Sequence record: HE978309
DNA length: 64,000 nucleotides
Strand: one strand, 5' to 3'
Source: Enterobacteria phage GEC-3S
The position numbers were made by a program, and so were the translations under genes. The notes beneath the pieces were generated by a model. The model ran no database searches. It was not told where the DNA came from and worked only from the letters and a program-made list of their open reading frames with translations. How positions within the stretch are numbered: position 1 is the stretch's first letter; each line of letters starts with the position of its first letter. Shown one piece after another: positions 1 to 64,000 of the stretch.

Positions 1-70
1 CTGCTTTGAATGCTTCGAACATTGCCTTTTTCATTGCTACGTGGTTTTTACGGAATTTCATAATTAGTCA
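1..70 (-). CDS. hypothetical protein, N-terminal part only (gene runs out of window start)
   Basis: ATG near 68-70 preceded by AGAGGTGA RBS; reads MKFRKNHVAMKKAMFEAFKA leftwards. Confidence 0.35.
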
Positions 71-107
71 CCTCTATTGATTAGTTATTCAGAATATTAA
101 TTACAAA

Positions 108-383
108 TCAGGACATTGCCCTTTTGAATGCGTCCATTATAACAGTGTTATTTGGCTTGTCAACACGTTTTTGAACTTTATTTTTAAATTTTTTGTTGAT
201 GTGGTGTTTACGATAAACAACCTTTTCACGGTTGGCGTAAGCCTCGCGTGCGTCTTTTACCATCAACCATGCCTTAGCCGCATCTTGTCCGCTGATCCCG
301 CCAATCTTCTTAGCAATATCAACAAAATTAAGACCGTGGTCTTCGCGTAGCATGTAAACCATTAACGCTGTTTTCTTGTCCAT
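108..383 (-). CDS. hypothetical protein (~91 aa)
   Basis: ORF track 108..491; probable start is the internal ATG at 381-383, overlapping the stop of the upstream ORF (TGATG coupling). Confidence 0.45.
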   Translation of the reverse strand: MDKKTALMVYMLREDHGLNFVDIAKKIGGISGQDAAKAWLMVKDAREAYANREKVVYRKHHINKKFKNKVQKRVDKPNNTVIMDAFKRAMS

Positions 384-580
384 CACTTCGCCCCATTGAC
401 GATTAACAGGATAGTGATTAGCACCGGAAACTGGATCATGATAGTGCCAATAAACCGGATAAATGCATTTTCTGACTTCCACACATGACATGCGACTAGC
501 TGATAGACCATTGTTGAAACCAGAACTAGGATATAAACCGAAAGCGGTGTAACTTCGATTAGTCGGGAAATCTCATTCAT
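383..580 (-). CDS. small hydrophobic membrane protein (65 aa)
   Basis: ORF track; GAGGTGA RBS before ATG; two hydrophobic segments. Confidence 0.45.
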   Translation of the reverse strand: MNEISRLIEVTPLSVYILVLVSTMVYQLVACHVWKSENAFIRFIGTIMIQFPVLITILLIVNGAK

Positions 581-738
581 ACTTCACCTCATACATTCAT
601 AAACACAACAACGAATAATACAGTAACAGTTATCAACGCCATTTTCAACCCCATATTCATAATATGTTCTTCGCCTCACTATGGACAGTAGCATGTCGAT
701 GCGTGCCATTATAGACATCTAAATCGCTCTGTCAAGCA

Positions 739-770
739 CAAAAACAAAAAAGCCACCCCGAAGGATGGCT
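739..770 (-). terminator. rho-independent terminator downstream of hoc
   Basis: minus-strand hairpin AGCCATCC-UUCG-GGGUGGCU followed by a U-run. Confidence 0.5.
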
Positions 771-781
771 GATAGATTTCA

Positions 782-1996
782 TTAAGCAGGATGCGTTTCA
801 CGAATGCGTAGAACTCGCTCTAACGTATCTCGGTCCAGTTTATGTAACTCTTTGGAATGATACATGAAACCATTGCGAGATTCCATGCAAGTGCAATCAC
901 TATATTTTTCTTCCGCTGCCGCGATTGTCTCCAGATCTTTGGCGTACTTGCTGGTTGAATAAACTTCTCGATCACGCCACTCTAACCCAGACTCATTGAA
1001 TTTAACAATCTCGTCAAATACCCACCATCCAATGTAGATAAATGAAGTTTTGCGCCACGGGATCGGATGTACGTAACGAAACATTTTAACAACTTCCATT
1101 GAACATTTTCGGCTTGTACTTGCTGCAACTTCTACTGTTTCATCTTCGATCTGTTGATATAGTTTAGCAACACACCAGAATTTGGCTGTGTCATCGTAAG
1201 TAGCACTCTCTTTGAACAGATGACCGTCTGGAGTGATAGAAAATCCTTCCAGTGCTTCGCCGACCTCACTACCGATCAGAGTCGGTGACATTTGCCCTTC
1301 GCGCTGCAAATACCAGTTATATTTGATCGTCAAATTAGGCATACCGCTAGAATCGCCTACAATGTTCTCTGACACAACATAATTAAGTAAGATCTCATTA
1401 CCTAGTGCCACGGTCTTTGATTCCACCACATCCTGATCTACGTTCATTGTTGCCAGCATTATTTTAGTCGATGCGCTAGCGGCTGAATCTTCCGACTCGC
1501 CCCACACTTTTACAGTATACACGCCGTTTTTATCTGCTGTAAATTCTTGGATCGTAATATCCTTTTTTGTGTCTATAACGTCATCGCCCTTACTCCAACT
1601 ATAATGTAGTTCATAGTTGTCTGCTGGAGTCTTCCCACCAGAAAAATTTACTGTTGCATGTAATTCTACGTCTTTTTGTGATGATACGTAGAAATGCTGC
1701 GGTTCGGTGATATTTACGATTAATTCAGCTTCTTCCATGAGGAAAACTTCAGATTCTACTGATGTCATCGTATCGGTATCTTGTACCGTTACTTTATAGC
1801 TACCCGCATTTTCACTTGTTGCGTCTGCTACAGTTAGCGTAGCTGTGCTATTTTCATGCGGTTGGTCGTCTTTTGTCCATGTATATGTCAAATTGCTGGG
1901 TAATGGTTCGTCACCCGCTACAGTCGCCGTTAAGGTGAAACCATCTCCAGCAAGAAAACATCTTTTGTTAGATTGTATTGATACTGTGAAAGCCAT
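782..1996 (-). CDS. hoc: Hoc, Ig-like-domain outer capsid decoration protein
   Basis: 404 aa; C-terminal YVHPIPWR...WWVFDEI...ESRNGFMYH matches my recollection of the T4 Hoc capsid-binding region; position upstream of inh/uvsW. Confidence 0.85.
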   Translation of the reverse strand: MAFTVSIQSNKRCFLAGDGFTLTATVAGDEPLPSNLTYTWTKDDQPHENSTATLTVADATSENAGSYKVTVQDTDTMTSVESEVFLMEEAELIVNITEPQHFYVSSQKDVELHATVNFSGGKTPADNYELHYSWSKGDDVIDTKKDITIQEFTADKNGVYTVKVWGESEDSAASASTKIMLATMNVDQDVVESKTVALGNEILLNYVVSENIVGDSSGMPNLTIKYNWYLQREGQMSPTLIGSEVGEALEGFSITPDGHLFKESATYDDTAKFWCVAKLYQQIEDETVEVAASTSRKCSMEVVKMFRYVHPIPWRKTSFIYIGWWVFDEIVKFNESGLEWRDREVYSTSKYAKDLETIAAAEEKYSDCTCMESRNGFMYHSKELHKLDRDTLERVLRIRETHPA

Positions 1997-2091
1997 ATAA
2001 AGCCACTCCCATCGAAAATCCGAATTTAATTAATTGAAATAGTTGATTGTCATCAACCAGATAACCATTGCGAGATTCCAATACATGAGTA

Positions 2092-2256
2092 TTAGAATAG
2101 TGATGCAACGAGGCCGAAATAGTATCGATCTCGTCTGGGTATTTGTTCTGCTATAAAGTCTGCTGTACTAACAACAATCTTTAACAGAAGTGGATGACCA
2201 ACGGAGCCATAAACCGGATCTTCTGTTTGATGTAATACATTGATTTTGTTAGACAT
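2092..2256 (-). CDS. hypothetical small protein (54 aa)
   Basis: ORF track 2092..2280; second ATG has AAAGAGGAT RBS, first does not. Confidence 0.35.
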   Translation of the reverse strand: MSNKINVLHQTEDPVYGSVGHPLLLKIVVSTADFIAEQIPRRDRYYFGLVASLF

Positions 2257-2336
2257 GTAGTATCCTCTTTTTAATTGCATAACGGAACTACAATTAAAAT
2301 TATAACAAATATTTCACAACTTTTATCACCCAAAAA

Positions 2337-3062
2337 TTACTTGAGTGTGTGGAATTGGCTATGTTTAGTCTCTCGCACCTTGACAGACCCATCGCGTTTG
2401 ATATAATAGATCAGTGACTTGAGGGTGTCGTGTACATACGCGTGCGGGAAACGCTCTGGATACTTCTTCCAATCTGGAGTATTAACGATCCAGTCGAAAA
2501 TCCACCACGGGCAGGAGTAGTAACCACGACCGCCACCGATCAAACAAATGGTCGGACGGAAACCAGTAAGATCGCAAAATGAATCAGTGTCATGTGCAGG
2601 AGAACGATGCTCTGCTTCGTCAGAGAAAATGTTTGCTACCGGAGATTTCACTTTAACTTCCGGTGCTTCTTCAACATCTGACTTAACTTCTTCGACCACT
2701 GGTTCAACTGCTGGAGATTCTTCTTTTGTTTCTTCAATGACGATCTCAGGTTCTTTCATTGCTTCAACCAGAGACGGATCAACTTCGTCGAATACTACTT
2801 TATCATCTGCGGTATCTGCTGCCAGAATAAGATCGTTAATACTGGTTCCTTCTGCCGGAGTTTCTTCTTCCATTTCGGAAGCCAGTTTAGTTAATTCGGT
2901 TTCTACGAACTCGATCATGTTCTCTAACGAGAGCGTCTTTTTGACCTTTATATCAAATTGTTTTGCGTAGTCCGCTAATTCTGTTTTAGCGGTTTTCTGT
3001 GCTTCTTTGTCGTCGGACGCCGCAATAGCGCGGAGTTCTTCGAAATATTCTTTATCAAACAT
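2337..3062 (-). CDS. acidic protein, possibly Inh (prohead protease inhibitor) by position
   Basis: 241 aa, Glu-rich centre, Cys-rich C-terminus; lies between hoc and uvsW as inh does in T4; no motif-level confirmation. Confidence 0.4.
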   Translation of the reverse strand: MFDKEYFEELRAIAASDDKEAQKTAKTELADYAKQFDIKVKKTLSLENMIEFVETELTKLASEMEEETPAEGTSINDLILAADTADDKVVFDEVDPSLVEAMKEPEIVIEETKEESPAVEPVVEEVKSDVEEAPEVKVKSPVANIFSDEAEHRSPAHDTDSFCDLTGFRPTICLIGGGRGYYSCPWWIFDWIVNTPDWKKYPERFPHAYVHDTLKSLIYYIKRDGSVKVRETKHSQFHTLK

Positions 3063-3088
3063 GTTATTCTCCTGATTGGGGGTGTTTG

Positions 3089-3096
3089 TATAAATA
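3089..3096 (+). promoter_or_regulatory. T4-type late promoter (TATAAATA) for uvsW
   Basis: exact TATAAATA about 35 nt upstream of the uvsW ATG. Confidence 0.5.
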
Positions 3097-3132
3097 TTTG
3101 TATACTGTATTTATTGAGTGAGGCTATTCGCT

Positions 3133-4635
3133 ATGCAAGATATTAAAATTCACTTTCTGAACTACTCCCATGTTCAAATTGAATGTAGCGATTCAATTTT
3201 ATTAGAAATGCGAGATTATTTTAGTTTTGAAGTCGAGGGAGCAAGATTTCAAAAAAGATTTAAGTATGGTGGATGGGATGGGCGTATTCGTCTTTTAGAT
3301 TACAACGGAAAGCTGCCAATCGGTCTAACTAAAACCGTGGGAATCTTCGCTAAAAATATGGGCTATAGCGTATGGGTAGATCCTCGCTTATTCGAAAAAG
3401 AACAAGTTACAGAAGAAGAAATTACAAAATGGTGTAATGACTTAGAATTATATTCCGGTGCTAACAGGATCACCCCTCATTGGTATCAATCAAAGGCCGT
3501 CTTTGAAGGTATTCATCATAAACGCCGTATGTTAGTTTTGCCTACGTCCGCTGGTAAATCTGCGATTGCTTGTATGTTGTCTCGTTGGTACTTAGAGAAT
3601 TACGAAGGGAAAGTGTTGATCATCGTTCCTACCACGTCGCTAGTGCTGCAAATGCGTGATGACTTTGTTGATTATCGCCAGTTTCCTTATGAAGCAATTC
3701 ATACTATCATGAGCGGTACTAGTAAACACGTAGGTGATCGCCTGATCGTTGTTAGTACGTGGCAATCTGCATGTAAACAACCTAGTGAGTGGTTCCAACA
3801 ATTCGGGATGGTTATTGTTGACGAATGTCACAAGGCTACTGCTAAAAACCTGCTAAACATCGTTACTGATATGGATCATTGCCAATTTAAGATCGGCATG
3901 ACTGGTTCCCCTCGTGACGGGAAAGCTAACATGATGCAGTATGTCGGGCTTTTTGGTGATATTTCTAAGATCGTGAGTATTGACCGCCTGATGGAAGAAG
4001 GTCAAGTGACAAAACTGAAAATTAACTGCCTTTTCCTTCGTTATACCGATGAGGAATGTAGCGCGGTTAAGGGGCGAGAATATGCGGAAGAGATCAAGTA
4101 TATTACATCTAACCCACGACGAAATAAGTTTGCTTGCAATTTGGCGCTAAAACTCGCTAAGAAGGGCGAAAACGTATTCCTGATGTTCCGCAATACTAAG
4201 CACGGAAAACTTATGTATGATGCGTTACAGAAGGTACACGACAAGGTTTATTATATTGACGGTGGAGTTAAGACAGAAGAACGTGATGAATTTAAGAAAA
4301 TGGCGGAGGGTGACACCGGGATCATTTGTGTTGCGTCTTATGGTGTGTTCTCTACTGGTGTTTCAATTAAGAATTTGCACCATGTTATTTTCGGTCATCC
4401 AGTGAAGGAATCAACTATCGTTCGTCAGAGTATCGGTCGTGCATTGCGTAAACATGGTTCGAAAGACATTGCAACGGTCTGGGATCTTATAGATCATCTG
4501 GCGGTGAAGACAAAGAGCAAGAATGCTAAGAAACAGTTTAGTCACCTTAATTATGCTCTTAAACATGCCCTTGAAAGAATAAAAATTTACAATACCGACC
4601 GATTCGAATATGTCACGAAAACCATCGAGATTTAA
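3133..4635 (+). CDS. uvsW: UvsW DNA/RNA helicase
   Basis: ORF track 3118..4635 starts at GTG; the ATG at 3133 gives MQDIKIHF..., matching T4 UvsW as I recall it; Walker A LPTSAGKS and helicase motifs. Confidence 0.93.
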   Translation: MQDIKIHFLNYSHVQIECSDSILLEMRDYFSFEVEGARFQKRFKYGGWDGRIRLLDYNGKLPIGLTKTVGIFAKNMGYSVWVDPRLFEKEQVTEEEITKWCNDLELYSGANRITPHWYQSKAVFEGIHHKRRMLVLPTSAGKSAIACMLSRWYLENYEGKVLIIVPTTSLVLQMRDDFVDYRQFPYEAIHTIMSGTSKHVGDRLIVVSTWQSACKQPSEWFQQFGMVIVDECHKATAKNLLNIVTDMDHCQFKIGMTGSPRDGKANMMQYVGLFGDISKIVSIDRLMEEGQVTKLKINCLFLRYTDEECSAVKGREYAEEIKYITSNPRRNKFACNLALKLAKKGENVFLMFRNTKHGKLMYDALQKVHDKVYYIDGGVKTEERDEFKKMAEGDTGIICVASYGVFSTGVSIKNLHHVIFGHPVKESTIVRQSIGRALRKHGSKDIATVWDLIDHLAVKTKSKNAKKQFSHLNYALKHALERIKIYNTDRFEYVTKTIEI

Positions 4636-4678
4636 TAAATAGGGGATTTAATGCCCCTTTATTCTACGGAGATTAAAA

Positions 4679-4915
4679 ATGATTAGCTTTAAACGTTTTT
4701 TGGTTGAGGCCGCTATTGACGGTTTCATGCGTAAGATTTATTCTTGTAATACTATCGAGGGATTAAATGAACTTGAGGCATATTATGAGAAGCGCAAGAA
4801 AGAAACAGAATTGAAACCTGCTGATGATATTTCGATCCGTGATGCCATCGCTGGACGCCGTAAGCAATTGGAAGCGGACAACGAGCCAGAAGAGGAGCCG
4901 GAAGAGGATTTTTAA
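4679..4915 (+). CDS. UvsW.1-like small protein
   Basis: 78-aa ORF directly downstream of uvsW, same size and position as T4 uvsW.1. Confidence 0.55.
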   Translation: MISFKRFLVEAAIDGFMRKIYSCNTIEGLNELEAYYEKRKKETELKPADDISIRDAIAGRRKQLEADNEPEEEPEEDF

Positions 4916-4916
4916 G

Positions 4917-4945
4917 ATATAAAAAAGCCCCATCAATGATGGGGC
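4917..4945 (-). terminator. rho-independent terminator (minus strand)
   Basis: hairpin GCCCCATC...GATGGGGC with a minus-strand U-run, between convergent genes. Confidence 0.45.
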
Positions 4946-4978
4946 AAAATAAACCAATTAAAATCGGTTATCAACAAA

Positions 4979-5155
4979 TTACATTAACAGCATTGTTTGC
5001 TCTACGAGTTGTTCTTGTTCTTCGCCGTTCGCATCTTCACTAATCGAACGTTCTGTTACTAGCTGTAAGCAGTAGCCAGTGTGAACAACGCCGTTTTCTG
5101 TCTGGACTGATAACGCATCCTCGACAGGTTGTTTACAACAAATACAGATTTTCAT
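4979..5155 (-). CDS. small Cys-rich protein downstream of uvsY (58 aa)
   Basis: sub-60-aa ORF MKICICCKQP...; AGGAGG RBS 6 nt before ATG. Confidence 0.4.
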   Translation of the reverse strand: MKICICCKQPVEDALSVQTENGVVHTGYCLQLVTERSISEDANGEEQEQLVEQTMLLM

Positions 5156-5176
5156 AAAAATTCCTCCTGCATGTAT

Positions 5177-5584
5177 TTAGCGACCAGATTCCAGCATACG
5201 CAATTCTATAGCATTCTTGATCGCAAATCCACGAGATTTAACGATATCAAGTGCGCGACCAGCAAAATCCATTACCATCTGGTAATATGCAATTTTCGTA
5301 TCAAGCGGTAAGATCTCGTCGTCTGCTGCCATGACAACTTTCAATTCTGATTTCTCATATTCAGCACGACACCAGTCATCACTACGGTTAGTGTAAAAGT
5401 CAAGACGATTTTTCATAGCCTTTTTCTTTTTAGCCTCAAGAGCAATCGTCTCTCTTTTCGCCTCGCTGTAAATCCTTAACCACTTTGAGTATACTACCGG
5501 ATTATTCAGCGCCTCCCATTGCAACTTAGTCGCATCGATCTTCATGTCAGCTTCTAATTGTTCTTTCAAATCGTTTAGGTCCAT
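5177..5584 (-). CDS. uvsY: UvsY recombination mediator
   Basis: 135 aa; LQWEALNNPVVYSKWL...KSRGFAIKN resembles T4 UvsY as I recall it. Confidence 0.9.
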   Translation of the reverse strand: MDLNDLKEQLEADMKIDATKLQWEALNNPVVYSKWLRIYSEAKRETIALEAKKKKAMKNRLDFYTNRSDDWCRAEYEKSELKVVMAADDEILPLDTKIAYYQMVMDFAGRALDIVKSRGFAIKNAIELRMLESGR

Positions 5585-5631
5585 AATATCCCCTTATTCA
5601 CACTAAGACCTATATCATATCACACACAAAA

Positions 5632-6030
5632 TCACTTTGCAAGTCTTATGCGTAGTTGTTCAAGATCATCTGGGTTATCTATTACTGAAAAGTAGATTGA
5701 TACTATGATTGAGTTATCGTCGTACTGCGGGGTTACTTCTACTGTCAGGTTTCGGACCCGTGGTTCATAGTTTCGGATCGCCTCATTGATGTTTTTTGAT
5801 AAGGTATCCACTGTCAGTGGGTTCATGTTCTCAAACAGTGATTTATTGAGATCGCATCCAAACAGTGGATCAAATGGACGAGATCCCTTGCGAGTAGTCA
5901 CGATCAGTAGAATAGAATCTTTAACCGCTTTAATCCCTATGTTCTTTTTAACGTCGTTATTCCACGATCTGGATATATTGAGATCCAAATCAGTATACAT
6001 CTGATTAATAGTTGCCATGTTATACCTCAA
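5632..6030 (-). CDS. 25: gp25 baseplate wedge protein
   Basis: 132 aa; TTRKGSRPFDPLFGCDL...NYEPRV...FSVIDNPDD matches T4 gp25. Confidence 0.9.
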   Translation of the reverse strand: MRYNMATINQMYTDLDLNISRSWNNDVKKNIGIKAVKDSILLIVTTRKGSRPFDPLFGCDLNKSLFENMNPLTVDTLSKNINEAIRNYEPRVRNLTVEVTPQYDDNSIIVSIYFSVIDNPDDLEQLRIRLAK

Positions 6031-6656
6031 AGAATTTTAAGGAAACTGGATAGACCTGATAATGAATATACACCAGATTCCCCGCATTCGCACTTGATCG
6101 GTACTGCCAGCGTGATTTGATTTCTTGTTAGCTCGTCGATCACTTCTTCCACTTTATCCGTGGTAAGCATATCCAGCACGCGGTCAAAGTCCTGTGCGTT
6201 CAGGTCGTCTATATTGAATTGCTGATCGCCGATCACGATATATTCGATACATGCAATTACCATCTGCATAATATCAACATCTTCTGTAAACTTAGGTTGA
6301 CGAAACTTGATTTTTACTTGTCCTAAGTCCAGAATATACGGTTCAACTTCTGGTATCTGTGTGCGTGAAACATCAAGAGAGTATACTTTCTCTTTATTGC
6401 ATACACCACACACCCAAGTAGCATCAATTTTCATCTTATTGAGGCTGTGACACCATAAGAGAAGAAAAATATATTCTGCTTCGCATTTCTCTAGCTCTAA
6501 TGCATTGACCCCCGTACATTCATGTATGATCTCTATAACAACCTCTGACAGCTTGCCAGTCTCTTTTGCTGCTACCAGTTTTTGAAATTCGCCGAAGGTG
6601 AAAGCACGGGCGTGTATCAACTTTTCGCCTAATTGGATCTTGAAAAAGTATTGCAT
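6027..6656 (-). CDS. 26: gp26 baseplate hub protein
   Basis: 209 aa; position between 25 and the divergent gene 51, start overlaps gene 25. Confidence 0.7.
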   Translation of the reverse strand: MQYFFKIQLGEKLIHARAFTFGEFQKLVAAKETGKLSEVVIEIIHECTGVNALELEKCEAEYIFLLLWCHSLNKMKIDATWVCGVCNKEKVYSLDVSRTQIPEVEPYILDLGQVKIKFRQPKFTEDVDIMQMVIACIEYIVIGDQQFNIDDLNAQDFDRVLDMLTTDKVEEVIDELTRNQITLAVPIKCECGESGVYSLSGLSSFLKIL

Positions 6657-6698
6657 AATAAAACACCCTTTATAAACACATAGAATTATTTAGTATTT

Positions 6699-6706
6699 TA
6701 TAAATA
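6699..6706 (+). promoter_or_regulatory. T4-type late promoter (TATAAATA) for the 51-27-28-29-48-54 block
   Basis: exact TATAAATA about 20 nt upstream of the gene 51 start. Confidence 0.55.
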
Positions 6707-6726
6707 CCCGAAAGGGGGATTATACC

Positions 6727-7497
6727 ATGAATATTATCAGAATAAAACTACCGGAAGGTGTGCAGAGATTTAAACCATTCACGGTAAAAGATTATAGAGA
6801 TTTCCTTCTGGTGTCAACTGAAATTAAGATGAATCCAGAAGAAGAACAAACGATTCTTGATGAGCTATTAGAAGAAATATATCCAGACGTAGATCCGGCA
6901 TTTCGTGAATATATTTTCCTGAATGTCTTTACTAGTTCAATTGGTAAAACTAAGATACCGCTTTGTTTTACTTGCCCGACTTGCAACAAAGAAAGAAAAA
7001 TGTTGCTTAACTTACAGATTGAAGCACTAAAACCAATCGTTCTAGAGGCCGCAGGGCTTAAAATAACTTTCCGGTATGTTAAACCATCAACCGACTATGC
7101 AAAAACGTTTCTGGATGCGATAGAGCGTGTATCTGATGGTATTAATGATTATCTATGGACTGAATTACCGGAAGAAGTTAGAGAACAGGTTATCGATTCA
7201 ATCTCATTTGCTGAATTTGAAGAAGTTGTCAAGCAGATGCACACAATCAAGATCGAACAAAAGATATCTTGTTGTGAAAGTCATGACCTGAAATACATAG
7301 GTCTTCTTCCATTATTCAAATTGTTGTTGAATCCAGATGAGTTATTCATCTTTTATCGAATAAACCATCTATTGGCAAAATCAAATTATTCTATCAGTGA
7401 TCTTATGGATATGTTACCGGTCGAGAGAAACATTGCACTGACACTGGTCGAGAAAGACGTAAAAGAGGCAAATAATGCAAAGAACGGGGTTTCCTAA
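6727..7497 (+). CDS. 51: gp51 baseplate hub assembly protein
   Basis: 256 aa; synteny, divergent from 26; CxxC...C motif. Confidence 0.7.
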   Translation: MNIIRIKLPEGVQRFKPFTVKDYRDFLLVSTEIKMNPEEEQTILDELLEEIYPDVDPAFREYIFLNVFTSSIGKTKIPLCFTCPTCNKERKMLLNLQIEALKPIVLEAAGLKITFRYVKPSTDYAKTFLDAIERVSDGINDYLWTELPEEVREQVIDSISFAEFEEVVKQMHTIKIEQKISCCESHDLKYIGLLPLFKLLLNPDELFIFYRINHLLAKSNYSISDLMDMLPVERNIALTLVEKDVKEANNAKNGVS

Positions 7498-8257
7498 TGT
7501 CTCAATAAAACTTTATGCTGTTAATAACGTAACTAGCATGATTGATGCCATCTATAAGGAAGTTCCTTTATGGAAACCTACTATAAAGGGTGATAACGTT
7601 GTTATTCCTCGTTGTCCGTGGGTTAGTACCATAAATGACTATATGGATTTTGTGAGGGCATACGGGCAAAGCGTAGAAACAGAGTCTTTCGTGTATTGCT
7701 GGGAAGATTTTGATGGTATAACGATAGCTGGACACGATACAATATTAAAAAATGAGCCAATACCAGCTATAATCTGTGAGCCTAGACTCATGGGGCAATT
7801 TATTGATATGTCGCCTAATCTGATGGTTTTTAATTTCGAGTGGCAGACTAAGAGCAATGCTAAAGTTAAAAATTCATTTAGCAATGTGACATACACAACT
7901 ATTGATTTTGTTACTAAGCAGTATAATAAAATTATTGTTGGTAATGGGGATAACATTGCACACTTTGTTCATGGTGGCGCTTATGGCGATTTAACTTATA
8001 AGAATGCGTTTTTGGAAGGTTCTAAACTTGCCACAATAGAACAATATGATTCATATGCTACCGCCGTGTGTCACGGTAATTTTTCGTTGCGCCCCGGTAT
8101 GGTTATTCGATTCTTTGATGAGAAGCAACAAGCACGCAATGATTTTATTGTTGACGAAGTGGTGCATGAAATTAGCCGAGAGCAATCATTAACTCACCTG
8201 TATATGATCGGTAACAGCGAAGAATTACAGGAAGTCAAATTTGAAGGTAAGATATAA
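7475..8257 (+). CDS. 27: gp27 baseplate hub protein (short form, 260 aa)
   Basis: N- and C-terminal similarity to T4 gp27 (PNVSIKL..., ...VDEVVHEIS...THLYM); synteny between 51 and 28. Confidence 0.7.
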   Translation: MQRTGFPNVSIKLYAVNNVTSMIDAIYKEVPLWKPTIKGDNVVIPRCPWVSTINDYMDFVRAYGQSVETESFVYCWEDFDGITIAGHDTILKNEPIPAIICEPRLMGQFIDMSPNLMVFNFEWQTKSNAKVKNSFSNVTYTTIDFVTKQYNKIIVGNGDNIAHFVHGGAYGDLTYKNAFLEGSKLATIEQYDSYATAVCHGNFSLRPGMVIRFFDEKQQARNDFIVDEVVHEISREQSLTHLYMIGNSEELQEVKFEGKI

Positions 8258-8775
8258 TGACAGAAACTAAACCTATGTTAAAATTTGTTGTTCCTGTAAA
8301 AAAATTAGATATAAACGGGAAACATATCAAGATCCCAAAAATGGGGATTAAGCAACATCGATTATTAAAAGATGTTCGTAGCTGTGATGAAACATTAAAG
8401 ATTCTTCTTGATTCAATCTGTCCTGGGTTAAACGCTGCCGAGTCTGAATTGGTTATGCTTAACCTTTGTGCGTTTAATGGTAAGTGTCTGGAAGAAAAGG
8501 ATGGTCTTAAGCTGTCTGATGTGTATATTTGTACAGAGACTGAATTTACTTTAAATGGTAAAGTCTTTAAATTTAAAAATCCAATGTATACTTCTGACCC
8601 CATTATCGATGACGCTGATTTCTTGAGTCATCATTATCACGATCCTAGTGTAGACTTCCATGATTTCCCAGCTTTTATTATGGATTGGGCTACAGGATTA
8701 AGAAAAACTATTGCACTGGATACACCGGAAGGTACTATCTATGGTGGAATTAACATATTGGATCGCCTATCATGA
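8257..8775 (+). CDS. 28: gp28 baseplate hub distal subunit
   Basis: 172 aa, synteny, translationally coupled to 27 and 29. Confidence 0.7.
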   Translation: MTETKPMLKFVVPVKKLDINGKHIKIPKMGIKQHRLLKDVRSCDETLKILLDSICPGLNAAESELVMLNLCAFNGKCLEEKDGLKLSDVYICTETEFTLNGKVFKFKNPMYTSDPIIDDADFLSHHYHDPSVDFHDFPAFIMDWATGLRKTIALDTPEGTIYGGINILDRLS

Positions 8776-10505
8776 ATGACGCATTAACATCATTTCGCGG
8801 GATGCGCAAGGAAGCGGAAGAAAACCCGATTGATAAACTTAACAAATTAGATAAACTTGATTCTATTGATAATTTGCAAGCCGCTACCGAATTGGTGGCG
8901 GAGACAGTAGAACAAAAATCTAATGAAGTTGTTGGTGCGGTAGAGGATAACACCGCAGCCAATGAATTGACGGCAGAAAATACACAATCTACCGCTGGCA
9001 ATACCAAAAAAACTTATGAAGAATTGCAAAAACTCAATAATTTCTCTTCTCAGATGAATGAGAAATTACGTGGTTTTGGTGTTATGATGGAACGTAGATT
9101 TGGTGTTGTCAGTAAAATGGCTAGCGGTATTGGTGCGATTGAAGAAGCACTGAAAAAACCGGAACAACCGCAAACAATGCCATCACCTCAGCCAGTTTTG
9201 CCTACTGTGCCGGAACAGCCTAATAATGACAACTATCAAGGTCTTCCAAAGAAAAAACCAGATGTTGAGGAACGGAAGAAAAAGAACGCCACAGATAAGC
9301 GTAATGCCGATTCTATGGAAAATCTTCTTAAAGTTGTTCGTGGAGGATTTAAAGAAACCATAGGTATCTCTAATAAGGTCTTAGGGATGTTATTTAAGAT
9401 CACCTTGACCGCTATGGCAGAAGCCGCAAAATGGGGCGCTATTTTGATGGGTATTGTTTTTGCCATTGATACCCTTATGATTCATTTCAGATATTGGAGT
9501 GATTTATTCGAAACAAAATTTGATGAATTTATGGATAAAGCCGGAGAATGGGCTGGACCAATTAGTGATATTCTAACAACTATTCGTCAAGTTCGAGATT
9601 ATTGGTCTAAAGGCGAATATGGAGAGTTAATTAAATCTCTTGTTATGGGTATTGGTGATGCATTCTATAAAACCTTTATCCAACTTGATCGAATTATCAC
9701 TACTGGTATTGCTAAAATTCTTCGCATGATCCCTGGTATGGGTGATTATGCCGATAAGTTAGAATACGGTGCTTTAAAGTCTGCTGTCGCTCAAGGCTAT
9801 ACTCCAAATGAAAGAGAACTCGAATTAATGGATAAGGTCGAGTCTGAACATGAAGAAGACAAATATGGAGAGCGTACTGGTTGGACCGGAAAAGCCCGTG
9901 ATATTGGCGAAGCTATTGGGGATTCTATTAAGGATAAAGTTAACGAAGGTCTTGTTAGTCTGGGCTGGCGAGATCAAAAGGATGTTGACGCAGAGAAACG
10001 ACAAGAAGAATTAAAACGCGGGGAATATAAGTCTGTTTCTGCTGAACAACGATCTGCTAGTCGTAAACTTAGAATTAAAAGCGAGGGCGCGATCAATAAT
10101 ATTAATGAAGTTATGGAGAATTTGAGCGGTGACTATGACAAAGAAAGAATGGGAGAGTTGAAAAAGGATATTGATGTTTACCGTGAGCAAGTTCAAGATC
10201 CTACATTAGTTGAAAGTGATCGTTCTCAGTTAGAGCGTCTTATTGAAAAATTTGATGAGATGTATGCTGATAAAACTAAGGGTGCGGTTCCAACTAATCC
10301 TGTTCCTGCAACTGAAACGGAAACAGCAAAACAAGCGGAACGTACTGAACAAATGCAGAAACAAGCTGCAATCCAGCAACAAACGACAAATCAGACCTCA
10401 AACGTAAATAATACACAAATTGTAACAAACAATAGAACTGTTAAACAGGGTGCACCAACAACTAGAATTGATGCCCCCGGTACAATTAATATGGGGAACT
10501 TTTAA
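8772..10505 (+). CDS. 29: gp29 baseplate hub / tail-length determinant
   Basis: 577 aa, synteny, size close to T4 gp29 (590 aa). Confidence 0.8.
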   Translation: MNDALTSFRGMRKEAEENPIDKLNKLDKLDSIDNLQAATELVAETVEQKSNEVVGAVEDNTAANELTAENTQSTAGNTKKTYEELQKLNNFSSQMNEKLRGFGVMMERRFGVVSKMASGIGAIEEALKKPEQPQTMPSPQPVLPTVPEQPNNDNYQGLPKKKPDVEERKKKNATDKRNADSMENLLKVVRGGFKETIGISNKVLGMLFKITLTAMAEAAKWGAILMGIVFAIDTLMIHFRYWSDLFETKFDEFMDKAGEWAGPISDILTTIRQVRDYWSKGEYGELIKSLVMGIGDAFYKTFIQLDRIITTGIAKILRMIPGMGDYADKLEYGALKSAVAQGYTPNERELELMDKVESEHEEDKYGERTGWTGKARDIGEAIGDSIKDKVNEGLVSLGWRDQKDVDAEKRQEELKRGEYKSVSAEQRSASRKLRIKSEGAINNINEVMENLSGDYDKERMGELKKDIDVYREQVQDPTLVESDRSQLERLIEKFDEMYADKTKGAVPTNPVPATETETAKQAERTEQMQKQAAIQQQTTNQTSNVNNTQIVTNNRTVKQGAPTTRIDAPGTINMGNF

Positions 10506-11563
10506 TGAAAATTAGTGTTATCAATGATGCCGTTGATAGCTTTAAAGCGGGGGTTAAAACCTCCGCTGGTTTTACCTCAAAAAATAAAGGAAAAACATTA
10601 ACCGCTCAATTCCCCGCTGAACGTGCTAGCGGTAATGATGCTAGCGGTTATTATATCAACGACTTATATAATAATGGTCTGTTATTCACTGCATACGATT
10701 ATACATCTCGTACTACTGGATCGTTGCGTGATTTCAGGAAAAAGAAAAATGTTGCTAGCGGTTTTGGCGGTAGCGTTAATATCGCTGGTTTTGATTTAAA
10801 TTTGGGAGGGAGAAATGCTGCATTTGACCGCGAGGCAATTGCTAATATTCTTCTTCCTCGTAGTCAATCTGACGTTGACGCTGCTAGCCATAAGTTTAAT
10901 GATGTTGGTGAATCTGTCATTTCTCGCGGCGGTGGTACTTTAGGCGGTGCTCTTTCTAATATGGCATCTACTGCCGTTTTTGGTGGTATCGAAAGTATTA
11001 CTGGTGGATACCTTGCCGATCACGGTGAACAGATTTATAATACTGCGCGAAGCATGTATGCGGGTGCTGACGCACGAACTAAAAACTACGTATGGCATTT
11101 AACCCCACGTAGTATTGAAGACCTTCGCAATATTCTGATCATATACGAAACGTTTTTAGAATTGTCTTATGGATCTAGTGGTATTTCCAGCACCGCAAAA
11201 GAATTAAAAGCGGAAGTTGATGCGTGGTATAAAAATACACTATTGAGAAAATCCACCCCAGAGGAAGCGAAGAGAAATGATACTCTGTTTGAAGGGATCA
11301 CCGATTTTCTATCAAACGCAATTACTGTATCTAACCCGACAATATGGATGATCTCTAACTTCGGTAAGCGTACATCGTTTGAAGGGCGTAGCGATGCATT
11401 TGGTCCCGCTCAGATCTCAAGTGTACGTCTGGACAAGTCGCCGGATGGTAAGTTTAATGGCCTTGCTATTTCTCCTAACTTGCCGAGTACCTTTGTTCTG
11501 GAAGTATCATTTAGAGAGATCTTGACACTTTCCCGTGGTACTATATTTGGGAGTGCGGTATAA
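10505..11563 (+). CDS. 48: gp48 baseplate tail-tube cap
   Basis: 352 aa, synteny. Confidence 0.8.
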   Translation: MKISVINDAVDSFKAGVKTSAGFTSKNKGKTLTAQFPAERASGNDASGYYINDLYNNGLLFTAYDYTSRTTGSLRDFRKKKNVASGFGGSVNIAGFDLNLGGRNAAFDREAIANILLPRSQSDVDAASHKFNDVGESVISRGGGTLGGALSNMASTAVFGGIESITGGYLADHGEQIYNTARSMYAGADARTKNYVWHLTPRSIEDLRNILIIYETFLELSYGSSGISSTAKELKAEVDAWYKNTLLRKSTPEEAKRNDTLFEGITDFLSNAITVSNPTIWMISNFGKRTSFEGRSDAFGPAQISSVRLDKSPDGKFNGLAISPNLPSTFVLEVSFREILTLSRGTIFGSAV

Positions 11564-12495
11564 TGTTTGATTTAAATGATTTTAACGAACAAGCCGCTAA
11601 CCTTGACTTTCAGCGATCCAACTTATTCAGCGTGGCATTTGCCACCACTCCAAGTAATAAGACACAAGCGATCCTAGAAAGTATGGGCGGTGCGGTATAT
11701 GATATTATACCAAATGCATTAAATGACTATTTCGGGATTACTCGTGGTGATTATACTGACGCATTAACAAATCTTGCTGTACAGGGTGTTAGGCGTGCTG
11801 TTGATTCATCCGGTGTCAAAAAGTATCTTTTAGGTGCAATGTCATCCCGCGTAGTTCAATCTCTTCTGGGGCAATTTGATGTTGGTACATATGCGCTTGA
11901 CTGGTTCAATATGGCATATAAGACAAGCGGTCTTCTGGTGTATGCTGTTAAGGTTCCAGAAAACAGATTGAATTATGAAATGGACCGTAACCACAATGCG
12001 CCAAACATTCGAATTACCGGACGTGATTTTGATCCGCTTGTGTTGAGCTTTAGAATGGACTCTAGCGCATCAAACTATAGAGCAATGCAGGATTGGGTTA
12101 ACTCAGTAGAAGACCCCGTCACAGGGCTTCGTGCGCTTCCTGTTGACGTTGAAGCGGATATTCAGGTCAACTTACATAACCGAATGGGAGTCCCTCACAC
12201 GATTATGATGTTTAATGGTTGTGTTCCTGTTGGTGTGAGTGCACCGGAATTAACCTATGAAAACAACAACGAAATTACAACATTCGATGTTACTTTCGCA
12301 TATCGTTCTATGCAAACTGGTGCTGTAGGAGAGCAAGCCGCGCGAGAATGGATTGAGGATAAGGCAATAAACGCAATAACAAACACTTTCGGCAATAATT
12401 TACTTGATAGTGGGTTATCTGCTGCTGGTAATGCTTTATCGCGTCTAAATGGCGTTGGTGGGCGTGTGGTGAATACTGTCACTAACTGGTTCTGA
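11563..12495 (+). CDS. 54: gp54 baseplate tail-tube initiator
   Basis: 310 aa, synteny. Confidence 0.8.
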   Translation: MFDLNDFNEQAANLDFQRSNLFSVAFATTPSNKTQAILESMGGAVYDIIPNALNDYFGITRGDYTDALTNLAVQGVRRAVDSSGVKKYLLGAMSSRVVQSLLGQFDVGTYALDWFNMAYKTSGLLVYAVKVPENRLNYEMDRNHNAPNIRITGRDFDPLVLSFRMDSSASNYRAMQDWVNSVEDPVTGLRALPVDVEADIQVNLHNRMGVPHTIMMFNGCVPVGVSAPELTYENNNEITTFDVTFAYRSMQTGAVGEQAAREWIEDKAINAITNTFGNNLLDSGLSAAGNALSRLNGVGGRVVNTVTNWF

Positions 12496-12504
12496 TAAGC
12501 GAAA

Positions 12505-12533
12505 GGCGGGGATTATCCCCGCCTTTTTATTTT
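12505..12533 (+). terminator. rho-independent terminator after gene 54
   Basis: hairpin GGCGGGGAT-TATCCCCGCC followed by TTTTTATTTT. Confidence 0.6.
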
Positions 12534-13012
12534 GCTAAATCATTGCAATATTTTAGTGCCTTAGTTTGAAATTCTGCGCTGTTAAGTTCTTCATAACGGT
12601 CATAATCACCGTTTAATGCTGCCTTTCTTGCTTCTTGCTCTATCTGCATGTCAGACATGATAATACAGCGATCCCGTGCTTTCATCTTCTCAAGTTGTTT
12701 AGACTCTTCTTTCTGCTTGCGCAATTCTTCTTGACGCTTCTTTTCTTCTTGTTCTTTCTCTTCCCGCGCTTCTTTGATTGCATCCTTGAACATCTGCGTT
12801 TGTGGTGCTAAACCAACTTTAACGCGATCCACGTCTCGACGTTCCATTTTAGAAATAAAGCATGATTCGATCTGGTCATCACTTGCATATGCTGCTTTAC
12901 ATTCACGAAGCAAGAAAACCGGATCTGATTTAGCATTCATCATAGCTTCCATGTTGGTACAACCAGTAAGCATGAATGCAGCCGCAAGACCAATCAGTTT
13001 AATCATTTTCAT
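12527..13012 (-). CDS. phage lipoprotein with coiled-coil region
   Basis: 161 aa; signal peptide ending in lipobox LTGC; Lys/Glu-rich repeat region. Confidence 0.6.
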   Translation of the reverse strand: MKMIKLIGLAAAFMLTGCTNMEAMMNAKSDPVFLLRECKAAYASDDQIESCFISKMERRDVDRVKVGLAPQTQMFKDAIKEAREEKEQEEKKRQEELRKQKEESKQLEKMKARDRCIIMSDMQIEQEARKAALNGDYDRYEELNSAEFQTKALKYCNDLAK

Positions 13013-13833
13013 TTAGTCACCTCACCGAAAATTGTAAATTGTCTACGATTCTCATCGCCGAAAGATTCTACTACGTCGTTTACCTTGACGCAAGTCCCGC
13101 GCGGTAAAATTACTTCACATTCGCAAGGGTTCCATGCAATTGATCCAACAACAAAACCTTTATGATCTTTTACGTCAATTACCCATGATACATTACAAGA
13201 ATGTTGCATCTTTCCGGTCATGGATTCATATCGATTCTCACAATAAAGGCTAGTGCTATTTGAAAGCCAGCCTCCAAAGATGATTGGTGTCATGCTGGTC
13301 GATACAAAGTTTTTAAAGGTAAACTCCTTATCTTCAATAATACGCTCTATTGTCTGAATGTCAAGATGTTGACCGCGATAAAGAGTACCGTTTAACTTTT
13401 CGGTTTTATCCATGACACAATCCATCAAATCAACAATCTCTGATATCTCATCGGTCATGTCTTCTTCCCCTAAGAGAGCACCATTTACCCATTCGTATTG
13501 TTCAGACACATAATCACAGATTGCATTATATTCTGCTGGGGTTATGTTGTTATGTTTGTAATGTTTGAATACATTATCTCCAAAGTCTTCGGAGTGTACT
13601 TCATACATCACATTAATGATTTTCTTGACAAATCCATAATCTTGTGTCTCGCGCTCAAGGAAGCGGATAACCTTCACATAATCATCAAAGTTAATCTGAT
13701 CGCTGATCATCTCAGTGATCATGTAACCATTAATCCCCTCAATGTCATATGTTTCGATGTAATTATCCATACGTTCCATCATTGATTCGCGTGATTCTTC
13801 TGAAAGACGAAAATCCTGTAATTTCTTGAACAT
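13009..13833 (-). CDS. ADP-ribosyltransferase, short Alt/Mod-like paralog
   Basis: 274 aa; R (LYRG), STS (FVSTSM) and ExE (CECEV) ART motifs aligned with the Alt C-terminus. Confidence 0.7.
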   Translation of the reverse strand: MFKKLQDFRLSEESRESMMERMDNYIETYDIEGINGYMITEMISDQINFDDYVKVIRFLERETQDYGFVKKIINVMYEVHSEDFGDNVFKHYKHNNITPAEYNAICDYVSEQYEWVNGALLGEEDMTDEISEIVDLMDCVMDKTEKLNGTLYRGQHLDIQTIERIIEDKEFTFKNFVSTSMTPIIFGGWLSNSTSLYCENRYESMTGKMQHSCNVSWVIDVKDHKGFVVGSIAWNPCECEVILPRGTCVKVNDVVESFGDENRRQFTIFGEVTK

Positions 13834-13862
13834 TTTAAACCTCCCATATAACAGAAAACGGG

Positions 13863-13904
13863 GCTAGTATAAAACTAGTCCCCGTTTGAGTCAACCATTA
13901 TTTC
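13863..13904 (-). promoter_or_regulatory. terminator-promoter cassette between alt and the alt-like gene
   Basis: minus strand TTGACT, 17-nt spacer, TATACT; 11-bp stem-loop spanning spacer and -10. Confidence 0.4.
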
Positions 13905-13911
13905 TTAAAAA

Positions 13912-15963
13912 TTACATTTTAAATTTATCTGGCATTGCGTCTACAGATACCAGATCAGCGATAAGCTGACGTAGAGTTGCCTTATCTGCTTTCTTACGTT
14001 CGGTTTTAGCTTCGCTAATGAAGCTGGAGAAAGACAGGTCAGAAGCAGGTTTAACAACACCCTCACGGATGAATGCATCACCGTCCGCGATCATCTCGCC
14101 AGATTCTTGTAATGCTGCCAGTTCACTTTTGTTCATAATATGTGCCTCAATGTAATAAGTTTCTTGTGAATCCGTAGATGCCGTAGCACGAGTTACCGTA
14201 TCAAAGGATAACACAACACCGCGAGGAAGTAAAATCTCGCATTCTTTGTAAGCAAATGCTTTGTTACCTACTGGCAATACAGGGATGTTTTCCGCGCCAG
14301 CAATGGAGAAAGCAACATTAGCGCCACCTTCACCGCGAGATCCAGCCATAGAATCTACCCCAGCAACGGCACTAGCCACGTTTGCATTCCAGCCGCCAAA
14401 AATGTTAGGTGCAAGGGAAGTGCTCACGTAGTTTTTAAAGTAAAACGCTTTTTGCTTACGTGCAGTTTCCCACATTTGAGACCGGAAGTCCATACCACGA
14501 TACAGAATAGTACCCGGATCAAGTTTAACGCCATAGTTAGAGAAGGCATTATCCAGTGCATCGCACATCTTGACCAATTCTTCTGGATCTGCGATTCCCT
14601 CAAACTCTTCCAGCTTGCGATCAGTTAGGAAGTTGTTCATATTGATGTATGCTGCATCGGCATATTCGCTCAACACAAAACCTTCCGCGCCCGGCAGATC
14701 AAGATCAATATCTGCCATCATTTCACCCATGTTGCTAGCAATTGCTTCAAACATACCGGAAGCAACATTACGAAGGGCATCGGTTTTAATCTGGGTGATA
14801 TGACTACGCAGCATTTCAGCTTTTACATCTGCTGGCATAGACTGGTCTACTCGATCCATTGCCAGGGCGGTGATCTTGTTTTCGAATACTTCCTCGCTCA
14901 TGATTTCTTTTAAGCGTTTGATTGATGCTGCGATAACTTCCGCAGACAACGGATCATATTGATCCTGAACTTTTACCAGTTCGCTTACTGCGTATTTTGC
15001 ATCGGCTTCGCTTTCAAAAATAGTACGCATGAAACCATAGCGAGTGATAATATCACTTGTCCAGTCATTCAGAGAACGGGCGGTTGAACGTTCTAAGGCT
15101 TGACGGTCAATCAGAGTATTAAACTGTTTCTTAGGTTCTGCTTCGGTGATATCTTCTTCCGGTTTAAGATTAATTTTTTCTGGATGATTCACATAGTCGC
15201 TGTTATAGGTCGCTTGAGTTTTCAGCATTTCTTCTTTAGTCAAACGAGATTTAGCCGCTACGCGTTGTTCTGCTTCCGCGTTTCGTTCTTCTTCTGACAC
15301 AAGACTAGCCGCATATGCCTCATCTTTAGTCAGAGATTCACCAGTAGCCTTAGATACCCAGCGATCACCTAAATCACTTTCTACTTTAGTGAACAAGGAT
15401 TCATCAAGTTTAATCCCTTTAATCTTATCAATCGCCATCCCGCGACGCTTGACAACAACTAAAGCGATCTTTTTGCTGGTCATTACTTCCTGCTGGAATA
15501 CTTCAAACTTCGGTGTACGACGCACCAAACGCTCTATAACGCGCTTAACCAGTTCGGTCTTACCTTTCATGCGGGATACGTTAAAACGGAACATAACAGC
15601 GTCTAATTGCGCTTTACGGGCTGTTTCCATAACCACATCAAACGCACTTGCCATAACTGCAATCGGGTTATCGCCTAGACCATTTTTAAGCTGTACAATA
15701 CGACCGCTTTTGTTCATTTCGCACAGTACAACATGTGCGGTCTTGTCGCCCATACGAATGATTTTAGGTGTTTTGTTGGTGAAGTTACAAAGACGGACAA
15801 TCACATCTTTATCGCGTGTCTGTACTGCAAAAAGCTGTTTAGGATTCTGCTTAGGCTTTAAGCACTGTACCGGAGCAATACTGCCAAAGTTTTCTTCCTC
15901 TTCCGTCAACAGCCATTTCTCGAAAGATTCAATCATTAGATCGTCGATTTCTAAGTTAAACAT
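13912..15963 (-). CDS. alt: Alt ADP-ribosyltransferase
   Basis: 683 aa (T4 Alt is 682 aa by my recollection); ART motifs ILYRG, YVSTSL, KECEIL; position after gene 54. Confidence 0.85.
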   Translation of the reverse strand: MFNLEIDDLMIESFEKWLLTEEEENFGSIAPVQCLKPKQNPKQLFAVQTRDKDVIVRLCNFTNKTPKIIRMGDKTAHVVLCEMNKSGRIVQLKNGLGDNPIAVMASAFDVVMETARKAQLDAVMFRFNVSRMKGKTELVKRVIERLVRRTPKFEVFQQEVMTSKKIALVVVKRRGMAIDKIKGIKLDESLFTKVESDLGDRWVSKATGESLTKDEAYAASLVSEEERNAEAEQRVAAKSRLTKEEMLKTQATYNSDYVNHPEKINLKPEEDITEAEPKKQFNTLIDRQALERSTARSLNDWTSDIITRYGFMRTIFESEADAKYAVSELVKVQDQYDPLSAEVIAASIKRLKEIMSEEVFENKITALAMDRVDQSMPADVKAEMLRSHITQIKTDALRNVASGMFEAIASNMGEMMADIDLDLPGAEGFVLSEYADAAYINMNNFLTDRKLEEFEGIADPEELVKMCDALDNAFSNYGVKLDPGTILYRGMDFRSQMWETARKQKAFYFKNYVSTSLAPNIFGGWNANVASAVAGVDSMAGSRGEGGANVAFSIAGAENIPVLPVGNKAFAYKECEILLPRGVVLSFDTVTRATASTDSQETYYIEAHIMNKSELAALQESGEMIADGDAFIREGVVKPASDLSFSSFISEAKTERKKADKATLRQLIADLVSVDAMPDKFKM

Positions 15964-16004
15964 TTTATATCCTCTAGTTGATAACCTATAAACCTATATT
16001 TATG

Positions 16005-16030
16005 AAAAAGGGGCTTAACGCCCCCTTTTA
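16005..16030 (-). terminator. rho-independent terminator
   Basis: hairpin GGGGC-GTTAAG-GCCCC(U) then U-run on minus strand. Confidence 0.45.
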
Positions 16031-16243
16031 TTATAATGCACCATCGAGCAATTGCTCTAAGGTGTATCCTGAATAGTCTTTTTCAATCAGGGTATATTTT
16101 CCTACTCGTTTAATACAACCGCGCATTTCCACGTATTCTGTGTAGTTGATGGTACGAGTTGTTCCATCTTCCAGTAATGCAGTACCGATTTCGTTAATGC
16201 GGTCATAAGTTACGTCGGTAATGATGATTTCGATGTTAGCCAT
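16031..16243 (-). CDS. hypothetical early protein (70 aa)
   Basis: ORF track; GGAGTATCAA RBS; promoter cassette upstream. Confidence 0.5.
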   Translation of the reverse strand: MANIEIIITDVTYDRINEIGTALLEDGTTRTINYTEYVEMRGCIKRVGKYTLIEKDYSGYTLEQLLDGAL

Positions 16244-16277
16244 TTGATACTCCTTAGTAGTTCGTTTCGGTATGGGT

Positions 16278-16318
16278 GTATTATGATATACACCCTCTGT
16301 TATGTCAACAACTTTTTA
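16278..16318 (-). promoter_or_regulatory. early promoter cassette (PeSL-like)
   Basis: minus strand TTGACA, 17 nt, CATAAT; stem-loop GGGTGTAT...ATACACCC. Confidence 0.55.
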
Positions 16319-16495
16319 GAACATTTTTGAAATTAATTTTGCTTTGATTTCGCAGAGAACACCTAAAGATTTCTCGTCACCCGCTTTTGCTGCTTCTGAT
16401 TGCATTTTTGAAATGGCTTCAATGTCAGTGCAATTATAAGCCGCTTGAACTTTAGCGATTGCGATGATTGCCGATTCGATGGTTAAGTGTTTCAT
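16316..16495 (-). CDS. hypothetical small protein (59 aa)
   Basis: sub-60-aa ORF MKHLTIESAIIAIAK...; GGAGAATCAAAC RBS; own promoter cassette. Confidence 0.45.
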   Translation of the reverse strand: MKHLTIESAIIAIAKVQAAYNCTDIEAISKMQSEAAKAGDEKSLGVLCEIKAKLISKMF

Positions 16496-16524
16496 GTTTG
16501 ATTCTCCTTTCGTTTCGGTATGTG

Positions 16525-16566
16525 TGCATTATAGGGGATCACCGATCCCCTGTCAACAACTTTTTA
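16525..16566 (-). promoter_or_regulatory. early promoter cassette (PeSL-like)
   Basis: TTGACA, spacer GGGGATCGGTGATCCCC (17-nt palindrome), TATAAT. Confidence 0.6.
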
Positions 16567-17082
16567 GTTATTTTTTAATTGCTCATCTTGCAATAGGGAA
16601 ATCACATGCTGGCGATGTTCTTCCGATTGAGGAACACCGAAAAAGTTTGTTTTGTAGAAATACTCTAATCGGTCTTCTCGTGTGCTCTCTTCCATCATGA
16701 TCGCGGGTAGTCCGAGATTTCGGAAACGTCGCTTTTCTGCTGGCGTAAAATCACTGTAATACAACATAGAATCATCATTACCCGCAATGCTAAATTCATC
16801 CTTCATAAAGGAGAATATTGCGTTTAAACGCTGTTTACCGTCCACGATTTCGATCTCATAGCGAGATCCATCATCAATCTTAGCCATTGCGATAGCACCA
16901 ACCGGAAAATCATTAATCAGGTTTTCGATAAACATACGTTTGTTTTCGGTGTCCCATACCAAAGGACGCTGATAATCTGGGTTCATGTTGATATAGCCAT
17001 CTTCTAACCACGCCTCATAAACAGAGATGACAAAGTTTTTAGTATTGGTATAGTAACGGCGTTTAGGCGTTAAACGGTTCAT
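16564..17082 (-). CDS. DUF262 (ParB/GmrS N-terminal-like) domain protein
   Basis: ORF track 16564..17118; start ATG coupled to upstream stop (TAACATG) with AGGAGA RBS; motifs PDYQRPLVWD and IVDGKQRL. Confidence 0.6.
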   Translation of the reverse strand: MNRLTPKRRYYTNTKNFVISVYEAWLEDGYINMNPDYQRPLVWDTENKRMFIENLINDFPVGAIAMAKIDDGSRYEIEIVDGKQRLNAIFSFMKDEFSIAGNDDSMLYYSDFTPAEKRRFRNLGLPAIMMEESTREDRLEYFYKTNFFGVPQSEEHRQHVISLLQDEQLKNN

Positions 17083-17083
17083 G

Positions 17084-17416
17084 TTATAGTCTCCTGAATG
17101 GATCATCACGTAAATCAATATCTTTTAAGAACTCATCCCATGAATGGCGGATATTGTTCTTAATTCTCCAGATAAGCGCAGGGATTGAACGCTCTCCCAT
17201 CTGGAAGTAGGGATCATATGATCCGTATGCCCAATATGCTACTACAATTCCACAATCAGCGCAATAGTATTCTATTTCACTTGCTGGCGACCAAATTCCA
17301 TCAATATGATCGGTGATCCTGCTTTCGATGTTATGGCTATGGCAATCAGGGCAACGGATGCAATGACCTTGTTTATCGTAATTTGACGTTAGCGAATACT
17401 TAAACAATCTCATCAT
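17084..17416 (-). CDS. zinc-ribbon protein (two CxxC pairs)
   Basis: 110 aa; CIRCPDC...CADCG. Confidence 0.5.
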   Translation of the reverse strand: MMRLFKYSLTSNYDKQGHCIRCPDCHSHNIESRITDHIDGIWSPASEIEYYCADCGIVVAYWAYGSYDPYFQMGERSIPALIWRIKNNIRHSWDEFLKDIDLRDDPFRRL

Positions 17417-18129
17417 AGATCCTTATTGGCTTCAAATACTGCCTTTGCGAATCCTCGCGGGGTAAGTGACCTGATAGTCTTTGTTCTGGTTCCTTTCCCG
17501 CCTAGCTTAGAATGCTGTTTACTGTACCCTTTATTAATATGCAACGGTTTCTTTTCTGGCATTATAAAGCCTTGTCCGGTCCATAAGCAAGTCTTTTTCG
17601 GGTACATATCACGGGCGGCGATATACTCAGGAAACGTAGGATGTTTATCATCTTCCGGCAAATAACCGCCATATTCCCACGGATGGAACATGTAATCAGG
17701 CTTACGCCACATACTAGAGATAACGCTTACAGGATTCTCTATCATGTAGGGAACTCCTAGCCATTCACCCAAATAAGCGGTTATTTTAGCTGCCCGTACA
17801 TCATGAACTTGAATCAACGGTCCTTGTTCTCGTTTCTTTCGTTCAAAGTGTGCAGCGCCACTAACAGCTAAATTGGTACACGGTGGGAATGCAAAGATAA
17901 TATCCGGTTTCCCCCATTCAAGGTCCATTGCTCTTTCCAGCCAGTTCAAATCAATCCAGGTGTTTACATAGGTAATGTTTGGATGTTCAAATCTGGTATT
18001 ATACTTTTTGTATGTACCGTGGTCGGCGTCATCCGCATTAAAGCAGACTACCTTATGACCTGCTTTAGCCCATTCTAGACCCATTATCCCCGATCCATCA
18101 AAGTTGCAGAATATTAATTTTTGTTTCAT
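17413..18129 (-). CDS. C5-cytosine methyltransferase-like SAM-dependent enzyme (compact, no obvious target-recognition domain)
   Basis: 238 aa; motif I-like FCNFDGSGIMG, PC motif FPPCTNLAVSG, ENV-like MIENPVS, C-terminal RSLTPRGFAKAV. Confidence 0.5.
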   Translation of the reverse strand: MKQKLIFCNFDGSGIMGLEWAKAGHKVVCFNADDADHGTYKKYNTRFEHPNITYVNTWIDLNWLERAMDLEWGKPDIIFAFPPCTNLAVSGAAHFERKKREQGPLIQVHDVRAAKITAYLGEWLGVPYMIENPVSVISSMWRKPDYMFHPWEYGGYLPEDDKHPTFPEYIAARDMYPKKTCLWTGQGFIMPEKKPLHINKGYSKQHSKLGGKGTRTKTIRSLTPRGFAKAVFEANKDL

Positions 18130-18371
18130 ATACGACCCTTTAACCCAGCACAGATTTTAGTCGGTTCTTTACCGTGCCACATTAAGTAAAGTCCGTTAAT
18201 GCGACCTTGTTTTGTGTGTGATTCTTTTCTGATCTTCTTATAGTGTCGTGCTTCCTCAACTGATTGTTTAGAATACCAATCATAAAGGAAGAGGCACAAA
18301 GGCCAACCATTAGCGGCCTTAATGCAGTTATTAAGAAATTCCTTATTGCGTTTAATTAATTTTCTTTTCAC
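18126..18371 (-). CDS. hypothetical early protein (81 aa)
   Basis: ORF track; overlapping start/stop with neighbours. Confidence 0.5.
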   Translation of the reverse strand: MKRKLIKRNKEFLNNCIKAANGWPLCLFLYDWYSKQSVEEARHYKKIRKESHTKQGRINGLYLMWHGKEPTKICAGLKGRI

Positions 18372-18619
18372 GCTGCCCCCGTTGGTTTGATAGTAACAGA
18401 ATCTAAAAGACCTTTGTTAGCCAGTTCGCGGCAAGTTTTCAGATCCGCAACTTCCCAGCCAGCCGCAATCAGGTTATCAATCAGGCTGTTAGCAACTTCT
18501 TCGCTCATGAAAGAGCACTGTTTGCCGATGGTGTAGCGTACACGCTGTAATTTCAGTTTACGGAAGCCTTTAACGTTCAGGTCTTTAGCGATTTTCTTTG
18601 CGGTTTCGATGTTAGCCAT
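18368..18619 (-). CDS. hypothetical early protein (83 aa)
   Basis: ORF track; first gene after a promoter cassette; GGAGAATCAAAC RBS. Confidence 0.5.
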   Translation of the reverse strand: MANIETAKKIAKDLNVKGFRKLKLQRVRYTIGKQCSFMSEEVANSLIDNLIAAGWEVADLKTCRELANKGLLDSVTIKPTGAA

Positions 18620-18656
18620 TGTTTGATTCTCCTAAGTGGTATCTCGTCTTGATGGT

Positions 18657-18698
18657 TGTATTGTAGGGGAGTTATCCTCCCCTGTCAACACTTTTTAT
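18657..18698 (-). promoter_or_regulatory. early promoter cassette (PeSL-like)
   Basis: TTGACA, spacer GGGGAGGATAACTCCCC palindrome, TACAAT. Confidence 0.55.
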
Positions 18699-18702
18699 AA
18701 AA

Positions 18703-18870
18703 TTATTTGTTAATTTCTGGTGCGTTGCTAGGATAGTAACCTTCTTTAACTCCGAGGTATTTCGCAACCATCCCTACAATCTTCTGTGCTACTACAATGT
18801 CAAATTTCAGATAATCTTCGCCGTAGGTTTCAATGATATATGCTTCACATGCTGCTTTAGTCTCGAACAT
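18703..18870 (-). CDS. small protein, copy A of a duplicated gene (55 aa)
   Basis: MFETKAACEAYIIETYGEDYLKFDIVVAQKIVGMVAKYLGVKEGYYPSNAPEINK; about 85% nt identity to 21979..22146. Confidence 0.5.
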   Translation of the reverse strand: MFETKAACEAYIIETYGEDYLKFDIVVAQKIVGMVAKYLGVKEGYYPSNAPEINK

Positions 18871-18902
18871 TTTGATTCTCCTATATTTCGTTTCGGTATG
18901 GG

Positions 18903-18944
18903 TGTATTATAGGGGATCTCCCGATCCCCGTCAACAACTTTTTT
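18903..18944 (-). promoter_or_regulatory. early promoter cassette (PeSL-like)
   Basis: TTGACG, spacer GGGATCGGGAGATCCCC, TATAAT, conserved leader. Confidence 0.6.
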
Positions 18945-18948
18945 AAAA

Positions 18949-19230
18949 TTATTCGTGATTAGTTTCGATGTTGTGCATTTTGCACCAGTTCAGCCAATCG
19001 ACCAGGTCTTGATAGTTGATGCTTTTATCTGCTGCCATCGTTTTTGTCTTGATACCCATATGTGCGTTATGAGTAAGCATTTTTACAGTGAACTCAATTT
19101 TATCGCCTTTAGCTTTAACATCAACCAGTTTGGTCCACTGGCTACCAGCGCCGCGAATGTTCATGCCAACGATGTTTCCGATGTATGCTTCTTTGTTTTT
19201 CAGGATTTCGGTTGCTTTGATGAATTTCAT
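18949..19230 (-). CDS. hypothetical early protein (93 aa)
   Basis: ORF track; GGAGAATCAAA RBS. Confidence 0.5.
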   Translation of the reverse strand: MKFIKATEILKNKEAYIGNIVGMNIRGAGSQWTKLVDVKAKGDKIEFTVKMLTHNAHMGIKTKTMAADKSINYQDLVDWLNWCKMHNIETNHE

Positions 19231-19261
19231 TTTTGATTCTCCAGTTCGTTTCGGTATGGGT

Positions 19262-19303
19262 GTATTATGCTATGTTCTTACTTTGGTGTCAACAACTTTT
19301 TTA
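19262..19303 (-). promoter_or_regulatory. early promoter cassette (PeSL-like)
   Basis: TTGACA, 17-18 nt, CATAAT, conserved leader ACACCCATACCGAAACGAAC. Confidence 0.55.
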
Positions 19304-19570
19304 GATATTTTCAGAAATAAATTTTAAAACTTGACGTAAATGTTTCTCATCTTTGATAGTCGCCGGAAGTTCTTCTTTTACTTCCTGTGCAAGATAGATA
19401 TTTCCGTTCCAAGTGAAAGATCCGTCTTCGTTTACGCGATAGCTGAACATCCACTCGCAATCATTTTCGATTTCATATACACATAGAAGAGTATAATCTT
19501 CAAAGCTATTGATTTCAAGGTCGAAGCCGTGACGTTTTGCAAAGTTGGTAGTGGTTTTAGTCAGTGCCAT
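19301..19570 (-). CDS. hypothetical early protein (89 aa)
   Basis: ORF track; GGAGAATCAAAC RBS. Confidence 0.5.
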   Translation of the reverse strand: MALTKTTTNFAKRHGFDLEINSFEDYTLLCVYEIENDCEWMFSYRVNEDGSFTWNGNIYLAQEVKEELPATIKDEKHLRQVLKFISENI

Positions 19571-19606
19571 TGTTTGATTCTCCTAAGTGGTATCTCGTTT
19601 CGATGG

Positions 19607-19648
19607 GTGTATTATGCTATAGGCGTGATCTGGTGTCAATTCTTTTTT
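19607..19648 (-). promoter_or_regulatory. early promoter cassette (PeSL-like)
   Basis: TTGACA then CATAAT-like -10, conserved leader variant. Confidence 0.5.
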
Positions 19649-19659
19649 TAAATTTTATG

Positions 19660-19687
19660 CAATAAAAAAGCCGACGCTATGGTCGGC
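19660..19687 (-). terminator. rho-independent terminator
   Basis: hairpin AGCCGACC-AUAGC-GUCGGCU then UUUUUUAUU. Confidence 0.5.
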
Positions 19688-19695
19688 TAATAAAA

Positions 19696-20004
19696 TCATT
19701 TAGACAAATAATCATTCAGTGCAATCCGGTCGGCGTATGCTGGTGTTACGTCAATCGCAATCACTTTAACGCGTGCTTTCTTGCGACCTGGGTTTTCACG
19801 TAACCAGTGCTCATGACCGTGAACATTTTTATACTGCGATGCTTCTTCGAAGGTACGGATCGGACCTGGGTAATCAGCGTAAAGGATCTCTAGATCTTCG
19901 GTGATGTAAAAATATACATCGTAATTGCTGTTCTCTAGCTTAAGCAGAGACTTTCGGAACATTGGGAGATTTTCGCGGGTAAATTCAAAGATATTATCTT
20001 TCAT
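19696..20004 (-). CDS. HxHW-family small protein, paralog 1
   Basis: 102 aa; YDVYFYITEDLEILY...HGHEHW...VIAIDV. Confidence 0.55.
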   Translation of the reverse strand: MKDNIFEFTRENLPMFRKSLLKLENSNYDVYFYITEDLEILYADYPGPIRTFEEASQYKNVHGHEHWLRENPGRKKARVKVIAIDVTPAYADRIALNDYLSK

Positions 20005-20026
20005 AGTATTATCCTCAATAGTTGGA

Positions 20027-20049
20027 TGAAAAGGGGCGTTAACGCCCCC
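20027..20049 (-). terminator. hairpin, weak terminator
   Basis: GGGGCG-TTAA-CGCCCC with a short U-run; near-copy of the 16005 hairpin. Confidence 0.3.
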
Positions 20050-20054
20050 ATATA

Positions 20055-20342
20055 TTAAAACAGTCCTTCCTGTACACCGTAGTAGAGTTCGTCGCTGATA
20101 ATTTCATTAATGCGACGGTGTGCATATTCCTGATTTGCGAAGTTGTCAGCAAGTTCTATTTTAGTTTCGCCGTCATGAGTCCATTTAGTGATAACTTTAC
20201 CATCTGCAAATTTGAAGTTGAACTCTTTAGCTACTGCATCGCGTACCAGACGTGCAAACTTATTGTTGCGGATTGCATTGTCGGTTTCGTGTGCAGCGTG
20301 AGCAAATTTGTTAACTTTCAGAGTGATAGTGATGTATGCCAT
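20055..20342 (-). CDS. hypothetical early protein (95 aa), related to 23382..23693
   Basis: ORF track; shared segment ...RNNKFARLVRDAVAKEFNFKF vs ...LIREVRKALAKEFNTKI. Confidence 0.5.
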   Translation of the reverse strand: MAYITITLKVNKFAHAAHETDNAIRNNKFARLVRDAVAKEFNFKFADGKVITKWTHDGETKIELADNFANQEYAHRRINEIISDELYYGVQEGLF

Positions 20343-20385
20343 AATTTGATTCTCCTAGTTAGAAAGTGTATCTCGTTTCGATGGG

Positions 20386-20427
20386 GATATTATGCTATAT
20401 CCCCGATCCGGTGTCAACACTTTTTAT
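20386..20427 (-). promoter_or_regulatory. early promoter cassette (PeSL-like)
   Basis: TTGACA; -10 CATAAT lies inside hairpin GGGGATAT...ATATCCCC. Confidence 0.5.
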
Positions 20428-20702
20428 AAAATAATTTTTTGATATTTTTCTATGATGTTCGTGTAAGTCACATCAACCGCTAGCACTGTTGCTTCGAATC
20501 CACCGTTTAGCCAATGGCTATGATCATGGTCGTGAAAGAAACCTAGACCAGTACGAAGACCTTCTTTATATTCTGCGCGTACATTCAGTTTGTCGTCGAT
20601 AAACAGATAAAACCATGAATTTTTACTAGGATTGATGATACAACCTTTCAGATTAGGGAGAATATCACGACTAAGAATAAACTTATCACCTACTTTGAAC
20701 AT
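20424..20702 (-). CDS. HxHW-family small protein, paralog 2
   Basis: ORF track 20424..20717; start ATG with GAGGA RBS; WFYLFIDDKLNV...HDHDHSHW...VLAVDV. Confidence 0.55.
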   Translation of the reverse strand: MFKVGDKFILSRDILPNLKGCIINPSKNSWFYLFIDDKLNVRAEYKEGLRTGLGFFHDHDHSHWLNGGFEATVLAVDVTYTNIIEKYQKIIL

Positions 20703-20706
20703 AATA

Positions 20707-21027
20707 TTAGTCCTCACTTATAAGGTCAAACCAATTGTTTTTCGCATAATGCTTAATGCGTGCTTGATCTGCTTCCGCTGGTGATAGATTCCATGCAACC
20801 ACTACAACTTCTGACGCATCGTCATCAGTTTCCGATACCCAATGATTGTGATTCATACAGTTATTTGCTATCGAGTGAGCAAATGATTTCATCACTGGAG
20901 ACGTATAATCATAGTAACGGATTTTCAGATTTTCATCAACATACAAATAGATCGTATAAGGTTTATATTCAGTAACAAGTAACAGACAGTTACGCAATTC
21001 TGGGAAAATCTTTTTAGTTAATTTCAT
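20707..21027 (-). CDS. HxHW-family small protein, paralog 3
   Basis: 106 aa; YTIYLYVDENLKIRY...NHNHW...VVVAWNL. Confidence 0.55.
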   Translation of the reverse strand: MKLTKKIFPELRNCLLLVTEYKPYTIYLYVDENLKIRYYDYTSPVMKSFAHSIANNCMNHNHWVSETDDDASEVVVVAWNLSPAEADQARIKHYAKNNWFDLISED

Positions 21028-21229
21028 ATTCTAGTTCTCCGTAATACACGGTAATCCATTTTTCTTCATATTTTGTATCTTTCCAGCACACAATACCGTT
21101 TACTGTGCAATCTTTGGAATTGACGAATGATTCATATTGTTCCGCATCTTCCATCATTTCATGAGCGGTCTTTTCATCGAATATATCGCAGATCGCTTTA
21201 TATGCTCGATAATCTTTAAATTTGCTCAT
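21014..21229 (-). CDS. small protein, tandem duplicate (copy 1)
   Basis: MSKFKDYRAYKAICDIFDEKTAHEMMEDAEQYESF..., paralog of the adjacent upstream gene. Confidence 0.5.
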   Translation of the reverse strand: MSKFKDYRAYKAICDIFDEKTAHEMMEDAEQYESFVNSKDCTVNGIVCWKDTKYEEKWITVYYGELEYEIN

Positions 21230-21231
21230 AA

Positions 21232-21441
21232 TTAACACCACTCAAGAGTTTTTGAAAACACATCTATCCATTGTTGAGTATATGCGGTTTCTTTCCATGA
21301 TACAATACCAGTCGAATAATGGTTTTTGTTTCCAGAAAAGGACGGGCATTTTGATGCATCTTCCATCATCTTTTCGGCGAACTCTGGTTCGTATACTCGC
21401 AAGATCTGTTGATATGCTTTATAATCTTTAAACTTACTCAT
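21232..21441 (-). CDS. small protein, tandem duplicate (copy 2)
   Basis: MSKFKDYKAYQQILRVYEPEFAEKMMEDASKCPSF... Confidence 0.5.
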   Translation of the reverse strand: MSKFKDYKAYQQILRVYEPEFAEKMMEDASKCPSFSGNKNHYSTGIVSWKETAYTQQWIDVFSKTLEWC

Positions 21442-21722
21442 AACAACACCACCGATACATCGTAATCATTCGCGACCTTATCGGCTTCTTCAACCGACAT
21501 AATACCTTCTGCGACAATTGGCATAGGGTGATCGTGATTCCACCAATGGTCATGTATATCAATTTCAGTTTTGCCGGAAAATGAATCATGTTTGACGTTT
21601 TTCACTTTATACCCGATGTGACCGTCGTGGTCAATAAAGATATAGTTTCCGAAAATCGGTGTCTGTAAAATCATACCGAAAAATTTTTCTTTGTTGTTCG
21701 GGTCGAGTGTAATCATTTTCAT
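21438..21722 (-). CDS. HxHW-family small protein, paralog 4
   Basis: 94 aa; NYIFIDHDGHIGY...HDHWWNHDH. Confidence 0.5.
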   Translation of the reverse strand: MKMITLDPNNKEKFFGMILQTPIFGNYIFIDHDGHIGYKVKNVKHDSFSGKTEIDIHDHWWNHDHPMPIVAEGIMSVEEADKVANDYDVSVVLL

Positions 21723-21734
21723 AATATATTCCTC

Positions 21735-21914
21735 TTAGAAAGGGATGGTCATTTCTTGAGCTTGTACATTCTCGTTAGGATTAAACTTCATCCAACCGAT
21801 ATTGTCTACCAGCATATGCACATTTTTATCATATCCTACGTGAGTAGTCAACACTAAATGTGCTTTACATTCAACGATGATTTCCATGTACTTCTGAACT
21901 TCGATAGCTTTCAT
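21735..21914 (-). CDS. hypothetical small protein (59 aa)
   Basis: sub-60-aa ORF MKAIEVQKYMEIIVECKAHL...; GGAGAATCAAA RBS; promoter cassette upstream. Confidence 0.4.
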   Translation of the reverse strand: MKAIEVQKYMEIIVECKAHLVLTTHVGYDKNVHMLVDNIGWMKFNPNENVQAQEMTIPF

Positions 21915-21943
21915 TTTGATTCTCCGTTTGTTGTCTTGATGGG

Positions 21944-21985
21944 AGTATCTTACTACTCCCTTTAATCATTGTCAACGATTATTTG
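21944..21985 (-). promoter_or_regulatory. early promoter cassette (PeSL-like)
   Basis: TTGACA, spacer containing GGGAGTAGTAAGATACTCCC hairpin, weak -10. Confidence 0.45.
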
Positions 21986-22146
21986 TTAATTTCTGGTGCG
22001 TTGCTCGGATAGTAACCTTCTTTAACACCCAGATATTTTGCAACCATTCCGGTGATCTTCTGTGCTACTACGATATCGAATTTCAGGTAGTCTTCACCGT
22101 GGTTTGCTACAATGTATGCTTCGCATTCTGCTTTAGTCTGGAACAT
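21979..22146 (-). CDS. small protein, copy B of a duplicated gene (55 aa)
   Basis: ORF track 21979..22212; start at MFQTKAECEAY... with GGAGAATCAAAA RBS; duplicate of 18703..18870. Confidence 0.5.
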   Translation of the reverse strand: MFQTKAECEAYIVANHGEDYLKFDIVVAQKITGMVAKYLGVKEGYYPSNAPEINK

Positions 22147-22177
22147 TTTTGATTCTCCTATATCTCGTTGGTATGTG

Positions 22178-22219
22178 TGTAGTATAGGGGATCGGTGATC
22201 CCCTGTCAACAACTTTTTT
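22178..22219 (-). promoter_or_regulatory. early promoter cassette (PeSL-like)
   Basis: TTGACA, spacer GGGGATCACCGATCCCC, TATACT. Confidence 0.55.
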
Positions 22220-22526
22220 ATTCTTCATCTTCATTTTTATCTTTATATGCGTACTTCATAAATTTGTCTGCTACTTTGTCCGCGTTTTCAGGTTCTACGT
22301 CTGACGCTAGGACAACAGCTAGTTCGGTTTTGTCGTTTCCGTCATACCAATGATTATGAGTGTCGTTTTCTTCGATATAAAACGAATCATTTGGAGTTGT
22401 TCGACAATATACGTCTAAATTCCCATCGATATAAAAGATCCAATCCGAATACAAAATGATTGCTTTAGCCAGATTTTTATTGTCTCTTACAAAAGGTTCC
22501 GCGACAAATAGCTTAGTTTGTTCCAT
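22218..22526 (-). CDS. HxHW-family small protein, paralog 5
   Basis: ORF track 22218..22583; start at MEQTKLF... with GAGGAAAA RBS; WIFYIDGNLDVY...HNHW...AVVLASDV. Confidence 0.55.
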   Translation of the reverse strand: MEQTKLFVAEPFVRDNKNLAKAIILYSDWIFYIDGNLDVYCRTTPNDSFYIEENDTHNHWYDGNDKTELAVVLASDVEPENADKVADKFMKYAYKDKNEDEE

Positions 22527-22542
22527 AATATTTTCCTCAAAA

Positions 22543-22734
22543 TTATACAGCTTCGTAAACTTCCCAATGTTCAGCGCCAACACGCTTAACGAAAAGGTTT
22601 TCTTTGATGTTATTCATAAACGTCTGGATAGATTTAATGCGGTTGGAAGGTTTCCAGTCTTCGTTGGCATTGCGGCGATACATAATAACATTACCAGTTC
22701 GCTTATATTCAGCAACCATTTTAAGATCACACAT
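22543..22734 (-). CDS. hypothetical early protein (63 aa)
   Basis: ORF track; GAGGATAAT RBS. Confidence 0.45.
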   Translation of the reverse strand: MCDLKMVAEYKRTGNVIMYRRNANEDWKPSNRIKSIQTFMNNIKENLFVKRVGAEHWEVYEAV

Positions 22735-22779
22735 AATATTATCCTCAATTTGTGGGAGAGTATTACCCCTCCCAATGAT

Positions 22780-22821
22780 TGTTATGTTATATCACACAAA
22801 ATGGCGTGTCAATGCTTCTTT
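22780..22821 (-). promoter_or_regulatory. early promoter (sigma70-like)
   Basis: TTGACA, 17 nt, TAACAT; overlaps the 3' end of the upstream ORF. Confidence 0.4.
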
Positions 22822-23112
22822 TGCGGTTCCGCTAAGACTTTCGATCTCGCCTGGCATAACATCAACCGCCAGAACTTCGACAACATCCTCGGACCCTAAC
22901 CAGTGAGTATGGCCTTTGTAGAACTTGATAACCAGACTACCTTCCTCATCCCATTTAACGCTATCGCTAGCCCACCACACATCACCGTCGATAAAGTTGA
23001 TGTAAAGCACACTACGCCACATTGAATTAATTACTTTCAATACTGCGCCTTTCATCTCTTCCACGGTATGGTCTTCCATTTTGAAGACCTCACCTACCTG
23101 AACTTTTGCCAT
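22792..23112 (-). CDS. HxHW-family small protein, paralog 6
   Basis: 106 aa; VLYINFIDGDVWW...HTHW...VLAVDV. Confidence 0.55.
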   Translation of the reverse strand: MAKVQVGEVFKMEDHTVEEMKGAVLKVINSMWRSVLYINFIDGDVWWASDSVKWDEEGSLVIKFYKGHTHWLGSEDVVEVLAVDVMPGEIESLSGTAKEALTRHFV

Positions 23113-23129
23113 TTAGTCACCTCTCTTTA

Positions 23130-23309
23130 TTACATAACAATCACGCCAGCCGTTGAAAGTTGATGTTTCAACTGAGCATTTTCTGCTACCGTCAAATCAA
23201 TGATTTCTTGTGACGCTGCAATCATATATCCATTGGTGATATTGTTTTGCATCAGTTCAATGGTTTCTTCGTTGTAGCGGATTTTAGCGATGATTTCGTT
23301 GAAGTTCAT
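23130..23309 (-). CDS. hypothetical small protein (59 aa)
   Basis: sub-60-aa ORF MNFNEIIAKIRYNEETIELMQ...; GGAGAATCAATC RBS. Confidence 0.4.
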   Translation of the reverse strand: MNFNEIIAKIRYNEETIELMQNNITNGYMIAASQEIIDLTVAENAQLKHQLSTAGVIVM

Positions 23310-23341
23310 GATTGATTCTCCTAGTTCGTTTCGGTATGTGT

Positions 23342-23383
23342 GTATTATAGGGGATCTCCCGATCCCCTGTCAACAACTTTTTT
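23342..23383 (-). promoter_or_regulatory. early promoter cassette (PeSL-like)
   Basis: TTGACA, spacer GGGGATCGGGAGATCCCC, TATAAT, conserved leader. Confidence 0.6.
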
Positions 23384-23693
23384 AAAGTTTTTCCATGATA
23401 ACGGTCATAATTACATCTTCTGCGCGAGCGGTCAGATTATCAGCGTCAGCATGTGGGCGGTTGGTTGTTACAGAGATAGCACCGTTGCGCACTGGTTTGA
23501 TATTGATATCAAGATGATCCGCGAAACGTTCGCCAGTTACAGAATGAATTTTGGTGTTAAATTCTTTTGCCAGTGCCTTGCGAACTTCACGAATCAGGGT
23601 AGCGTTTTTCAGTTGGTTCTCCGCGCTCATGGTCTTCTGGGTGTTCATGGTTCCGTCGAAGTCAATCATTGGCAGCGTTACGATGTATTTCAT
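23382..23693 (-). CDS. hypothetical early protein (103 aa), related to 20055..20342
   Basis: ORF track; GGAGAATCAAAA RBS. Confidence 0.5.
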   Translation of the reverse strand: MKYIVTLPMIDFDGTMNTQKTMSAENQLKNATLIREVRKALAKEFNTKIHSVTGERFADHLDINIKPVRNGAISVTTNRPHADADNLTARAEDVIMTVIMEKL

Positions 23694-23736
23694 TTTTGAT
23701 TCTCCGTTTAAGAAAGTGTGTTTCGTTTTGATGTGT

Positions 23737-23778
23737 GTATTATAAGGGGATCACCGATCCCCTGTCAACAACTTTTTG
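23737..23778 (-). promoter_or_regulatory. early promoter cassette (PeSL-like)
   Basis: TTGACA, spacer GGGGATCGGTGATCCCC, TATAAT. Confidence 0.6.
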
Positions 23779-23780
23779 AA

Positions 23781-24257
23781 TTATTTTTCTTGATGCTCGC
23801 GCTCGTACTTTTCGAAATAAAATTCTACTGGCTGATCGTGGATTGAAAGCAAGCCAAAGCGTTTAGCCGCTCGCAATCCCATATTGCGCTGAATGTACTT
23901 CTGGAAGTTCTCGCGTATACACTTACGCCAGTATTCTAAGCCCATACAGCTTTTATAAAGATTGCATTGCACACACGCCGGATTCATGTTATCAAGTATA
24001 TCATGTTCCGGTTTATGCATTCCTACAACCTTATACTTCCACGATCCATCATCATTACGGGCAATTCGTCCATTTTCATCATAGACTACCTTTGAGCGTC
24101 GCAATACTGGTTTGATATGGTCTGCGTGCCAGCGATCCCCTAGTTCCTCGCCACAATAGGCACAACGCCCACCGTATTTCATTTTCAGGATCTGGCGTTG
24201 CTCTTTCTTTGACAATTTTTTAGGTTTAGGGGCTTTCGCCCCTTCATTATCACACAT
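23781..24257 (-). CDS. HNH endonuclease (free-standing, homing-endonuclease-like)
   Basis: 158 aa; CAYCG...HADHIKP...N...ACVQCN HNH motif; start overlaps ligase stop. Confidence 0.65.
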   Translation of the reverse strand: MCDNEGAKAPKPKKLSKKEQRQILKMKYGGRCAYCGEELGDRWHADHIKPVLRRSKVVYDENGRIARNDDGSWKYKVVGMHKPEHDILDNMNPACVQCNLYKSCMGLEYWRKCIRENFQKYIQRNMGLRAAKRFGLLSIHDQPVEFYFEKYEREHQEK

Positions 24258-25752
24258 CGAATACCTCTTTTACTGTATTTGCCGTGGTCTTGTCGTAGCG
24301 AATACGTTTGATGATCGGGAGAAATAAAGAGAACTCCGGTTCATCTTCTTTACGTGATTTGCTGCGAATGTACCCGTTGCATGTCATCTCAATGACTTTT
24401 CCGACCAGGTTATGCCGTTCAGCCCATAACATTTCTCGGTCAAGTTCATTTCGACGATCGAACGGAATTACACGTTCAGTACCATCATCACCTTTTTCGG
24501 TTGTAGTGTCGGTTAATCCCGATCCGGTGTTAGTCATCATTCGTCCGCACGCACTACGGACAGTAAAACCGCCTACCTTATTGGGGTCTTTACTATGCGG
24601 ATATACATCAACAATTTCCGCGTCGAAGTCAATAACTTCTTTAAATTTAACCTGATCTTTACTGCGACGATCTTCAAATACACCATGTAAATTTTTAAGG
24701 ATAATACCTTCTAAGCCCATGTTTACATAGCGATGATATACTTCGCGAGCTTCATCGATATTGTTAACTACGGTATTTTCGATTATCTGAACACGAGGAT
24801 CGTTAAGTTCTTCAACAATCTGTTTTAGTTCTTCGAATCGATCTTTATATTGCTTCGTTGCTTTCTCGTTTCCGTAATACACATCACGGTCGATAACATC
24901 CCAGACAGTGTAAACAATACATTGGGCTTCTTCTTTTGGAATAGTTCCTTTCAGTGATTTGTTGAGGATACCATTTCCGGTCTGACGATCTGCAACAACG
25001 GATTCTTTCACCGCTTCCGCTACTGGCGTTAATGGCATTTCCTCTTCTTCAAATATCCATGACAGAGTACCATCATAAACGCTCTCAACGAAGTTCTGCG
25101 CTGGTGTTTGCGAAAGGGTAGGCATATATACCAATTCGCCATCTAGAACAATTCCACGGCCTCGTAGACGCTCTAAAACCGCAAACAAATCATCAAGCCC
25201 TTGATAGGTATTACCTGAGCGGGTATAGATTGCTAATGTTTCCCCGTCAATATCAGCCATACCACGAGCGCCATCGCTTTTAAGTTGTGCATACGCCGGA
25301 TACTTGATATTAGAAATAGTCTTATCAGAACATGACGATGCAAGGTGGCACGGTTGCTGAGGGATCAGTTTCTTCCATACCTTGTTTGCAGTGGTAGCGG
25401 AACAACCGCATTCCAGGTCACGATTCAGGACCATCATTGCAACTTTAGCATCATCCTCTGACAAGCAAGTCAGAGTATCGGTAACTAGCTGTAATGCTGC
25501 GTTGCCAGTTACTTGACGCGTGGCAAGTTTATTTTTAAAGACCTGTAATGCACCGGATAAAGACAATACAGACGAATAGCGAGATGGTTTATCGTATTTC
25601 TTTACGCCAAACGTAACCTGTTTGCAATATGCCAGATAAAAGCATTCTTTCAGCGTTTCATTGCTCGCGGATTCTTTCAGAATCTTTTCTTTCAGCGATG
25701 TTTTGTCTGTTGCTGCAAGCTGATTAATGATATTAAGAATTGACATTTTCAC
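24250..25752 (-). CDS. 30: ATP-dependent DNA ligase
   Basis: 500 aa; KSDGARG adenylation motif and flanking similarity to T4 gp30. Confidence 0.9.
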   Translation of the reverse strand: MKMSILNIINQLAATDKTSLKEKILKESASNETLKECFYLAYCKQVTFGVKKYDKPSRYSSVLSLSGALQVFKNKLATRQVTGNAALQLVTDTLTCLSEDDAKVAMMVLNRDLECGCSATTANKVWKKLIPQQPCHLASSCSDKTISNIKYPAYAQLKSDGARGMADIDGETLAIYTRSGNTYQGLDDLFAVLERLRGRGIVLDGELVYMPTLSQTPAQNFVESVYDGTLSWIFEEEEMPLTPVAEAVKESVVADRQTGNGILNKSLKGTIPKEEAQCIVYTVWDVIDRDVYYGNEKATKQYKDRFEELKQIVEELNDPRVQIIENTVVNNIDEAREVYHRYVNMGLEGIILKNLHGVFEDRRSKDQVKFKEVIDFDAEIVDVYPHSKDPNKVGGFTVRSACGRMMTNTGSGLTDTTTEKGDDGTERVIPFDRRNELDREMLWAERHNLVGKVIEMTCNGYIRSKSRKEDEPEFSLFLPIIKRIRYDKTTANTVKEVFDV

Positions 25753-26212
25753 CTCGTTTTGTTAAACGTTCACGAATATCATTGAGGATACTACAAAATT
25801 CCGATTCAGTCAATATAGTCTTTAACGGATCTGTTCCACCTATACTATGACGCAATTTCTTATTTCCGGTAGCGAGTAATGCTTTACAAAATTCTGGGTT
25901 ATTCCGTGCCATCGTAACAAATGCCAGATGTACCAGTCTGTAATAATGCTCACTCATTCGATGAATCGGGCGACCCTGAAAATATAGCATGTGATTCTCT
26001 ATCTTTTCAGTCCTTCCGGTTCTTTTTGCTTTGCCACCGTGCATCAAAAAGATTTCTCTTTGTCTCTGGGGGTTCTTGAATCTTAATCCCTGTAAAAATC
26101 CTTCTGTGCTGTTAATATCGCAACCAAATAGACGGAATGGTCTTTTATTGAAATTACTCAATTCACCCGATGGATAAGGTCCACCCGCATAGATATCAAT
26201 TTCATAAGTCAT
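25733..26212 (-). CDS. NADAR (DUF1768, YbiA-like) domain protein
   Basis: 159 aa; IDIYAGG...LSNF...F..G...STEGFLQGLRF...ALLATGNKKL pattern of NADAR proteins. Confidence 0.55.
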   Translation of the reverse strand: MTYEIDIYAGGPYPSGELSNFNKRPFRLFGCDINSTEGFLQGLRFKNPQRQREIFLMHGGKAKRTGRTEKIENHMLYFQGRPIHRMSEHYYRLVHLAFVTMARNNPEFCKALLATGNKKLRHSIGGTDPLKTILTESEFCSILNDIRERLTKRGENVNS

Positions 26213-26366
26213 TGAAACTAATCTCGCTAATCAGAGAGAACGGATCATAATCGTCATTAGGAATATCGATAGTAATCGAATGAGGATTTACCCATACACC
26301 AAACTGGTCTTCTTCGGTGAATACTTCGGTATGGATTTCGTGGATGTTTACATTCATAGTTTTCAT
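26202..26366 (-). CDS. hypothetical small protein (54 aa)
   Basis: sub-60-aa ORF MKTMNVNIHEIHTEVF...; AAGGAA RBS; stop overlaps the NADAR start. Confidence 0.35.
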   Translation of the reverse strand: MKTMNVNIHEIHTEVFTEEDQFGVWVNPHSITIDIPNDDYDPFSLISEISFNDL

Positions 26367-26408
26367 AATAAAATTCCTTAATAATCAATAACTTACAAAA
26401 TCATATAG

Positions 26409-26437
26409 CCAAAATATAGGCGGGATTATTTCCCGCC
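26409..26437 (-). terminator. rho-independent terminator after gene 31
   Basis: hairpin GGCGGGAAAUAAUCCCGCC then UAUAUUUUG. Confidence 0.45.
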
Positions 26438-26449
26438 GTTTAAAAATCA

Positions 26450-26773
26450 TTAACCGTAAACTACCACAATATTCTGTTTGTGCGTTACAGTCCATTTCAG
26501 GTCGATCTCTTCTTCCTTCTTAACGCCGTTAATAACGTCTGGATGAGGAACTTTATTCATCTTTCCGTGTGGCAGTAGAACAGTTTTACCCAGCAATTCT
26601 TTATCTACAGTTTCACCAATATCAATAATCTTACCTACCAGCGGAATCTCGCCCATAGTGCGCTTTTGCTCAATAATGATCCCCATAGAGCTTTTTACTT
26701 CGGTCCCTGCGCTTTCTGCTTTAGCTTCGATAATTACATAATCACCAAGTGCTTTAGGAGTTTTAACGGTCAT
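26450..26773 (-). CDS. 31: gp31 co-chaperonin (GroES-like)
   Basis: 107 aa; LGDYVIIEAKAESAGTEV...NKVPHP... similar to T4 gp31. Confidence 0.8.
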   Translation of the reverse strand: MTVKTPKALGDYVIIEAKAESAGTEVKSSMGIIIEQKRTMGEIPLVGKIIDIGETVDKELLGKTVLLPHGKMNKVPHPDVINGVKKEEEIDLKWTVTHKQNIVVVYG

Positions 26774-26814
26774 AATTTTATTACCTCTTCAAATCAATAC
26801 AGTTTAATGATGAA

Positions 26815-27135
26815 TTATTTATAAATTTCGACGATCTGTGCTGGAGTCAGCCCGTCTACATTAATCAGACTATCAAGCCCAAAACTACGGAAACCTTCAA
26901 CTGCAATTTCATATACGGGCAAAGATGTTTCTGATTCTTTACGCGGTTTTTCTACATTAGGAACTAACCACTTTTCGTATGTTTCAAACGGCATCAGTGC
27001 CGGATCTCGCGTGGCGATCATCTCGCGGACAGTACCATCTTTCTTAGTAAACTGCAAAGAGTGAGTACCGACCGAAAACATTTTCTTTAGTGCTTCACGA
27101 ATTGCGATATTATCAATTTGTTCAGTCATTATCAA
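26815..27135 (-). CDS. hypothetical protein (106 aa)
   Basis: ORF track; between cd and 31. Confidence 0.5.
   Translation of the reverse strand: MIMTEQIDNIAIREALKKMFSVGTHSLQFTKKDGTVREMIATRDPALMPFETYEKWLVPNVEKPRKESETSLPVYEIAVEGFRSFGLDSLINVDGLTPAQIVEIYK
26816..26823 (-). promoter_or_regulatory. T4-type late promoter (TATAAATA on minus strand) upstream of gene 31
   Basis: plus-strand TATTTATA about 43 nt upstream of the gp31 ATG, overlapping the stop region of the preceding ORF. Confidence 0.4.
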
Positions 27136-27628
27136 TACCCTTCAAATCAGTCAATAATGCTTTTGGAATACGCGTAACCGTAATGTCGGCTTTATCCAAA
27201 ATATCAGCCCAATCACGCCCACCATTTCGATCATATGTGTCGCAATAATATAGATGTTTAATTCCACTGTTTGCAATTGCTTTAGCGCAATCTGGACATG
27301 GTGAAGCAGTACACCACATACTAGCGCCTTCAATCGATACACCGCTACGGGCAGCAAACAAAATAGCATTTAATTCAGCGTGGATCTCGTTTTTCTGTGA
27401 CCATGCACTATGCTCTGACCGTTTTTCAGGGATCATTTTACCTTCATCATCCAGCCAACCGCTTTTATGTGCATGACAGCTACAATTTACTTGCCCTGCT
27501 GGAGTTCCATTAAATCCAGTAGAAATGATTCGCCCGTCTTTTTCAATTAGTGCGCCTACCTTCCACGAAACGCATTTAGAGTTCTTTGCGATTAGATAGG
27601 CGATCTGCATGTAAGTTTGTGACAACAT
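27122..27628 (-). CDS. cd: dCMP deaminase
   Basis: 168 aa; HAELNAI and CTASPCPDCAKAI zinc-binding CDA motifs. Confidence 0.9.
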   Translation of the reverse strand: MLSQTYMQIAYLIAKNSKCVSWKVGALIEKDGRIISTGFNGTPAGQVNCSCHAHKSGWLDDEGKMIPEKRSEHSAWSQKNEIHAELNAILFAARSGVSIEGASMWCTASPCPDCAKAIANSGIKHLYYCDTYDRNGGRDWADILDKADITVTRIPKALLTDLKGIDND

Positions 27629-27649
27629 AATATAATCCTCACATATTAA

Positions 27650-27853
27650 TTAACCGTATACGCGAAAGTATTCTACTGATCCGTCGCTATACTGTTTTAC
27701 ATTGAATGTATTCACACCATGATTATTGCTCATAATGACATATACACTACGACGCTCATCGCTAAACGGGTTAACTGGTGCGGGTTCAATTTCAACATTA
27801 AAACCACGTTTAGCAAGTGCTTCGCCTAATTGCTTGAGTTTATCGGTAAACAT
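27650..27853 (-). CDS. hypothetical protein (67 aa)
   Basis: ORF track. Confidence 0.45.
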   Translation of the reverse strand: MFTDKLKQLGEALAKRGFNVEIEPAPVNPFSDERRSVYVIMSNNHGVNTFNVKQYSDGSVEYFRVYG

Positions 27854-28731
27854 TAAAAGTCTCCGTAGTTAACCTGAAAACATTCTACACCAATTGCGCG
27901 GTACATGTCAACCACTTGATCACGGTCATCTACTGCCAACACAACATGATAACGCGGTGCAATTTCAGAGAAGAAAATCTCTTTCTTCACTTCATGGTCA
28001 GGACGACGATCATTAGTTTCACGTTGAAAGTGATCACTAGGTTCAATACCCTGTTCACGCAGCCATTGCAGAGTATCTTCTTCGCAAACATCCTCACGCC
28101 CTGAGCATGTAATGATACGATAACCATTATCACGATACAGTTTAAGCATTTCGATCACTTGCGGACGCGGTTTATCTTCTTTGACCTTTGTCCAGTCAAA
28201 CGGATGACGACCGCCCTTATCCGCTAATGTCCCATCAATATCAAAGATCACTGCTTTCGGCAGCATGGTATTCGGTTTGTATACTTCTTGACCCATATAT
28301 TCCTGCATCAGATAAAATTGGTTGCGCAAATGAGAAAGTGGAATTGCTTTCTCTCCGCGATAGAAATTACGTTTCTTTAGTGTCTCAAATGATTCATTGA
28401 ACACTTGTTCAGTATACACCGCGTTAAATTCTTTTGCAAGTTTTTTGTAGAATACACGATGTTTTTCTTTCAGGTTAGTATCAGAGATAATGATACTTAA
28501 TCCGCGTGATAGAGTCTCACGAGCAATCATTCTCTGAATAGACTCTACCAGCTTTTCTTTTTCCTTAGTATACTTGTATTTCAAATGTGAGTCAACACCA
28601 AACAACATAAGACGAAGGTCATCACGATTCACATTACGATAATTACTAAACCGTTTACATGTCTCCATAGCCCATGTAGTTTTACCGGACCCAGAACAAC
28701 CAACGGTTAAAATCACTTCACATTTCGGCAT
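27853..28731 (-). CDS. pseT: polynucleotide 5'-kinase/3'-phosphatase
   Basis: ORF track 27853..28752; P-loop GCSGSGKTT near N-terminus and HAD motif FDIDGT in C-terminal half. Confidence 0.85.
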   Translation of the reverse strand: MPKCEVILTVGCSGSGKTTWAMETCKRFSNYRNVNRDDLRLMLFGVDSHLKYKYTKEKEKLVESIQRMIARETLSRGLSIIISDTNLKEKHRVFYKKLAKEFNAVYTEQVFNESFETLKKRNFYRGEKAIPLSHLRNQFYLMQEYMGQEVYKPNTMLPKAVIFDIDGTLADKGGRHPFDWTKVKEDKPRPQVIEMLKLYRDNGYRIITCSGREDVCEEDTLQWLREQGIEPSDHFQRETNDRRPDHEVKKEIFFSEIAPRYHVVLAVDDRDQVVDMYRAIGVECFQVNYGDF

Positions 28732-29183
28732 TATTTCTCCTTCGGTTTGCACCGTTCCTCATTAAGTTCTTTGCGATAATAACACATGATCAACTTACTT
28801 TCAAGTGTATATCTCTTAATATCCGCAAGCCAGACTCTGAATTTTTGGGAGTCCTCCCACGACATAGAAACTCTAGGTTTACCGTCTATTGTATCCACTT
28901 TCAGGTCAATGTCAACTTTTTCTATTGGTGCTGGTAGTGGAGGATGTAATTTCGGTTCTTGTGAATAATGGTCCATTGTACACGAAGAAAGCACAAATAC
29001 AATAGGCACAGCGAAGACATGGATTATGGAGGTCTGAAAATTCTTGTGTACTTTCTTAAACATCCAGTGTATCACGAAAATTGAAAACACCATCAGAATA
29101 ATAATGCTTGCACCTATCCACAAATAATCAACCAGATTAAAATTGCTTATCTGCTCTTGCGTAGGCAATATTTCTATGCTCAT
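28731..29183 (-). CDS. o-spanin (outer-membrane lipoprotein), start uncertain
   Basis: lipobox VFVLSSC after a hydrophobic segment, Pro-rich mature region; probable start near 29063 (MFKKVHK...); adjacent to pseT as T4 pseT.2. Confidence 0.55.
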   Translation of the reverse strand: MSIEILPTQEQISNFNLVDYLWIGASIIILMVFSIFVIHWMFKKVHKNFQTSIIHVFAVPIVFVLSSCTMDHYSQEPKLHPPLPAPIEKVDIDLKVDTIDGKPRVSMSWEDSQKFRVWLADIKRYTLESKLIMCYYRKELNEERCKPKEK

Positions 29184-29503
29184 TTAGTAGCCTCCTTTAA
29201 TTCTTCGGTAAACTCCTTAAATGAGTCATTAAGCTGTTTCTCTACCAACTTGGGTTTTTGTGCTACTACATAGCCTCGTGTAGCGTCTTTCATTGCTTTG
29301 TTTTGTTCTTCTGCAAACTTAGTTCTTATTCCGTACATCTCCTTTTGCAGCGAGTCTACAATCTTCATCTTTTCATCTGTCTTTTTCTTATACTCTGTAA
29401 ATTCCTGATTCAGTCGATCTACCTCCTTTTTATTTTCCCACCACATATTTCCACCTACCCCCAGCAACACAGAGATGATAACAATGTATATCAGCTTTGA
29501 CAT
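29180..29503 (-). CDS. i-spanin (N-terminal TM plus coiled coil)
   Basis: ORF track 29180..29554; start MSKLIYIVIISVLLGV with GGGGGT RBS; position as T4 pseT.3. Confidence 0.55.
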   Translation of the reverse strand: MSKLIYIVIISVLLGVGGNMWWENKKEVDRLNQEFTEYKKKTDEKMKIVDSLQKEMYGIRTKFAEEQNKAMKDATRGYVVAQKPKLVEKQLNDSFKEFTEELKEATK

Positions 29504-29513
29504 ATTACCCCCA

Positions 29514-29541
29514 ACGACAAAAGGCGGGGAACTAGCCCCGC
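29514..29541 (-). terminator. rho-independent terminator after rnlA
   Basis: hairpin GCGGGGCUAGUUCCCCGC then CUUUUGUCG. Confidence 0.4.
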
Positions 29542-29547
29542 TTATTA

Positions 29548-30717
29548 TTACCAATCAATCTTATCTGCCGGAATCAGTTTCTTATAATTCCGTAGATAGT
29601 AAGTTTTCATTGAATCCAGAATACGGTCATAATCAAGACCATCGAATGCAATCATCAGACACATGAAAATATATGCTTGTGCATCACCATGTTTACGCGA
29701 TTCGATAGTCGCATTGGATGCATATGTCTTTCTGTCTTCTCCCGCGTGTTCGTTATAAAACTCTGTTGCTGTCGTAAAGGCATTGCGAAGAATAGACCTG
29801 AATGCTTCCTCGAATAACTCGATTCGTTCCAGTGCTTCCGGTTCGCCTTCATATGCAGCACGCAAATCATCGGTTTCGCTTTCTACGACATAGTAGATCA
29901 GGTTATTAGGAAACATCGATGTGTTTTTAATGTTATGCACACCAATATACCATTCACTCTTCACTTTGAACAGTTGACCGTCTTTAGTGCGTGCAACAAT
30001 TCCTTCGATACCTTCTGCGGTCCGAACTTCATCAAGAATATTGCTAAAACGCGCTGAATCAACCTGTAACGCATTTACCAGATGAGGACGTAGGATTGAA
30101 TCGGCGAATAGCATTTGATGCGGTACATACTCTCCTGTGACGTTATGGCGTACATTCAGAAGTGTTAGCGACGGTTCAGAATATTCTACAACAATTCGGT
30201 TGCTGGGTGCTGTATATTCAAAGTTGAAAGTATAATCAGACCCAATATCGGCGATCTTAGCGCGTAGATCCGCATACTTCTCGGAATACAGAAGACCGTT
30301 TGCTCTCTCTGCCTGGCTTGAGTATAAGGCCGCTTTAGACTTCAACTGAACATAGCCGTTATCAATGTATGTGCTTACTAGACTACCGTCCATTTTGTCC
30401 ATGACCATTTCCACATCTTCCGGCTTAAAGCGAGCGCGATCATTCTCACCTAAATTAAAAAACTTCTCCATAGGACGAGATGCAATGCGGACCGGACTAC
30501 CTTTATCGTCAATTTCAAACATGATCCCGCGACACTCTAACGCATCTGGTTTATTCCACATTTCCGGTTTGCTCAAGTACAGATAACTAAAAATGCGCAT
30601 ACGGGTTTGCATCGCCGTAATTTCATCTTTGTAATAGAACGTATCAGATCCGTCACATAGTGCCATCAGATTTTTGAACAATGCTAAAACTTTTTTGTTG
30701 TTTTCTTTTGTTGACAT
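29548..30717 (-). CDS. rnlA: RNA ligase 1
   Basis: 389 aa; LECRGIMFE...VRIASRPMEKFFNL matches T4 gp63/Rnl1. Confidence 0.9.
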   Translation of the reverse strand: MSTKENNKKVLALFKNLMALCDGSDTFYYKDEITAMQTRMRIFSYLYLSKPEMWNKPDALECRGIMFEIDDKGSPVRIASRPMEKFFNLGENDRARFKPEDVEMVMDKMDGSLVSTYIDNGYVQLKSKAALYSSQAERANGLLYSEKYADLRAKIADIGSDYTFNFEYTAPSNRIVVEYSEPSLTLLNVRHNVTGEYVPHQMLFADSILRPHLVNALQVDSARFSNILDEVRTAEGIEGIVARTKDGQLFKVKSEWYIGVHNIKNTSMFPNNLIYYVVESETDDLRAAYEGEPEALERIELFEEAFRSILRNAFTTATEFYNEHAGEDRKTYASNATIESRKHGDAQAYIFMCLMIAFDGLDYDRILDSMKTYYLRNYKKLIPADKIDW

Positions 30718-31114
30718 AATTTGTGTTCCATTCTGGTTTAAATTTGGTGATCAAAACAGGTTCTTCGATATCGGCAGTGCTTATAATATCCTTACCCGTT
30801 GGATTCTCAATATATAACTCAAAGCACTGGCGGTAATAGAATGTTACTGTCTTACCTTCCTCTAGCGCCTTATGAATATTCTTACTCTTGCGAGTATCCG
30901 CTGTTGGTGTTTGTCTGTTAATGCTAGTCCGGTAATAATTGATCCGCTTTCTGAGATTGACAGTCTGACCAATGTATACCAGTTCATTATCAACCGCAAT
31001 AGCGTAAAGAACATTTAAACGGTTCTTCTGAGGCGGTAGAATAACGTCACCATCTTTACACTCTAAACATGAATATTTAACGAATCCATAGTTTTCTATT
31101 AGCTCATTAATCAT
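30653..31114 (-). CDS. denA: endonuclease II (GIY-YIG)
   Basis: 153 aa; VLYAIAVDNELVYIGQTVNLRKRINYYR matches T4 DenA. Confidence 0.85.
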   Translation of the reverse strand: MINELIENYGFVKYSCLECKDGDVILPPQKNRLNVLYAIAVDNELVYIGQTVNLRKRINYYRTSINRQTPTADTRKSKNIHKALEEGKTVTFYYRQCFELYIENPTGKDIISTADIEEPVLITKFKPEWNTNYVNKRKQQKSFSIVQKSDGTM

Positions 31115-31129
31115 TATCCTTTCCTCACG

Positions 31130-31157
31130 TCACAACAAAGGCGGGATTTCTCCCGCC
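31130..31157 (-). terminator. rho-independent terminator
   Basis: hairpin GGCGGGA-GAAA-UCCCGCC (GNRA loop) then UUUGUUGU. Confidence 0.45.
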
Positions 31158-31164
31158 CACCTTA

Positions 31165-31563
31165 TTAACTTTCCAGAATATCGCGAGCTTCGTTACGCTC
31201 CTTGATGATTTTCAGGACAAATTCCAGTTTTTCTTTGTTTAGTGTTCCGTTTTCCATTGCTTCTTTGACGGTAAACACTCCGCCACCTTGCCCGTATACA
31301 GTGACAGTGATTTCACCTAACATCGTGGTATGAAAACCGCCAATTTTCGGTGATTCGAAAGAAACAATTACCTCGCGGACAGTATTACCGTCGTTGATTT
31401 CTGAGAGGGTAATGTCGTTTTTGTAGGCGGTTGCTTTAACCATACGGATCAGCATAGTCTGATCTGGGGAGATGGTCATTTTGTCCATTGCATGTTGCAA
31501 TGCAGCGTAACCGAAAACTTTAACGAAGTCCAGAACGTCTTTGCGAGTTTGAAATTTAATCAT
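31165..31563 (-). CDS. hypothetical protein (132 aa)
   Basis: ORF track; own promoter cassette. Confidence 0.5.
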   Translation of the reverse strand: MIKFQTRKDVLDFVKVFGYAALQHAMDKMTISPDQTMLIRMVKATAYKNDITLSEINDGNTVREVIVSFESPKIGGFHTTMLGEITVTVYGQGGGVFTVKEAMENGTLNKEKLEFVLKIIKERNEARDILES

Positions 31564-31593
31564 CTTGATACTCCTTAGTTGTTTTAGTATTGG

Positions 31594-31635
31594 AGTATCT
31601 TACTACTCCCGTGATATGCTGTCAACTGCTTTTTT
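31594..31635 (-). promoter_or_regulatory. early promoter cassette (PeSL-like)
   Basis: TTGACA, spacer with GGGAGTAGTAAGATACTCC hairpin. Confidence 0.5.
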
Positions 31636-31783
31636 ATGCAACCGCAAACATCAACATTTGAACATTCTTGGCTGTCTGGCTTTCAAAGTTCTGACATTCT
31701 TTGATAATGTCCTCTACTTTCTCTCCGGAGATCTCCGCGTAAGTTTCGATTGCCATTTTCAGTACCGCGTCAAAGTTGTTCAT
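31634..31783 (-). CDS. hypothetical small protein (49 aa)
   Basis: sub-60-aa ORF MNNFDAVLKMAIETYAEISGEK...; AAGGAGAATCAA RBS. Confidence 0.4.
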   Translation of the reverse strand: MNNFDAVLKMAIETYAEISGEKVEDIIKECQNFESQTAKNVQMLMFAVA

Positions 31784-31818
31784 TTGATTCTCCTTAAAGT
31801 GTATTTCGTTTCGATGGG

Positions 31819-31860
31819 GGTATATTAATACCCCCGTTATTCAGTGTCAACTACTTTTTA
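31819..31860 (-). promoter_or_regulatory. early promoter cassette (PeSL-like)
   Basis: TTGACA; hairpin GGGGGTAT-TAAT-ATACCCCC over the -10 region. Confidence 0.5.
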
Positions 31861-32069
31861 ATGACAAGTTCGAATTTTGCTACCTTGCGTCCGCGTTTAT
31901 TGAAAGCAACCCACGGACGGTTTTCAATGTAGAACAATTCTTCGCCAATAATGAATACTGGCTGATTGTAAAGTCGACCCATCAGGTCACGTTGACGAAT
32001 AGTAGTAGATTCGTATACTTCGCCCACTACAAAGTGTTTGTTGATAGAGTCGGTGCAAATAAATTTCAT
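31851..32069 (-). CDS. hypothetical protein (72 aa)
   Basis: ORF track; AGGAGAATCAAA RBS. Confidence 0.5.
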   Translation of the reverse strand: MKFICTDSINKHFVVGEVYESTTIRQRDLMGRLYNQPVFIIGEELFYIENRPWVAFNKRGRKVAKFELVIKK

Positions 32070-32096
32070 TTTGATTCTCCTTTGTTTCTTGGTGGG

Positions 32097-32138
32097 GTAT
32101 ATTACTACCCCCGTTATTCAGTGTAAACTACTTTTTAC
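32097..32138 (-). promoter_or_regulatory. early promoter cassette (PeSL-like)
   Basis: GTTTACA -35 (T4-type), hairpin GGGGGTAGTAATATACCCC. Confidence 0.5.
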
Positions 32139-32353
32139 TTGTTGTATTCATTCCACCATTGGGTGAGCTTATCAATTATTTTTGTGTTTCTATCCAACTT
32201 ATCCCACCGTTTTCGAGGGTTTATCAACCGGAATAGGTAAGGTGTACTTGTTAAGTGAACTCGGTCAATATAGTGATTGATGTACTGCTTTTCGATTCTA
32301 AGTTTCATCTTTTTACGATGAAAATATGCAATAACTTGTTCTTCTGTTTCCAT
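32135..32353 (-). CDS. hypothetical protein (72 aa)
   Basis: ORF track; GGAGGAACAT RBS. Confidence 0.5.
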   Translation of the reverse strand: METEEQVIAYFHRKKMKLRIEKQYINHYIDRVHLTSTPYLFRLINPRKRWDKLDRNTKIIDKLTQWWNEYNK

Positions 32354-32374
32354 ATGTTCCTCCGTCTCGATGTG

Positions 32375-32416
32375 CGTATTATGCTATGGTAAGATCCGAT
32401 TGTCAACACCCAATAA
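32375..32416 (-). promoter_or_regulatory. early promoter (sigma70-like)
   Basis: TTGACA, about 17 nt, CATAAT; immediately follows a terminator hairpin. Confidence 0.5.
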
Positions 32417-32442
32417 CAAAAAAGTCGCCACTATGGGCGACT
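32412..32442 (-). terminator. rho-independent terminator
   Basis: hairpin AGUCGCCC-AUAGU-GGCGACU then UUUUUUGUUAUU. Confidence 0.5.
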
Positions 32443-32453
32443 TTGAACAAACA

Positions 32454-32930
32454 TTAATCATGACCGTGATTTGCAATATCCGCTCGCGTCTTATCTTTGT
32501 GATTTCCTACGTCAAAAACACGATAACCATTTTCACGCAAAACTTTAATCACTTCTGGGTTATCCTCAAAGACTCCGACAACTTCATCTTTATCAAAGGA
32601 TTTAATTACCTCTAATTTGATGTGATAGTCTTTACGGGAGTCTGTGCGGCCTCTCATAAAGATTTTATCAAAACACACCCCGTTAGAAATTAACCAATCA
32701 ATTGTTTCCATGTAAGCATGTGAACTTCGTCCGGTGAGGATGTAAATCAAATGCCCGTTATCGGAAAGAGCATTAATAACACGAATTACATCGTAAATGG
32801 GGGAATCTCCCCCACATGCCTTGTTATATTCGATCCATGACTCAACTTTATCAAGATTTTCGGTTGGCATCTTTGTTAGTCGATGTGTTGGATCTGTGAT
32901 CGTAAAATCTAAATCGACAAAATATATCAT
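32454..32930 (-). CDS. HAD-superfamily phosphatase (possible deoxynucleotidase)
   Basis: 158 aa; motif I FVDLDFT, motif II ILTGR, acidic motif FEDNPE. Confidence 0.5.
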   Translation of the reverse strand: MIYFVDLDFTITDPTHRLTKMPTENLDKVESWIEYNKACGGDSPIYDVIRVINALSDNGHLIYILTGRSSHAYMETIDWLISNGVCFDKIFMRGRTDSRKDYHIKLEVIKSFDKDEVVGVFEDNPEVIKVLRENGYRVFDVGNHKDKTRADIANHGHD

Positions 32931-34087
32931 AGATATTTCCCGAATCGGTTGTAGTCATCGTCTGTTAAATCGGTATTAACCTGAGATACCAGATACATAA
33001 TCTCTACTTCCTGCGCTGCATTCTGTACTTCGTCAGAGTTCAACCATTTACGCATCCACGGTAACGGATGACGACGAACACTAAACGGGCTTTTCAGTCC
33101 GGCAGCACGCATACGGGAATCTGCCAGGTATTCTACATAGGTTTTCAGAATTTCCGGTGACAGGTTAGGAATTGCCCCCATTGCGAATAGGTGGTCTACC
33201 CATTCTTTTTCTTGCTCGACAACATCCAGAAAGATTTTCGTTGCTTCGCCTTCAAGTTCTTCCGCAATCTGTTTCCACTCATCACCATCAACCCCCGTTT
33301 GCCATTGACGAATAATGTATTGTGTGCCTTTTAAGTGAAGTTGTTCATCACGCGCAATAAATTTCATGATCTTCGCGTTACCTTCCAGTAAACCACGTTC
33401 GGCAAAGCTGAAAGTACATGCAAAGGACACATAAAAACGAATTGCTTCCAGTGCATTGACGCAGTGTGCACACAGATAAATCGAAGCCATCAGATCTCGT
33501 TTTGTATCTTCAAAAAATCTTCTTGCATCATCTAATGCTGTCTGGTCGTCTCGTTCTTCCCAATAGCGGAGATCTTCTTTTGCATTCTCATACTTACGAA
33601 TCCAATAAAGAACATCATCATAATATTTCCCGATAGATTCCGCTCGCTTCATGATAGCAGGGTTATCGATGATCTGGTCGAACTCACTAGCCGGATCAAT
33701 GAAACAGTTACGCATAATGTGTGTATAGCTTCGGCTATGAATCGTTTCGCTGAATGTCCATGTTTGCAACCATGTATCGAGAGTTGGATCAGATACAATT
33801 GGACCAAATGCTGCGGACGGTGCGCGTCCTTGAATAGAATCAAGTAATGTCTGATACTTCAAATTTTCGGTAAAGAAACGCTTTTCAACGTCACCCATAT
33901 TAAGATATTGAATGCGGTCGGTTGCAAGTGAAATTTCTTCGGGGCGCCAAAAAAATGACAATTGCTTTTCGATCAGTTCTTCAAATACTTGATGACGCTG
34001 AATATCATAGCGAGCGATACCCAACCCACTACCCAGAAACATTGGTTCGTTCATAATATCAACATGTTCGCGGTTAAATACGCTCAT
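32927..34087 (-). CDS. nrdB: ribonucleotide reductase small subunit
   Basis: 386 aa; ferritin-like di-iron motifs; uninterrupted ORF. Confidence 0.9.
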   Translation of the reverse strand: MSVFNREHVDIMNEPMFLGSGLGIARYDIQRHQVFEELIEKQLSFFWRPEEISLATDRIQYLNMGDVEKRFFTENLKYQTLLDSIQGRAPSAAFGPIVSDPTLDTWLQTWTFSETIHSRSYTHIMRNCFIDPASEFDQIIDNPAIMKRAESIGKYYDDVLYWIRKYENAKEDLRYWEERDDQTALDDARRFFEDTKRDLMASIYLCAHCVNALEAIRFYVSFACTFSFAERGLLEGNAKIMKFIARDEQLHLKGTQYIIRQWQTGVDGDEWKQIAEELEGEATKIFLDVVEQEKEWVDHLFAMGAIPNLSPEILKTYVEYLADSRMRAAGLKSPFSVRRHPLPWMRKWLNSDEVQNAAQEVEIMYLVSQVNTDLTDDDYNRFGKYL

Positions 34088-34102
34088 TAATTCACCTCAC
34101 TA

Positions 34103-34270
34103 TCACTTTTTAACACAAAAGAACTTAGTATTTCTGTTAACTTCGCTATCCTGCTGCAATTCCTGCACAGCTTCAAAACAATTTTGATATGATGAAAACT
34201 CTACGCTGGTAACAGTTCCTTTATTATATACGCCTACGCTAACGGAAAGCAATAACCATAATGTAGCCAT
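34103..34270 (-). CDS. small hydrophobic N-terminus protein, tandem paralog 1 (55 aa)
   Basis: MATLWLLLSVSVGVYNKG...; AAGGTGA RBS; TAATG stop-start overlap with paralog 2. Confidence 0.4.
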   Translation of the reverse strand: MATLWLLLSVSVGVYNKGTVTSVEFSSYQNCFEAVQELQQDSEVNRNTKFFCVKK

Positions 34271-34443
34271 TAGTTCACCTTTTGTTTTTCAACGCAATAT
34301 AGATTCATAAAGCGTTTATTGTCTTCGCGGATAATCTCGCGAGCTTTAACGCAATCCTGCTTTGTTGCAAATTCAATGCTTGACATATTTCCGTAATTAT
34401 ACATTGAATTGCTGATTGCAATCAATAACCATACAGTAGCCAT
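34270..34443 (-). CDS. small hydrophobic N-terminus protein, tandem paralog 2 (57 aa)
   Basis: MATVWLLIAISNSMYNYG...; TAATG stop-start overlap with upstream ORF. Confidence 0.4.
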   Translation of the reverse strand: MATVWLLIAISNSMYNYGNMSSIEFATKQDCVKAREIIREDNKRFMNLYCVEKQKVN

Positions 34444-34631
34444 TATTCGACAACCTCAAAGCATTTATCATCAGGAAGAATAGCCCATTCTATGCCGTAT
34501 TCATCCTCAACGTAGTAGCAAGCCCCATCATGTCGAGCATCATATTCATCACGTCGAGCATCATATACATCACCGACAACAAAGCTATCAGCTAGCTCAA
34601 AATCTACAGCAACACATTTTAATTTGGTCAT
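34443..34631 (-). CDS. hypothetical acidic protein (62 aa)
   Basis: ORF track 34443..34694; start MTKLKCVAV with GTGAGGAT RBS. Confidence 0.45.
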   Translation of the reverse strand: MTKLKCVAVDFELADSFVVGDVYDARRDEYDARHDGACYYVEDEYGIEWAILPDDKCFEVVE

Positions 34632-34659
34632 AATAAAATCCTCACTTGTTTTTGATGGT

Positions 34660-34701
34660 TGAATTATAGCGGGGATTTCTCCCCGCGTCAACACTTATTT
34701 T
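34660..34701 (-). promoter_or_regulatory. promoter with palindromic spacer, just downstream of nrdA
   Basis: TTGACG, spacer CGGGGAGAAATCCCCGC, TATAAT. Confidence 0.5.
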
Positions 34702-36943
34702 ACAGCTTGCAAGATGAGCACTCGCTAGAGTCTTCCGTACCATCTGCACCGTCGCGAACGTTCGCATAATACAGGGTTTTCAGACCGTAATATTGAGCAA
34801 ACAACATATCATCTAAAACATCAGCAATATCGACTTTACCCGTCTTATAAGTGCTTGGGTCGTAGGATGTATTGGAACTAATCGCCTGGTCTACAAACTT
34901 CTGCATGATCGCTGCCAGTGTCAGATAAGGCTTGTTACCTTTCTTGATCAGTGTCCAAAGCAGGTCAATAACATCAGCATTATTCTCTACGTTCGGAATA
35001 ACCTGATTAAATTGCCCTTCTTTCGATCCTTTAACCGATACAATCCCGCGAGGCGGTTCAATACCGTTTGTGCTGTTAGACACCTGAGAAGACGACTCAC
35101 AAGGCATCAGCGCCGAAAGCGTACTGTTACGAATGCCATATTTTTTCAGGTCTTCGCGCAGTTCTTCCCAATCCATCTCATACACCGGATCAACCAGTTC
35201 ATCTACTGTCTTTTTGTACCAGTCGATAGGAAGTTCACCGCGACCATAGCGTGTTTCGTGCATCAGTTCGCAAGCACCCTTCTCTTTTGCTAGCTGCACA
35301 CTAGCTTTAATCAGAGCATATTGCAAGCGTTCAAACGTTTTATGCGTAAACTCGTTAGCGTCTTCATATGTGAAGAAATTATCTGCTAGATATGATGCAA
35401 AGTTAGTCACACCAACACCCAGAGAGCGACGTTTTTTGGCTGTCAGAGCTTGTTCTACAGGATAATCCTGGTAATCTAACAGGTTGTCAAGTGCACGCAC
35501 CATAACCATAGCAATGCGTTCTACTTCTTCCATATTTTCGATATCAAAGTTTCCTAAAACATATGCTGCCAAAGTGCATAGGCTGATCTCTGAATCATCA
35601 CGACCCATCGGTTTTGTAGGCAGAGCAATTTCACAACACAGGTTGGATTGTTTAATCGGTGCTACATTACGAATAAACGCCCCGTGATTGTTCATGTTGT
35701 CTGTGAACGTTGGGTAGATTCGACCAGTGTTAAAACGTTCAATTGCCACCGCTAAAAACAGGTCTTCGGCTTTAACACGAGTTTTACGAACACTCGGATC
35801 TTTTTCCAGTTTTTCGTAAAGCTGGCGGAAACCTTCCTCATCTCGGAAGTATAGATCCCACAACAAGCCACCTGCAACATCTGGACTAAACAGAGTAATG
35901 TAATCCCGTTTAAGGAATCGCTCTACCATCAGGTTATTAATCTGTACGCCGTAGTCAAGATGGCGAATGCGGTTATCTTCCACGCCCTTATTGTTCTTTA
36001 ACACAATCAGACTTTCAAACTCTAAATGCCACATTGGGTAATAGAGAGTCGCCGCCCCGCCACGAATACCGCCTTGTGAGCATGACTTAACGGCAGTCTG
36101 AAAATGTTTCCAGAATGGGATAACGCCAGTATGACGAACTTCACCATGCCCGATCTTAGATCCTTCCGCGCGAATCATGCCAGCGTTGATACCGATACCC
36201 GCACGCTTGCTAATATACTTGATGATTGCATTTGCTGTTTCGTTGATGCCCTGCAATGAGTCATCACTTTCAATCACCACACACGAACTAAATTGGCGTG
36301 TTGGGGTACGCACACCAGCCATAATCGGAGTAGGCAGAGAGATTTGCTTATTCGAAACAGCATTATAAAAATCAATCACATGTTCAAGTCGATTTTCTGT
36401 CTCTTCTTGATGCAAGCACATACCGATCAGCATATACGCAAATTGCGGTGTTTCGATGATTTTCTTAGTGCTGCGATCCTGAACAAGATATTTCTCTTTT
36501 AACTGCATCGCACCAGCATAGGTCATTTTAAAATCAAGTTTATGGTCGATGAATTTCTCCAGATATTCCACTTCTTCACGGGAATACTTTTGCAGAATTT
36601 CACGATCATATTTTCCGGTTGCAATATTACGCTCAATATGGCTGTAAAAATCAATCGGTTGGAATTGACCGTATACTGATTTGCGAAGCGCGAACATTGC
36701 AAGGTTACTTGCTACATATTGATAATCGGGTGTTTCTACAGTAATGTTATCTGCTGCGACCTTAATCAATACTTTCTGGATATCATTGGTAGACATACCT
36801 TCTGTCAGAAGTGGTTCAACCATATCAAACAATTCATATGGATCAACGTTATGACCTTCGGCTGCCGCTTCCAGAATTTTCATTACTTTTTCTTTTTCAA
36901 ACGGAACAGTCAGACCGGAAGACTTAACAACATTTTTAATCAT
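34700..36943 (-). CDS. nrdA: ribonucleotide reductase large subunit
   Basis: 747 aa; class Ia RNR alpha features, synteny with nrdB. Confidence 0.9.
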   Translation of the reverse strand: MIKNVVKSSGLTVPFEKEKVMKILEAAAEGHNVDPYELFDMVEPLLTEGMSTNDIQKVLIKVAADNITVETPDYQYVASNLAMFALRKSVYGQFQPIDFYSHIERNIATGKYDREILQKYSREEVEYLEKFIDHKLDFKMTYAGAMQLKEKYLVQDRSTKKIIETPQFAYMLIGMCLHQEETENRLEHVIDFYNAVSNKQISLPTPIMAGVRTPTRQFSSCVVIESDDSLQGINETANAIIKYISKRAGIGINAGMIRAEGSKIGHGEVRHTGVIPFWKHFQTAVKSCSQGGIRGGAATLYYPMWHLEFESLIVLKNNKGVEDNRIRHLDYGVQINNLMVERFLKRDYITLFSPDVAGGLLWDLYFRDEEGFRQLYEKLEKDPSVRKTRVKAEDLFLAVAIERFNTGRIYPTFTDNMNNHGAFIRNVAPIKQSNLCCEIALPTKPMGRDDSEISLCTLAAYVLGNFDIENMEEVERIAMVMVRALDNLLDYQDYPVEQALTAKKRRSLGVGVTNFASYLADNFFTYEDANEFTHKTFERLQYALIKASVQLAKEKGACELMHETRYGRGELPIDWYKKTVDELVDPVYEMDWEELREDLKKYGIRNSTLSALMPCESSSQVSNSTNGIEPPRGIVSVKGSKEGQFNQVIPNVENNADVIDLLWTLIKKGNKPYLTLAAIMQKFVDQAISSNTSYDPSTYKTGKVDIADVLDDMLFAQYYGLKTLYYANVRDGADGTEDSSECSSCKL

Positions 36944-37011
36944 ATTACCTCACTTCATATTTTAGCAGGAACAAGTTTATCCTCCATATTGGGGGCTTTC
37001 GCCCCCTTTGT

Positions 37012-38235
37012 TTATACTGCCATTTGAGCGGTGATCGCTGGATGGCTTTGATAGTTGTGAATTTTAAAATCTTTCGGAGTCTTTGTCAATACCTCATCTA
37101 AAGATTTAAATTCCGGCAACTCAATTGTTGGTTTATCAAACGGAACACGGCTTAACTGTTCCATAACTTGATCAAAATGGTTTTTGTAAATGTGGCAATC
37201 CCCACACTGATAAACCAGTTCGCCAACTTCTAACCCGCAAATCTTCGCGATGATATGCGTTAACAGTGCATAGCTCGCTACGTTGAACGGATTCCCTAAA
37301 AAGAGATCATTCGAACGCATGAAAAATAAACAACTCAATTTGTTGTCGTTGGAAACATAAAACTGTACCATCGGATGACATACACCTAACACAGCATTAT
37401 GCGTTTCCTGTACGTTCCATGAATCAATGATAATACGACGACTATACGGATCATTCTTGATCATGTCAATAACTTTTTGTAACTGGTCTTCCCAAATCTT
37501 CGGGCGATAGACATATTCTTCATCGTCTTTAGTGCTTGATGTGTCTACGTCCATACTAACAAACATCGTGGTATCCGGTGCTATAATATCCCCACCCAGA
37601 TAATCACTATCAAGCAGATAACCGAAATAACCATCATCTACCCATTCCTGGAATCCCCACAAGCAATATGCATCATTAACAAAATTAGATTGAGTCTTCC
37701 AGTGGTCTGCTACCAGAATATAATCAAACTCTTCATAACGCATACCACGCCAGATAGCACATAAACGGTCTTCTGTGTCATTGGTTGGCGTAAAGTCTTC
37801 TACCCACGGGTGCTTAAATGTATGTGTATATTTGCTCTTAACGCGCTTAATTTTGATTTCACCATGTGGATGAATCGGTTTGCGTCGCCACGCCATACCA
37901 TACATATTGCCGACATTATAACCATTGAATCGCAAGGGATTCTTTTCTTTCATATCAAGACAGTTGCCGCGCCAAATATCAAAGGCTTCCTCGTCAAACT
38001 TGCCGCGTGTAATTTCCTGTAAGCGACGGCGGTCAAGTGATCCCTCCATAAACCATAGCAATTCGCCAATCACAGAGGCTGTAGCCATCTTTTTAGTGGT
38101 CAGTAATGGGAAACCCTTGCTTAAATCAATTCGCATCTCTGCGCCGAATTTAGAGAGCGTACCTACCCCCGTGCGGTCTTCACGAGGACAGCCATTATCA
38201 AGAACATCACGCAACAGTTTCAAATATTCTTTCAT
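37012..38235 (-). CDS. td: thymidylate synthase with a large internal insertion
   Basis: 407 aa; conserved DRTGVGT, catalytic CHPMVQFYV, SNDLFLGNPFNVASYALL; roughly 120 extra residues between YGMAWRR and DPYSRRII; no intron. Confidence 0.85.
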   Translation of the reverse strand: MKEYLKLLRDVLDNGCPREDRTGVGTLSKFGAEMRIDLSKGFPLLTTKKMATASVIGELLWFMEGSLDRRRLQEITRGKFDEEAFDIWRGNCLDMKEKNPLRFNGYNVGNMYGMAWRRKPIHPHGEIKIKRVKSKYTHTFKHPWVEDFTPTNDTEDRLCAIWRGMRYEEFDYILVADHWKTQSNFVNDAYCLWGFQEWVDDGYFGYLLDSDYLGGDIIAPDTTMFVSMDVDTSSTKDDEEYVYRPKIWEDQLQKVIDMIKNDPYSRRIIIDSWNVQETHNAVLGVCHPMVQFYVSNDNKLSCLFFMRSNDLFLGNPFNVASYALLTHIIAKICGLEVGELVYQCGDCHIYKNHFDQVMEQLSRVPFDKPTIELPEFKSLDEVLTKTPKDFKIHNYQSHPAITAQMAV

Positions 38236-38476
38236 CCCACATCACCTTTTTCTTGTTGATTGCTTTCTTACGCAGTTTTGCTACTGTCTCGTCAATATCG
38301 ATAAAGACAACGCCACGGTCGAATATAGTAGCAGGTCTTGAGATATCGCTATTTTCTTGCACAGGAAGCCATGATGCGCTCGCTTCATCATAGAGATATT
38401 GTAAACCGTAATAATCTACGGCTACTGCGTAGTTTTCACTGGTAGCCGTCCATAATTGAATAATACCGACTTTCAT
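38207..38476 (-). CDS. hypothetical protein (89 aa)
   Basis: ORF track 38207..38503; start MKVGIIQLW coupled (TAATG) to the upstream mini-ORF. Confidence 0.45.
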   Translation of the reverse strand: MKVGIIQLWTATSENYAVAVDYYGLQYLYDEASASWLPVQENSDISRPATIFDRGVVFIDIDETVAKLRKKAINKKKVMWDERIFETVA

Positions 38477-38568
38477 TATTGTTCCCGTCCGCAATGTAAG
38501 CACCGACTACCAGCAAACATCAAAGATTCACCACAATGTTTGCACTCATAATCTGTAAGAATTTTCAT
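38476..38568 (-). CDS. zinc-ribbon mini-protein (30 aa)
   Basis: MKILTDYECKHCGESLMFAGSRCLHCGREQ; AAGAAGGCG RBS; coupled to the frd stop. Confidence 0.35.
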   Translation of the reverse strand: MKILTDYECKHCGESLMFAGSRCLHCGREQ

Positions 38569-38569
38569 G

Positions 38570-39139
38570 TTACGCCTTCTTACGTTCTAAAATTTGTTCG
38601 CTGATCAGGTAATTATCAAGGAAGTAATTATGTTCTTCTTTGGTTACAAAGTCAAAATACAATTCCTGAATCATTTCCTTAGAGATACCAACATCATATT
38701 CAAATGGATCGTTGATCCCTGAACGTTGAACATACGTTAACACAATACGGTCCGCAAAGTCAACCGCTTTTTCAATCAGGGAAGGTCCGCCGATAACACT
38801 TACCAAACCTTGCGTTTTCTCCAGGACTTTTAACAGATCCTTTAATTCAATTCCAGTATACACATTAGGCTGGTCGCCGTTTTTGGCTTTCGGTGTCGGC
38901 TTGCTGGCATCGGTACTAATAACCACATTAAGACGACCTTCCAGTGCTTTAGGGAGACTTTCAAAGGTATTACGTCCCATTACAACCGCCGCAAGATCAA
39001 CATCTCCCATAGTGCGCATTTTAAAGTTTTCCATGTCCTTTTTAATTGGACGCCCCCACGGTAAACCGCCTTTAAAACCAAAAGACCATTTTTCATCTGA
39101 CATTTTAGTGTCACCAATAGCAAATACACATTGAATCAT
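38570..39139 (-). CDS. frd: dihydrofolate reductase
   Basis: 189 aa; GLPWGRPIKKDMENF...VVMGRNTFESLP DHFR motifs. Confidence 0.85.
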   Translation of the reverse strand: MIQCVFAIGDTKMSDEKWSFGFKGGLPWGRPIKKDMENFKMRTMGDVDLAAVVMGRNTFESLPKALEGRLNVVISTDASKPTPKAKNGDQPNVYTGIELKDLLKVLEKTQGLVSVIGGPSLIEKAVDFADRIVLTYVQRSGINDPFEYDVGISKEMIQELYFDFVTKEEHNYFLDNYLISEQILERKKA

Positions 39140-39154
39140 AATATAAATCTCCCA

Positions 39155-39484
39155 TCAAATCAGTTTGAAATAGTTTTCGTTTACATTTTCTTCTGTGATT
39201 GCTGTCTTAAATTCTTGACCGTTATCCGGTGTGATGAAATAACGGTCAGAATAATCACGAAAACGTTTTAAGTGAGATACCCCAACATTAACACCATTTT
39301 CCCAAAAACGAAAGGTAATCATTTTTGGTTCATATCGATAGTCGCTGGTTAACACAGTACCATCACCGCGACGGGCTTCATAAACCGTAATACATTCACG
39401 ATTAGCGGCTTTAAGGCATTCTTCAATAGTGCCGCATGAGATAATACTTACTTTTTCATCTACGATTTGTTCTACAGTCCACAT
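39155..39484 (-). CDS. hypothetical protein (~109 aa)
   Basis: ORF track 39155..39517; the first ATG lies inside the promoter -10; second ATG has GAGAGGAT RBS. Confidence 0.45.
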   Translation of the reverse strand: MWTVEQIVDEKVSIISCGTIEECLKAANRECITVYEARRGDGTVLTSDYRYEPKMITFRFWENGVNVGVSHLKRFRDYSDRYFITPDNGQEFKTAITEENVNENYFKLI

Positions 39485-39512
39485 AATATAATCCTCTCTT
39501 TGTTTCGATATG

Positions 39513-39554
39513 TGCATTATACACTATTGCGTTACGCTGTCAACTCTTTTTCAA
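39513..39554 (-). promoter_or_regulatory. early promoter (sigma70-like)
   Basis: TTGACA, about 16 nt, TATAAT. Confidence 0.5.
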
Positions 39555-40710
39555 AAGATTTTACGATATACATGATGGTGCTCAATTCGGACGGCGCTAC
39601 TGTCTCTGTGTAGCCATCCGGCATATCTTCTTTCGAGATATAGGAAGTTTTACCTTTCATTGCTTCCTTGATTTTGTTCTCTAATTCTAAGATCTTTTGA
39701 CCGTCTTGTAAAGTCAATTCATAAAAGATCTCATGATCGAACTTTGAAACACGAGATTGGTTTCTCATGCGCTCATGTGTTTCTTTGTTTGTTATTCCAA
39801 ATTTCACGCCAACAAAGGAATCATTGTTGGTTAATTTCTGTATATAAAGAGTTCCTGTCTTTAATGCCTGATAACCATGCTTAGAACACAACGGGCAGCG
39901 TGTTCCGCGATTAACAAAATTATCAATAGTTACATCCCATTCATGGTTACGTTCGCATGTCAGAAGTATTCTTGTTAATGCACCTTTCCACTTTCCTGAA
40001 ATCCCAATAAATTTTAGTCTGTTGGTTTCGCATATTTTTTCAATTTGTTTTAATCGGTCACTTTTTGTTATTGGTGCTGTTCCGCTACATTTGCGACACC
40101 GACGACCTAGTTTGAACTTATCATAACTTTGTTCGTAAATGTGATTATTAGGACACTCAAATTTAAGTTTAGTTTTTGTTCCTCTCCATTCCCCAATTAT
40201 ACCCAAAAATTTATAATCTCCTTTATTTTCATTTATATAAGATAAGGAATCTTCTTTATCATGCATCTTGCCCCCGTTACATAAAGGACATCTTGTTTTT
40301 TGATGAATGAAATCTGTATATGTTGGTTGGTATGTGTGTCCGTTTGTACAGTTCATAATGAGTCTTGTTCTGCTATTTTTATACTCCCCACCAACAAAAC
40401 CAACAAATACATCGTTTGTTTCTTGTTTTATTCTTTCTATCACATTGTTTGGGTTTAATCTTTGAGAATCAACCACACATTTCTTACACGAAACTTTTTT
40501 CCTGATATTTGCTAGAGTTGATGTGTATTCATGCTTGTTATTACATAATATAAGAGCTTTTGTTTTGAGACCAGACCATTCTCCAACAAACCCCATGAAA
40601 GAATAACCAACTTCCAAACATGATTTTTTTACAACATTTTCCCAATAGAAGGGAGTTTTCGTGTTTCCTTTTATTTCTATACGAATCTCATGTGCTTGAC
40701 GTACTAACAT
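39532..40710 (-). CDS. protein with four zinc-ribbon repeats and a C-terminal T5orf172/GIY-YIG-like domain
   Basis: ORF track 39532..40755; start MLVRQAHEIR with GGAGGA RBS; four repeats of G..G.W.G..TK....C...H.Y...(F)....RC..C; C-terminal GTLYIQKL...VGVKFGITN. Confidence 0.55.
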   Translation of the reverse strand: MLVRQAHEIRIEIKGNTKTPFYWENVVKKSCLEVGYSFMGFVGEWSGLKTKALILCNNKHEYTSTLANIRKKVSCKKCVVDSQRLNPNNVIERIKQETNDVFVGFVGGEYKNSRTRLIMNCTNGHTYQPTYTDFIHQKTRCPLCNGGKMHDKEDSLSYINENKGDYKFLGIIGEWRGTKTKLKFECPNNHIYEQSYDKFKLGRRCRKCSGTAPITKSDRLKQIEKICETNRLKFIGISGKWKGALTRILLTCERNHEWDVTIDNFVNRGTRCPLCSKHGYQALKTGTLYIQKLTNNDSFVGVKFGITNKETHERMRNQSRVSKFDHEIFYELTLQDGQKILELENKIKEAMKGKTSYISKEDMPDGYTETVAPSELSTIMYIVKSFEKELTA

Positions 40711-40737
40711 ATTTTTATCCTCCGTTGTTTCGATGAT

Positions 40738-40779
40738 TGTATTATACATTACCACATCAGCATGTCAATACATTTTCAT
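40738..40779 (-). promoter_or_regulatory. early promoter (sigma70-like)
   Basis: TTGACA, 16-17 nt, TATAAT, directly after the gp32 terminator. Confidence 0.5.
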
Positions 40780-40789
40780 AAAATTTTAG

Positions 40790-40820
40790 GCAATAAAAAA
40801 GCCTTCCCGAAGGAAGGCTT
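40790..40820 (-). terminator. rho-independent terminator after gene 32
   Basis: hairpin AAGCCUUCC-UUCG-GGAAGGCUU then UUUUUUAU. Confidence 0.55.
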
Positions 40821-40829
40821 TAAAATTCA

Positions 40830-41804
40830 TTACATCGCTAACAGAGAGTCAAGGTCATCCAGATCAGAAGCGGAGGAAGTACCGCCACCCAGGTCCAGAG
40901 ATGCCATCAGGTCATCAGCGGAAGAATCTAACGCCGTGCTAGCTGCGTTAATACCAACTACAGTGCTAGCTGCGGTAATACCAGAGTCGAATGCATTCAT
41001 CTGTGCGTCAAAATCGTCAAGCTGACTGTTAATCGCTGCCGCAGCACTGGAAGCCGCAGCACCCGCTACCATAGAAACGCCCATAGTTTTCTTAAATTTG
41101 GTTTCCAGTTCATCGAACGGTTTAAACTGGCTAGGCGCTACAATCTCACTCAGATCAACCATGTTTTCCATCAGATATTTCTGATATGCTTCGTCTTCAA
41201 TCTTCGGAAGCTGTGATTGCTGCATGAAACGAGAATCATCATAGTTCTGGTGTTTATCAACCTTCTTAGCTTTCAGGAGGAAGTTAGCACCGGAGAACAC
41301 ACAAGTTACATCTACCGGAACTTCGCCCATGTCGGTATTCACGTTCACCATTGCAACGATCTTATCATAAATTTTCTGACCGAATCGGAATTTGAATACT
41401 TTACCTTCATTTTCTGGTGCTTGAGGATCTTTCAGTACAAGAATGTTTGCGTAGTAAGACGCTTTACGCTTAATCAGTTGCCATTCGGTTTTATCGGTAT
41501 TGTATAGGTCTTTTTCGTTAATATATTTGCACACAGGGCAAGAATCAAAATCACCGTGGGTGCTGGAGCAGTTTTCCCAATACCATTTACCATTAACTTT
41601 GAAGGAATGGTTTACCAGTTTCACAATCGGCAGACCGTCTTCTGTCTTAGACGGCAGGAAGCGAATCAGGGCTTCACCGTTACCTGCTGCATCAGTCTTA
41701 ATCTTCCACTCTTTCGGATCTTCTTTTGAGAAACCGTTGCCACCTTTCAGTGCGGCCAGTTGAGCTTGCAGTTTGGAAGAATCTTGGCGTTTAAACATAT
41801 TCAC
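40830..41804 (-). CDS. 32: gp32 single-stranded DNA-binding protein
   Basis: 324 aa; zinc-binding C/H cluster and acidic Ser/Asp-rich C-terminal tail as in T4 gp32; synteny. Confidence 0.9.
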
Positions 41805-41858
41805 TATTCCTTCTTTTGATTAATTTACTAGACTATTATACAGATTTAAATTTACTTG

Positions 41859-42539
41859 TCAACTATTTGTTTCGGCTTTTAATTGAGATATTTCTTTACA
41901 CTCTTTAACTACTTTAACAAATAATGCTCTTGCTTTTGCGGCGTCAATAACAAGTAGTTTCTTGTACGCCTTCATTTTAACACTATAAGTTTGCCAAATC
42001 AAGTCTTTGGCTACCTTGTCGTGTTCGTCGATTATATTTAGAAAGCTATCTAACAACATAAACGACTCAAACGATATAATCCGATTTTGCAGTAGTTTAA
42101 AGATACCGCTAGTTTCGGTTGCGGGATTGTATGTAATTAGCTCTTTAAGAGTAACCCCGCGTTTCTCGGAGAAGTATACCAGACTTTTAATGTCATCGTC
42201 AAATCTTGTTGCTGCATCGGTTATCTTTCCTATGTATTCCATATAAAAGCCGTATGCGTCAACATCAGTGATTTCACCTACCCATGCATCGGTATTAGCT
42301 ACCAGATTGCTTAGGAATAAGAAGTATAATTCTCTTAGATTGTACTTTTCCGCTAATTTTGCGAAATAATACTTATCTCTGCGTTTATTGAATGCGGCAT
42401 CAGACAACCGCATCCTCCAATTGTATTTTACGCAATCATAACGCCCGTTCATATGAGCTTTCATCATGCAATATAACATATACACAGATTTAGCATTAAT
42501 TCGCATATCTGGATCTGGAGGAAGACGGTTTCTGATCAT
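41859..42539 (-). CDS. 59: gp59 helicase loader
   Basis: 226 aa; KSVYMLYCMMKAHMNGRYD...YNWRMRLSDAAFNKRRDKYYF matches T4 gp59. Confidence 0.9.
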   Translation of the reverse strand: MIRNRLPPDPDMRINAKSVYMLYCMMKAHMNGRYDCVKYNWRMRLSDAAFNKRRDKYYFAKLAEKYNLRELYFLFLSNLVANTDAWVGEITDVDAYGFYMEYIGKITDAATRFDDDIKSLVYFSEKRGVTLKELITYNPATETSGIFKLLQNRIISFESFMLLDSFLNIIDEHDKVAKDLIWQTYSVKMKAYKKLLVIDAAKARALFVKVVKECKEISQLKAETNS

Positions 42540-42548
42540 ACATACCCC

Positions 42549-42803
42549 TTAAATATCGAGAGTGTTGGTCGGTTCGTCGATCACTCCCTTCCTGAGCGTT
42601 CTATTTACTATACATTCTTGTGTGATCTTGTCAATAATGGACACCGGAATATACTTCTGATAGTGACCATATTCTATAGAGTTTTCCTCGACAAACTGAG
42701 TTGTCGCTTCAAGATAAGTCAATCCCTCTTCAACAACCAGTTTTTCGATTGCAAGACCGTTTGCTGTTTTATTCGCGGCTTTTACCGCATGTTCATTAAG
42801 CAT
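42549..42803 (-). CDS. 33: gp33 late transcription co-activator
   Basis: ORF track 42549..42818; IEKLVVEEGLTYLEATTQFVEENSI...PTNTLD matches T4 gp33. Confidence 0.8.
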   Translation of the reverse strand: MLNEHAVKAANKTANGLAIEKLVVEEGLTYLEATTQFVEENSIEYGHYQKYIPVSIIDKITQECIVNRTLRKGVIDEPTNTLDI

Positions 42804-43071
42804 TGAACACCCGATCATAGAGTTCTACCGCTTCATCGCGTTCTGCTTCGAAGGTTTCGCGCTGTTGCTGGTGATACAGTTTAAACAGAATGCCCCACAT
42901 TTTACCATCTACACCTAATTCTTCTTTAGCACGCTGTTTGATCTCTTTGATCTTATCGCCATATGCTTCTTGAATGGTTTTCTGATCGCTGGCTTCTTTA
43001 ATCAGTTGTGCCAGGGTATTTCCGTGCGCTGCTTCGTCAAATACTACTTTTTCTTTTTTCTGTTCAGTCAT
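42796..43071 (-). CDS. small protein in the DsbA (dsDNA-binding) position
   Basis: 91 aa, size and position as T4 dsbA; no motif confirmation. Confidence 0.4.
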   Translation of the reverse strand: MTEQKKEKVVFDEAAHGNTLAQLIKEASDQKTIQEAYGDKIKEIKQRAKEELGVDGKMWGILFKLYHQQQRETFEAERDEAVELYDRVFNA

Positions 43072-43075
43072 AATA

Positions 43076-43672
43076 TTAACCCTCTTTCGTCATTAATTGA
43101 AAACCACGTTCAGCTTTTGAAATTTCGCTAGGACTTAAATCGTCACCCACATATTCTAGCATCATTTCTCGGATAATGTCAAGTGCTTTTTCATCGCCTG
43201 ATTTTAACTCAAACTCAAGTTCATAGTGAGCATCTCCCATTACTTCGCCGACTTTGCAATAATAGAAAGTGTCTCTGCACATTTCCACTATACCACAACC
43301 CATATCTAGAGTCAATGACTTGCGGTATGTCATTACTTGAAGTAAAGGAACGATAAGGTCGGAGTTTACGCCTAGACTATCAACATAGTGATAGAAATCA
43401 TCCATTGTTGAAAAAGTAATTTCTTCTCGGTTGAATAGTCCAGATTCACCATCACCTATTTTGACCATGATCAATGATCTATTAACGTCAAGTCGTGCAT
43501 AAATTCCTTTTTGACGTAGAGCATGATCTTTGGTATCATAATAAAATTCGTGTTTTATAATGTTATCTCGGTCTACGAGATTGTACCCGTCATACATTGC
43601 TACCCACAAATCACAGATTGTTTCGACGCCAATTTGTGAGTGTGCATAGTATTTTAATTCAAGTTCTTTCAT
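43076..43672 (-). CDS. CYTH-domain (triphosphate tunnel metalloenzyme-like) protein
   Basis: 198 aa; N-terminal ELELKYY (ExExK), EFYYDTKDHALRQKGIYARLD, YELEFELK. Confidence 0.5.
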   Translation of the reverse strand: MKELELKYYAHSQIGVETICDLWVAMYDGYNLVDRDNIIKHEFYYDTKDHALRQKGIYARLDVNRSLIMVKIGDGESGLFNREEITFSTMDDFYHYVDSLGVNSDLIVPLLQVMTYRKSLTLDMGCGIVEMCRDTFYYCKVGEVMGDAHYELEFELKSGDEKALDIIREMMLEYVGDDLSPSEISKAERGFQLMTKEG

Positions 43673-43682
43673 GTGTCAACCC

Positions 43683-44630
43683 TTAGAACTCACCAATTTT
43701 CTGCAACATTTTAACTAACGCATTTGTTACAAAATAGTTATAAATTTTACCGCGTGGTGCTGGTTTAGATTTTTCCCATGACTCCAGAATCTGAGTCTTA
43801 ATATTGTCTGGGATGTAATCGAAATCAATAAGTTCGCGGTTTTCGTCAAAGCGTCGTGCTTCTTCCTCTGTCATTAAAGACTTTGGATCTTCGGCATCGA
43901 AAATTTGCTCTAACCATTTGGTTGCAACCGGTTTAGCTCGTTCCCCTTCCAGTCGAGAGATAATGAAATCACTACGACACTTGACAGAAGCCACACCGTC
44001 TTTTGCGTCACCCTTAACACATTTTACCATAAGGTCTTTGTAAGGGCTACCATATTTGCATTTCTTCCATGCTTTCTGTACTGGCGCCCACTGTTTCACG
44101 TTTTTGTATTTGTGCAACTGCGTGTAGTCACCATCACCGGAGTTGATCAGCACCTGGCGACCTTCTACAGAAAACTTTTTAGTTAATACAGCGATTATAT
44201 CATCCGCTTCAACTTTGTCAACCTTAATAACGTGATAAGGCATATTCTCTTTAAACTCTTCGGTGATCTTATTGATCGCAGCAAAGATCATCTCCCAATC
44301 ACGCGGATCTGCGTCTCGCTTTTCCTTACGGTTGCGTTTATAGTAAGGGGCGATATCACGTCGCCAGTAACCTTTGCTTGAATCAAAAGCAAGTACCGTA
44401 ATAGGGTATTGCTCTTTGAATTTTGTCATATTATAACGCATGGTGTCAAGAATAAGATGACGGATCATGCCTTCATTAATAGGATCTTCCGGTTTAAATG
44501 TATGCGAGATAGTAGCAATCATAAGCTGTGACATATCAATCAAATGCACACCTTCCGGCAGTTTATCTTCTGGATCATCGAAGAAATCATTAAGTGTAGC
44601 GGTAGTTTTTGTAAACGGGTTATATGTCAT
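43683..44630 (-). CDS. rnh: RNase H (5'-3' exonuclease / flap endonuclease)
   Basis: 315 aa; SKGYWRRDIAPYYKRNR, INSGDGDYTQLHKY, DFDYIPDNI match T4 RNase H. Confidence 0.9.
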   Translation of the reverse strand: MTYNPFTKTTATLNDFFDDPEDKLPEGVHLIDMSQLMIATISHTFKPEDPINEGMIRHLILDTMRYNMTKFKEQYPITVLAFDSSKGYWRRDIAPYYKRNRKEKRDADPRDWEMIFAAINKITEEFKENMPYHVIKVDKVEADDIIAVLTKKFSVEGRQVLINSGDGDYTQLHKYKNVKQWAPVQKAWKKCKYGSPYKDLMVKCVKGDAKDGVASVKCRSDFIISRLEGERAKPVATKWLEQIFDAEDPKSLMTEEEARRFDENRELIDFDYIPDNIKTQILESWEKSKPAPRGKIYNYFVTNALVKMLQKIGEF

Positions 44631-44632
44631 AA

Positions 44633-44818
44633 TTAAGTTCTCTCCACTCTCACAACAACATATTCGCCAAACGAGTTAGATACTTCACGATCATAACCGT
44701 ACTTCTCCATAACTCGCAGAATTGCATTGTTTAATTCGGCGCGGAAATAATTGTAATCCTTATCAGGGATTCTGTCAACTACCCATTTTGCACCGTCTGA
44801 CAAATCAACTTTAACCAT
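44633..44818 (-). CDS. hypothetical protein (61 aa)
   Basis: ORF track; coupled to rnh. Confidence 0.45.
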   Translation of the reverse strand: MVKVDLSDGAKWVVDRIPDKDYNYFRAELNNAILRVMEKYGYDREVSNSFGEYVVVRVERT

Positions 44819-44856
44819 AATATATCATCCTCTTTTGTTTCTATCAAGCCTTATTT

Positions 44857-44864
44857 TATAAATA
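44857..44864 (+). promoter_or_regulatory. T4-type late promoter (TATAAATA) for gene 34
   Basis: exact TATAAATA about 29 nt upstream of the gp34 ATG; AAAGGAGA RBS. Confidence 0.6.
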
Positions 44865-44892
44865 TGATCATACTATAAAAGGAGACCCAATA

Positions 44893-47800
44893 ATGGCAGA
44901 TTTTTCTCAACATTTCAAGGCCACATTTGGCTTTGACGCTGGTAATGAAAAGGTCGTCAATGTAGCATTGGCTGATAAGAATGTCAACACCGATGCGGTC
45001 AACGTTGAATTTTTCAATTACCATAATGGTATTACTCAGTATGACACAACTCGCGGTTATGATCAATACGGAACTACAATCTATCAAAACCGTCCGTATT
45101 ATGCAAAAGAAGATATCACAAAACCAGCAGGTGATTTTGACCCGACTAAATGGCAAGCACTGCGCACGGACCCACGTTGGGATTATATTGCAGCAACTTC
45201 CGGTGATACTCCTTTACAGTCTGGTGATTATATCGCAGCAGATGGTCAATTTGCAAACTTGACTTTCTCTATGCCAACTAAACCAGCAGAGGGAGACACT
45301 ATAACAGTAAAAGATATCGGTGGCAAGTGTGGTGTTAACGAATTATCGTTCTTGAGTTCAGGACATGAGTTTTACCATAACGGTAATGTGTATAACCGAA
45401 AATGGTATTGCACTACCCCGTATGCAATGAACTATTTCATCTTTGTTCGTAATCGTTGGCATGTTTATCAGACAGGAACAGAGCCACGCGGTGTGTACGC
45501 ACAGCCAGCGATTGATGCTATTCAAATGCAGAATGGTGATCAGGTCTTTCGTCGTAGTTCGTTGGGTAATATTACCTTAGTGCTTCCTAAGTTTGCCAAC
45601 AATGGCGACATGATCCAGACTACAGACCTTGACGGATTAACCGCAACCAACCACGTTACGGTTAAAGTTCATGAGCACGCAGAAGAACAATCAATTGGCA
45701 CGTCCGGTCTAAAAGAGATTATCGGTAAGCGTAGCGGTCATGGTGTATTCATCTTTGACAAGACGGAAAACTTATGGCGTTTGTGGGATGGTGATCAGTC
45801 TGTTCGTCTTAAACCGATCATCGATGACACTCGCTTGCAACCTAATAGCTATGTTGCCGTATTTGGTGATCGTGATGTTACTCTGACGCTGCCGACCAAT
45901 GTCGAGCCGGGTGATCGTATTCAAGTTTCTATGCAGTATATGCACGGAAACCAGAATTGCCGTATTATCACCGCCACAGAGGATACAAAAATCCTTATGC
46001 AGAAAAACATGGTTCAGTTTCCTAAGCGTAGCGAGTACCCATTCAATGGGACCGATACATGGACGGGAGTTTCTGAATTGTCTTTCAACGCTGCAAATGA
46101 TTATGTACCTTATCTGGAGTTCTCTTATTCAGAAGGTGATGATGGTAAGAAATACTGGTTGGTGGCACATGCTCACCCGATTGTAGAACGAGTAGATCCG
46201 ACTCGTAAAGACCGTGTTGGTGTAATTGCACTGGCTACCCAGGATGAAACAAACAAAAACCATGAAGATAATCCTAGCGACGAAGTTGCGGTGACTCCAA
46301 AGGTTCTGGCTAATAAAACAGCCAACGAAACTCGACGCGGTATTGCTCGCATTGCGACTCAAGCGGAAACGCATCAAGATACTGGTTCTAACTTCCTGGA
46401 TGATGTTATCGTTACGCCTAAAAAGTTAAATGACTGTGTTGCTACCGAAGCCCGTCGTGGTGTGATGGAAATTGCAACCCAGCACGAAACCAATGAAGGT
46501 TTAGACGATACCCGCGCTATTACTCCTAAGAAATTAGAAGAACGTCGCGCTTCCGAAGATCTCGCTGGTATTGCTGAAATTGTTCAGGTTGGCGGTAGTG
46601 CTGCCGCTCGACGTGGCGAAGCTGGTACAGGGATCTATAACATCAATGACCATGCTAAAATTGTTACGCCAAAAAACATCAACGAAGTCAAGGCGACCGA
46701 AACTTCCCGTGGTGTTGGCTATCTGGCAACTGACGCGGAAGTGCAAGGGGCTACAGAATCAACCCCGCAAGATGCTTTACTAATCACTACTCGCACGCTA
46801 ACTAAACGTACTGCTACCGAATCGCGCACTGGTATCGCTGAAATTGCAACTCAGGAAGAAACAAACTTAGGTCAAAGTGATAACCATATCATCACGCCTA
46901 AAAAGCTGCATACTCGCCGCGCAACGGAAACTTTACATGGTTTAGCAGAAATTGCAACTCAACCGGAGTTTGACGCAGGTCTTGACGATGCTCGCATTTC
47001 TACCCCATTGAAGATTAAAACCTTCTTTGAGAATGCACAGCGTTTGAAAGTAGATCCGACTCAGGGGCTTAACCTTACTGGTGATTTGTGGCAAGGTATC
47101 ATGATCAGCGGTCTGGATGCAACCGAAGACACAAAAGGTGTCGCTAAAGTTGCTACTACTCAGCTTACGGATGCTGGTCAAGATGATACTACAATCATCA
47201 CGCCTAAAAAGCTGCAAGGCAAAAAAGCCACCGAAGGTAAAGAAGGTATTATCCGCGTTGGTACTCAAGCCGAAACCGTGGCTGGTACACTGGCTAATGT
47301 AGCAATTTCTCCGAAGAACTTCAAATATGTTGTTCAGACAGAGGATACATGGAAAGCAACCGAAGCGCGTCGTGGATTCTTGAAAGTTGCTACTCAGGAA
47401 AACTGTTTTGTTGGTGACAATCTGCAAGGTTCTACTCAAGAACTAGGAAACTACCAGCATGACGGAATTGCTGTTACCCCGAAAGGATTAAACTATGCAC
47501 TTGCTAATTTCTTACCTAAGATGGCAACCGCTCAGAATAGTTTGAAATTGGGTAACGTAGAGGCCGCTAAATGGGCGCGTAGAGACATTGACCAGACCAT
47601 AGAGAGCAATTACACGTTTAATAAAAACGTTAACGTGAAGGGCGATTTAGGGTGCTTAAAATCTGGTTCCTTTGAAACTCTTTCTGTGACTAAGAACTCT
47701 ACTGATGTTCCGAGTAATGGTCATCTGGTGTTGGGTAAGCGTGGAGTTGACGGTCACACCGGAATTACTCTGCATGGTACAACCGCATCGGAAGGCATGA

Positions 47801-48633
47801 AAAACTCGTGGTCTATTATCGTTGGTGGTACTGGAACAGCGCAAGTTGTTGATAGTGATGCTATCGCTTTCGGTCAAATCAATGATGGTGGAGTCGTCGA
47901 GCATTACGCCTTTGCTGTGGAACACAATGGCGACGCGACAGCATATAGAGACTTTATTGCAGGTCGTAACCTGTATGCGAAACAAGGCGGTTTATACATT
48001 GTTGACCAGTCTAATCCGGCAATGACTCGTTCCCAAGATGGTATGCTGAATATCGGTCACGGTGGAAGTGTTAACATCAAGGCAGGTTCTCAAAAGTTAA
48101 CTACAGAGATCGCCGGACAGAAATATCAGATCGTACACGCAGGAAACGCCGACGAAGTTCTTAACCGTCAGTTTGTTAAGAATGCTGGCGATACAATGGT
48201 CGGTAAGCTGACTATGGATAATGCGCCTATTGTTTCTGTTAAGCATGAAGCTAGCGCGGCAACCGCTCCGGCAATCGGTAACATCGGTTTCTGGAATATG
48301 CGAGTTACTACCCAGAACATCAAAGAAACTTATCCAGAGAAGAAAAACGGTACTCTGATGCAATGGGGTACTGACGCGGACGGGCTTACCCAGCTTTGGT
48401 CCCCTGATGGTACTCATAAACATTATATCCGTTCCGGTACTGGTGGTCAATGGACCGCATGGGGTGAAATTTACACCAAACAGAATAAGCCTACCGCTCA
48501 GGAAATCGGGGCAGTAGTTGCAGAAGGTGGTTTAATGAACTCTATGACGGTTCGTGATTGGATCAAAGTTGGTAATGTTAAAATCATCGCCAATAATCTG
48601 ACTCGTACCGTAGACTTTATCTGGGAAGACTAA
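44893..48633 (+). CDS. 34: gp34 long tail fibre proximal subunit
   Basis: 1246 aa; N-terminus similar to T4 gp34; synteny after rnh. Confidence 0.9.
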   Translation: MADFSQHFKATFGFDAGNEKVVNVALADKNVNTDAVNVEFFNYHNGITQYDTTRGYDQYGTTIYQNRPYYAKEDITKPAGDFDPTKWQALRTDPRWDYIAATSGDTPLQSGDYIAADGQFANLTFSMPTKPAEGDTITVKDIGGKCGVNELSFLSSGHEFYHNGNVYNRKWYCTTPYAMNYFIFVRNRWHVYQTGTEPRGVYAQPAIDAIQMQNGDQVFRRSSLGNITLVLPKFANNGDMIQTTDLDGLTATNHVTVKVHEHAEEQSIGTSGLKEIIGKRSGHGVFIFDKTENLWRLWDGDQSVRLKPIIDDTRLQPNSYVAVFGDRDVTLTLPTNVEPGDRIQVSMQYMHGNQNCRIITATEDTKILMQKNMVQFPKRSEYPFNGTDTWTGVSELSFNAANDYVPYLEFSYSEGDDGKKYWLVAHAHPIVERVDPTRKDRVGVIALATQDETNKNHEDNPSDEVAVTPKVLANKTANETRRGIARIATQAETHQDTGSNFLDDVIVTPKKLNDCVATEARRGVMEIATQHETNEGLDDTRAITPKKLEERRASEDLAGIAEIVQVGGSAAARRGEAGTGIYNINDHAKIVTPKNINEVKATETSRGVGYLATDAEVQGATESTPQDALLITTRTLTKRTATESRTGIAEIATQEETNLGQSDNHIITPKKLHTRRATETLHGLAEIATQPEFDAGLDDARISTPLKIKTFFENAQRLKVDPTQGLNLTGDLWQGIMISGLDATEDTKGVAKVATTQLTDAGQDDTTIITPKKLQGKKATEGKEGIIRVGTQAETVAGTLANVAISPKNFKYVVQTEDTWKATEARRGFLKVATQENCFVGDNLQGSTQELGNYQHDGIAVTPKGLNYALANFLPKMATAQNSLKLGNVEAAKWARRDIDQTIESNYTFNKNVNVKGDLGCLKSGSFETLSVTKNSTDVPSNGHLVLGKRGVDGHTGITLHGTTASEGMKNSWSIIVGGTGTAQVVDSDAIAFGQINDGGVVEHYAFAVEHNGDATAYRDFIAGRNLYAKQGGLYIVDQSNPAMTRSQDGMLNIGHGGSVNIKAGSQKLTTEIAGQKYQIVHAGNADEVLNRQFVKNAGDTMVGKLTMDNAPIVSVKHEASAATAPAIGNIGFWNMRVTTQNIKETYPEKKNGTLMQWGTDADGLTQLWSPDGTHKHYIRSGTGGQWTAWGEIYTKQNKPTAQEIGAVVAEGGLMNSMTVRDWIKVGNVKIIANNLTRTVDFIWED

Positions 48634-48666
48634 TTAAAGGGGGCGAAAGCCCCCTATGGGGTTATT

Positions 48667-49806
48667 ATGACACAAGAGATAGAATTACGCAACACTGGAA
48701 TTAGGTTTGCGCATTTCGACGAAGACTCTGCGACATTTACCAGCATTTCAGAAAATAACTCTGTGATGTATAAGCTGGAAGTGCGCGGATCTAATGCGGA
48801 TTCTACCAAACCAGCAAGGATTAGATTTAATGGAGTGGAGATCGTTGGCACTGGCTATGAAAATGGCCTAAATTTTAAAGTTCTTACTCCAACTGGACAA
48901 TTACACGAAGAAAAGGTATTCTATGGTCGCGGTGCTGTTTTGGCAATGCGTGATTATCTTTCTTTGCTGAAAGGTGACTATATCATTGCGATGGCAACGC
49001 ATGGAGAATTGTTTGCAGATCCGGTAAGTGATGTTGTATTTTCTAAGCTGGGATCTGTATCATTCCCGAATCACATTTTGTTACAGCAAATGCCTCGTGT
49101 ATCATATGCAGCAATTTATTCTACGAAAATGGGTAAAATTGTGTGCGAAGGGATGCAAGCAACTCACGGGGAAGGACAAGATTCATCTATACAAATTGAG
49201 AAAGTCTATGATACTATAGATGATCTTGCTATAACAGGAACACCGCAACGATTTTTAGATTATCCGGTTGAGTATGTTAGCGAAGATGCCGAACATTTCG
49301 AGCTAATACAATGGCCTCACGATGAGATCAGCGCCCCACTTGAGGATTTTAACATAAAGGCAGGTGACAAACTATCAATATCCTTTGAATTGTTCCGTGA
49401 TAGTGCCGCAGCCGCAGCCAACGTAACAGCGCGTTTCTATCACAACTACTTCACCGATGGACAATATCAAACTGGTGTTCGATACAATGCCAGCAAAAAA
49501 GATCAATGGGAAAAGTTTGAAGCAGTCTATACCGTACCGGAAGGTGTCGATAGTGTAGTAACTGGTTGTATCAGATATCCAACCAACTCAAGTGAAGGTA
49601 TTGTTAAAATTAGAAACATACTAATAACGCCGATCAGTGGAGTCGTCAAAACTACTGGTCCTACTTCATTTGGTGTTAATGGTGTTAGAACAACTCATAT
49701 TCAGGATAACGGTGATTTTACTAACCCTGTAATGAGTCTTCTTAAGCTGCCTAGAGACAATAAACATATCACATCCAACAACTTTAAAGAGTTCGATGTT
49801 GATTAA
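48667..49806 (+). CDS. 35: gp35 long tail fibre hinge
   Basis: 379 aa (T4 gp35 is 372 aa by my recollection), synteny. Confidence 0.8.
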   Translation: MTQEIELRNTGIRFAHFDEDSATFTSISENNSVMYKLEVRGSNADSTKPARIRFNGVEIVGTGYENGLNFKVLTPTGQLHEEKVFYGRGAVLAMRDYLSLLKGDYIIAMATHGELFADPVSDVVFSKLGSVSFPNHILLQQMPRVSYAAIYSTKMGKIVCEGMQATHGEGQDSSIQIEKVYDTIDDLAITGTPQRFLDYPVEYVSEDAEHFELIQWPHDEISAPLEDFNIKAGDKLSISFELFRDSAAAAANVTARFYHNYFTDGQYQTGVRYNASKKDQWEKFEAVYTVPEGVDSVVTGCIRYPTNSSEGIVKIRNILITPISGVVKTTGPTSFGVNGVRTTHIQDNGDFTNPVMSLLKLPRDNKHITSNNFKEFDVD

Positions 49807-49816
49807 CATTTTTAAC

Positions 49817-49848
49817 AAGCCGATCCATGTGGTCGGCTTTATTTTTAT
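49817..49848 (+). terminator. rho-independent terminator after gene 35
   Basis: hairpin AAGCCGA...UCGGCUU then UAUUUUUAU. Confidence 0.55.
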
Positions 49849-49968
49849 ACAGTTGGTTAAAATGTAACCAAAACGAAGAAAGATCTTTAGAATAATAGAA
49901 AATTTGTTTCGGTTAAAAATTAGTCAGTGCCTCCGGCACGTCGCGAAGCGATATTTTTGTTAACATTC

Positions 49969-49976
49969 TATAAATA
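49969..49976 (+). promoter_or_regulatory. T4-type late promoter (TATAAATA) for gene 36
   Basis: exact TATAAATA about 34 nt upstream of the gp36 ATG. Confidence 0.6.
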
Positions 49977-50009
49977 CTCGGAACTATAACTAATTTTTGA
50001 GGTTACTTT

Positions 50010-51500
50010 ATGGCAGATTTGAAATATGGATCTACTGTAGGTGGATCTCCCATTTGGACGCAAGGAAACTTGACGATCCAGCCAGCGGGGGATCAGCTTT
50101 TCTACAAAGGTCATAAAATCTATACCGCTTTTGATAGACCTTCGGCTACCGATTTTGATGCTGTTAGTGCATCCGAAGGTGGCACATTTCAAAAGCAAGT
50201 TCATTTCGAGGAAGGTTTAAGCGTAGGTAGCGCATCGGCTGGAGAAACTAAAAAGAATGGTATCTTTAAAGGTCAGAGTGACGCTGCTAATTTTGACGGT
50301 GTAAGCTGGGGTTTGCATTCATGGAAGTCAATCGGCTTTGTTAATGCCCGTGATGGCGTTATTATGGCGTATATTGACACCACAACTGGCGAATTTAAGT
50401 CTAAAGGGACTATCGAAGGGACAACCATTAAAGACACAGGTCAACGCGTCTATAGCCCTGTTAATAAACCAACGAATAATGATTTAGATTTGGTGTCTCG
50501 TCGCGGTGATACTCTCACAGGAACATATAATTTAAACACCGTCACTGTTAAACTATCGGTTGATTCGAAATTAATTGCAAGGGAACGTGATTTAATTAAT
50601 TTTGATGCGACTAAGATCTATTATGGTAACGTTCTTGATACGTTGGTCTTCCGAAGTAAAGATGAGCCTACCATTTTTGTTAATGGCAAAGAAGGTCGTT
50701 TTTATCACACCAACAATAAACCAACTAAAGCCGATGTTGGACTAGGCAATGTCACCAATGATGCACAGGTTAAACGTGCTGGTGATATTATGGAAGGTAA
50801 CTTGCAAGCGCCTAGAATGTTGGCGACAAACGATCCTGCTGGTCCTAATGAATTGGTTCGTTTGAGCTACTTTGAGAGAAAATCAATGGTAGCAAATCCA
50901 ACCATCATTGGAAACGTTGATTGGAACACTCTTATTAATCGCGGTATCTATCGTGTGGAAAATGCTGGATCAGGTACTAATAAACCGTCTGATAGCTATT
51001 ATAACGGCGTTTTGATGGTATATCGCCCAGAAGATGCGGTCGGTACTCGTCGAATTGTTCAGGTGTATTATCCTGAATCTATTGACCATCCGATGTGCTG
51101 GCGTTCTTGTTCTAATGAATCATGGACTGCATGGAACTATGTAGATCACCGTAAATTAGCCGATATTCGCTATGTTAACGTAACTGGCGATACCATGACA
51201 GGACCGTTAACTGTTCCGGCTGCAAACGGTGTTAGAACAGCTAAAACTAACTATAACGGGGATAACTGTTATGCGGCGTTAAGCGGTGCTGATGGTACTG
51301 CTATGATTCACCGCATTAGTGATATTAAAGGGACCGAAAAGCTGGGGATCACCCACGACTCAAAGGTCGTGTTTTTCCGTTCTAGAAACAATACTCAAAC
51401 CGTGGATCGCTATCAGCTTTATCATGAAGGTAATAAACCTACTCCGGCTGATGTTGGAGCGGTTCCACTTAATGCGGTGATTGATTTTGGTACTTTCTAA
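50010..51500 (+). CDS. 36: gp36 long tail fibre distal connector (expanded, 496 aa)
   Basis: N-terminus MADLKYGSTVGGSPIWTQGN similar to T4 gp36; more than twice the T4 length. Confidence 0.8.
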   Translation: MADLKYGSTVGGSPIWTQGNLTIQPAGDQLFYKGHKIYTAFDRPSATDFDAVSASEGGTFQKQVHFEEGLSVGSASAGETKKNGIFKGQSDAANFDGVSWGLHSWKSIGFVNARDGVIMAYIDTTTGEFKSKGTIEGTTIKDTGQRVYSPVNKPTNNDLDLVSRRGDTLTGTYNLNTVTVKLSVDSKLIARERDLINFDATKIYYGNVLDTLVFRSKDEPTIFVNGKEGRFYHTNNKPTKADVGLGNVTNDAQVKRAGDIMEGNLQAPRMLATNDPAGPNELVRLSYFERKSMVANPTIIGNVDWNTLINRGIYRVENAGSGTNKPSDSYYNGVLMVYRPEDAVGTRRIVQVYYPESIDHPMCWRSCSNESWTAWNYVDHRKLADIRYVNVTGDTMTGPLTVPAANGVRTAKTNYNGDNCYAALSGADGTAMIHRISDIKGTEKLGITHDSKVVFFRSRNNTQTVDRYQLYHEGNKPTPADVGAVPLNAVIDFGTF

Positions 51501-51504
51501 TTTT

Positions 51505-51529
51505 AGCGGGGATTATCTCCCCGCTTTTC
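51505..51529 (+). terminator. hairpin, weak terminator after gene 36
   Basis: AGCGGGGA-UUAUC-UCCCCGCU then UUUC. Confidence 0.4.
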
Positions 51530-51570
51530 TAAATAATATTATTCTAATAACCGTTTAAGGATTTTATAAA

Positions 51571-54339
51571 ATGGCAGATTTAAGCAGAATCCAATTTAAA
51601 CGCACTAGCACTAAAGGTCGTAAACCTGATGCTAGTACGATGAATCCGGGGGAATTGGCAATCAACCTTGCGGATCAATATCTTCTTACTAAAAATGATT
51701 CCGGTGCTATTATCAATTTAAGTTGCCCTCCGGTGTATGACCGTGATGTTACAATGGCGGGTAAGGTTAAAGGTAATAATTATATCTTAGGTAAAACCGC
51801 CAACTATCTGGAAGATCAGACAGCGCGAGATCTTAACTACTTTGGTGCTTTCCGTACCAATGGTCTTGATGGTTTTCTCGAACTCACGCTAAACGTTCCT
51901 CATTCTTCTGGTGTTCAGCATGGTCGAGGATTTACTTTCCAGTATGGACACACAGGAAACCGTGTAGAAACTTATGGTTATAATAAAGAAGGACAAAAAG
52001 CATTTAGCTATAAAATGTATCACGAAGGTGATAAACCAACACCCTCAGAATTGAACGTTTACAGCAAACAAGAAGTTGACCGTATGTTTGTTAAAAACGT
52101 TAAACTTGCTACAGTTCCTGGTGATATAGTTGACGGTTATTTTAAATTAGCAACTGCAATGATTCCGCAAAGCGGTCGTAGTGTATTTTTCCGTATTCAT
52201 GGTGGTAACGGATATAACGTTACTGCATACGATCAAGTTGATATTGTAGAAATTGTTATTCGCAGTGGAAATAATCGTCCTAAAGGTGTTAACGTTATTG
52301 CATATCGCCGAAATACAAACAAAGCATTTGATGTTTTGGCTGTTAATACTTCTGGTGATAACTATGATATCTACGTGAAATATCAGCGTTATACTGATAA
52401 CGTTATTGTTGAATTTGGTAAAAGTGTTGATGTTAATCTGGTAGTCCATGACGTTCCAGACTTTGTTGTTGATCGTCCTGCTGGCGATAATGTTATTGGC
52501 GGTCGCGCGGTAACTCTTTTTAACACCGAAAACAAACGAGGTGTGTTGAGTTTTGACGATAACACACAAAATAGTTATGATATTGTTCACTTGAGTAATG
52601 ATAGGGGTACTGGACGAAAATATATTCGTAAATTCCGTAGTAACTATAATGAAATGATCTGGCACGAGACGGTTCAAGGCGCCAGCTATCGTCTGGCTAC
52701 TGGTGCAACTGATGTTCAGGAGATTCTAACCGTTGAATCTGTTAGCTCAATTGCTGGAACTCATAAAGGTAATATTACTTCTGGCCGTATGCTGTTAAAT
52801 GGTGGTAGTAATGTTATTACCTTGCGGCGTCCTGCTGGTCAATCCAACCATATTGCGTTTCAAGATAATCGTACTGGAGATATTACCCGTCAAGGATGGA
52901 TCGGTTATGCCAATGCTGATACTAACGTTTTTGAATGGTATAGTGATGTAGGTGGCAGTTCTATTCGTCAACATATCGACGGACAGATCGAATTTCAGAC
53001 AGGTAGCATGAAGCGAGTTTATACTAACGGACAATTCATTTCATTATATGCCGATGGCTTCCGTACAGTATATGGAAACTATGGTTCATGGTGGCGAAAT
53101 GACGGTAGTAACGTTTATCTGATGAGCACAAAATCAGGCGACACTATGGGTCCGTGGAATACCTTTAGGCCGTTCATATACAGTCTCGCCAATGGAAACG
53201 TTACTCTAGGTGGTAGCGATGCTGGCAACCATTTAATGCGTCTCAATAATGAAAATCGTCAAGTAGAAATAAATGCAACAACACATTTAGGGTCTCGATT
53301 ATATTGGGAACGTAGCGAAGGATCGGCATCTAGATTTTTTATTAAGAATTGGGGTAATGGATCTTCTCGCGCTCAAGTGTGGGAACTTGCTGACGAGACA
53401 GGTTATCATGTATATTCTCAGCGAAACGACGCGGGTGTTCTTCAATTCCGTACTGCTGGTAATTTTGAGACTGGTGGTGATGCTCAAGTAAACGGGACTT
53501 TACGTGTCACCAATGTTCTTCGAACAGATAACCAAATTCAGATTTATCGCGATAACAACAAAGAACTCTGGTTTAAGGATGCTAATGGTACTAACCGTGG
53601 TGTTATCTGGGGTGATAGCACAGGTCAAATGCGCATTCGAAACTATAACAGCGGAGAATTTGACCATGTTTTCCAGACTGGTATGATTCGCTTAGAACGT
53701 GGGTATGCAAACGGTAGCGACCGTGGTTTGATTCGCGGAGAAGTACAAGGTGGTGCTTGGTCAGAATGGAAAACTCGCGCTGCTGGCTTATTGGTTGACT
53801 GTCCAGCTGCTCAAACTTCCGCATATAACGTATGGAAAGCGACCAAATGGGGTTTAGACCACATCGCGGCAATGGGCGTTCATGTTCCTAGTGGCGTTAT
53901 TACTAATGCTATGGCACGTCTTCATATTCATACCACAAACTTTGACTTTAACGCCTCCGGTGATTTCCAAGCAGGTCGTAACGGTAATTTTAACGATGTG
54001 TATATTCGTTCTGATGCTCGCCTTAAAATCAATAAGGAAGAGTATAAGGAGAATGCCACCGATAAAGTTAATCGCTTGACGGTATACACCTATGACAAGG
54101 TTAAATCTTTAACCGACCGTACTGTCATTGCTCATGAAGTTGGTATTATTGCTCAGGATCTTGAGAAAGAATTGCCGGAAGCCGTAACAACTTCTAAGGT
54201 CGGCGATCCTGATAAGCCAGAAGAGATCTTAACAATTTCTAACTCTGCTGTCAACGCTCTTTTAATTAAGGCGTTTCAGGAAATGAGCGAAGAACTTAAA
54301 GCCGTTAAAGCTGAACTAGCGGAACTTAAAAAGAATTAA
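51571..54339 (+). CDS. 37: gp37 long tail fibre distal subunit with C-terminal intramolecular chaperone (peptidase S74-like) domain
   Basis: 922 aa; N-terminus MADLSRIQFKRTSTKGRKP similar to T4 gp37; C-terminal about 110 aa begins SDARLKINKE. Confidence 0.8.
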   Translation: MADLSRIQFKRTSTKGRKPDASTMNPGELAINLADQYLLTKNDSGAIINLSCPPVYDRDVTMAGKVKGNNYILGKTANYLEDQTARDLNYFGAFRTNGLDGFLELTLNVPHSSGVQHGRGFTFQYGHTGNRVETYGYNKEGQKAFSYKMYHEGDKPTPSELNVYSKQEVDRMFVKNVKLATVPGDIVDGYFKLATAMIPQSGRSVFFRIHGGNGYNVTAYDQVDIVEIVIRSGNNRPKGVNVIAYRRNTNKAFDVLAVNTSGDNYDIYVKYQRYTDNVIVEFGKSVDVNLVVHDVPDFVVDRPAGDNVIGGRAVTLFNTENKRGVLSFDDNTQNSYDIVHLSNDRGTGRKYIRKFRSNYNEMIWHETVQGASYRLATGATDVQEILTVESVSSIAGTHKGNITSGRMLLNGGSNVITLRRPAGQSNHIAFQDNRTGDITRQGWIGYANADTNVFEWYSDVGGSSIRQHIDGQIEFQTGSMKRVYTNGQFISLYADGFRTVYGNYGSWWRNDGSNVYLMSTKSGDTMGPWNTFRPFIYSLANGNVTLGGSDAGNHLMRLNNENRQVEINATTHLGSRLYWERSEGSASRFFIKNWGNGSSRAQVWELADETGYHVYSQRNDAGVLQFRTAGNFETGGDAQVNGTLRVTNVLRTDNQIQIYRDNNKELWFKDANGTNRGVIWGDSTGQMRIRNYNSGEFDHVFQTGMIRLERGYANGSDRGLIRGEVQGGAWSEWKTRAAGLLVDCPAAQTSAYNVWKATKWGLDHIAAMGVHVPSGVITNAMARLHIHTTNFDFNASGDFQAGRNGNFNDVYIRSDARLKINKEEYKENATDKVNRLTVYTYDKVKSLTDRTVIAHEVGIIAQDLEKELPEAVTTSKVGDPDKPEEILTISNSAVNALLIKAFQEMSEELKAVKAELAELKKN

Positions 54340-54381
54340 GGAAAACTCCCAGGGAAGGGAAACTACTAAGGAGAAACGGCT

Positions 54382-54621
54382 ATGGTCTATAATATCGTCA
54401 TTGGTGCTTTGTCTAGTTTCGGAATGAAATTATTGTCAAAGTTAATTAGTGAAAAGATGCTCACTAAAATTTTCTTCTATTGCGCTCGTCGTCTTGCGGC
54501 TTATACCAATACGCCAATTGATGATCGTTTTGTGGAAGAACTTTATAAGGAGTTTAATAAAGATCAGTCAGAAGATAGTAACGAGCAAGAGAAACCTAGT
54601 GATAGTCAACTACCTAAATAA
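54382..54621 (+). CDS. small protein with N-terminal hydrophobic helix (79 aa)
   Basis: ORF track; AAGGAGAAACGGCT RBS; sits where gp38 lies in T4 but shows no resemblance. Confidence 0.45.
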   Translation: MVYNIVIGALSSFGMKLLSKLISEKMLTKIFFYCARRLAAYTNTPIDDRFVEELYKEFNKDQSEDSNEQEKPSDSQLPK

Positions 54622-54654
54622 GAGTACACTGTCATAGTTATCTTAGGGCATTAT

Positions 54655-55311
54655 ATGCAAGTTTCTGAAAAAGGGAAAGACTTTGCTATCTCAAATGTCC
54701 TGCGCGCTATTTTCACAACTAAAAGCACGGAGTTGCTCGTACTTCGTGTTTTTGCTGCCGTCGTGTTGTCCATATTGGCATTTGTCGTTTATAGTAAAAA
54801 CGAGTTGTTTGCGCTTTATAAAGAGACTCGTTATGAGACTTATGCTCACATTCTCCAGGTAGAGAAAGACCGCAATTTTGATAATGCAGCACAGGAGCAG
54901 TTACAGATAGTTCATGTGTCGGCTGATGCCGATTTTTCTGCTGTTTTTAGTTTTCGTCCGAAAAACCTAAACTATTTTGTTGATTTGGTGGCATATGAAG
55001 GAAAGTTGCCGCATACAATCGATGAAAAAAATTTAGGCGGATTCCCTATCAATAAAACGAGTGAAGAATATCGTAGGCATCTTTTAGGTAAATCATATTT
55101 TACCGATAAAGATTTCCAGTATATTCCATCAAGAGAAAAGAAATTAGAGAATATCGATATAGGTTTCATGTATTCTTGTCCTATATTCAATCTCGATAAT
55201 GTCTATTCTGGTAGTATCGCCATTTCATGGAAGAATAAACCGGATATTGACATTGAGAATTTAGATACTCTTTGCAATCAATCTGCCAGAATCCTCGGAA
55301 GGATTAGATAA
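54655..55311 (+). CDS. t: holin
   Basis: 218 aa; ETRYETYAHILQVEKDR...LQIVHVSADADFSAVFSFRPKNLNYFVDLVAYEGKLP...SARILGR matches T4 holin T. Confidence 0.9.
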   Translation: MQVSEKGKDFAISNVLRAIFTTKSTELLVLRVFAAVVLSILAFVVYSKNELFALYKETRYETYAHILQVEKDRNFDNAAQEQLQIVHVSADADFSAVFSFRPKNLNYFVDLVAYEGKLPHTIDEKNLGGFPINKTSEEYRRHLLGKSYFTDKDFQYIPSREKKLENIDIGFMYSCPIFNLDNVYSGSIAISWKNKPDIDIENLDTLCNQSARILGRIR

Positions 55312-55315
55312 CTTA

Positions 55316-55347
55316 AAGGGGAAGCCTTTCGGCCTCCCCTTCTTTTT
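55316..55347. terminator. terminator between convergent genes
   Basis: hairpin with UUUC/GAAA loop followed by TTCTTTTTATT. Confidence 0.55.
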
Positions 55348-55594
55348 ATTGGCGCATAGAAGCCCCTGAATCACATTTTGACGCTGTATGATGAAAACAG
55401 GTAGCGTACCAGTCATCGGCTTGTTTGTCTTCGTCAGAAAACGCGTAATTGCGTTGTATGCCGTTTTCTACTTTGACCAGTGCAATAGCTGTTTCTGGAA
55501 GATCAATCAATCGGACAAAATCACCATCTTCCCACTCTACACGAGCAATATCATAGCCCATCTCAAAGTATACAATCGCTTGTTCTAATTTCAT
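55346..55594 (-). CDS. DUF2829-like small protein, candidate Tad2-type anti-defence sponge
   Basis: 82 aa; pattern ...YDIARVEW...DKQADDWY resembles DUF2829/Tad2 as I recall it. Confidence 0.4.
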   Translation of the reverse strand: MKLEQAIVYFEMGYDIARVEWEDGDFVRLIDLPETAIALVKVENGIQRNYAFSDEDKQADDWYATCFHHTASKCDSGASMRQ

Positions 55595-55914
55595 TCTGGA
55601 AACTTCCCGTAAACATTCTCTGCCAGCTTACGTGCATCTTTTACAATATCTTTCATGTAGTGACTATAATTTTTAGCTAGATCAATGATGCAATCAACAA
55701 AGAAGTAATAGCGTCGCAGTGCTACCAGCTCAACATCTTCAAGATGACCATTTTCTCCAATCGCTGAAATATGTTTAAATTCCTTTCGGATCGCATCCAT
55801 CGCTACATTAACTTCTTTTATAATATCTTTCGTATTATATGCACCTCGACTAATCAAAATTTTGGTTAGGTCTTCTGCTTTTTCGTGAAAGTTGTCAATT
55901 TCAAACTCGATCAT
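55591..55914 (-). CDS. hypothetical protein, paralog pair member 1
   Basis: ORF track 55591..55920 starts at GTG; ATG with GAGAGGTGA RBS; C-terminus ...ENVYGKF. Confidence 0.45.
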   Translation of the reverse strand: MIEFEIDNFHEKAEDLTKILISRGAYNTKDIIKEVNVAMDAIRKEFKHISAIGENGHLEDVELVALRRYYFFVDCIIDLAKNYSHYMKDIVKDARKLAENVYGKFPE

Positions 55915-56028
55915 AATCACCTCTCATAATTTCACGCTGTTGTTTCAACATTTTTTCGTGGTTTGCTAATTCTATACCTTGTAATAGCATAACCAGTGCA
56001 ATTTTCAATGATTCATCATCTTTCATAA

Positions 56029-56361
56029 TCAAAATTTACCGAAAATATTCTCTGTCATAATTCTTGCTTCGTCGATTATTTTCGTCATGTTCATGGTGTA
56101 GTTATGATCATTTAATGCCTTAATGACAACGAGCAAGGAATCTAAAAACACTCGATACCGGGTATATTCTACGCTATTTGTGAATACCGATGTTTTCTCT
56201 ACTTTATCGATCAGATAGCCTAAAACCGATAGCGCCTCGTTTACTTCCCTTGTTACTTTATCGGCGCTAAACAACACCGGATAAAGACGCGGTGTGATTA
56301 ACCGCGCTGCCTCTTTCAATTCGGTCGCTTTCCATGATTCATATTTGTCATAGTTAAACAA
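56029..56361 (-). CDS. hypothetical protein, paralog pair member 2
   Basis: 110 aa; C-terminus ...ENIFGKF. Confidence 0.45.
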   Translation of the reverse strand: MFNYDKYESWKATELKEAARLITPRLYPVLFSADKVTREVNEALSVLGYLIDKVEKTSVFTNSVEYTRYRVFLDSLLVVIKALNDHNYTMNMTKIIDEARIMTENIFGKF

Positions 56362-56373
56362 TGTATAATCTCC

Positions 56374-56706
56374 TTACAGATGAAAACCTGTTACAATCAC
56401 CGCATCGATCATACCGCTAGGAATAAACGGTTCGCCCTCTTTTATTTCAACTTTGAATTGATGCCATTTCGCTAATACTTCTTCCGGTACACCCAGCGAT
56501 TCGGCGTCTGCTTTAGTTTCATCCATAATCCAACTAGGCTGCATGAGAGCATAGTTTACATAGTCCATTTCTGGGGTCATGTCATCAATGTTAATATATT
56601 TGCAGTTGACGCGTTTCAGAATTTCAAATTCTTTATTGTCAACCTGTACCATGTATAATTCAGTAGTTTCTGGAATCAGTTCCCACACAATCAGTACATT
56701 TTTCAT
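56374..56706 (-). CDS. hypothetical protein (110 aa)
   Basis: ORF track. Confidence 0.45.
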   Translation of the reverse strand: MKNVLIVWELIPETTELYMVQVDNKEFEILKRVNCKYINIDDMTPEMDYVNYALMQPSWIMDETKADAESLGVPEEVLAKWHQFKVEIKEGEPFIPSGMIDAVIVTGFHL

Positions 56707-56714
56707 AGTTCACC

Positions 56715-57083
56715 TCACTTAACAAAGATTTTCTTTAATGCTTTCAGGATCGTTGCTTCCGGCGCTTCTTCCGGTGGAGGAAGCAATTCTACCACTTCCT
56801 CTTCCAACTCGATATAGTCTACCAGATATTCTACATAGAATGCAAGTGCTTCCATGAAATTAGATGCTACATCCGATTCGCCACACGCGCCCACATGCAT
56901 TGTATAAACATCACTGCGATCAAGTTTGTGGATGCTCCCCAGATAGTTTCGGTTATACCAGACTTCCCACACTTTCAACTTTCCGGTTTTGGTTGCTGTT
57001 TTATAATCGGTTTCGTAATGATGCAATTGACGTTGCAGATCATTGATAATAACACATTTTTCGTAATTGTTTTGAATTTCCAT
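56715..57083 (-). CDS. hypothetical protein (122 aa)
   Basis: ORF track. Confidence 0.45.
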   Translation of the reverse strand: MEIQNNYEKCVIINDLQRQLHHYETDYKTATKTGKLKVWEVWYNRNYLGSIHKLDRSDVYTMHVGACGESDVASNFMEALAFYVEYLVDYIELEEEVVELLPPPEEAPEATILKALKKIFVK

Positions 57084-57093
57084 GATGTAATCC

Positions 57094-57285
57094 TCACTTA
57101 TCGTTAAGAAGTTCTAAAACTTTCTGTCGTACTTTGTCAATATTAGTTGATTCAAAAACTGTACGGTATCCCCAACCTTGACCGTATGATCGCGAGCAAT
57201 CCCCATATCCCCATTGTTCAACCTGATAGTATTCAAGGAATTGGTGCTGCCGAACTATGATACCATCGCGATTAAAAATTACCAT
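57094..57285 (-). CDS. hypothetical protein (63 aa)
   Basis: ORF track. Confidence 0.4.
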   Translation of the reverse strand: MVIFNRDGIIVRQHQFLEYYQVEQWGYGDCSRSYGQGWGYRTVFESTNIDKVRQKVLELLNDK

Positions 57286-57308
57286 AATATAATCCTCACG
57301 TCAACAAC

Positions 57309-57590
57309 TTATTTTCGGTTGTAATTCTGCCACTTTCGGTAATACTGCTTGTAATATTGTTTAATGTTTGGTGGTTCGTCACTATACATGTTATCAACCA
57401 TCATGTCAATAAGACCTTCCGGTGTTTGATAGTTACCCGCTCGAATGAGTTCCTTAATCAAAAGATCTTGTGTCGCTTTATACTTGACAATAACAACTGT
57501 CTTTTCTGCCTTTCCAATTCCGATCCGGTCGTTAGCTCTCATAGCATCCCACCAATCTTTTTTAAACTTCATGTTGTTAAATTTCATCAT
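57309..57590 (-). CDS. hypothetical protein (93 aa)
   Basis: ORF track. Confidence 0.4.
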   Translation of the reverse strand: MMKFNNMKFKKDWWDAMRANDRIGIGKAEKTVVIVKYKATQDLLIKELIRAGNYQTPEGLIDMMVDNMYSDEPPNIKQYYKQYYRKWQNYNRK

Positions 57591-58391
57591 TTAACCCTTC
57601 TTATATTCGCAAACATATTGAGTACCATAATCATAGCTAATGCGACCTTTCTCGATGACTTCAAAGCGGATTTCATCGTTTTCCCCTACCCACATTTTGT
57701 ACTCGTTGAAGTATCCTGCTACATCCGGTTTGCTCATACCAACAACCATATTTTTATATTGTTTGCTGCGTGTCAGATTTGATTTAAACACTTCGCGCTC
57801 ATCAACATATACGAAAGAAGACAATTCACCTTCGGTCATGGTCATTTTCAGCTTGCCGCCCTTGTTGCCATAAGTAGAGTTGCCATACAATGGATCTTTG
57901 CGGCTGTCTGTTTCAATACCATCAATGATTTTCCATGTAAATTTTGCAATGCACTGATAAGTGATAGATCCAGAGATTTTCTCTTCTTTCTTCTGTTCTT
58001 CCACCACTTTTTCTTCCTGTTTCGGCTGTTCTTCTTCAACCTTCACGGAAGTCTCTGAATCGATTTCTGACGCGGTTTCTTCTTTAGGTAATACATTCAT
58101 CAAGTTTTGGATTTGAGCGTTATATACAGCCTCCAGTGGCTGGATCTGCCCGATATTGATCATTGTATCACGAACAGTTTTATTCCAGTTGCGTTGCTCT
58201 TGTTTAAGAGACGGATCAATCTTAACAGCCTTAACATATACTTCATGAAGTTTCGAATCCAGTGCGGAGATTGACTCATTAGCACAAATAAACTTCTCTG
58301 ATTTGGTAGTAGCTTTAGCGCAATCAAAGGACGCAGCATTAGCACCGAAAGCAGTAGCAGAAAGAACGATAGCAGCGATAATGTTTTTCAT
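57591..58391 (-). CDS. secreted protein with DUF1311 (LprI-like) N-terminal domain
   Basis: 266 aa; signal peptide MKNIIAAIVLSATAFGANA; FDCAKATTKSEKFIC...LDSKLHEVY. Confidence 0.5.
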   Translation of the reverse strand: MKNIIAAIVLSATAFGANAASFDCAKATTKSEKFICANESISALDSKLHEVYVKAVKIDPSLKQEQRNWNKTVRDTMINIGQIQPLEAVYNAQIQNLMNVLPKEETASEIDSETSVKVEEEQPKQEEKVVEEQKKEEKISGSITYQCIAKFTWKIIDGIETDSRKDPLYGNSTYGNKGGKLKMTMTEGELSSFVYVDEREVFKSNLTRSKQYKNMVVGMSKPDVAGYFNEYKMWVGENDEIRFEVIEKGRISYDYGTQYVCEYKKG

Positions 58392-58421
58392 AATATATTC
58401 CTCAATGTTTTTCTTGATGGG

Positions 58422-58463
58422 AGTATCTTACTACTCCCTTAATCCGGTGTCAACTACTTTTTA
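58422..58463 (-). promoter_or_regulatory. early promoter cassette (PeSL-like)
   Basis: TTGACA with GGGAGTAGTAAGATACTCCC hairpin. Confidence 0.5.
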
Positions 58464-58673
58464 ATTTTTACCCACTCGTGCATTAATGCGCATTTTCTGC
58501 ATAGCCATGATCTGGTTTACTGCTTCTTCTTTACGTTCTTGCGTGATAACGTGACCAGATTCCGCAAACTCTCCAGCAACTTCTTCTACGATCTCGCGAA
58601 CTTGAGAACGTCCAAAGATGCGGTTTCCTTCGTAGCTCATAAATTCAGTCACTACTTGCTCAATAGATTTCAT
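58461..58673 (-). CDS. hypothetical protein (70 aa)
   Basis: ORF track; GGAGAATCACATG RBS. Confidence 0.5.
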   Translation of the reverse strand: MKSIEQVVTEFMSYEGNRIFGRSQVREIVEEVAGEFAESGHVITQERKEEAVNQIMAMQKMRINARVGKN

Positions 58674-58703
58674 GTGATTCTCCTTCTTTCGTTTCGGTGT
58701 GGT

Positions 58704-58745
58704 AGTATGTTAATACTCCCATTTCTTTACGTCAACCAGTTTTTA
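58704..58745 (-). promoter_or_regulatory. early promoter cassette (PeSL-like)
   Basis: TTGACG then TAACAT-like -10, conserved leader. Confidence 0.45.
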
Positions 58746-58985
58746 GAAATTTTTCGCTTCTTCTTCGGTCATCATCACCGCGCATTCGTGCATAACTTTG
58801 AAAACCGGGTCAATCATATCGAATGCTTCGCGGGACAGTTTACGAGAAGCGATTTTGACTGCTTCAACGTCTTCTACTACAGGAACAAAAACAGTTTTCA
58901 GTTCGTCGAGCATGGCAGCTTCTTTTTCATTCAGGAAGATTCCAGCGTCGTACAATGCAACTTCGATAACATTAACTTTAACCAT
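58743..58985 (-). CDS. hypothetical protein (~80 aa)
   Basis: ORF track 58743..59048; start MVKVNVIE with GGAGGAAATAAAA RBS. Confidence 0.45.
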   Translation of the reverse strand: MVKVNVIEVALYDAGIFLNEKEAAMLDELKTVFVPVVEDVEAVKIASRKLSREAFDMIDPVFKVMHECAVMMTEEEAKNF

Positions 58986-59016
58986 TTTTATTTCCTCCAG
59001 TTCGTTTCGGTATGGG

Positions 59017-59058
59017 AGTATAATACTACCGATGACCTTTGGCGTCAACTAGTTTTTG
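59017..59058 (-). promoter_or_regulatory. early promoter cassette (PeSL-like)
   Basis: TTGACG, 17 nt, TATTAT-like, conserved leader ACTCCCATACCGAAACGAAC. Confidence 0.5.
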
Positions 59059-59249
59059 TTATTTTCGTGAAAATTTTTCGTCGCCTCATGTGCTTTTCTC
59101 TGGGCTTCTTGTTGTGCTTGCTGGCGTGCTGCCTCTTGCGATGTCATAACGGAAGCATTTGCAGCAGTTACAGCCGCGACCATCGCTGCGGTATTAGCAT
59201 TTACAGTACATGCACTAGCCAGCAAAGCAATTGCAATCATTTTCTTCAT
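59049..59249 (-). CDS. small secreted/periplasmic protein (66 aa)
   Basis: signal peptide MKKMIAIALLASACTVNA; Gln/Ala-rich mature part. Confidence 0.45.
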   Translation of the reverse strand: MKKMIAIALLASACTVNANTAAMVAAVTAANASVMTSQEAARQQAQQEAQRKAHEATKNFHENNKN

Positions 59250-59416
59250 AGTTTCCCCTTTAGGTTATCTTCGACCTTCATCCATTCCGCGTATTCTTGC
59301 GCGGCTACTTTCGGATTTAGTCCGTCTTCGTACATTGCTTCAAGTAATTCTTCGTCGGTGGGCTTATACCCTAGATAAGCCTCCACCTGATTTTTCCAAA
59401 TTTTATACCAGTTCAT
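59246..59416 (-). CDS. hypothetical small protein (56 aa)
   Basis: ORF track 59246..59485; start MNWYKIWKNQ with GGTGATAAT RBS. Confidence 0.4.
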   Translation of the reverse strand: MNWYKIWKNQVEAYLGYKPTDEELLEAMYEDGLNPKVAAQEYAEWMKVEDNLKGKL

Positions 59417-59420
59417 ATTA

Positions 59421-59693
59421 TCACCAGTCAAGAGCGCGTGTCTCTGCGTCTTCCCATGCTTGATCCATAACAGCCTTGAAAACATATTCTAAAGTATCAT
59501 CTTTAGAGAATCCGAAGACCTTAGACGGGATATCTTCAATTGCTACTCCCGCAACTTCTGCATTACGCGCTTGGCAATAATGCAACTCTAAGTTATCGAG
59601 ATAGCGACCGCCTAATTTCTCCATATCATCCCAGCATTTCCAGTAACCTACTTTATCTGCAATTGCTAACACTTTGCTGTTTTTGTTGCTCAT
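59421..59693 (-). CDS. hypothetical protein (90 aa)
   Basis: ORF track 59421..59783; start MSNKNSK with AAAAGGAGAATCAAAG RBS. Confidence 0.45.
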   Translation of the reverse strand: MSNKNSKVLAIADKVGYWKCWDDMEKLGGRYLDNLELHYCQARNAEVAGVAIEDIPSKVFGFSKDDTLEYVFKAVMDQAWEDAETRALDW

Positions 59694-59721
59694 CTTTGAT
59701 TCTCCTTTTGTTTGGTATGGG

Positions 59722-59763
59722 TGTATTATGCAATGCTGGATTTGTGAAGTCAACAACTTTTTA
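59722..59763 (-). promoter_or_regulatory. early promoter cassette (PeSL-like)
   Basis: TTGACT, 17 nt, CATAAT, conserved leader ACACCCATACCAAACAAAAGGAGAATCAAAG. Confidence 0.55.
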
Positions 59764-59793
59764 AAATAAAAAAAGCCGACCACAAGGATCGGC
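59764..59793 (-). terminator. rho-independent terminator
   Basis: hairpin AGCCGAUCC-UUGU-GGUCGGCU then UUUUUUUAUUUU. Confidence 0.55.
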
Positions 59794-59804
59794 TTAATAA
59801 TCAG

Positions 59805-60200
59805 TTACTTACTAAATTTCTTTTTGGCTTCGTCTACTGCATGAGATGCCAGTACCGCAGCCGCATGTGCACTTTTATCTGTGTTGCAGAGAACACCCAG
59901 ATAAACATCACGCCAAAGTTTAATCATCTCGTAGATCATATCAATATCATTTTCTTGTTTGTTGGCGATGCTATTCGTCGTTATCTGGTAAGGCAACGGC
60001 TTGATCTGTACTGGTTCCGCCATCGGGCTAATCGGTTTCGGATCAGTCATAATAGGTGCTGTTGTGGGCGGTGTTTTCCATACGCCATTATTCCACGGTT
60101 TAATTGTTGTATCGTAAAGTTTATAAGGGTTTTTGTCTGGGTCAACCATCCATGCATGATGAGTACCCAAACCATTTGAAGTGATGCGTCGTTCAGTCAT
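59805..60200 (-). CDS. hypothetical Pro-rich protein (131 aa)
   Basis: ORF track. Confidence 0.45.
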   Translation of the reverse strand: MTERRITSNGLGTHHAWMVDPDKNPYKLYDTTIKPWNNGVWKTPPTTAPIMTDPKPISPMAEPVQIKPLPYQITTNSIANKQENDIDMIYEMIKLWRDVYLGVLCNTDKSAHAAAVLASHAVDEAKKKFSK

Positions 60201-60215
60201 AATTTATTTCCCCTC

Positions 60216-60407
60216 TTAAAATTCTTTCATCAAGCTATCGATCTTTGCTCTGTGTTCTGGCGTGTTTGTCATCTCTGCTAATTTGCTCAGAGATTCACTG
60301 GTGATCCGGTTGGATTCTTCCAGTGTTTCAACGACCATTGGCACAATCTTTTTATTGTTGTACAGAAATGCAATATAACCGCCTTCTGGATATTCTTTCA
60401 TAATCAA
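60216..60407 (-). CDS. hypothetical protein (63 aa)
   Basis: ORF track; overlaps gene 52 stop. Confidence 0.45.
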   Translation of the reverse strand: MIMKEYPEGGYIAFLYNNKKIVPMVVETLEESNRITSESLSKLAEMTNTPEHRAKIDSLMKEF

Positions 60408-61765
60408 CCCTTCTTAAGTTCTTTAAGATCTTTCTTATATTCCTTCATTGCGGTCGTCTTTGTCCAATACTCATATTCACTATGATGTTTATCGGCATCT
60501 TTGACCAGTCGATCATACTCTTCTTGAGTAACGCTATACAATGGCATAGAAACTAGCTTATCGGCGTATGAACGTAGTTTTTCATGTCCATTGATGGATT
60601 GCATTACCTCGGCCTTTTTCTTGCCCTGTAGCTCGATTTCGCCCTTAATTACGCGATCGATAAATTCGGCTTTAGCCATTGCATAATTGTATGCTTCCAG
60701 CGTTTCCGCTTGCATCAATTCAATGCGTTTATCGACATACCCTAATCGGATTTCGACGAATCGACGGATCAGATCGCTCGCTTTCTCGAATACTTCTACT
60801 AAACCACGTTCGTTAACTACCACGATATTCTGGGCTACTAACTGCGTTAGTTTAAAATCCTTCATGATTTGCTCGTGTCGAGCGGATTCATCTTCGCTTT
60901 TGAAATAATCGCGTTTCAGTGTTACTTCAAATCTGAATCCGTCCTTAGAGCAACGGTCATTATATGAGACAATCAGATCTTTTTCTTCCAGTGCATCCAG
61001 TACCGCTACATATTCTTCACGATCGAACTTATAAGGAACTTCTGATATTGTTAGTTTAGTCTTGCCGTTTAGTTCATATGTACCCTCAAGGATCACCCCA
61101 TCGCGATCATCTCGCGGGATAACTTTACCCGTGAATTTCGGGAATTGAACACTAGGTTCTTTATCCAGTTTTCCGGCAAGTGCTAGCTCTGTGCATTCAA
61201 TGAGGCTTTCCAGTGAATGCGGTAAAATGTCAGTTTTATACCCTGTAGCAATACCACTAATACCATTAGCCAATACCATCGGCACAACTGGCAAGTAGAA
61301 CGCTGGCGGGATGTGTTCCAGATCTTCGTGCTTAGGTGCGCAATTCATATCTTTATAGATTTTAAAGAAGTTTTCATGCACACGAGCAAAAATATAACGT
61401 GCTGCACCTGCTTTCTGGACTAAACGCGATCCGAAGTTACCTTGACCGTCAAGCAGTGGAGTATTATTGCTCCATGTATTCGCCATGAGTGATCCGGCTT
61501 CTACGGCATTAGTTTCGCCGTGGTGATACCCCAACTCAGCAACACCAGATCCAATATCTGCCATCTTACGGAATTTCTTACGGTCGCCTTTACTCTTTTG
61601 CAAAGCACATTCCATAACAAAGCGTTGCACTGGTTTAAGCCCATCCACTAATTGAGGAATCCCGCGTTCCTCGGCAGAATAGATCGCATATTCCTTAGCT
61701 TCATTATGTACAATGCTTTCAAGGCTACGGTAAGTAACTGATTTATTCATCTTCACCTCATACAC
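60404..61765 (-). CDS. 52: gp52 DNA topoisomerase II medium subunit
   Basis: 453 aa; GyrA-like N-terminus LVDGLKPVQRFV, active-site region AARYIFAR. Confidence 0.9.
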   Translation of the reverse strand: MYEVKMNKSVTYRSLESIVHNEAKEYAIYSAEERGIPQLVDGLKPVQRFVMECALQKSKGDRKKFRKMADIGSGVAELGYHHGETNAVEAGSLMANTWSNNTPLLDGQGNFGSRLVQKAGAARYIFARVHENFFKIYKDMNCAPKHEDLEHIPPAFYLPVVPMVLANGISGIATGYKTDILPHSLESLIECTELALAGKLDKEPSVQFPKFTGKVIPRDDRDGVILEGTYELNGKTKLTISEVPYKFDREEYVAVLDALEEKDLIVSYNDRCSKDGFRFEVTLKRDYFKSEDESARHEQIMKDFKLTQLVAQNIVVVNERGLVEVFEKASDLIRRFVEIRLGYVDKRIELMQAETLEAYNYAMAKAEFIDRVIKGEIELQGKKKAEVMQSINGHEKLRSYADKLVSMPLYSVTQEEYDRLVKDADKHHSEYEYWTKTTAMKEYKKDLKELKKG

Positions 61766-62120
61766 GCTTACAAATCACATTCTTTACTTTATCAGATTTA
61801 TCAGCCCAATCCAATAGCCATTTTAACGGAAGGATTGAAACAATAAACGGGGCAGCAATCAAAGCAAACATGATACATCGGATAATCAGGAAAGCGCAAG
61901 TAACAAAGCTAGCGATAGCGATCCCGACAAAACAAAATACCATAGAAAACAGAGTAATGATATAGAAAGGCCAGAATACCCACTCCCGCATCTTAACGCC
62001 TTTGTATTCTCTGAATTGCTTAAAATCTACAAACAACTCTCGGATAGACGCGTACAGGACCGAAAAATCATCTTTCATTGCTCTGAATGAGCAATCTTCT
62101 ATTTTAGAATGACCTAGCAT
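61758..62120 (-). CDS. membrane protein (120 aa)
   Basis: ORF track; two to three hydrophobic helices. Confidence 0.45.
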   Translation of the reverse strand: MLGHSKIEDCSFRAMKDDFSVLYASIRELFVDFKQFREYKGVKMREWVFWPFYIITLFSMVFCFVGIAIASFVTCAFLIIRCIMFALIAAPFIVSILPLKWLLDWADKSDKVKNVICKRV

Positions 62121-62122
62121 TA

Positions 62123-62416
62123 TTAACCGCCTTTCATCATTGATACTGGAATTGTTTTCTGATTTGTGTATAATTGGCCTACTTCAATTTTTTCTTGAAT
62201 CACCACGACGTTACAATATCCACTGTCTTTAAGTTTTCTGATAATAACTCGCTTTTGTTCGTCGGTGATAGGATTGACTGTTCTCACCAATTCACCACAA
62301 ATAATAGCACCATCTTTACAATTACCAGTAACTTTCATGCTACGACCGTGAACAACAACCACATCACCGCAAATCACATTTTCGTCGTCGTATTTGGTAA
62401 TAACCGTGACCGTCAT
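62123..62416 (-). CDS. hypothetical protein (97 aa)
   Basis: ORF track. Confidence 0.4.
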   Translation of the reverse strand: MTVTVITKYDDENVICGDVVVVHGRSMKVTGNCKDGAIICGELVRTVNPITDEQKRVIIRKLKDSGYCNVVVIQEKIEVGQLYTNQKTIPVSMMKGG

Positions 62417-62461
62417 AATGTATTCCCTCTAAGAAAGGCCGCGCAAAGCGGCCTATGTTGA

Positions 62462-62788
62462 TTATTGTTCTACAGTATAACCGTTGTTTTCAAGCCATGC
62501 AATAACAATCTTCTCACCAATTTCATCGAGCATTTCATCAGCGCCATATTCTTTGATGAAAATCGATGGATCATTATTGCTTACTACGTGCTGGATCACA
62601 ACATGTTCAGGAATTGCGTCTAGCAGTTCGCTATGATCATACTCATTAACGATATCTTCAACACTAACATTATTAACCAAATCAACATCATCCATAGTCA
62701 CAGTAACGCGACCGGACGGACGCAATGAATATTGGCTACTTTCAACTTCAACATGTGCACTTTCGCAAGTAACTTTCATATCAACCAT
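62462..62788 (-). CDS. hypothetical acidic protein (108 aa)
   Basis: ORF track. Confidence 0.4.
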   Translation of the reverse strand: MVDMKVTCESAHVEVESSQYSLRPSGRVTVTMDDVDLVNNVSVEDIVNEYDHSELLDAIPEHVVIQHVVSNNDPSIFIKEYGADEMLDEIGEKIVIAWLENNGYTVEQ

Positions 62789-62802
62789 AATTAATTCCTC
62801 TG

Positions 62803-63804
62803 TTAGTAATGGCTAAAACCTTCGGTTACATCTTCAACCACATAGTAACGATGACAGCGCATTTTGGCATTCGCATAATCTTTCGGGATACTTACAACGT
62901 GACGCGGATCAACTTTGCATTTAATGATTCGGCCTCGCCCACCGCCATAGTGCGGAATATAGTGTTTCGCTGCAACATGGAGGCCATTAGAGCAAGTGCG
63001 ATCATCATCTGGGTCCACGTCTTTACGCTTCATTTTAACCGTGCGCCCTGGGCTATTATCAAACGTATGCGTAAAGAAATCTTTATAATCAACATCAACA
63101 CGTTTCCATGCATAGAAACAACCATCTTCCCCGATCTCAATGTCGTTGTGTTCTAAGAAGTCAAACAGACGATCTACGGCCTTACGGCTAGGGTTTTTCT
63201 TGCACTTCTCAAAGAAGTTCAGATAGTGCGTATATGGCTTATTCTCTTTAATAGACTCAACAACTCGACGAGTCAGATTATTATCAAGAACAATATTATG
63301 ATAATACACAATACCATTTTCGATACGGAAAGCGCCGTGATAATATACTTCAACCGCTTTCTTAATGTCAATCAGCGTAATTGCTTTAATAAAATCATTC
63401 TGCTTAACTGCTTCCAGTGCTTCATTAAAGTTGACATGTGATGGATCAGCAGTATAAACAATGTCACCACATGTAATAGTAATAAACTTAGTTGAGGCTA
63501 TGGCTACGATTTTTGAGGAAGTAGTCACGGGCTTTTTTGCGCGTTCACCGCCTTTTCCTTTACTGGTTTTACGGCGTGCTTTACGTTTTTCTAGTGCCTT
63601 GCGGCCTTCCGCTACTGCGTCTTTCTGGATCAGTAATACACGGGAGGCAGTACGACGAGATACCCCAAATGCTGCCGCAAGTGCTTCGCGGGTAGTAAAC
63701 TTACCTTCGCCCCACTGTTTAGCCAGTTTGATTTGTTTTTCAGAATCCAGGCATTGAACGTTACGGTCAGAGACGGTGATTTTTGCTTTAGTCATAGTAT
63801 TCAT
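62803..63804 (-). CDS. hypothetical protein with N-terminal helix-turn-helix-like segment (333 aa)
   Basis: ORF track; TTREALAAAFGVSRRTASRVL HTH-like; basic linker. Confidence 0.45.
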   Translation of the reverse strand: MNTMTKAKITVSDRNVQCLDSEKQIKLAKQWGEGKFTTREALAAAFGVSRRTASRVLLIQKDAVAEGRKALEKRKARRKTSKGKGGERAKKPVTTSSKIVAIASTKFITITCGDIVYTADPSHVNFNEALEAVKQNDFIKAITLIDIKKAVEVYYHGAFRIENGIVYYHNIVLDNNLTRRVVESIKENKPYTHYLNFFEKCKKNPSRKAVDRLFDFLEHNDIEIGEDGCFYAWKRVDVDYKDFFTHTFDNSPGRTVKMKRKDVDPDDDRTCSNGLHVAAKHYIPHYGGGRGRIIKCKVDPRHVVSIPKDYANAKMRCHRYYVVEDVTEGFSHY

Positions 63805-63857
63805 TCCTCTATTAGTTGGGCGACTATCGCCGCCCGATTCACATCATTATACCAGAA

Positions 63858-63989
63858 TTATTTTGCTTCGACAACCTTGCGGATTGTGCGGTCTGATACA
63901 TTATAGATTCGTGCCAGTTCGCCTTTAGTCAAGCCGCGAGCGTATTGTTTACGGATGGTTTCTTTCTGGATAGCGGTCAGTTTAGTCAT
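63858..63989 (-). CDS. small HTH protein (~43 aa), coordinates approximate
   Basis: MTKLTAIQKETIRKQYARGLTKGELARIYNVSDRTIRKVVEAK read from the reverse complement; lies at the window edge. Confidence 0.3.
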   Translation of the reverse strand: MTKLTAIQKETIRKQYARGLTKGELARIYNVSDRTIRKVVEAK

Positions 63990-64000
63990 AATATCACCTC

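Follow-up and report, generated by a model that had tools for sequence, protein, structure and literature searches.

Phage T4 makes three ADP-ribosyltransferases (ARTs), Alt, ModA and ModB. Alt is a packaged head protein that is injected into the host, and ModA and ModB are early products (PMC2988021). In the RB49/Phi1 group of T4-type phages, intergenic cassettes of the PeSL class were defined by Arbiol et al. in 2010: they combine a sigma-70-like -35/-10 promoter with a spacer of ~17 nt and a G/C-rich stem-loop within or overlapping the promoter, with an AT-rich stretch upstream and a Shine-Dalgarno (SD) sequence and start codon downstream (PMC2839356). In that work 52 such elements were listed in Phi1 and 51 in RB49, and promoter and terminator activities were demonstrated for PeSLs other than the one considered here (PMC2839356). 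The window analysed here, 64,000 nucleotides of Enterobacteria phage GEC-3S (HE978309), comes from a T4-like coliphage of the RB49/Phi1 type (Krischvirus) with a genome 99.5% identical to Phi1, and the locus of interest is its alt region. Its features are summarized in Table 1.

Table 1. Features of the alt region in the window.
Feature	Position	Strand	Basis or remarks
Bidirectional terminator	12501..12527	.	12 pairs, 7 G-C; common to the ART-lipoprotein unit and convergent gene 54
Predicted lipoprotein, 161 aa	12527..13012	-	signal MKMIKLIGLAAAFMLTG, then C; phrog_16112 (function unknown)
Short Alt-like ADP-ribosyltransferase, 274 aa (Phi1/RB49 ORF183; PHROG 15144)	13009..13833	-	PF03496, phrog_15144
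PeSL-type promoter-terminator cassette, 78 nt	13834..13911	-	promoter, hairpin and SD; intergenic
alt, full-length Alt-type ADP-ribosyltransferase, 683 aa	13912..15963	-	phrog_802, PF03496, T4 Alt match
Intrinsic terminator and late-promoter-like octamer, upstream of alt	15997..16029	-	stem 16025-16010, T-run 16009-16005

The initial annotation had reported two adjacent ADP-ribosyltransferase genes in this region. Both open reading frames are indeed present on the minus strand, and both products exceed the gathering cut-off of 23.4 bits for PF03496 (ADPrib_exo_Tox), with 37.3 bits for Alt and 59.3 bits for the 274-aa protein, hereafter the short ART. Two relatives with proteins 38–46% identical (L006 and L007) show the complete gene order, from alt through the short ART and the lipoprotein to convergent gene 54, and shorter contigs retain whichever parts of the locus they cover. 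The arrangement is real but nothing new: RefSeq annotation already covers both ART genes (in Phi1, alt and ORF183 "ADP-ribosyltransferase"), the paralogy of alt and the short gene has been in print since 2006 (Nolan 2006, PMC1524935) and spacers of this class have been known since 2010. The value of the locus beyond bookkeeping is small, the one useful point being a prediction on how an enzyme family is split. In Krischviruses, a single locus appears to hold one enzyme family in two forms, one late and packaged and the other early and newly synthesised, and the divide between them would be set by a promoter-terminator cassette that is strongly conserved. Such a locus would offer a clean natural setting in which to ask what Alt gains from its N-terminal region, for example packaging, and whether the targets of the two catalytic domains differ.

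Sequence comparison identifies the 683-aa protein as the orthologue of T4 Alt. The two proteins are collinear from end to end (27% identity over 695 aa, 206 bits), the match to phrog_802 extends over the whole length (E = 6e-180), the motifs LYRG (R489), YVSTSL (S514-T515-S516) and ECEIL (E574, E576) are present, and the convergent genes 54 and 48 adjoin alt as they do in T4. Upstream of alt, the octamer CATAAATA (16004–15997) directly follows the T-run of an intrinsic terminator, the stem of which was also called by a scan (16010–16024). The same layout, a terminator and then xATAAATA, is found in the divergent relative L006 (AATAAATA) and in T4 (TATAAATA), and a conserved terminator upstream of alt was reported previously (Nolan 2006, PMC1524935). 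CATAAATA and TATAAATA match at seven of their eight positions, which we count against the late-promoter reading. No NCBIfam model matched the alt product, the short ART or the lipoprotein.

The short ART matches phrog_15144 (E = 3e-198) and aligns with positions 330–602 of the 674-position Alt profile phrog_802. As the initial annotation had claimed, it therefore lacks the long Alt N-terminal region, here some 330 residues, and it also lacks the C-terminal tail of ~85 residues; what it retains is the Alt catalytic half only, namely a helical lead-in and the ART core. Its motifs are LYRG with R153 (13377–13375), FVSTSM with S178-T179-S180 (13302–13294) and CECEV with E238-x-E240 (13122–13114), and the R, STS and ExE residues are invariant in nine homologues, down to 23% identity. 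The alignment with T4 Alt, ModA and ModB on which the initial annotation had made its case depend leaves all of these residues in place: the R/STS/ExE residues of Alt and of the short ART align with those of T4 Alt and with Tre1 and SpvB, and their ExE also aligns with the one in ModA and ModB. Both proteins can be classed on these grounds in the Alt/VIP2 family, as mono-ADP-ribosyltransferases of the R-S-E class and the ExE (arginine-directed) type. In the R-S-E clade the ExE motif denotes arginine specificity, and it is because of this motif that arginine is the predicted acceptor for both enzymes.

A sequence search of solved structures gave no match for Alt and marginal ones for the short ART (Tre1, SpvB and Vis, E = 0.07–0.55), so that a fold search was needed; it covered the short ART. 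The AF2 model (pLDDT 81, pTM 0.79) has as its top PDB matches in Foldseek Vis, C3bot2, Certhrax, CDTa and iota Ia (E 1e-10 to 3e-08, probability 1.00), and the predicted fold is thus the one of these toxins (Vis, C3bot, Certhrax, iota Ia and CDTa, E about 1e-10). The C3-like and binary-toxin ARTs and the T6SS effector Tre1 also align with the short ART at the R, STS and ExE motifs, but identities are as low as 12–20%, and these are secreted bacterial toxins with eukaryotic or bacterial-competitor targets. In comparison with T4 Alt, the short ART has the same catalytic half, but lacks residues ~1–330 and the C-terminal ~85, is preceded by an early-type promoter, and carries the family-specific invariant loop motif GGW-x-SNSTSLYCENRY. 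The STS-to-ExE loops of the short ART and of Alt are very different, and the suggestion in the initial annotation that the two enzymes have different host targets is consistent with this difference.

Extra alt-derived ORFs directly downstream of alt have been found before, and alt duplication has recurred at this site. Truncated alt duplicates, alt.-1 and alt.-2, occupy the equivalent position in T4 (annotation notes), ORF187c and ORF188c are found there in Aeromonas phage 44RR, and RB49 ORF183c was listed alongside the T4 duplicates by Nolan 2006 (PMC1524935). These precedents would favour reading the short gene as a partial alt duplicate in decay, devoid of enzymatic function. However, T4 alt.-1 and alt.-2 come from the 5' portion of alt and are interrupted by a stop codon, whereas the short ART corresponds to the 3' half, the catalytic one, and is both intact and under constraint. 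The ORF is intact in 57 of 57 Krischvirus records, at 97–100% amino acid identity, and its dN/dS is 0.09 (measured against an 83%-identical relative); the invariance of R, STS and ExE, the confident ART-like model, and a conserved promoter and SD sequence of its own likewise argue against decay. By these measures the short ART is under purifying selection, with conserved synteny, and the remnant reading, which the conservation data effectively refute, is left with next to no chance of being right.

The short ART is, as judged from catalytic-core comparisons, an old paralogue and not a recent copy. It is 37% identical to the Alt of its own genome (109 aa, 67 bits) and 31% identical to residues 413–593 of T4 Alt (181 aa, 88 bits). 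In a neighbour-joining tree of catalytic cores, built from simple distances over 176 columns, the short family forms a single clade in 87 of 100 bootstraps and is grouped with Krischvirus Alt in none of the 100. A recent tandem duplication of the resident alt was rejected for these reasons, the resident Alt being no nearer to the short ART than T4 Alt is, although a local duplicate that then evolved fast could give the same signal as an ancient origin. Kinship with ModA or ModB was rejected as well: BLASTP gave no similarity (E = 0.41 to ModA and 1.2 to ModB), and the Mod homologue of Phi1-type phages is a separate, ModB-like gene elsewhere in the genome (phi1p014). An ART census of the Phi1 genome returned Alt, the short ART and one ModB-like gene, that is, three ARTs as in T4 (Alt, ModA and ModB), with no detectable ModA. 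The short ART resembles ModA and ModB in being small (about 200–270 aa), in its ExE motif, in being not obviously packaged and in its predicted early expression from a sigma-70-type promoter; nevertheless, being Alt-derived, it would be a functional analogue at most and not a member of their family.

A promoter-terminator element with an 11-bp stem had been proposed between the two genes. The element is present, with a -35 TTGACT (13894–13889) and a -10 TATACT (13871–13866) separated by 17 nt, and so is the hairpin (13887–13856), which overlaps the -10; its stem, however, consists of 13 pairs interrupted by one bulged A. The predicted folding energy is -20.9 kcal/mol (z = -2.8 compared with shuffled sequences), UUUUCUGUU follows the hairpin, a U-run is present, an AT-rich leader lies upstream and the SD sequence GGGAGG (13845–13840) downstream. 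The minus strand of the window holds about 15 PeSL-like elements, each with a promoter and a G-run/C-run hairpin (among them those at 16556, 16308, 18688, 18934, 20417, 22209, 23373, 23768, 31850 and 34691); a scan for sigma-70-like promoters gave 14 sites where 9.9 are expected, so many of the sites in that scan are chance. By its layout and its membership of this repeated set, we assign the spacer to the PeSL cassettes, with which it shares the near-consensus sigma-70 promoter, the 17-nt spacing, the G-run/C-run hairpin over the -10 and repetition on the same strand. The PeSL cassettes of RB49 and Phi1 are reportedly also the subject of a paper by Comeau and colleagues from 2014.

The cassette is almost invariant in five diverged relatives, the proteins of which are merely 44–83% identical. 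In the alignment of the hairpin, compensatory changes occur at two stem pairs and 94.9% of the cells are paired, compared with 33–53% in a control in which the 3' partners were slid. In three respects this copy is unlike the RB49/Phi1 PeSLs: it has been kept stably at one orthologous site by lineages with saturated synonymous sites, it marks no recent indel, and its stem reads ACGGGG-N-CTAGT, with a conserved one-base bulge, instead of the common GGGGATC...GATCCCC.

These observations point to a model, which we regard as probable, in which Alt is a late, packaged product, while the short ART is synthesised early, along with a translationally coupled lipoprotein, and is not packaged. Lying behind a terminator and a late-type promoter, as in T4, alt would be transcribed late, and its product would be packaged in the head and enter the host along with the DNA. 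Transcripts coming from alt would be terminated at the PeSL hairpin before they reach the short gene. The putative sigma-70 promoter of the cassette would start transcription past the 5' arm of the hairpin, so that its own transcripts could not form the terminator, and it would drive immediate-early synthesis of the short ART and the coupled lipoprotein. The short ART would then serve in host takeover much as ModA and ModB do, newly synthesised and not packaged, although it is unrelated to them.

The short ART need not be excluded from the capsid just because it has no Alt N-terminal region, and a second Alt-like internal protein, packaged and injected by means of a short N-terminal targeting peptide, has to be considered. 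About 44% of phage ARTs are in contexts that suggest head packaging (PMC9503650), the short gene adjoins alt and tail and baseplate genes, and residues 10–12 of the short ART form an L-S-E tripeptide of the type cut by the T4 prohead protease. We set this tripeptide aside as a capsid-targeting-like motif because it is not conserved in homologues and is common by chance. Moreover, the first 30 residues are poorly conserved across the family, nothing is left of the Alt N-terminal region, a terminator lies between the gene and the late-type alt unit, and the early-type sigma-70 promoter directly upstream is invariant across relatives, all of which makes packaging of the short ART unlikely. A literature search for virion proteomics of Krischvirus found nothing relevant.

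If the short ART is an early, non-packaged enzyme, it might take the role of ModA, which modifies the RNA polymerase alpha subunit as a second step, or it might have a separate target, such as a host defence or translation factor, in which case its specificity may be set by the family-specific SNSTSLYCENRY loop. We put this forward tentatively, and doubt it more than we believe it; the takeover of the ModA role is proposed for Krischviruses, with their single Mod gene. If true, one ART lineage of T4-type phages would have functionally replaced another to which it is unrelated.

Downstream, the start codon of the predicted lipoprotein overlaps the stop codon of the short ART (ATGA), and the two genes share a transcription unit, which ends at the bidirectional terminator. 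An Rfam scan of 12300–16700 returned just a sub-threshold sraA match on this terminator (12493–12561; 29 bits, gathering score 56), which was taken as chance. The stop/start overlap could mean that the short ART and the lipoprotein are a functional pair, acting as toxin and protector, in exclusion or in anti-defence, and that the short ART is not a general host-takeover enzyme. A homologue of the lipoprotein, 38% identical, does follow the short ART at the matching position in L006, and a gene of similar size is found there in L007, L008, L011, L012 and L015. Such a pair seems improbable to us, since the lipoprotein has a signal peptide and a lipobox and therefore should act outside the cytoplasm, while the ART has no signal sequence; in addition, neither protein matches the PADLOC defence models, and stop/start overlaps recur nearby (17416/17413 and 18129/18126, for example). 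The lipoprotein has no similarity to T4 alt.-3, and in phage W115 its counterpart is annotated as a 'putative lipoprotein'.

Escherichia phage Phi1 matches the region 12400-16300 at 99.5% identity, and 56 further records of RB49-like T4-type coliphages of the genus Krischvirus match it at 98-99%. The two adjacent ADP-ribosyltransferase (ART) genes described in the initial annotation agree with the ORF list, and both products match PF03496 (ADPrib_exo_Tox) above the Pfam gathering score. They are annotated in the Phi1 RefSeq record as phi1p184 (alt, "Alt-like RNA polymerase ADP-ribosyltransferase") and phi1p183 (ORF183, "ADP-ribosyltransferase"); on either side of the pair lie the baseplate/tail-tube genes 48 and 54, which are convergent to it (Phi1 annotation and Pfam matches). 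The earlier finding is accurate and its interpretation sound, but it is already known: both genes are annotated, and their paralogy and the class of the intervening element, a promoter-early stem-loop (PeSL), are published. Two or three Alt-like matches occur in many T4-type genomes.

Positions of the features discussed (window coordinates except for the last line)
Feature	Position	Strand	Remark
alt	13912..15963	-	683 aa, ORF list
short ART	13009..13833	-	274 aa, ORF list
alt/short-ART spacer	13834-13911	-	78 nt
Alt residues 1-21	15910-15963	-	
GGW-x-SNSTSLYCENRY motif	~13225-13281	-	short ART residues 185-203
lipoprotein gene	12527-13012	-	161 aa
Rfam sraA match	12493-12561	-	over bidirectional terminator
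DUF262 protein	16564-17118	-	184 aa
PeSL-like elements	16556, 16308, 18934, 18688, 20417, 22209, 23373, 23768, 31625, 31850, 34691, 58453	-	examples
ModB-like gene	9096-9599 of Phi1 NC_009821		167 aa, outside the window

Compared with PHROGs, the longer protein has a full-length match to the Alt family, phrog_802 (E = 6e-180), and the short ART matches phrog_15144 ("ADP-ribosyltransferase", E = 3e-198). A further alignment of the short ART, to phrog_802, covers positions 330-602 of 674. The short ART thus represents the catalytic half of Alt, with ~330 residues missing at the N-terminus and a tail of ~85 residues missing at the C-terminus; the lack of the Alt N-terminal region, proposed initially, is borne out by this alignment and by that with T4 Alt, ModA and ModB. 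The R/STS/ExE residues said to be retained are present as quoted, with no loss on alignment: R153 in LYRG, S178-T-S180 in FVSTSM and E238/E240 in CECEV (R489, S514-T-S516 and E574/E576 in Alt). They are kept in all nine short-ART homologues (99% to 23% identity). The short ART is intact in 57/57 Krischvirus records (97-100% amino acid identity) and shows a dN/dS of 0.09 against an 83%-identical metagenomic relative, synonymous sites being saturated in more distant comparisons. An AlphaFold2 model from a shallow alignment (mean pLDDT 81, pTM 0.79), in which loop 187-207 is the sole poorly predicted stretch, retrieved Vis, C3bot, Certhrax, CDTa, iota toxin Ia and related R-S-E toxins from the PDB with Foldseek (E ~1e-10), and the YRG, STS and ExE motifs align with those of the sequence-level matches Tre1 and SpvB. 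By the accepted rule for this clade, ExE, as opposed to QxE, points to an arginine acceptor, so that the acceptor of the short ART would be arginine. The motif GGW-x-SNSTSLYCENRY, which is invariant or nearly so across the short family but does not occur in Alt, sits in the low-confidence loop and is a candidate substrate-recognition element.

The short ART is 37% identical to its own Alt over only 109 residues (67 bits), and matches T4 Alt slightly better (31% over 181 residues, 88 bits). With the phrog_802 match, these similarities make it an Alt paralog, as first proposed; no similarity to T4 ModA or ModB was detectable in pairwise comparison. Among 1.84 billion cluster representatives, 87 relatives were found with E no higher than 0.001; roughly two thirds of them are of Alt length (about 560-730 aa), and only about five clusters are of the short type. 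Neighbour-joining of 52 catalytic cores recovered a monophyletic short family in 87 of 100 bootstraps and never grouped it with Krischvirus Alt. The gene order alt, short ART, lipoprotein, then convergent 54, 48 and 29 is the same in L006, a 20-kb metagenomic contig (46%, 44% and 38% identity for Alt, short ART and lipoprotein), and four more lineages, represented by shorter contigs, retain whichever parts of the locus those contigs contain. From the pairwise identities, the tree and the order conserved in L006 and the other lineages, the pair is old and stably inherited, and the short ART is not a recent tandem copy of alt; it may go back to a local duplication or to an acquisition. RB49ORF183c, 44RRORF188c and T4 alt.-1/alt.-2 have been listed as paralogous alt duplications (Nolan et al., 2006; PMC1524935); the T4 annotation describes alt.-1/alt.-2 as duplicated long ago from the first part of alt. 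Most of the Alt N-terminal region is missing from two Alt-like proteins of intermediate length, P0007 (415 aa) and P0008 (316 aa), which do retain the C-terminal tail (ending ...KFKM and ...KFII, compared with ...DKFKM in Alt). As the short ART lacks this tail, Alt has been truncated in more than one way.

The spacer comprises, on the coding strand, the stop codon, an AT-rich stretch, TTGACT, 17 nt, TATACT, GGGAGG and ATG. The hairpin AAACGGGG(A)CUAGU-UUUAU-ACUAGCCCCGUUU covers the promoter spacer and the -10 (-20.9 kcal/mol, z = -2.8) and is followed by UUUUCUGUU. The promoter-terminator element reported between the genes is therefore present, although its "11-bp stem" has in fact 13 pairs with one bulge. 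Its anatomy assigns it to the PeSLs, composite terminator/promoter cassettes of which there are 52 in Phi1 and 51 in RB49 (PMC2839356; PMC4122927), some with demonstrated promoter and terminator activity (PMC2839356). A scan found about 15 minus-strand elements of this design in the window; these have near-consensus sigma-70 promoters with a GGGG...CCCC hairpin between -35 and -10, ahead of small ORFs, and upstream of alt the dense series carries on across the hyperplastic region. Across six lineages (the window, L006:5937-6000, and the contigs L009, L011, L012 and L015 of diverged relatives), the spacer element is almost invariant, TTGAC, AACGGGG, AGTTTTATACT and CCCCGTTTTCT being identical in 6/6, whereas synonymous sites are saturated in the adjoining coding sequences. 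Both variable stem positions show compensatory changes (C-G/U-A/A-U and U-A/C-G), the one-base bulge keeps its position with variable identity (A/U/C), and standard pairs occupy 94.9% of stem cells, compared with 33-53% when partners are slid. Within the limits of six sequences, the evidence favours selection on both promoter and hairpin. PeSLs have been proposed as shuffling sites, but this copy behaves as a fixed regulatory element. As judged from sequence, a sigma-70 start ~7 nt past the -10 would lie within the 3' arm, so that its own transcripts would lack the 5' arm and escape self-termination; the terminator would be met only by read-through from alt.

The short ART gene and the gene for a predicted lipoprotein (lipobox LTG|C; phrog_16112) share an ATGA, in which the stop codon of the former overlaps the ATG of the latter; this predicts translational coupling. 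Cys38, Cys51, Cys116 and Cys156 of the lipoprotein align to Cys in the L006 homologue, and a similar-sized gene follows the short ART in five other contigs; searches of Pfam, NCBIfam and PADLOC gave no match. A bidirectional terminator closes the unit against gene 54. The Rfam sraA match over this terminator is sub-threshold (29 bits vs gathering score 56, E = 0.14) and is probably due to chance.

Ahead of alt, a G/C hairpin and T-run are directly followed by CATAAATA; together they form a T4-like terminator plus late-type octamer. The layout is the same in L006, with AATAAATA, and in T4, with the canonical late promoter TATAAATA; a conserved terminator ahead of alt is likewise reported by Nolan et al. 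(PMC1524935). At its N-terminus Alt extends ~16 residues beyond T4 Alt, and its L-L-T-E (residues 18-21), where the BLAST alignment of L006 Alt begins, aligns to T4 Alt L-I-T-E (residues 3-6), presumably a sequence of the type that the prohead protease cleaves.

In T4, Alt is carried in the head and injected along with the DNA, and its substrate is Arg265 on one alpha subunit of RNA polymerase; ModA and ModB are small, early-made enzymes (PMC2988021). Three ARTs are detectable in the Phi1-type genome (Phi1 1-100 kb and the window): Alt, the short ART and a ModB-like protein, the only Mod-type one in this phage group (33% identity to ModB, 23% to ModA), in which R (LYRG) and ExE (ERE) are retained. 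In the same regions, tblastn revealed no ModA orthologue. By its sequence, the locus carries two intact ExE-type Alt-family ARTs, separated by a conserved sigma-70-type promoter/terminator cassette. Alt would be synthesized late and packaged, and the short ART made directly after infection and not packaged, thus working in a Mod-type mode yet being Alt-derived. Going by gene count alone, it possibly substitutes for ModA. The STS-to-ExE stretch is unrelated between Alt and the short ART, which together with the SNSTSLYCENRY motif of the short family makes it plausible that the two hit different targets.

Elsewhere in the window, a protein made up solely of the DUF262/GmrSD N-terminal (ParB-like) domain (PF03235, E = 5e-20; 172 aa from a shorter start in the Phi1 annotation) has matches to the PADLOC models NsnA and PD-T4-2_A in their N-terminal parts, and looks like the phage-borne half of a defence-type nuclease.

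Follow-up and report, generated by a model that had tools for sequence, protein, structure and literature searches.

The closest described systems are the PeSL (promoter-early stem-loop) regulatory cassettes, defined in phages phi1 and RB49 by Arbiol, Comeau, Kutateladze, Adamia and Krisch (Arbiol et al. 2010, Genome Biol Evol 2:140, PMC2839356). The definition comprises a sigma-70-like early promoter, an AT-rich upstream tract and a polyG/polyC stem-loop, which may lie in the interval separating the -35 from the -10, may cover either of the two boxes, or may be placed upstream or downstream. PeSL206/205 and PeSL211/210 were both tested experimentally; for PeSL206/205 the activity was about 13,000 Miller units (PMC2839356). 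The PeSL-like elements of T4/PST and KVP40/nt-1 are also composite promoter/stem-loop linkers; they border variable genes, and a part in modular shuffling has been ascribed to them (Comeau et al. 2014, PMC4122927), as it has to those of the T-even internal-protein loci (Repoila et al. 1994, as cited by Arbiol et al.). According to the authors, all these elements are analogues and not homologues of PeSLs; they combine T4-type early promoters with weaker AT-rich stems lacking polyG/polyC, and in this they differ from the cassettes reported here. The PeSL authors themselves drew a comparison with integron cassettes/attC and with morons, which are likewise single-ORF modules with their own regulatory signals. 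Integrons further share with PeSLs the circular intermediates and a recombination site that is conserved as a folded structure, not as a sequence. They differ in that every PeSL cassette has its own promoter and its crossovers are scattered over shared homology, with no fixed point; unlike for integrons, we know of no integrase for PeSL cassettes. Morons, in contrast to PeSL modules, are not thought to move via their own regulatory sequences.

We analysed 64,000 nucleotides of Enterobacteria phage GEC-3S (record HE978309; hereafter the window). The source is a Krischvirus, a T4-type coliphage, whose identity with Escherichia phage Phi1 was 98.8% in a 10-kb comparison, and Phi1, RB49 and five other Krischviruses carry orthologous cassettes ahead of the same genes. 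Given this identity, and since PeSLs were defined in phi1 and RB49, the window cassettes are orthologues of the published PeSLs, beyond mere PeSL-likeness. They agree with the published definition in every feature, and the first-pass annotation, which had read them as PeSL-like elements of a T4-type phage, was a correct rediscovery of cassettes already described in 2010. As in phi1/RB49, the early promoter has a sigma-70 consensus and an AT-rich tract upstream; the polyG/polyC stem-loop lies either between the two boxes, or over the -10, or upstream; the 3' end carries a Shine-Dalgarno site and ATG; and the cassettes precede ORFans in hyperplastic regions and are tied to indels between relatives. 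By Phi1 ORF numbering, the cassettes at 22209 and 23768 are the counterparts of PeSL206/205 and PeSL211/210, respectively. We found no essential difference from the phi1/RB49 PeSLs, apart from some different stem variants and module content: GEC-3S has an extra ~500-bp segment (58757-59258) with its own cassette and lacks RB49 ORF192, ORF195/196 and ORF211. The exact class-A pattern of the window was matched in IMG/VR by two Krischvirus-like contigs only.

We detected 24 cassettes of ~95 nt each, all on the minus strand, in clusters at 13.9, 16.3-23.8, 31.6-32.4, 34.7, 39.5-41.9 and 58.4-59.8 kb, which include the clusters listed in the first-pass annotation. In each, an A/T-rich tract leads into (G)TTGACA and then, after a spacer of 16-18 nt, into a TATAAT-like -10 and the discriminator ACACCC; the leader beyond it is conserved and CA-rich, and is followed by a ribosome-binding site (GGAG) and ATG:

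13833..13924, minus strand: cassette ahead of an ORF183-like ADP-ribosyltransferase gene; TTGACT-17-TATACT, weak profile match; hairpin 13887-13856, 13 bp, bulged, overlapping the -10, then UUUUCUGUU (dG -20.6 kcal/mol, z -4.6)
16243..16338, minus strand: cassette ahead of ORF185; TTGACA-17-CATAAT; stem GGGTGTAT/ATACACCC over the -10 (16295-16274; z -3.9)
16495..16586, minus strand: cassette ahead of ORF186; spacer hairpin AGGGGATC-ggt-GATCCCCT (16551-16533; z -2.7)
18619..18718, minus strand: cassette ahead of ORF190; spacer hairpin AGGGGAG-gataa-CTCCCCT (18683-18665; z -4.65)
18870..18964, minus strand: cassette ahead of ORF191; TTGACG-17-TATAAT; spacer hairpin GGGGATC-ggga-GATCCCC (18929-18912); site of the ORF192 insertion in RB49
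19230..19322, minus strand: cassette ahead of ORF193; no stem-loop (z +0.2)
19570..19688, minus strand: cassette ahead of ORF194; no embedded stem; upstream terminator AGCCGAC-catagc-GTCGGCT plus T-run (19688-19669); site of the ORF195/196 insertion in RB49
20342..20447, minus strand: cassette ahead of ORF198; stem GGGGATAT/ATATCCCC over the -10 (20404-20383), which is GGGTGTAT/ATACACCC in PHB13 and kaaroe
21914..22005, minus strand: cassette ahead of ORF204; stem GGGAGTA/TACTCCC over the -10 (21960-21941)
22146..22239, minus strand: cassette ahead of ORF205 (PeSL206/205); spacer hairpin AGGGGATC-acc-GATCCCCT (22204-22186)
23309..23403, minus strand: cassette ahead of ORF209; 18-nt spacer with hairpin AGGGGATC-ggga-GATCCCCT (23368-23349; z -3.9)
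23693..23798, minus strand: cassette ahead of ORF210 (PeSL211/210); spacer hairpin AGGGGATC-ggt-GATCCCCT (23763-23745); site of ORF211 in RB49, KFS-EC and PHB13
31563..31655, minus strand: cassette ahead of ORF225; 6-bp stem GGAGTA/TACTCC over the -10 (31609-31592)
31783..31880, minus strand: cassette ahead of ORF226; stem GGGGGTAT/ATACCCCC over the -10 (31835-31816; z -2.8)
32069..32157, minus strand: cassette ahead of ORF227; TTTACA-17-TAATAT; 6-bp stem GGGGTA/TACCCC over the -10 (32111-32094)
32353..32444, minus strand: cassette ahead of ORF228; no embedded stem; upstream terminator AAAGTCGCC-catagt-GGCGACTTT plus T-run (32444-32421)
34631..34721, minus strand: cassette ahead of an ORF233-like gene; TTGACG-17-TATAAT; spacer hairpin GCGGGGA-gaaa-TCCCCGC (34686-34669; z -4.0)
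39484..39573, minus strand: cassette ahead of ORF239; TTGACA-16-TATAAT; no stem-loop; gene-replacement breakpoint vs phage kvi
40710..40821, minus strand: cassette ahead of a CapR-domain gene (ORF240-like); TTGACA-16-TATAAT; canonical upstream terminator AAAGCCTTCC-ttcg-GGAAGGCTTT plus T-run (40821-40798); end point of replacements vs Phi1, RB49 and kvi alike
41798..41892, minus strand: early promoter ahead of gene 32; TTGACA-16-TATAAT; weak family member, no stem-loop; RB49 orthologue annotated 'early RB49 promoter'; 650-bp insertion here in kvi
58391..58483, minus strand: cassette ahead of ORF262; GGGAGTA/TACTCCC over the -10 (58438-58419); insertions here in Phi1 and RB49
58673..58765, minus strand: cassette ahead of a 70-aa ORF; TTGACG-17-TAACAT; -10 stem decayed by one G.A mismatch (z -0.05), intact in Phi1 and RB49
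58985..59078, minus strand: cassette within the ~500-bp segment, which is missing from Phi1 and RB49; no stem-loop
59693..59795, minus strand: cassette; TTGACT-17-CATAAT; no embedded stem; canonical upstream terminator AAGCCGATC-cttgt-GGTCGGCTT plus T-run (59795-59773)

The family lies far above chance level and bears out the earlier claim of more than 20 copies. The strict pattern GTTGACA-N17-TAnnnT had 12 matches in the window, exclusively on the minus strand, against 0.21 expected. A scan with a cassette profile built from 19 copies, a check suggested in the first-pass annotation, recovered 22 members at E<1e-4, again all on the minus strand, and the addition of 2 weaker members gave the total of 24. 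The -35 was TTGACA in 17 of the 24 and was preceded by G in 22, the spacer was 17 nt long in 19, and the 20 nt upstream of the cassettes had an A+T content of 79% (window, 60%). The statement that a cassette stands before most small minus-strand genes went too far: of the ~24 genes annotated in the hyperplastic region at 16-24 kb, 11 carry their own.

Strong perfect hairpins numbered 27 in the window, compared to 3.4 +/- 1.4 in shuffles, and 12 of the 27 fell within the 1.4% of the window that promoter cores occupy. RNA folding z-scores ranged from -2.7 to -4.65 for stem-bearing cores and were about 0 for stem-less ones. The 6-bp stems over the -10 were individually milder (-2.2 for 31563..31655 and -1.7 for 32069..32157). 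The spacer had been described as usually a perfect palindrome, but the stem-loop lay within it in only 7 cassettes (16556, 18688, 18934, 22209, 23373, 23768 and 34691). In 8 others the stem straddled the -10, with the 3' end of the spacer pairing with the discriminator and the -10 in the loop; these include GGGAGTA/TACTCCC and GGGGGTAT/ATACCCCC, both mistaken earlier for spacer palindromes. Another 4 cassettes had an ordinary terminator upstream in place of the embedded stem, 4 had no stem-loop and one had a decayed stem. The form proposed as commonest, GGGGATC-N3-GATCCCC, does recur in 5 copies, but only 3 have the exact 3-nt loop and 2 have a 4-nt loop. Its paired GATC sites could be taken for a switch operated by Dam methylation, by which early promoters would tell incoming DNA from replicated DNA. 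The 24 spacers hold 13 GATC sites vs 2.2 expected, and in 8 of them GATC starts at spacer position 3-5, including the non-palindromic 19639, 20417 and 32406. However, 16 spacers have no GATC, GGGGATC stems are replaced by GATC-free GGGGAG stems at orthologous sites, GATC is neither avoided nor enriched in the window (349 observed vs 331 expected under a Markov model), and its recurrence is explained by shared ancestry of the spacers, so that such a switch is extremely improbable.

A canonical hairpin plus T-run directly precedes 4 cassettes (19639, 32406, 40768 and 59753), in line with the earlier remark that several copies directly follow a terminator hairpin. Embedded stems and upstream canonical terminators never occurred together (Fisher p 0.007 to 0.02, by scoring of borderline copies). 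The internal single mismatches in the stems were 5 G.T and no A.C, which fits pairing on the sense strand. Like Rho-independent terminators, the stems are GC-rich hairpins of 7-8 bp (dG -10 to -14 kcal/mol) closing an upstream gene. The four upstream hairpins and 13887-13856 are canonical and have a T-run; unlike in these, a U-tract is missing from the remaining 14 embedded stems, and UAUAAU or AUACCGAAAC follows instead. A terminator consensus scan flagged only the upstream hairpins, and none of those 14; therefore, efficient termination by embedded stems is not predicted from sequence, the T-run being absent. The published evidence for it is one lacZ fusion, in which the reduction by the PeSL211/210 stem was similar to that by rrnB T1 (PMC2839356); such a fusion responds alike to termination, RNA processing and instability. 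The missing U-tract, together with the lack of co-occurrence with an upstream terminator, fits an attenuator role. Our analysis itself shows how the cassettes are built, that their hairpins are non-random, that stems co-vary and that breakpoints lie in cassettes; for their activity as promoters and terminators, for the 5'-end mapping and for the mini-circles we drew on the literature, whereas attenuation in the absence of a U-tract and action at the RNA level are inferred. The RB49 early consensus, which has C at -3 to -1, accords with 5'-end mapping. Every embedded stem is located upstream of the predicted start site, and thus can form only in read-through RNA from upstream or in DNA. Four or five cassettes lack a usable stem-loop, which counts against the interpretation favoured below.

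At least nine stem sequences were found in four registers, with changes on both sides at 3, 1, 1 and 4 pairs, a co-variation seen within the genome and between genomes that rests on few independent stem types. Orthologous sites exchange entire stems while the flanking genes are still 96-100% identical, and part of the co-variation is patch conversion between copies rather than stepwise compensatory mutation. The earlier proposal that structure rather than sequence is conserved therefore holds. The palindromes might instead be operators, at which a dimeric DNA-binding protein (such as a host repressor or an early shut-off factor of the phage) turns early promoters off: a protein bound to perfect inverted repeats between or over the -35 and -10 would block RNA polymerase, the commonest stem is present in 5 copies, and a GGGG...CCCC-binding protein has been speculated on by Arbiol et al. 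(PMC2839356). We consider this very unlikely, since one protein could not read all the stems: their arms are diverse (GGGGATC, GGGGAG, CGGGGA, GGGAGTA, GGGGGTAT, GGGGATAT, GGGTGTAT and GCGGTTAT), their registers are four, with two positions relative to the -10 and loops of 3-6 nt, and they are exchanged at orthologous sites. The G.T-only mismatches and the absence of stems exactly where an upstream terminator is present also speak against operators.

Gene-sized indels among the seven relatives terminate in cassettes. Out of 22 distinct indel/replacement breakpoints, 13 lie in cassettes, which cover 5.4% of the region (binomial 1e-11, reckoned against all sequence); this enrichment alone is no proof of a causal role, because viable gene-sized indels must end between genes, where cassettes fill much space. 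The predicted link to gene shuffling and gene-order breakpoints is upheld. Junction overlaps at cassette breakpoints were 75-96 bp, as the published recombination model predicts. In chimeric cassettes the crossovers fell in shared sequence (leader, -35/5' arm or terminator/A-tract), which agrees with the junctions of the published mini-circles, which carry a PeSL plus an ORF. Two junctions, those of ORF192 and ORF211, speak against it: only one side carries a cassette, or the shared sequence is just about 5 nt. These mini-circles could also speak for stems acting on the DNA level, either by hairpin/cruciform extrusion that marks cassettes for a structure-specific nuclease or recombinase, or by template-switch 'palindrome correction' with no role in transcription. 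Structure is indeed kept where sequence is not, and otherwise identical orthologous cassettes differ solely in a reverse-complemented loop, which reads acc in kvi and KFS-EC and ggt in RB49 and kaaroe. Yet the crossovers map to various shared stretches and not to a single site in the stem; of the 13 cassette breakpoints, 5 are at four cassettes (19639, 39543, 40768 and 41862) that have no embedded stem; 7-8 bp arms are short for extruding a cruciform; and sense-strand RNA is indicated both by mismatches that are G.T only and by the mutual exclusion with upstream terminators. We regard both readings as unlikely.

The cassettes are very probably Krischvirus PeSLs, that is, self-contained early expression linkers with a promoter, stem-loop/terminator insulation and homology-driven module shuffling. 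Each ~95-nt unit would serve one small early gene: the A-tract/UP-like region, consensus sigma-70 -35/-10 and ACACCC discriminator may recruit unmodified host RNA polymerase right after infection, with transcription expected to start at the A of CCCAU. The G-run/C-run stem-loop in the spacer or across the -10, apparently replaceable by a canonical terminator just upstream, would be missing from the cassette's own mRNA and form in RNA reading through from the preceding unit. There it would most likely attenuate or terminate transcription, or define a stable 3' end, and such read-through control would insulate each module. Finally, the 50-100 nt common to the copies would act as homology patches for the phage recombination machinery, through which PeSL-plus-ORF modules may be deleted, inserted, duplicated and swapped.

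The pattern GTTGACA-N17-TAnnnT occurred 12 times in the window, always on the minus strand, against 0.21 expected matches. A looser scan showed a recurring unit, or cassette, that comprises an A-tract, (G)TTGACA, 16-18 nt, TATAAT, CATAAT or TAAGAT, ACACCC, AUACCGAAACGAA or AUCGAAACGA, GGAGAAUCAAA and ATG. The first-pass annotation had proposed a promoter family of more than 20 members resembling promoter-early stem-loops (PeSLs), to be checked by a motif scan with a cassette profile. A profile built from 19 copies recovered 22 window members at E<1e-4, all on the minus strand, and newly added the cassettes 32127, 32406 and 58735 (each cassette is named by one window position within it). Adding 13894 and 41862, which are weak members, brings the family to 24 copies, in the clusters that had been listed; 41862 is the early promoter of gene 32 and is annotated as "early RB49 promoter" in the RB49 record. 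Cassettes do stand before small minus-strand genes, but not before most of them, as had been claimed: in the hyperplastic region at 16-24 kb they precede 11 of about 24 genes.

Window positions 15000-25000 matched Escherichia phage Phi1 (EF437941/NC_009821, 114882-124883) over their full length with 98.8% identity; some 60 further Krischvirus genomes, among them RB49, JSE-like, kvi and ECD7, matched at 90-99%. The window is thus that of a phi1/RB49-type "pseudo-T-even" coliphage. According to the Phi1 and RB49 annotations, the stretch in which the cassettes lie takes in alt, the small hypothetical genes ORF185-ORF212 of a hyperplastic region, genes for nucleotide metabolism and replication, tail-fibre genes of opposite orientation, and a second small-ORF region. 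Seven relatives were compared with the window: Phi1, RB49, kvi, SFHK24, KFS-EC, PHB13 and kaaroe.

A sigma-70-like early promoter, as in PeSLs, is predicted in 24 of 24 cassettes. The -35 element was an exact TTGACA in 17 and had one mismatch in the remaining 7, and it was preceded by G in 22; the spacer measured 16-18 nt (17 nt in 19 cassettes); the -10 element was TATAAT in eight and CATAAT in six, its positions 2 and 6 being A and T throughout. The AT-rich upstream tract of PeSLs was also found, as the 20 nt on the 5' side were 79% A+T (60% in the window) and 18 cassettes had an A5 run at most 25 nt upstream. Every cassette was on the minus strand, which is the coding strand there; the start codon followed 24-46 nt after the -10, and 20 cassettes carried GGAG in the ribosome-binding region. 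The genes downstream were mostly hypothetical by Phi1/RB49 annotation. Like PeSLs, the cassettes were intergenic, lay in hyperplastic sequence before ORFans, and ended in a Shine-Dalgarno sequence and a start codon. The leader that follows +1 (about 20 nt; e.g. 16273-16244 and 19263-19231) was conserved, CA-rich and unstructured, beginning with AUACCGAAACGAA or AUCGAAACGA and ending in GGAGAAUCAAA-AUG. The RegB endoribonuclease of T4-type phages cuts GGAG in ribosome-binding sites, and early mRNAs from the cassettes may be RegB targets, judging from that motif. Two more consensus TTGACA-16-TATAAT promoters were found beyond the range of the family (minus strand, 123-183 and 708-735); one sits after a terminator hairpin, and their match to the cassette profile was weak (E 0.01) or absent.

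The cassettes were classified by the position of their stem-loop; stems within the spacer or straddling the -10 are referred to as embedded.

Stem-loop classes of the 24 cassettes
16556, 18688, 18934, 22209, 23373, 23768, 34691 (minus strand): stem inside the spacer (n=7)
13894, 16308, 20417, 21975, 31625, 31850, 32127, 58453 (minus strand): stem over the -10 (n=8)
58735 (minus strand): decayed stem (n=1)
19639, 32406, 40768, 59753 (minus strand): upstream canonical hairpin and T-run terminator, embedded stem absent (n=4)
19292, 39543, 41862, 59048 (minus strand): neither stem nor terminator (n=4)

The spacer had been described as usually a perfect palindrome; spacer stems are in fact a minority class (7 of 24). 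In the -10 type, the 3' part of the spacer pairs with the discriminator and the -10 hexamer forms the loop; both GGGAGTA/TACTCCC and GGGGGTAT/ATACCCCC, previously taken for spacer palindromes, pair across the -10 in this way. GGGGATC-N3-GATCCCC, reported as the commonest form, is present, but its exact form only in three copies, with another two having a 4-nt loop. The four cassettes with an upstream stem-loop, in or beside the AT-rich tract, do follow directly after a terminator hairpin, as had been noted of several copies, and in 4-5 cassettes the stem was absent or decayed. The cassettes thus carry the stable, often polyG...polyC stem-loop that PeSLs have in one of five positions relative to the promoter.

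A search for perfect Watson-Crick hairpins (stem of 7 bp or more, 4 or more G-C pairs, loop of 3-8 nt) found 27 in the window, against 3.4 +/- 1.4 in composition-preserving block shuffles. Promoter cores account for 1.4% of the window and held 12 of the 27, and 3 more were just 5' of cassettes. A chance origin was rejected both for these hairpins and for the promoter pattern. RNA-folding z-scores ranged from -2.7 to -4.65 for stem-bearing cores and from -1.0 to +1.8 for stem-less ones. No Rfam 15 family reached its gathering score on either strand of the whole window. Strong hairpins with G-run/C-run stems of the same style were seen outside cassettes at 12502-12526, 26419-26437, 31139-31158, 48638-48655 and 51505-51525 (e.g. 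AAAGGCGGGGATAATCCCCGCCTTT), with a T-rich tail after 26437, 31158 and 48655 and none in the other two. GATC was found 13 times in the 24 spacers (2.2 expected) and 349 times in the whole window (331 expected), where it is neither avoided nor enriched; it starts at spacer position 3-5 in eight cassettes (16556, 18934, 19639, 20417, 22209, 23373, 23768 and 32406), three of which have non-palindromic spacers.

These features match the PeSLs published in the same lineage, so that the cassettes had been named correctly. Arbiol et al. (2010; PMC2839356) described about 52 PeSLs in phi1 and 51 in RB49, mainly in hyperplastic regions and before ORFans, each combining a promoter of sigma-70 consensus with an upstream AT-rich tract and a polyG/polyC stem-loop. 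About 100 bp are conserved, and the stems include G-T pairs, block sequencing reactions and form five positional subclasses, of which those with the stem in the -35/-10 spacer or over the -10 are the commonest. Comeau et al. (2014; PMC4122927) extended the concept to T4/PST and KVP40/nt-1. By Phi1 ORF numbers, 22209 corresponds to PeSL206/205 and 23768 to PeSL211/210. The exact class-A promoter was found in only two contigs of IMG/VR, both Krischvirus-like, giving no sign of its spread outside the genus. The cassette family is real and highly non-random, and already known in this lineage with experimental support.

Cassettes were collected from the window, the seven relatives and the two IMG/VR contigs, giving 149 cassettes with 98 distinct cores; 36 of the cores had a stem in the spacer, 27 had one over the -10, and 35 fell in neither group. 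One fixed structure for all copies failed, as the stems fall in four registers, and co-variation was therefore counted per register, on sequences picked for having a stem. Both-side compensatory changes were found in 3 of 8 pairs (98.6% of cells paired, a percentage that is circular for stem-selected sequences, the unbiased measures being pair-type counts and the whole-window hairpin enrichment), 1 of 8, 1 of 8 and 4 of 7 pairs, and structures slid out of register paired much worse. Such pair counts, taken over few independent stem types, show that the fold is kept by several different sequences; they do not measure the strength of selection. Internal single mismatches comprised 5 G.T, 0 A.C and 3 others, leaving out stem extension into the fixed ACA...TAT of the -35/-10 (18 artefactual 'C.A'); this G.T bias hints at pairing on the sense strand.

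The comparison of orthologues is more telling than these counts. Before the same gene (96-100% identity), cassette 20417 has GGGGATAT/ATATCCCC in most genomes and GGGTGTAT/ATACACCC in PHB13 and kaaroe; orthologues of 23373 carry GGGGATC-ggga, GGGGATC-acc or GGGGAG-gttaaa-CTCCCC, and those of 18688 vary in the loop alone. Several of the stem changes also touch adjacent spacer bases; they are patches brought in from other cassettes and did not arise by stepwise compensatory mutation. The earlier statement that structure is conserved rather than sequence holds, given the four registers and the whole-stem swaps at orthologous sites. At 22209 (hairpin 22186-22204), otherwise identical orthologues have a reverse-complemented 3-nt loop (kvi and KFS-EC have acc, RB49 and kaaroe ggt). 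This could reflect inversion in place, through cruciform processing or template switching, or else gene conversion whose tract stops within the identical arms. At 32127 (32094-32127), the window and kvi have GGGGTA/TACCCC, and Phi1 and RB49 a chimeric stem with the 5' arm GGGGGTA, the 3' arm TACTCCC and one G.T pair, which implies that exchange took place within the loop that holds the -10.

The 5' ends of RB49 transcripts were reportedly mapped by Desplats and co-workers in 2002. According to Nolan et al. (2006), mapped 5' ends are consistent with the RB49 early consensus, in which positions -3 to -1 are C; the A of ACACCC-A is accordingly +1. Embedded stems of either kind reach no further than -1, so that they lie upstream of +1, are missing from the mRNA of their own cassette, and would form only in DNA or in RNA that reads through from the preceding unit. 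They are followed by UAUAAU or AUACCGAAAC (DNA tataat / ataccgaaac), and a U-tract is absent. A GC-rich hairpin followed by a U-tract, the feature of intrinsic terminators, was found in the four upstream hairpins and at 13887-13856, but not in the other embedded stems. A terminator consensus scan of the minus strand at 13.5-33 kb flagged the upstream hairpins at 19688 and 32444 and no spacer or -10 stem. An embedded stem and an upstream canonical terminator never occurred in one cassette (Fisher p 0.007 with 16 copies scored as stem-bearing, 0.02 with the strict 14). This mutual exclusion is as expected if the two do the same job, and so points indirectly to a terminator-like role. In published assays, the PeSL211/210 stem cut lacZ expression about as much as rrnB T1, and PeSL206/205 gave about 13,000 Miller units (PMC2839356).

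Breakpoints were taken from BLAST chains against the seven relatives, as indels or replacements of at least 60 bp at 13.5-60.2 kb; most relatives covered 13.5-26.5 kb only, and breakpoints beyond rest on Phi1, RB49 and kvi. As had been proposed, gene-order breakpoints are linked to the cassettes: 13 of 22 distinct breakpoints lay inside cassettes, which occupy 5.4% of the region (binomial 1e-11, a value taken against the whole region, although viable indels end between genes, where cassettes fill much of the space). Indels and replacements between close relatives thus occur at cassettes, as described for PeSLs. ORF186 is deleted between 16556 and 16308 in KFS-EC and PHB13, and ORF210 between 23768 and 23373 in SFHK24. 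RB49 has the extra genes ORF192 (at 18934), ORF195/196 (at 19639) and ORF211 (at 23768). In kvi, a CapR-domain gene between 40768 and 39543 is replaced and an additional gene is found at the gene 32 promoter. Further indels were located at 58453 and 58735. The remaining breakpoints were outside cassettes.

Breakpoints outside cassettes
17080: breakpoint in kaaroe
39846 and 39888: inside the CapR-domain gene
53120-53818: variable part of gp37
57621-57990: non-cassette breakpoint
59259: non-cassette breakpoint

The product of the CapR-domain gene (39532-40710, minus strand) is 392 aa long and has four CapR homology/treble-clef zinc-finger repeats (Pfam PF21817, E 5e-29); the gene is annotated 'endonuclease' in Phi1 and RB49, where its 5' part has a different sequence, and kvi has a 330-nt ORF instead. 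The segment 58757-59258 (about 500 bp), missing from Phi1 and RB49, contains a 66-aa ORF with a signal-peptide/lipoprotein-like N-terminus, the stem-less cassette 59048 and an 80-aa ORF, and neither ORF had a Pfam match. In gp37, the distal long tail fibre gene, 53120-53818 (about 700 bp, versus about 870 bp in Phi1/RB49) did not align to Phi1/RB49 at the threshold used; this hypervariable region concerns host range and has no connection with the cassettes. Finally, 18702-18945 and 21978-22220, the PeSL-plus-ORF modules of ORF191 and ORF205 (168 nt each in Phi1), share about 85% DNA identity that stops at the flanking cassettes, which indicates duplication of a module within one hyperplastic region.

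Junction overlaps measured 75-96 bp, which points to exchange within shared sequence. Three-way alignments placed the crossover in the shared leader AUACCGAAACGA for ORF186, in the shared A-tract/-35/5' arm for ORF210, and in the shared terminator/A-tract for ORF195/196; positions thus vary between cassettes, with no single fixed point. ORF192 and ORF211 have a cassette, or shared sequence longer than about 5 nt, at one side alone. Four cassettes that lack an embedded stem accounted for five of the 13 cassette breakpoints; the association therefore does not require the stem. In phi1 and RB49, 10 of 14 differential ORFans adjoin a PeSL, and inverse-PCR data for orthologues show mini-circles from PeSL x PeSL exchange, with junctions between the -10 and the ATG; neither phage has an integrase, according to Arbiol et al. 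(PMC2839356).

We considered and disfavoured operator, Dam-switch and DNA-structure readings of the palindromes. It is also conceivable that embedded stems, besides being RNA attenuators, fold in vivo as DNA hairpins or cruciforms during recombination-dependent replication and are inverted, corrected or cut by a structure-specific enzyme, making PeSLs attC-like, structure-defined sites that generate PeSL-plus-ORF mini-circles. The only hints of folding at the DNA level are the acc-ggt loop inversions and the whole-stem swaps that always restore a perfect palindrome. The integron attC is a folded site with a fixed recombination point and a dedicated tyrosine recombinase, whereas crossovers here occur at several positions and breakpoints also at stem-less cassettes; we regard this reading as very improbable.

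Since PeSLs were established for phi1/RB49 in 2010, the finding adds no new biology. The analysis carries the pattern over to seven further Krischvirus genomes and quantifies it, through class counts and hairpin enrichment; it also adds that stems and canonical terminators exclude each other, that stems are swapped at orthologous sites, and where crossovers lie. The points sharpened are that embedded stems lie 5' of their own start site without a U-tract and are mutually exclusive with ordinary upstream terminators. The conserved "linker" sequences in Botstein and Campbell's proposal of modular phage evolution have few clearer candidates than PeSLs, short cassettes of regulatory sequence by which early genes are driven and insulated and which also provide the homology for shuffling those genes.

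What the first reader, a model, noticed from the sequence alone, without database searches (positions are those of the whole stretch)
16246..16277. Highly conserved transcribed leader shared by many early genes
Downstream of the -10, at least ten cassettes share an almost identical roughly 30-nt leader, ACACCCATACCGAAACGAAC...GGAGAATCAAA-ATG (example given here; others at about 16496-16527, 18871-18905, 19231-19264, 23310-23345 and 58986-59020). Promoter function does not require a conserved 5' UTR, so this suggests a shared post-transcriptional control site. The GGAG in the Shine-Dalgarno is the motif cut by T4 RegB on early mRNAs, and the region could also be a translational repressor site.
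Basis: partly seen in the sequence, partly recalled or inferred. Interest (0 to 1): 0.4.

Follow-up and report, generated by a model that had tools for sequence, protein, structure and literature searches.

The report
Conserved start-site leader of phage early promoters
The repeated ~30-base block is the downstream half of already-described mobile early-promoter cassettes (PeSLs) of an RB49/phi1-type T4-like coliphage; its ribosome-binding end looks like a RegB RNase cutting site, while its start-site end is a short T-free motif that also occurs in T1-like phages, resembles T7 starts, and has no reported function in what I could search.

Summary
The window is a Krischvirus (98.7% identical to phage phi1). 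It carries 22 minus-strand sigma70-type cassettes, each ending in a short leader of 18-40 nt.

These are the published PeSL cassettes of Arbiol et al. 2010. The papers I could read do not discuss the leader itself.

The block has three parts:
- **Discriminator (-6..-1).** ACACCC is probably not transcribed and is often the 3' arm of the PeSL stem-loop.
- **Start-site motif.** A(+1)Y(AC)CRARACRA sits at a fixed distance from the -10 and has 1 T in 220 positions.
- **SD block.** GGAGAAUCAAA matches the RegB/S1 target GGAGRAYARAA at 10 of 11 positions.

regB and regA lie outside the window but are present in phi1.

Recent duplication does not explain the conservation:
- Only 1 pair of the 22 downstream genes is paralogous.
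- Orthologous leaders show 1 change in 300 nt, against 5-7% at neutral-like sites.
- The start motif recurs in RB43, RB16, KP15 and PX29-type phages and in T1-like phages, behind different promoters and SDs.

The leaders are predicted to be unstructured, so there is no covariation to test.

Best reading: a promoter and leader module for strong immediate-early expression, with RegB shut-off plausible at the SD only. Moderate interest.

The parts
16241..16308 (-). Example cassette (upstream of the ORF185 homologue), -35 to ATG. Parts: TTGACA 16303-16308; spacer 16286-16302; -10 CATAAT 16280-16285; discriminator ACACCC 16274-16279; inferred +1 A at 16273; ITS AUACCGAAACGA 16262-16273; insert ACUACUAA 16254-16261; SD block GGAGUAUCAA 16244-16253; ATG 16241-16243. 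The stem-loop GGGTGTAT/ATACACCC spans 16274-16295.
16493..16556 (-). Cassette. Stem-loop GGGGATCGGTGATCCCC lies in the spacer. TATAAT-gcacac-AUACCGAAACGAAA-GGAGAAUCAAAC-AUG; +1 at 16521.
18617..18688 (-). Cassette: AUCAAGACGAGAUACCACUUA-GGAGAAUCAAACA-AUG; +1 at 18653.
18868..18934 (-). Cassette: acaccc-AUACCGAAACGAAAUAUA-GGAGAAUCAAA-AUG; +1 at 18899.
19228..19292 (-). Cassette: acaccc-AUACCGAAACGAACU-GGAGAAUCAAAA-AUG; +1 at 19257. No stem-loop in the spacer.
19568..19639 (-). Cassette: acaccc-AUCGAAACGAGAUACCACUUA-GGAGAAUCAAACA-AUG; +1 at 19604.
20340..20417 (-). Cassette: atcccc-AUCGAAACGAGAUACACUUUCUAACUA-GGAGAAUCAAAUU-AUG; +1 at 20382. The stem-loop GGGGATAT/ATATCCCC shows compensatory changes in a relative.
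21912..21975 (-). Cassette: actccc-AUCAAGACAACAAAC-GGAGAAUCAAA-AUG; +1 at 21940.
22144..22209 (-). Cassette: acacac-AUACCAACGAGAUAUA-GGAGAAUCAAAA-AUG; +1 at 22174.
23307..23373 (-). Cassette: acacac-AUACCGAAACGAACUA-GGAGAAUCAAUC-AUG; +1 at 23337.
23691..23768 (-). Cassette, the homologue of published PeSL211/210: acacac-AUCAAAACGAAACACACUUUCUUAAAC-GGAGAAUCAAAA-AUG; +1 at 23732.
31561..31625 (-). Cassette: actcca-AUACUAAAACAACUAA-GGAGUAUCAAG-AUG; +1 at 31590.
31781..31850 (-). Cassette: accccc-AUCGAAACGAAAUACACUUUAA-GGAGAAUCAA-AUG; +1 at 31815.
32067..32127 (-). Cassette with -35 TTTACA: acccc-ACCAAGAAACAAA-GGAGAAUCAAA-AUG; +1 near 32092-32093.
32351..32406 (-). Cassette: acgcac-AUCGAGAC-GGAGGAACAU-AUG. 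The start matches that of T7 A1. +1 at 32371.
34629..34691 (-). Cassette: tcaacc-AUCAAAAACAAGU-GAGGAUUUUAUU-AUG. The SD is not RegB-type. +1 at 34656.
39482..39543 (-). Cassette: gcacat-AUCGAAACAAAGA-GAGGAUUAUAUU-AUG; +1 at 39509.
40708..40768 (-). Cassette: acaatc-AUCGAAACAAC-GGAGGAUAAAAAU-AUG. The SD is GGAGGAUAAAA, an 11/11 match to the RegB/S1 consensus. +1 at 40734.
58389..58453 (-). Cassette: actccc-AUCAAGAAAAACAUU-GAGGAAUAUAUU-AUG; +1 at 58418.
58671..58735 (-). Cassette: actacc-ACACCGAAACGAAAGAA-GGAGAAUCAC-AUG; +1 at 58700.
58983..59048 (-). Cassette: actccc-AUACCGAAACGAACU-GGAGGAAAUAAAA-AUG; +1 at 59013.
59691..59753 (-). Cassette: acaccc-AUACCAAACAAAA-GGAGAAUCAAAG-AUG; +1 at 59718.

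Best explanation
The block is the downstream half of the PeSL early-promoter cassettes of an RB49/phi1-type phage. It is a composite of three adjacent functional pieces, not one post-transcriptional operator.

1. **Discriminator.** A C-rich 6-nt stretch (ACACCC, ACACAC or ACTCCC; untranscribed) often doubles as the 3' arm of the cassette's stem-loop.
2. **Start-site module.** The start A sits in C-A-U, followed by a T-free, purine/C initial transcribed sequence AY(AC)CRARACRA. It is locked in register with the -10.
   - Inferred role at the DNA/RNAP level: give near-consensus, UP-element-bearing sigma70 promoters fast, productive initiation and escape.
   - Inferred role as RNA: provide an unstructured 5' end for a very short leader.
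3. **SD block.** GGAGAAUCAAA placed 0-3 nt before the AUG is a strong ribosome-binding site. Inferred: it is also cut by the phage RegB/S1 nuclease between GG and AG, which shuts these immediate-early messages off.

The sequence is kept by purifying selection. It is also homogenised and reshuffled by homologous recombination between cassettes, and the leader itself serves as a crossover site.

**Shown:** anatomy, register, constraint, lack of predicted structure, cross-lineage distribution, presence of regB and regA in relatives.

**Inferred:** the transcription start, the effect on escape or translation, and RegB cleavage at these sites.
For: **Identity as PeSLs**
- 98.7% identity to phi1.
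- The published description covers stop codon, AT-rich tract, -35, stem-loop, -10, SD and ATG over about 100 bp. Promoter and terminator activity were shown for three PeSLs.

**Register**
- In 22/22 cassettes the conserved motif begins immediately after a 5-6-nt discriminator (6 nt in 21), starting with the A of C-A-U in 21/22. The distance to the SD varies by 0-19 nt.
- The motif is essentially confined to promoter starts: 15 of 18 hits, against 3.7 expected.

**Composition**
- 1 T in 220 positions at +3..+12.
- Only R<->R variation at three positions.

**Literature on ITS**
- ITS changes can alter promoter strength more than 10-fold. Slow-escaping ITSs carry 2-3 T's or TG in the first ~7 nt, GG and GA favour escape, and purine content correlates with productive yield (PMC5961368).

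**Mapped starts elsewhere**
- The annotated T7 A1 and A3 starts are the A of cc-AUCGAGAGGG and cac-AUGAAACGACAG, the same kind of start.
- rrnB P1 and P2 have C-rich discriminators (P2: TATTAT-GCACACCCC), and P1 has a U-poor ITS.

**Constraint**
- Against Krischvirus GoldenSnicker: ITS 0/120, insert 0/61, SD 1/119. Compare spacer 7.1%, discriminator 6.7%, AT-rich tract 5.7%, codon position 3 5.4%. Fisher p=3.8e-6.

**Not gene duplication**
- Only 1 paralogous pair among the 22 downstream proteins.

**Cross-lineage**
- The same 'ACACAC-ATCGAAACGA' follows three unrelated upstream promoter architectures. It occurs in Slopekvirus, RB43, RB16, KP15 and PX29-type phages and in T1-like Drexlerviridae, with non-GGAG SDs.
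- It occurs in bacterial genomes only at about the number of matches I estimate for chance.

**RNA structure**
- Leaders are less structured than shuffles (mean z=+0.82). They fold about half as stably as other TIRs (p=3e-8).
- No Rfam family matches.

**RegB part**
- 10/11 match to GGAGRAYARAA.
- Enrichment at promoter-proximal genes.
- regB, regA and pseT are present in phi1. RegB is at >=95% identity in 57 records, close to the number of Krischvirus genomes found.
- RB49 RegB is reported to be active.

**Recombination**
- Published mini-circle crossovers lie between the SD and the -10.
- The promoter halves of cassettes 22209 and 23373 are swapped between genomes while each leader stays with its gene.
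Against: - No 5'-end mapping was available to me, so +1 is inferred. In the AUACC class the start could be the second A, which would put all classes in one register.
- The insert between the ITS and the SD is as conserved between orthologues as the ITS (0/61). This points to a constraint on the whole RNA leader, not only on initiation.
- The ITS contains two CG steps, which Heyduk and Heyduk found mildly unfavourable for escape in two of three promoter contexts.
- With leaders of only 18-40 nt the whole 5' UTR lies in the 30S footprint, so a translational role cannot be separated from a transcriptional one by sequence alone.
- Position 8 of the RegB/S1 site is C where T4 strongly prefers A. 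A resistant T4 RNA (gene 1) has C at positions 8 and 10.
- Cassettes are homologous, so the enrichment statistics are inflated by non-independence.
- Gene conversion among copies could mimic purifying selection within the genus.
- T4 itself uses a different conserved leader, AU(A/C)AACUACUGAGGAG. The motif is therefore not a general requirement of E. coli RNAP.
Confidence: 0.55

Rival explanations
1. RNA-level 5'-UTR element. The whole short leader, 5' block included, is selected as RNA. It would be an unstructured, U-poor platform that enhances 30S/S1 binding. It could also protect the 5' end, as a poor substrate for RNase E or RppH. Promoter kinetics would play no part.
For: - The entire leader, insert included, is invariant between orthologues (1/300).
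- Leaders are significantly less structured than other TIRs.
- At 18-40 nt the leader lies wholly inside a ribosome footprint.
- U-poor sequence lacks the AU-rich sites RNase E prefers (general knowledge).
Against: - The motif keeps register with the -10, not with the SD or AUG.
- The untranscribed discriminator ACACAC is co-conserved with it across phage families.
- The motif is not found upstream of internal SDs. Internal intergenic gaps are, however, too short to hold it.
- It pairs with 16S and 23S rRNA no better than shuffles do (z +1.7 and +2.3 for 16S).
Confidence: 0.25
2. Shared post-transcriptional operator. The whole ~30-nt leader would be one recognition site for a phage trans-factor, RegB or a RegA-like repressor.
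For: - The GGAG SD matches the RegB/S1 target at 10/11.
- regB and regA are present in phi1.
- RegB-like SDs are enriched at promoter-proximal genes.
Against: - T4 RegB/S1 needs only GGA plus 7-8 nt on the 3' side, and nothing 5' of it.
- The spacing between the 5' block and the SD varies by 0-19 nt.
- The 5' block is retained in RB43, RB16 and KP15-type phages with GGAA-type SDs. The T4 study found GGAA very poorly cut.
- It is also retained in T1-like phages, which to my knowledge lack regB and regA.
- Known RegA sites are U/A-rich and overlap the AUG (general knowledge). That resembles the other TIR class in this window, GAGGAUUAUAUU-AUG, more than it resembles this one.
Confidence: 0.08
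3. No function of its own. The leader would be conserved only because PeSL cassettes are mobile and recombining, so concerted evolution and horizontal spread keep it uniform. It would serve merely as homology for cassette shuffling.
For: - PeSLs recombine, and mini-circle junctions map between the -10 and the SD.
- Promoter halves are swapped between cassettes in different genomes.
- A T1-type promoter box occurs inside T4-like genomes.
- A methylase gene is shared with siphophages at 65-78% nucleotide identity.
Against: - Within a cassette the spacer, discriminator and AT-rich tract diverge at 6-7% while the leader does not. Homogenisation alone would not spare only the leader.
- Across families only the discriminator and ITS are shared, while the -35, -10, upstream box and SD differ.
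- Variation is restricted to purine-for-purine changes at three positions, and T is excluded.
Confidence: 0.1

Closest known systems
PeSL (promoter-early stem-loop) cassettes of RB49/phi1 (Arbiol, Comeau, Kutateladze, Adamia & Krisch 2010, PMC2839356; Comeau et al. 2014, PMC4122927)
   Same: These are the same elements in a 98.7%-identical genome. Each has an AT-rich tract with the upstream stop codon, TTGACA-N17-TATAAT, a G(n)-loop-C(n) stem-loop, then SD and ATG. They lie in the hyperplastic regions upstream of ORFans. Recombination junctions fall inside the leader.
   Different: The two papers treat the segment between the -10 and the SD only as part of the ~100-bp homology. A word search of the 2010 paper finds no 'leader', 'UTR' or 'RegB'. 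The 2014 paper's consensus descriptions cover only the -35, the -10 and the stem-loop. They do not mention that the start motif recurs outside T4-like phages.
RegB/S1 endoribonuclease target of T4 (GGAGRAYARAA; Durand et al. 2006, PMC1702504)
   Same: - The site starts with GGAG, inside the SD of promoter-proximal early genes.
- It has an A-rich 7-nt tail with a pyrimidine at position 7.
- It is single-stranded.
- It matches at 10/11 positions.
- A RegB homologue is encoded by the genus.
   Different: Position 8 is C, not A. The RB49-type RegB is only about 42% identical to T4 RegB. Cleavage of these particular sites was not verified here. The RegB target explains nothing 5' of GGAG.
Initial-transcribed-sequence (downstream region) effects at strong coliphage promoters: T5 N25, T7 A1 and A3 (Kammerer et al. 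1986; Hsu et al.; Heyduk & Heyduk 2018, PMC5961368)
   Same: A sequence at +1 to about +12, in register with the -10, at near-consensus promoters. It is T-poor and purine-rich, as in fast-escaping ITSs. The T7 A1 (AUCGAGAGGG) and A3 (AUGAAACGACAG) starts resemble it.
   Different: Here a specific motif, not just a composition, is conserved across dozens of promoters and several phage lineages. No kinetic data exist for it.
T4 early promoter and RBS consensus (Liebig & Rueger 1989; from memory)
   Same: T4 early promoters also have a conserved start and leader, AU(A/C)AACUACUGAGGAG, as seen.
   Different: The sequence is different, with no CGAAACGA. The promoter hexamers differ too (GTTTAC... 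and TAYWAT).
E. coli rrnB P1 and P2
   Same: A consensus-like -10, a C-rich discriminator (P2: GCACACCCC) and, for P1, an upstream UP-like A/T tract and an almost U-free early transcript.
   Different: Resemblance only. The exact phage module occurs in bacterial genomes only at about the chance level I estimated.

Membership tests
PeSL cassette | Near-consensus sigma70 promoter (TTGACA-N17-TATAAT) preceded by an AT-rich tract that holds the upstream gene's stop codon | tested here: met
   22 cassettes. Independent scan: 10 sites with >=11/12 matches in 8.5 kb.
PeSL cassette | G(n)-loop-C(n) stem-loop overlapping or adjacent to the promoter | tested here: met
   - GGGGATC..GATCCCC lies in the spacer of 5 cassettes.
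- Other stems span the -10 and end at -1.
- 16274-16295 is detected as a hairpin.
- Cassette 20417 shows compensatory double changes.
- A few cassettes (19292, 19639, 59753) have no internal stem.
PeSL cassette | SD and start codon of the downstream ORF at the 3' end; location in hyperplastic regions upstream of ORFans | tested here: met
PeSL cassette | Promoter and terminator activity | not testable with these tools
   Published for PeSL193/192, 206/205 and 211/210 of phi1. Their homologues in the window are the cassettes upstream of ORFs 205 and 210 and the single cassette between ORFs 193 and 191.
RegB/S1 cleavage site | Invariant GGA, with G (rarely U) at position 4 | tested here: met
   18 of 22 cassettes have a GGAG SD.
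RegB/S1 cleavage site | 7-nt tail RAYARAA: A at 6, 8, 10 and 11; Y at 7; no C at 5, 6 or 9 | tested here: inconclusive
   GGAGAAUCAAA matches at 10/11, with C at position 8 where T4 prefers A. The 40768 cassette matches at 11/11.
RegB/S1 cleavage site | Site is single-stranded | tested here: met
   Predicted mean unpaired probability is 0.67. Leaders are less structured than shuffles. This is a prediction only.
RegB/S1 cleavage site | RegB nuclease encoded by the phage | tested here: met
   Not in the window. In phi1 (98.7% identical) regB lies at 51255-51677 and matches Pfam REGB_T4 at E=1e-48. 57 records carry it at >=95% identity, close to the number of Krischvirus genomes found.
RegB/S1 cleavage site | RegB-dependent cut between GG and AG in vivo or in vitro | not testable with these tools
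   RB49 sites are shown in Fig. 3A of PMC1702504 and in Piesiniene et al. 2004, but neither the sequences nor that paper were readable here.
RegA translational operator | U/A-rich RNA overlapping the AUG that is bound by RegA | tested here: not met
   The leader is U-poor, and its conserved part lies 12-35 nt upstream of the AUG at variable spacing. The definition of RegA sites rests on my own knowledge. Binding cannot be tested here.
Structured cis-regulatory RNA (riboswitch, attenuator or protein-binding hairpin) | Conserved secondary structure supported by covariation | tested here: not met
   No Rfam hit. Mean z=+0.82 against shuffles. The only helix is the PeSL stem-loop, which lies upstream of +1.
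ITS / promoter-escape element | Fixed register with the -10 and start site; T-poor, purine-rich composition at about +3..+10 | tested here: met
   criteria taken
ITS / promoter-escape element | Measured effect on abortive/productive ratio or on escape rate | not testable with these tools
   None available.

The most novel reading that the evidence does not exclude
The discriminator-plus-start module (ACACAC/ACACCC, then AUCGAAACGA and its R-variants) would be a distinct, phage-specific promoter-proximal element. It is shared by the early promoters of several T4-like genera (RB49, RB43, RB16, KP15 and PX29 types), by T1-like siphophages and, in weaker form, by T7 A1 and A3. It would have a dedicated function not yet described. 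One possibility is a recognition or kinetic signal that lets phage early promoters or transcripts out-compete host ones. Another is that it marks early 5' ends for a common host factor. It would be exchanged between phage families as the 3' half of mobile promoter cassettes.
Probability: 0.25. Interest if true: 0.65.

Novelty: new variant of a known kind. Interest (0 to 1): 0.4.

Why it matters
The cassettes themselves are already published, and RegB cutting of GGAG Shine-Dalgarno sites is textbook T4 biology. To that extent the finding is ordinary.

What is new is the split of the 'leader' into two independent modules. The start-site module is under strong constraint. It also recurs behind unrelated promoter architectures in several T4-like genera and in T1-like phages, while bacterial genomes hold it only at about chance level.

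If it has a specific role, it would give a testable handle on two questions:
- how virulent coliphages make their immediate-early promoters so strong;
- how early expression is delimited. A 2010 review still calls early-promoter shut-off 'not completely understood'.

It would also offer a compact, portable promoter and 5'-UTR part for synthetic biology. Finally, it sharpens the PeSL model: the leader is both a functional unit and a crossover point for gene shuffling, possibly between phage families.

Tried and rejected
- **Covariation or structure in the leader.** The leaders fold less well than shuffles, so there is no helix to test.
- **Known RNA families.** There is no Rfam hit anywhere in the window.
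- **Enhancer complementary to rRNA.** Duplexes with 16S and 23S rRNA are no better, and mostly worse, than shuffled motifs.
- **Whole-gene or whole-cassette duplication.** Only one paralogous pair exists among the 22 downstream proteins, and there is little similarity in the upstream flanks.
- **Host-like promoter feature.** The strict pattern gives 8 hits in 596 Gb of bacterial genomes. That is close to the roughly 8 matches I estimated by hand from the pattern's specificity. Three of them lie on one 178-kb contig that is probably a phage.
- **T4 as a positive control.** T4 early promoters do not carry the motif.
- **Literature.**
  - A string search for the motif found only unrelated primers.
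  - Desplats 2002 and Piesiniene 2004 are not held.
  - I did not look for Truncaite 2006.
  - The published RB49 5'-end and RegB-site maps could therefore not be consulted.
- **Technical.** Loci L003, L004 and L007 never reached the Python sandbox. The genome-wide cassette census of phi1 was therefore limited to pattern counts.
- **Not resolved.** I did not establish whether Slopekvirus genomes encode RegB.
Full report
**What the window is.** Window 15000-20000 matches Escherichia phage Phi1 (Krischvirus, the RB49 group of T4-like phages) at 98.7% over its full length. The finding lies in the hyperplastic region between alt and DNA ligase gene 30. All genes there are on the minus strand and nearly all are small ORFans. 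The quoted leader is therefore the reverse complement of the + strand text.

- The 20-mer ACACCCATACCGAAACGAAC has 6 hits at <=3 mismatches, against 0.02 expected.
- GGAGAATCAA occurs 13 times, against 0.15 expected. Every hit is on the minus strand and directly upstream of an ATG.
- Phi1 positions 1-99,800, the part of the genome that lies before the window, hold 13 more copies.
- A systematic parse finds 22 cassettes with one architecture.
- An independent consensus scan finds ten promoters with >=11/12 matches in 8.5 kb.

'At least ten almost identical' is generous for the 5' block. It is within <=1 mismatch in 5 cassettes, <=3 in 6 and <=5 in 8. It is fair for the SD block, which is exact in 12 and within <=1 mismatch in 15. 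It also holds for the 5' block if a 2-nt AC indel and purine-for-purine changes are allowed.

**Anatomy**. Each cassette reads, in order:
- AAAAAGTTG, an AT-rich tract that holds the upstream stop codon.
- TTGACA.
- A 16-18-nt spacer.
- TATAAT or CATAAT.
- A 6-nt C-rich discriminator. ACACCC, ACACAC and ACTCCC are typical; C is present in 21/22 at -5 and 19/22 at -1.
- A-T. A is present at the seventh base after the -10 in 21/22, and T follows in 20/22.
- An optional AC.
- C-R-A-R-A-C-R-A.
- A variable insert. The distance from the end of the +1..+12 block to the SD is 0-15 nt, and up to 19 nt from the end of the core motif. A subset carries a second shared module, (A/G)AUAC(C)ACUU(U).
- GGAGAAUCAAA.
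- 0-3 nt, then AUG.

Leaders are only 18-40 nt long.

In many cassettes the discriminator is the 3' arm of the PeSL stem-loop. In the example, GGGTGTAT-atcata-ATACACCC spans 16274-16295, and the terminator scan also picks it up. The stem ends exactly at -1.

The start assignment is an inference from the standard 7-nt spacing. It is supported by the annotated starts of T7 A1 and A3. Those fall on the A of cc-AUCGAGAGGG and cac-AUGAAACGACAG.

**What is already known.** These are the PeSL (promoter-early stem-loop) cassettes described for phi1 and RB49.
- There are 52 and 51 copies, with conservation over about 100 bp from the stop codon to the start codon.
- Promoter and terminator activities have been demonstrated.
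- Recombination between copies generates indels and mini-circles.

Neither PeSL paper discusses the segment between the -10 and the SD, or RegB. A literature string search for the motif found nothing relevant.

**Two modules, not one.**

*Start-site block.* It keeps register with the -10 while its distance to the SD varies.
- The pattern A[TC](AC)?CRARACRA has 18 hits in the window, 15 of them at the +1 of the 22 promoters. Shuffles give 3.7.
- Positions +3..+12 contain 1 T in 220.
- The only tolerated variation is G<->A at three positions.

*SD block.* GGAGAAUCAAA matches the 11-nt RegB/S1 target GGAGRAYARAA (T4 optimum GGAGAAUAAAA) at 10 of 11 positions. It has C where T4 prefers A at position 8.
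- Such SDs are found at 14 of 17 mapped promoter-proximal genes, against 8 of 89 others.
- Three of those 8 are promoter-proximal genes that failed coordinate mapping. Fisher p=1.6e-9.
- Internal genes mostly use a different conserved TIR, uGAGGAuUAUAUU-AUG.

T4 RegB/S1 requires sequence 3' of GGAG but not 5' of it. RegB therefore cannot account for the start-site block.

**RegB and RegA.** Neither gene is in the window. In Phi1, regB lies at 51255-51677 (Pfam REGB_T4, E=1e-48) and regA at 18732-19094 (Pfam Translat_reg, E=2e-54). pseT (PNK), dmd, srd, modB and alt are also present. RegB at >=95% identity is found in 57 phage records, about the number of Krischvirus genomes. It is only about 42% identical to T4 RegB. 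A review states that the RB49 regB SD (GGAU) is cleaved in vivo and that the protein is divergent. Cleavage of the GGAGAAUCAAA sites is thus plausible, but I could not verify it.

**Is it just duplication?** No.
- *Downstream genes.* Only one pair of the 22 downstream proteins is paralogous (87% identity). Near-identical leaders precede unrelated ORFs and follow unrelated spacers.
- *Orthologue comparison.* The table gives the counts for ten cassettes against Krischvirus GoldenSnicker, about 93% identical across this region.

| Segment | Substitutions |
|---|---|
| ITS +1..+12 | 0/120 |
| Insert | 0/61 (one 2-nt indel) |
| SD block | 1/119 |
| -35 | 0/60 |
| -10 | 2/60 (3.3%) |
| Spacer | 12/170 (7.1%) |
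| Discriminator | 4/60 (6.7%) |
| AT-rich tract | 16/281 (5.7%) |
| Codon position 3 | 27/500 (5.4%) |

  Leader 1/300 against 55/951 gives p=3.8e-6. The discriminator changes together with the 5' stem arm. In cassette 20417, GGGGATAT..ATATCCCC corresponds to GGGTGTAT..ATACACCC, which supports the stem-loop and leaves the ITS untouched.
- *Other lineages.* The start-site block recurs elsewhere with different partners.
  - Slopekvirus phiEap-3 has ...TATATT-acacac-AUCGAAACGAAACAGAGAAAGGAAAACAUC-AUG behind TTGCAT-type -35 boxes embedded in terminator hairpins.
  - An IMG/VR scan finds the same module many times in contigs whose lengths equal those of the RB43, RB16, KP15 and PX29 genomes, in the Krischvirus ECD7 genome, and in ~50-kb T1-like contigs.
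  - In the T1-like Hanrivervirus aaroes about 7 of 12 early promoters are followed by acacac-AUCGA(A/C)AACGA(A/G). These carry a quite different upstream box, AATAGCACTTTTTGTTAAAA.
  - In those phages the SDs are GGAA- or GAGG-type, not GGAGAAUCAAA.
  - T4 itself uses another conserved leader, AU(A/C)AACUACUGAGGAG.
  - In 596 Gb of bacterial genomes the strict pattern has 8 hits. I estimate about 8 by chance, and three lie on one 178-kb contig that is probably a phage.

**RNA structure.** From +1 to AUG+33 the 22 transcripts fold less stably than shuffles (mean z=+0.82). They also fold half as stably per nucleotide as 78 other TIRs of the window (-0.050 against -0.106 kcal/mol/nt, p=3e-8). Predicted unpaired probability is higher too. 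No Rfam family matches anywhere in the window. So there is no helix in the leader and no covariation to test. The motif pairs with 16S and 23S rRNA no better than shuffled versions.

**Most likely mechanism.**

*Start-site block.* It behaves like a discriminator-plus-ITS module of very strong promoters. Four observations fit this:
- its register with the -10;
- co-conservation of the untranscribed discriminator across families;
- exclusion of T;
- purine-for-purine variation only.

Published work shows that an ITS can change promoter strength more than 10-fold. Slow-escaping ITSs carry T's or TG in the first ~7 nt. GG and GA favour escape, and purine content correlates with productive yield. 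T7 A1 and A3, and rrnB P1 and P2, show related designs.

The same sequence gives an unstructured, U-poor 5' end to a leader that lies entirely within a ribosome footprint. The insert is as invariant as the ITS. An RNA-level contribution to translation or stability is therefore likely, and sequence alone cannot separate it from the promoter role.

*SD block.* It is a strong RBS and, by inference, a RegB/S1 site. That would give these promoter-proximal ORFan genes a burst of expression followed by functional inactivation, as in T4.

*Recombination.* Recombination between cassettes both uses and helps to homogenise the leader. The promoter halves of cassettes 22209 and 23373 are exchanged between the two genomes while each leader stays with its gene.

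**Verdict.** The cassettes are already known. The dissection into two modules, the strong constraint, and the cross-family recurrence of the start-site module appear to be unreported in the literature I could search. Interest is moderate (0.4).

Noticed in passing
L008 (phiEap-3) about 14111-14210; L009 (aaroes) upstream of starts 8072, 6046, 6918, 7422 and 9461; IMG/VR loci L015, L017, L046, L052, L084: A T1-like promoter box, (A)ATAGCAC(T/G)NNTTG(C/T)TAAAAC, is typical of Drexlerviridae early promoters. It also occurs inside RB16, KP15 and Slopekvirus-type T4-like genomes. In both settings it is followed by ACACAC-ATCGAAACGA. This suggests that promoter cassettes are exchanged between phage families.
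   Followed up: partly
window 17413-18129 (-), the ORF189 homologue (DNA methyltransferase): This methylase gene matches genes of many ~40-53-kb siphophages (T1-like, Dhillonvirus, Kagunavirus) at 65-78% nucleotide identity. That is independent evidence of gene flow between these phage groups.
   Followed up: no
window 55346-55594 (-), the ORF255 homologue next to holin t: The 82-aa product of the Phi1 orthologue matches the Pfam Tad2-like (Thoeris anti-defence 2) domain at E=3.4e-6, 27.9 bits against a cut-off of 25.
   Followed up: no
window, the TIRs of internal genes such as ATG 27628 (cd), 57285, 22734, 20004 and 57083; also cassettes 34691, 39543 and 58453: A second conserved translation-initiation type, uGAGGA(U/A)UAUAUU-AUG, is used mostly by genes without their own promoter. 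From memory, its U/A-rich sequence across the AUG resembles T4 RegA targets more than the GGAGAAUCAAA class does.
   Followed up: no
window 20383-20411 (-), compared with L011: The stem-loop of cassette 20417 shows compensatory double substitutions. GGGGATAT..ATATCCCC in the window corresponds to GGGTGTAT..ATACACCC in phage GoldenSnicker. This supports a selected hairpin that includes the -10 and the discriminator.
   Followed up: partly
window cassettes 22209 and 23373, compared with L011: The promoter and stem-loop halves (GGGGATCACCGATCCCC-TATACT and GGGGATCGG(G/T)(A)GATCCCC-TATAAT) are swapped between these two cassettes in the two genomes, while each leader stays with its gene. The crossover point therefore lies at about the -10/+1 boundary.
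   Followed up: partly
window spacers of cassettes 16556, 18934, 22209, 23373 and 23768: [quoted passage not shown] The phage encodes a Dam methylase.
   Followed up: no
window 18704-18870 and 21980-22146 (-): The ORF191 and ORF205 homologues are 87%-identical paralogues. The sequence downstream of each, which is the upstream flank of the next cassette, is also duplicated at 84% over 189 nt. This is a local segmental duplication inside the hyperplastic region.
   Followed up: partly
L094, L095 and L097 (NZ_JBHSCL010000010.1, 178,077 bp, in a Flagellimonas marina assembly): This one 178-kb contig in a marine Flavobacteriia genome assembly carries three copies of the strict -10/ACACMC/ATCGAAACGA pattern. 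Its size and the motif suggest an RB43-like T4-type phage genome, possibly contamination.
   Followed up: no
window 13831-13894 (-), 22732-22812 (-) and 41796-41862 (-): These sigma70-like promoters lack the start motif. They lie upstream of the ORF183 ADP-ribosyltransferase, ORF207 and gene 32. The motif is therefore typical of early-type promoters here but not universal.
   Followed up: no
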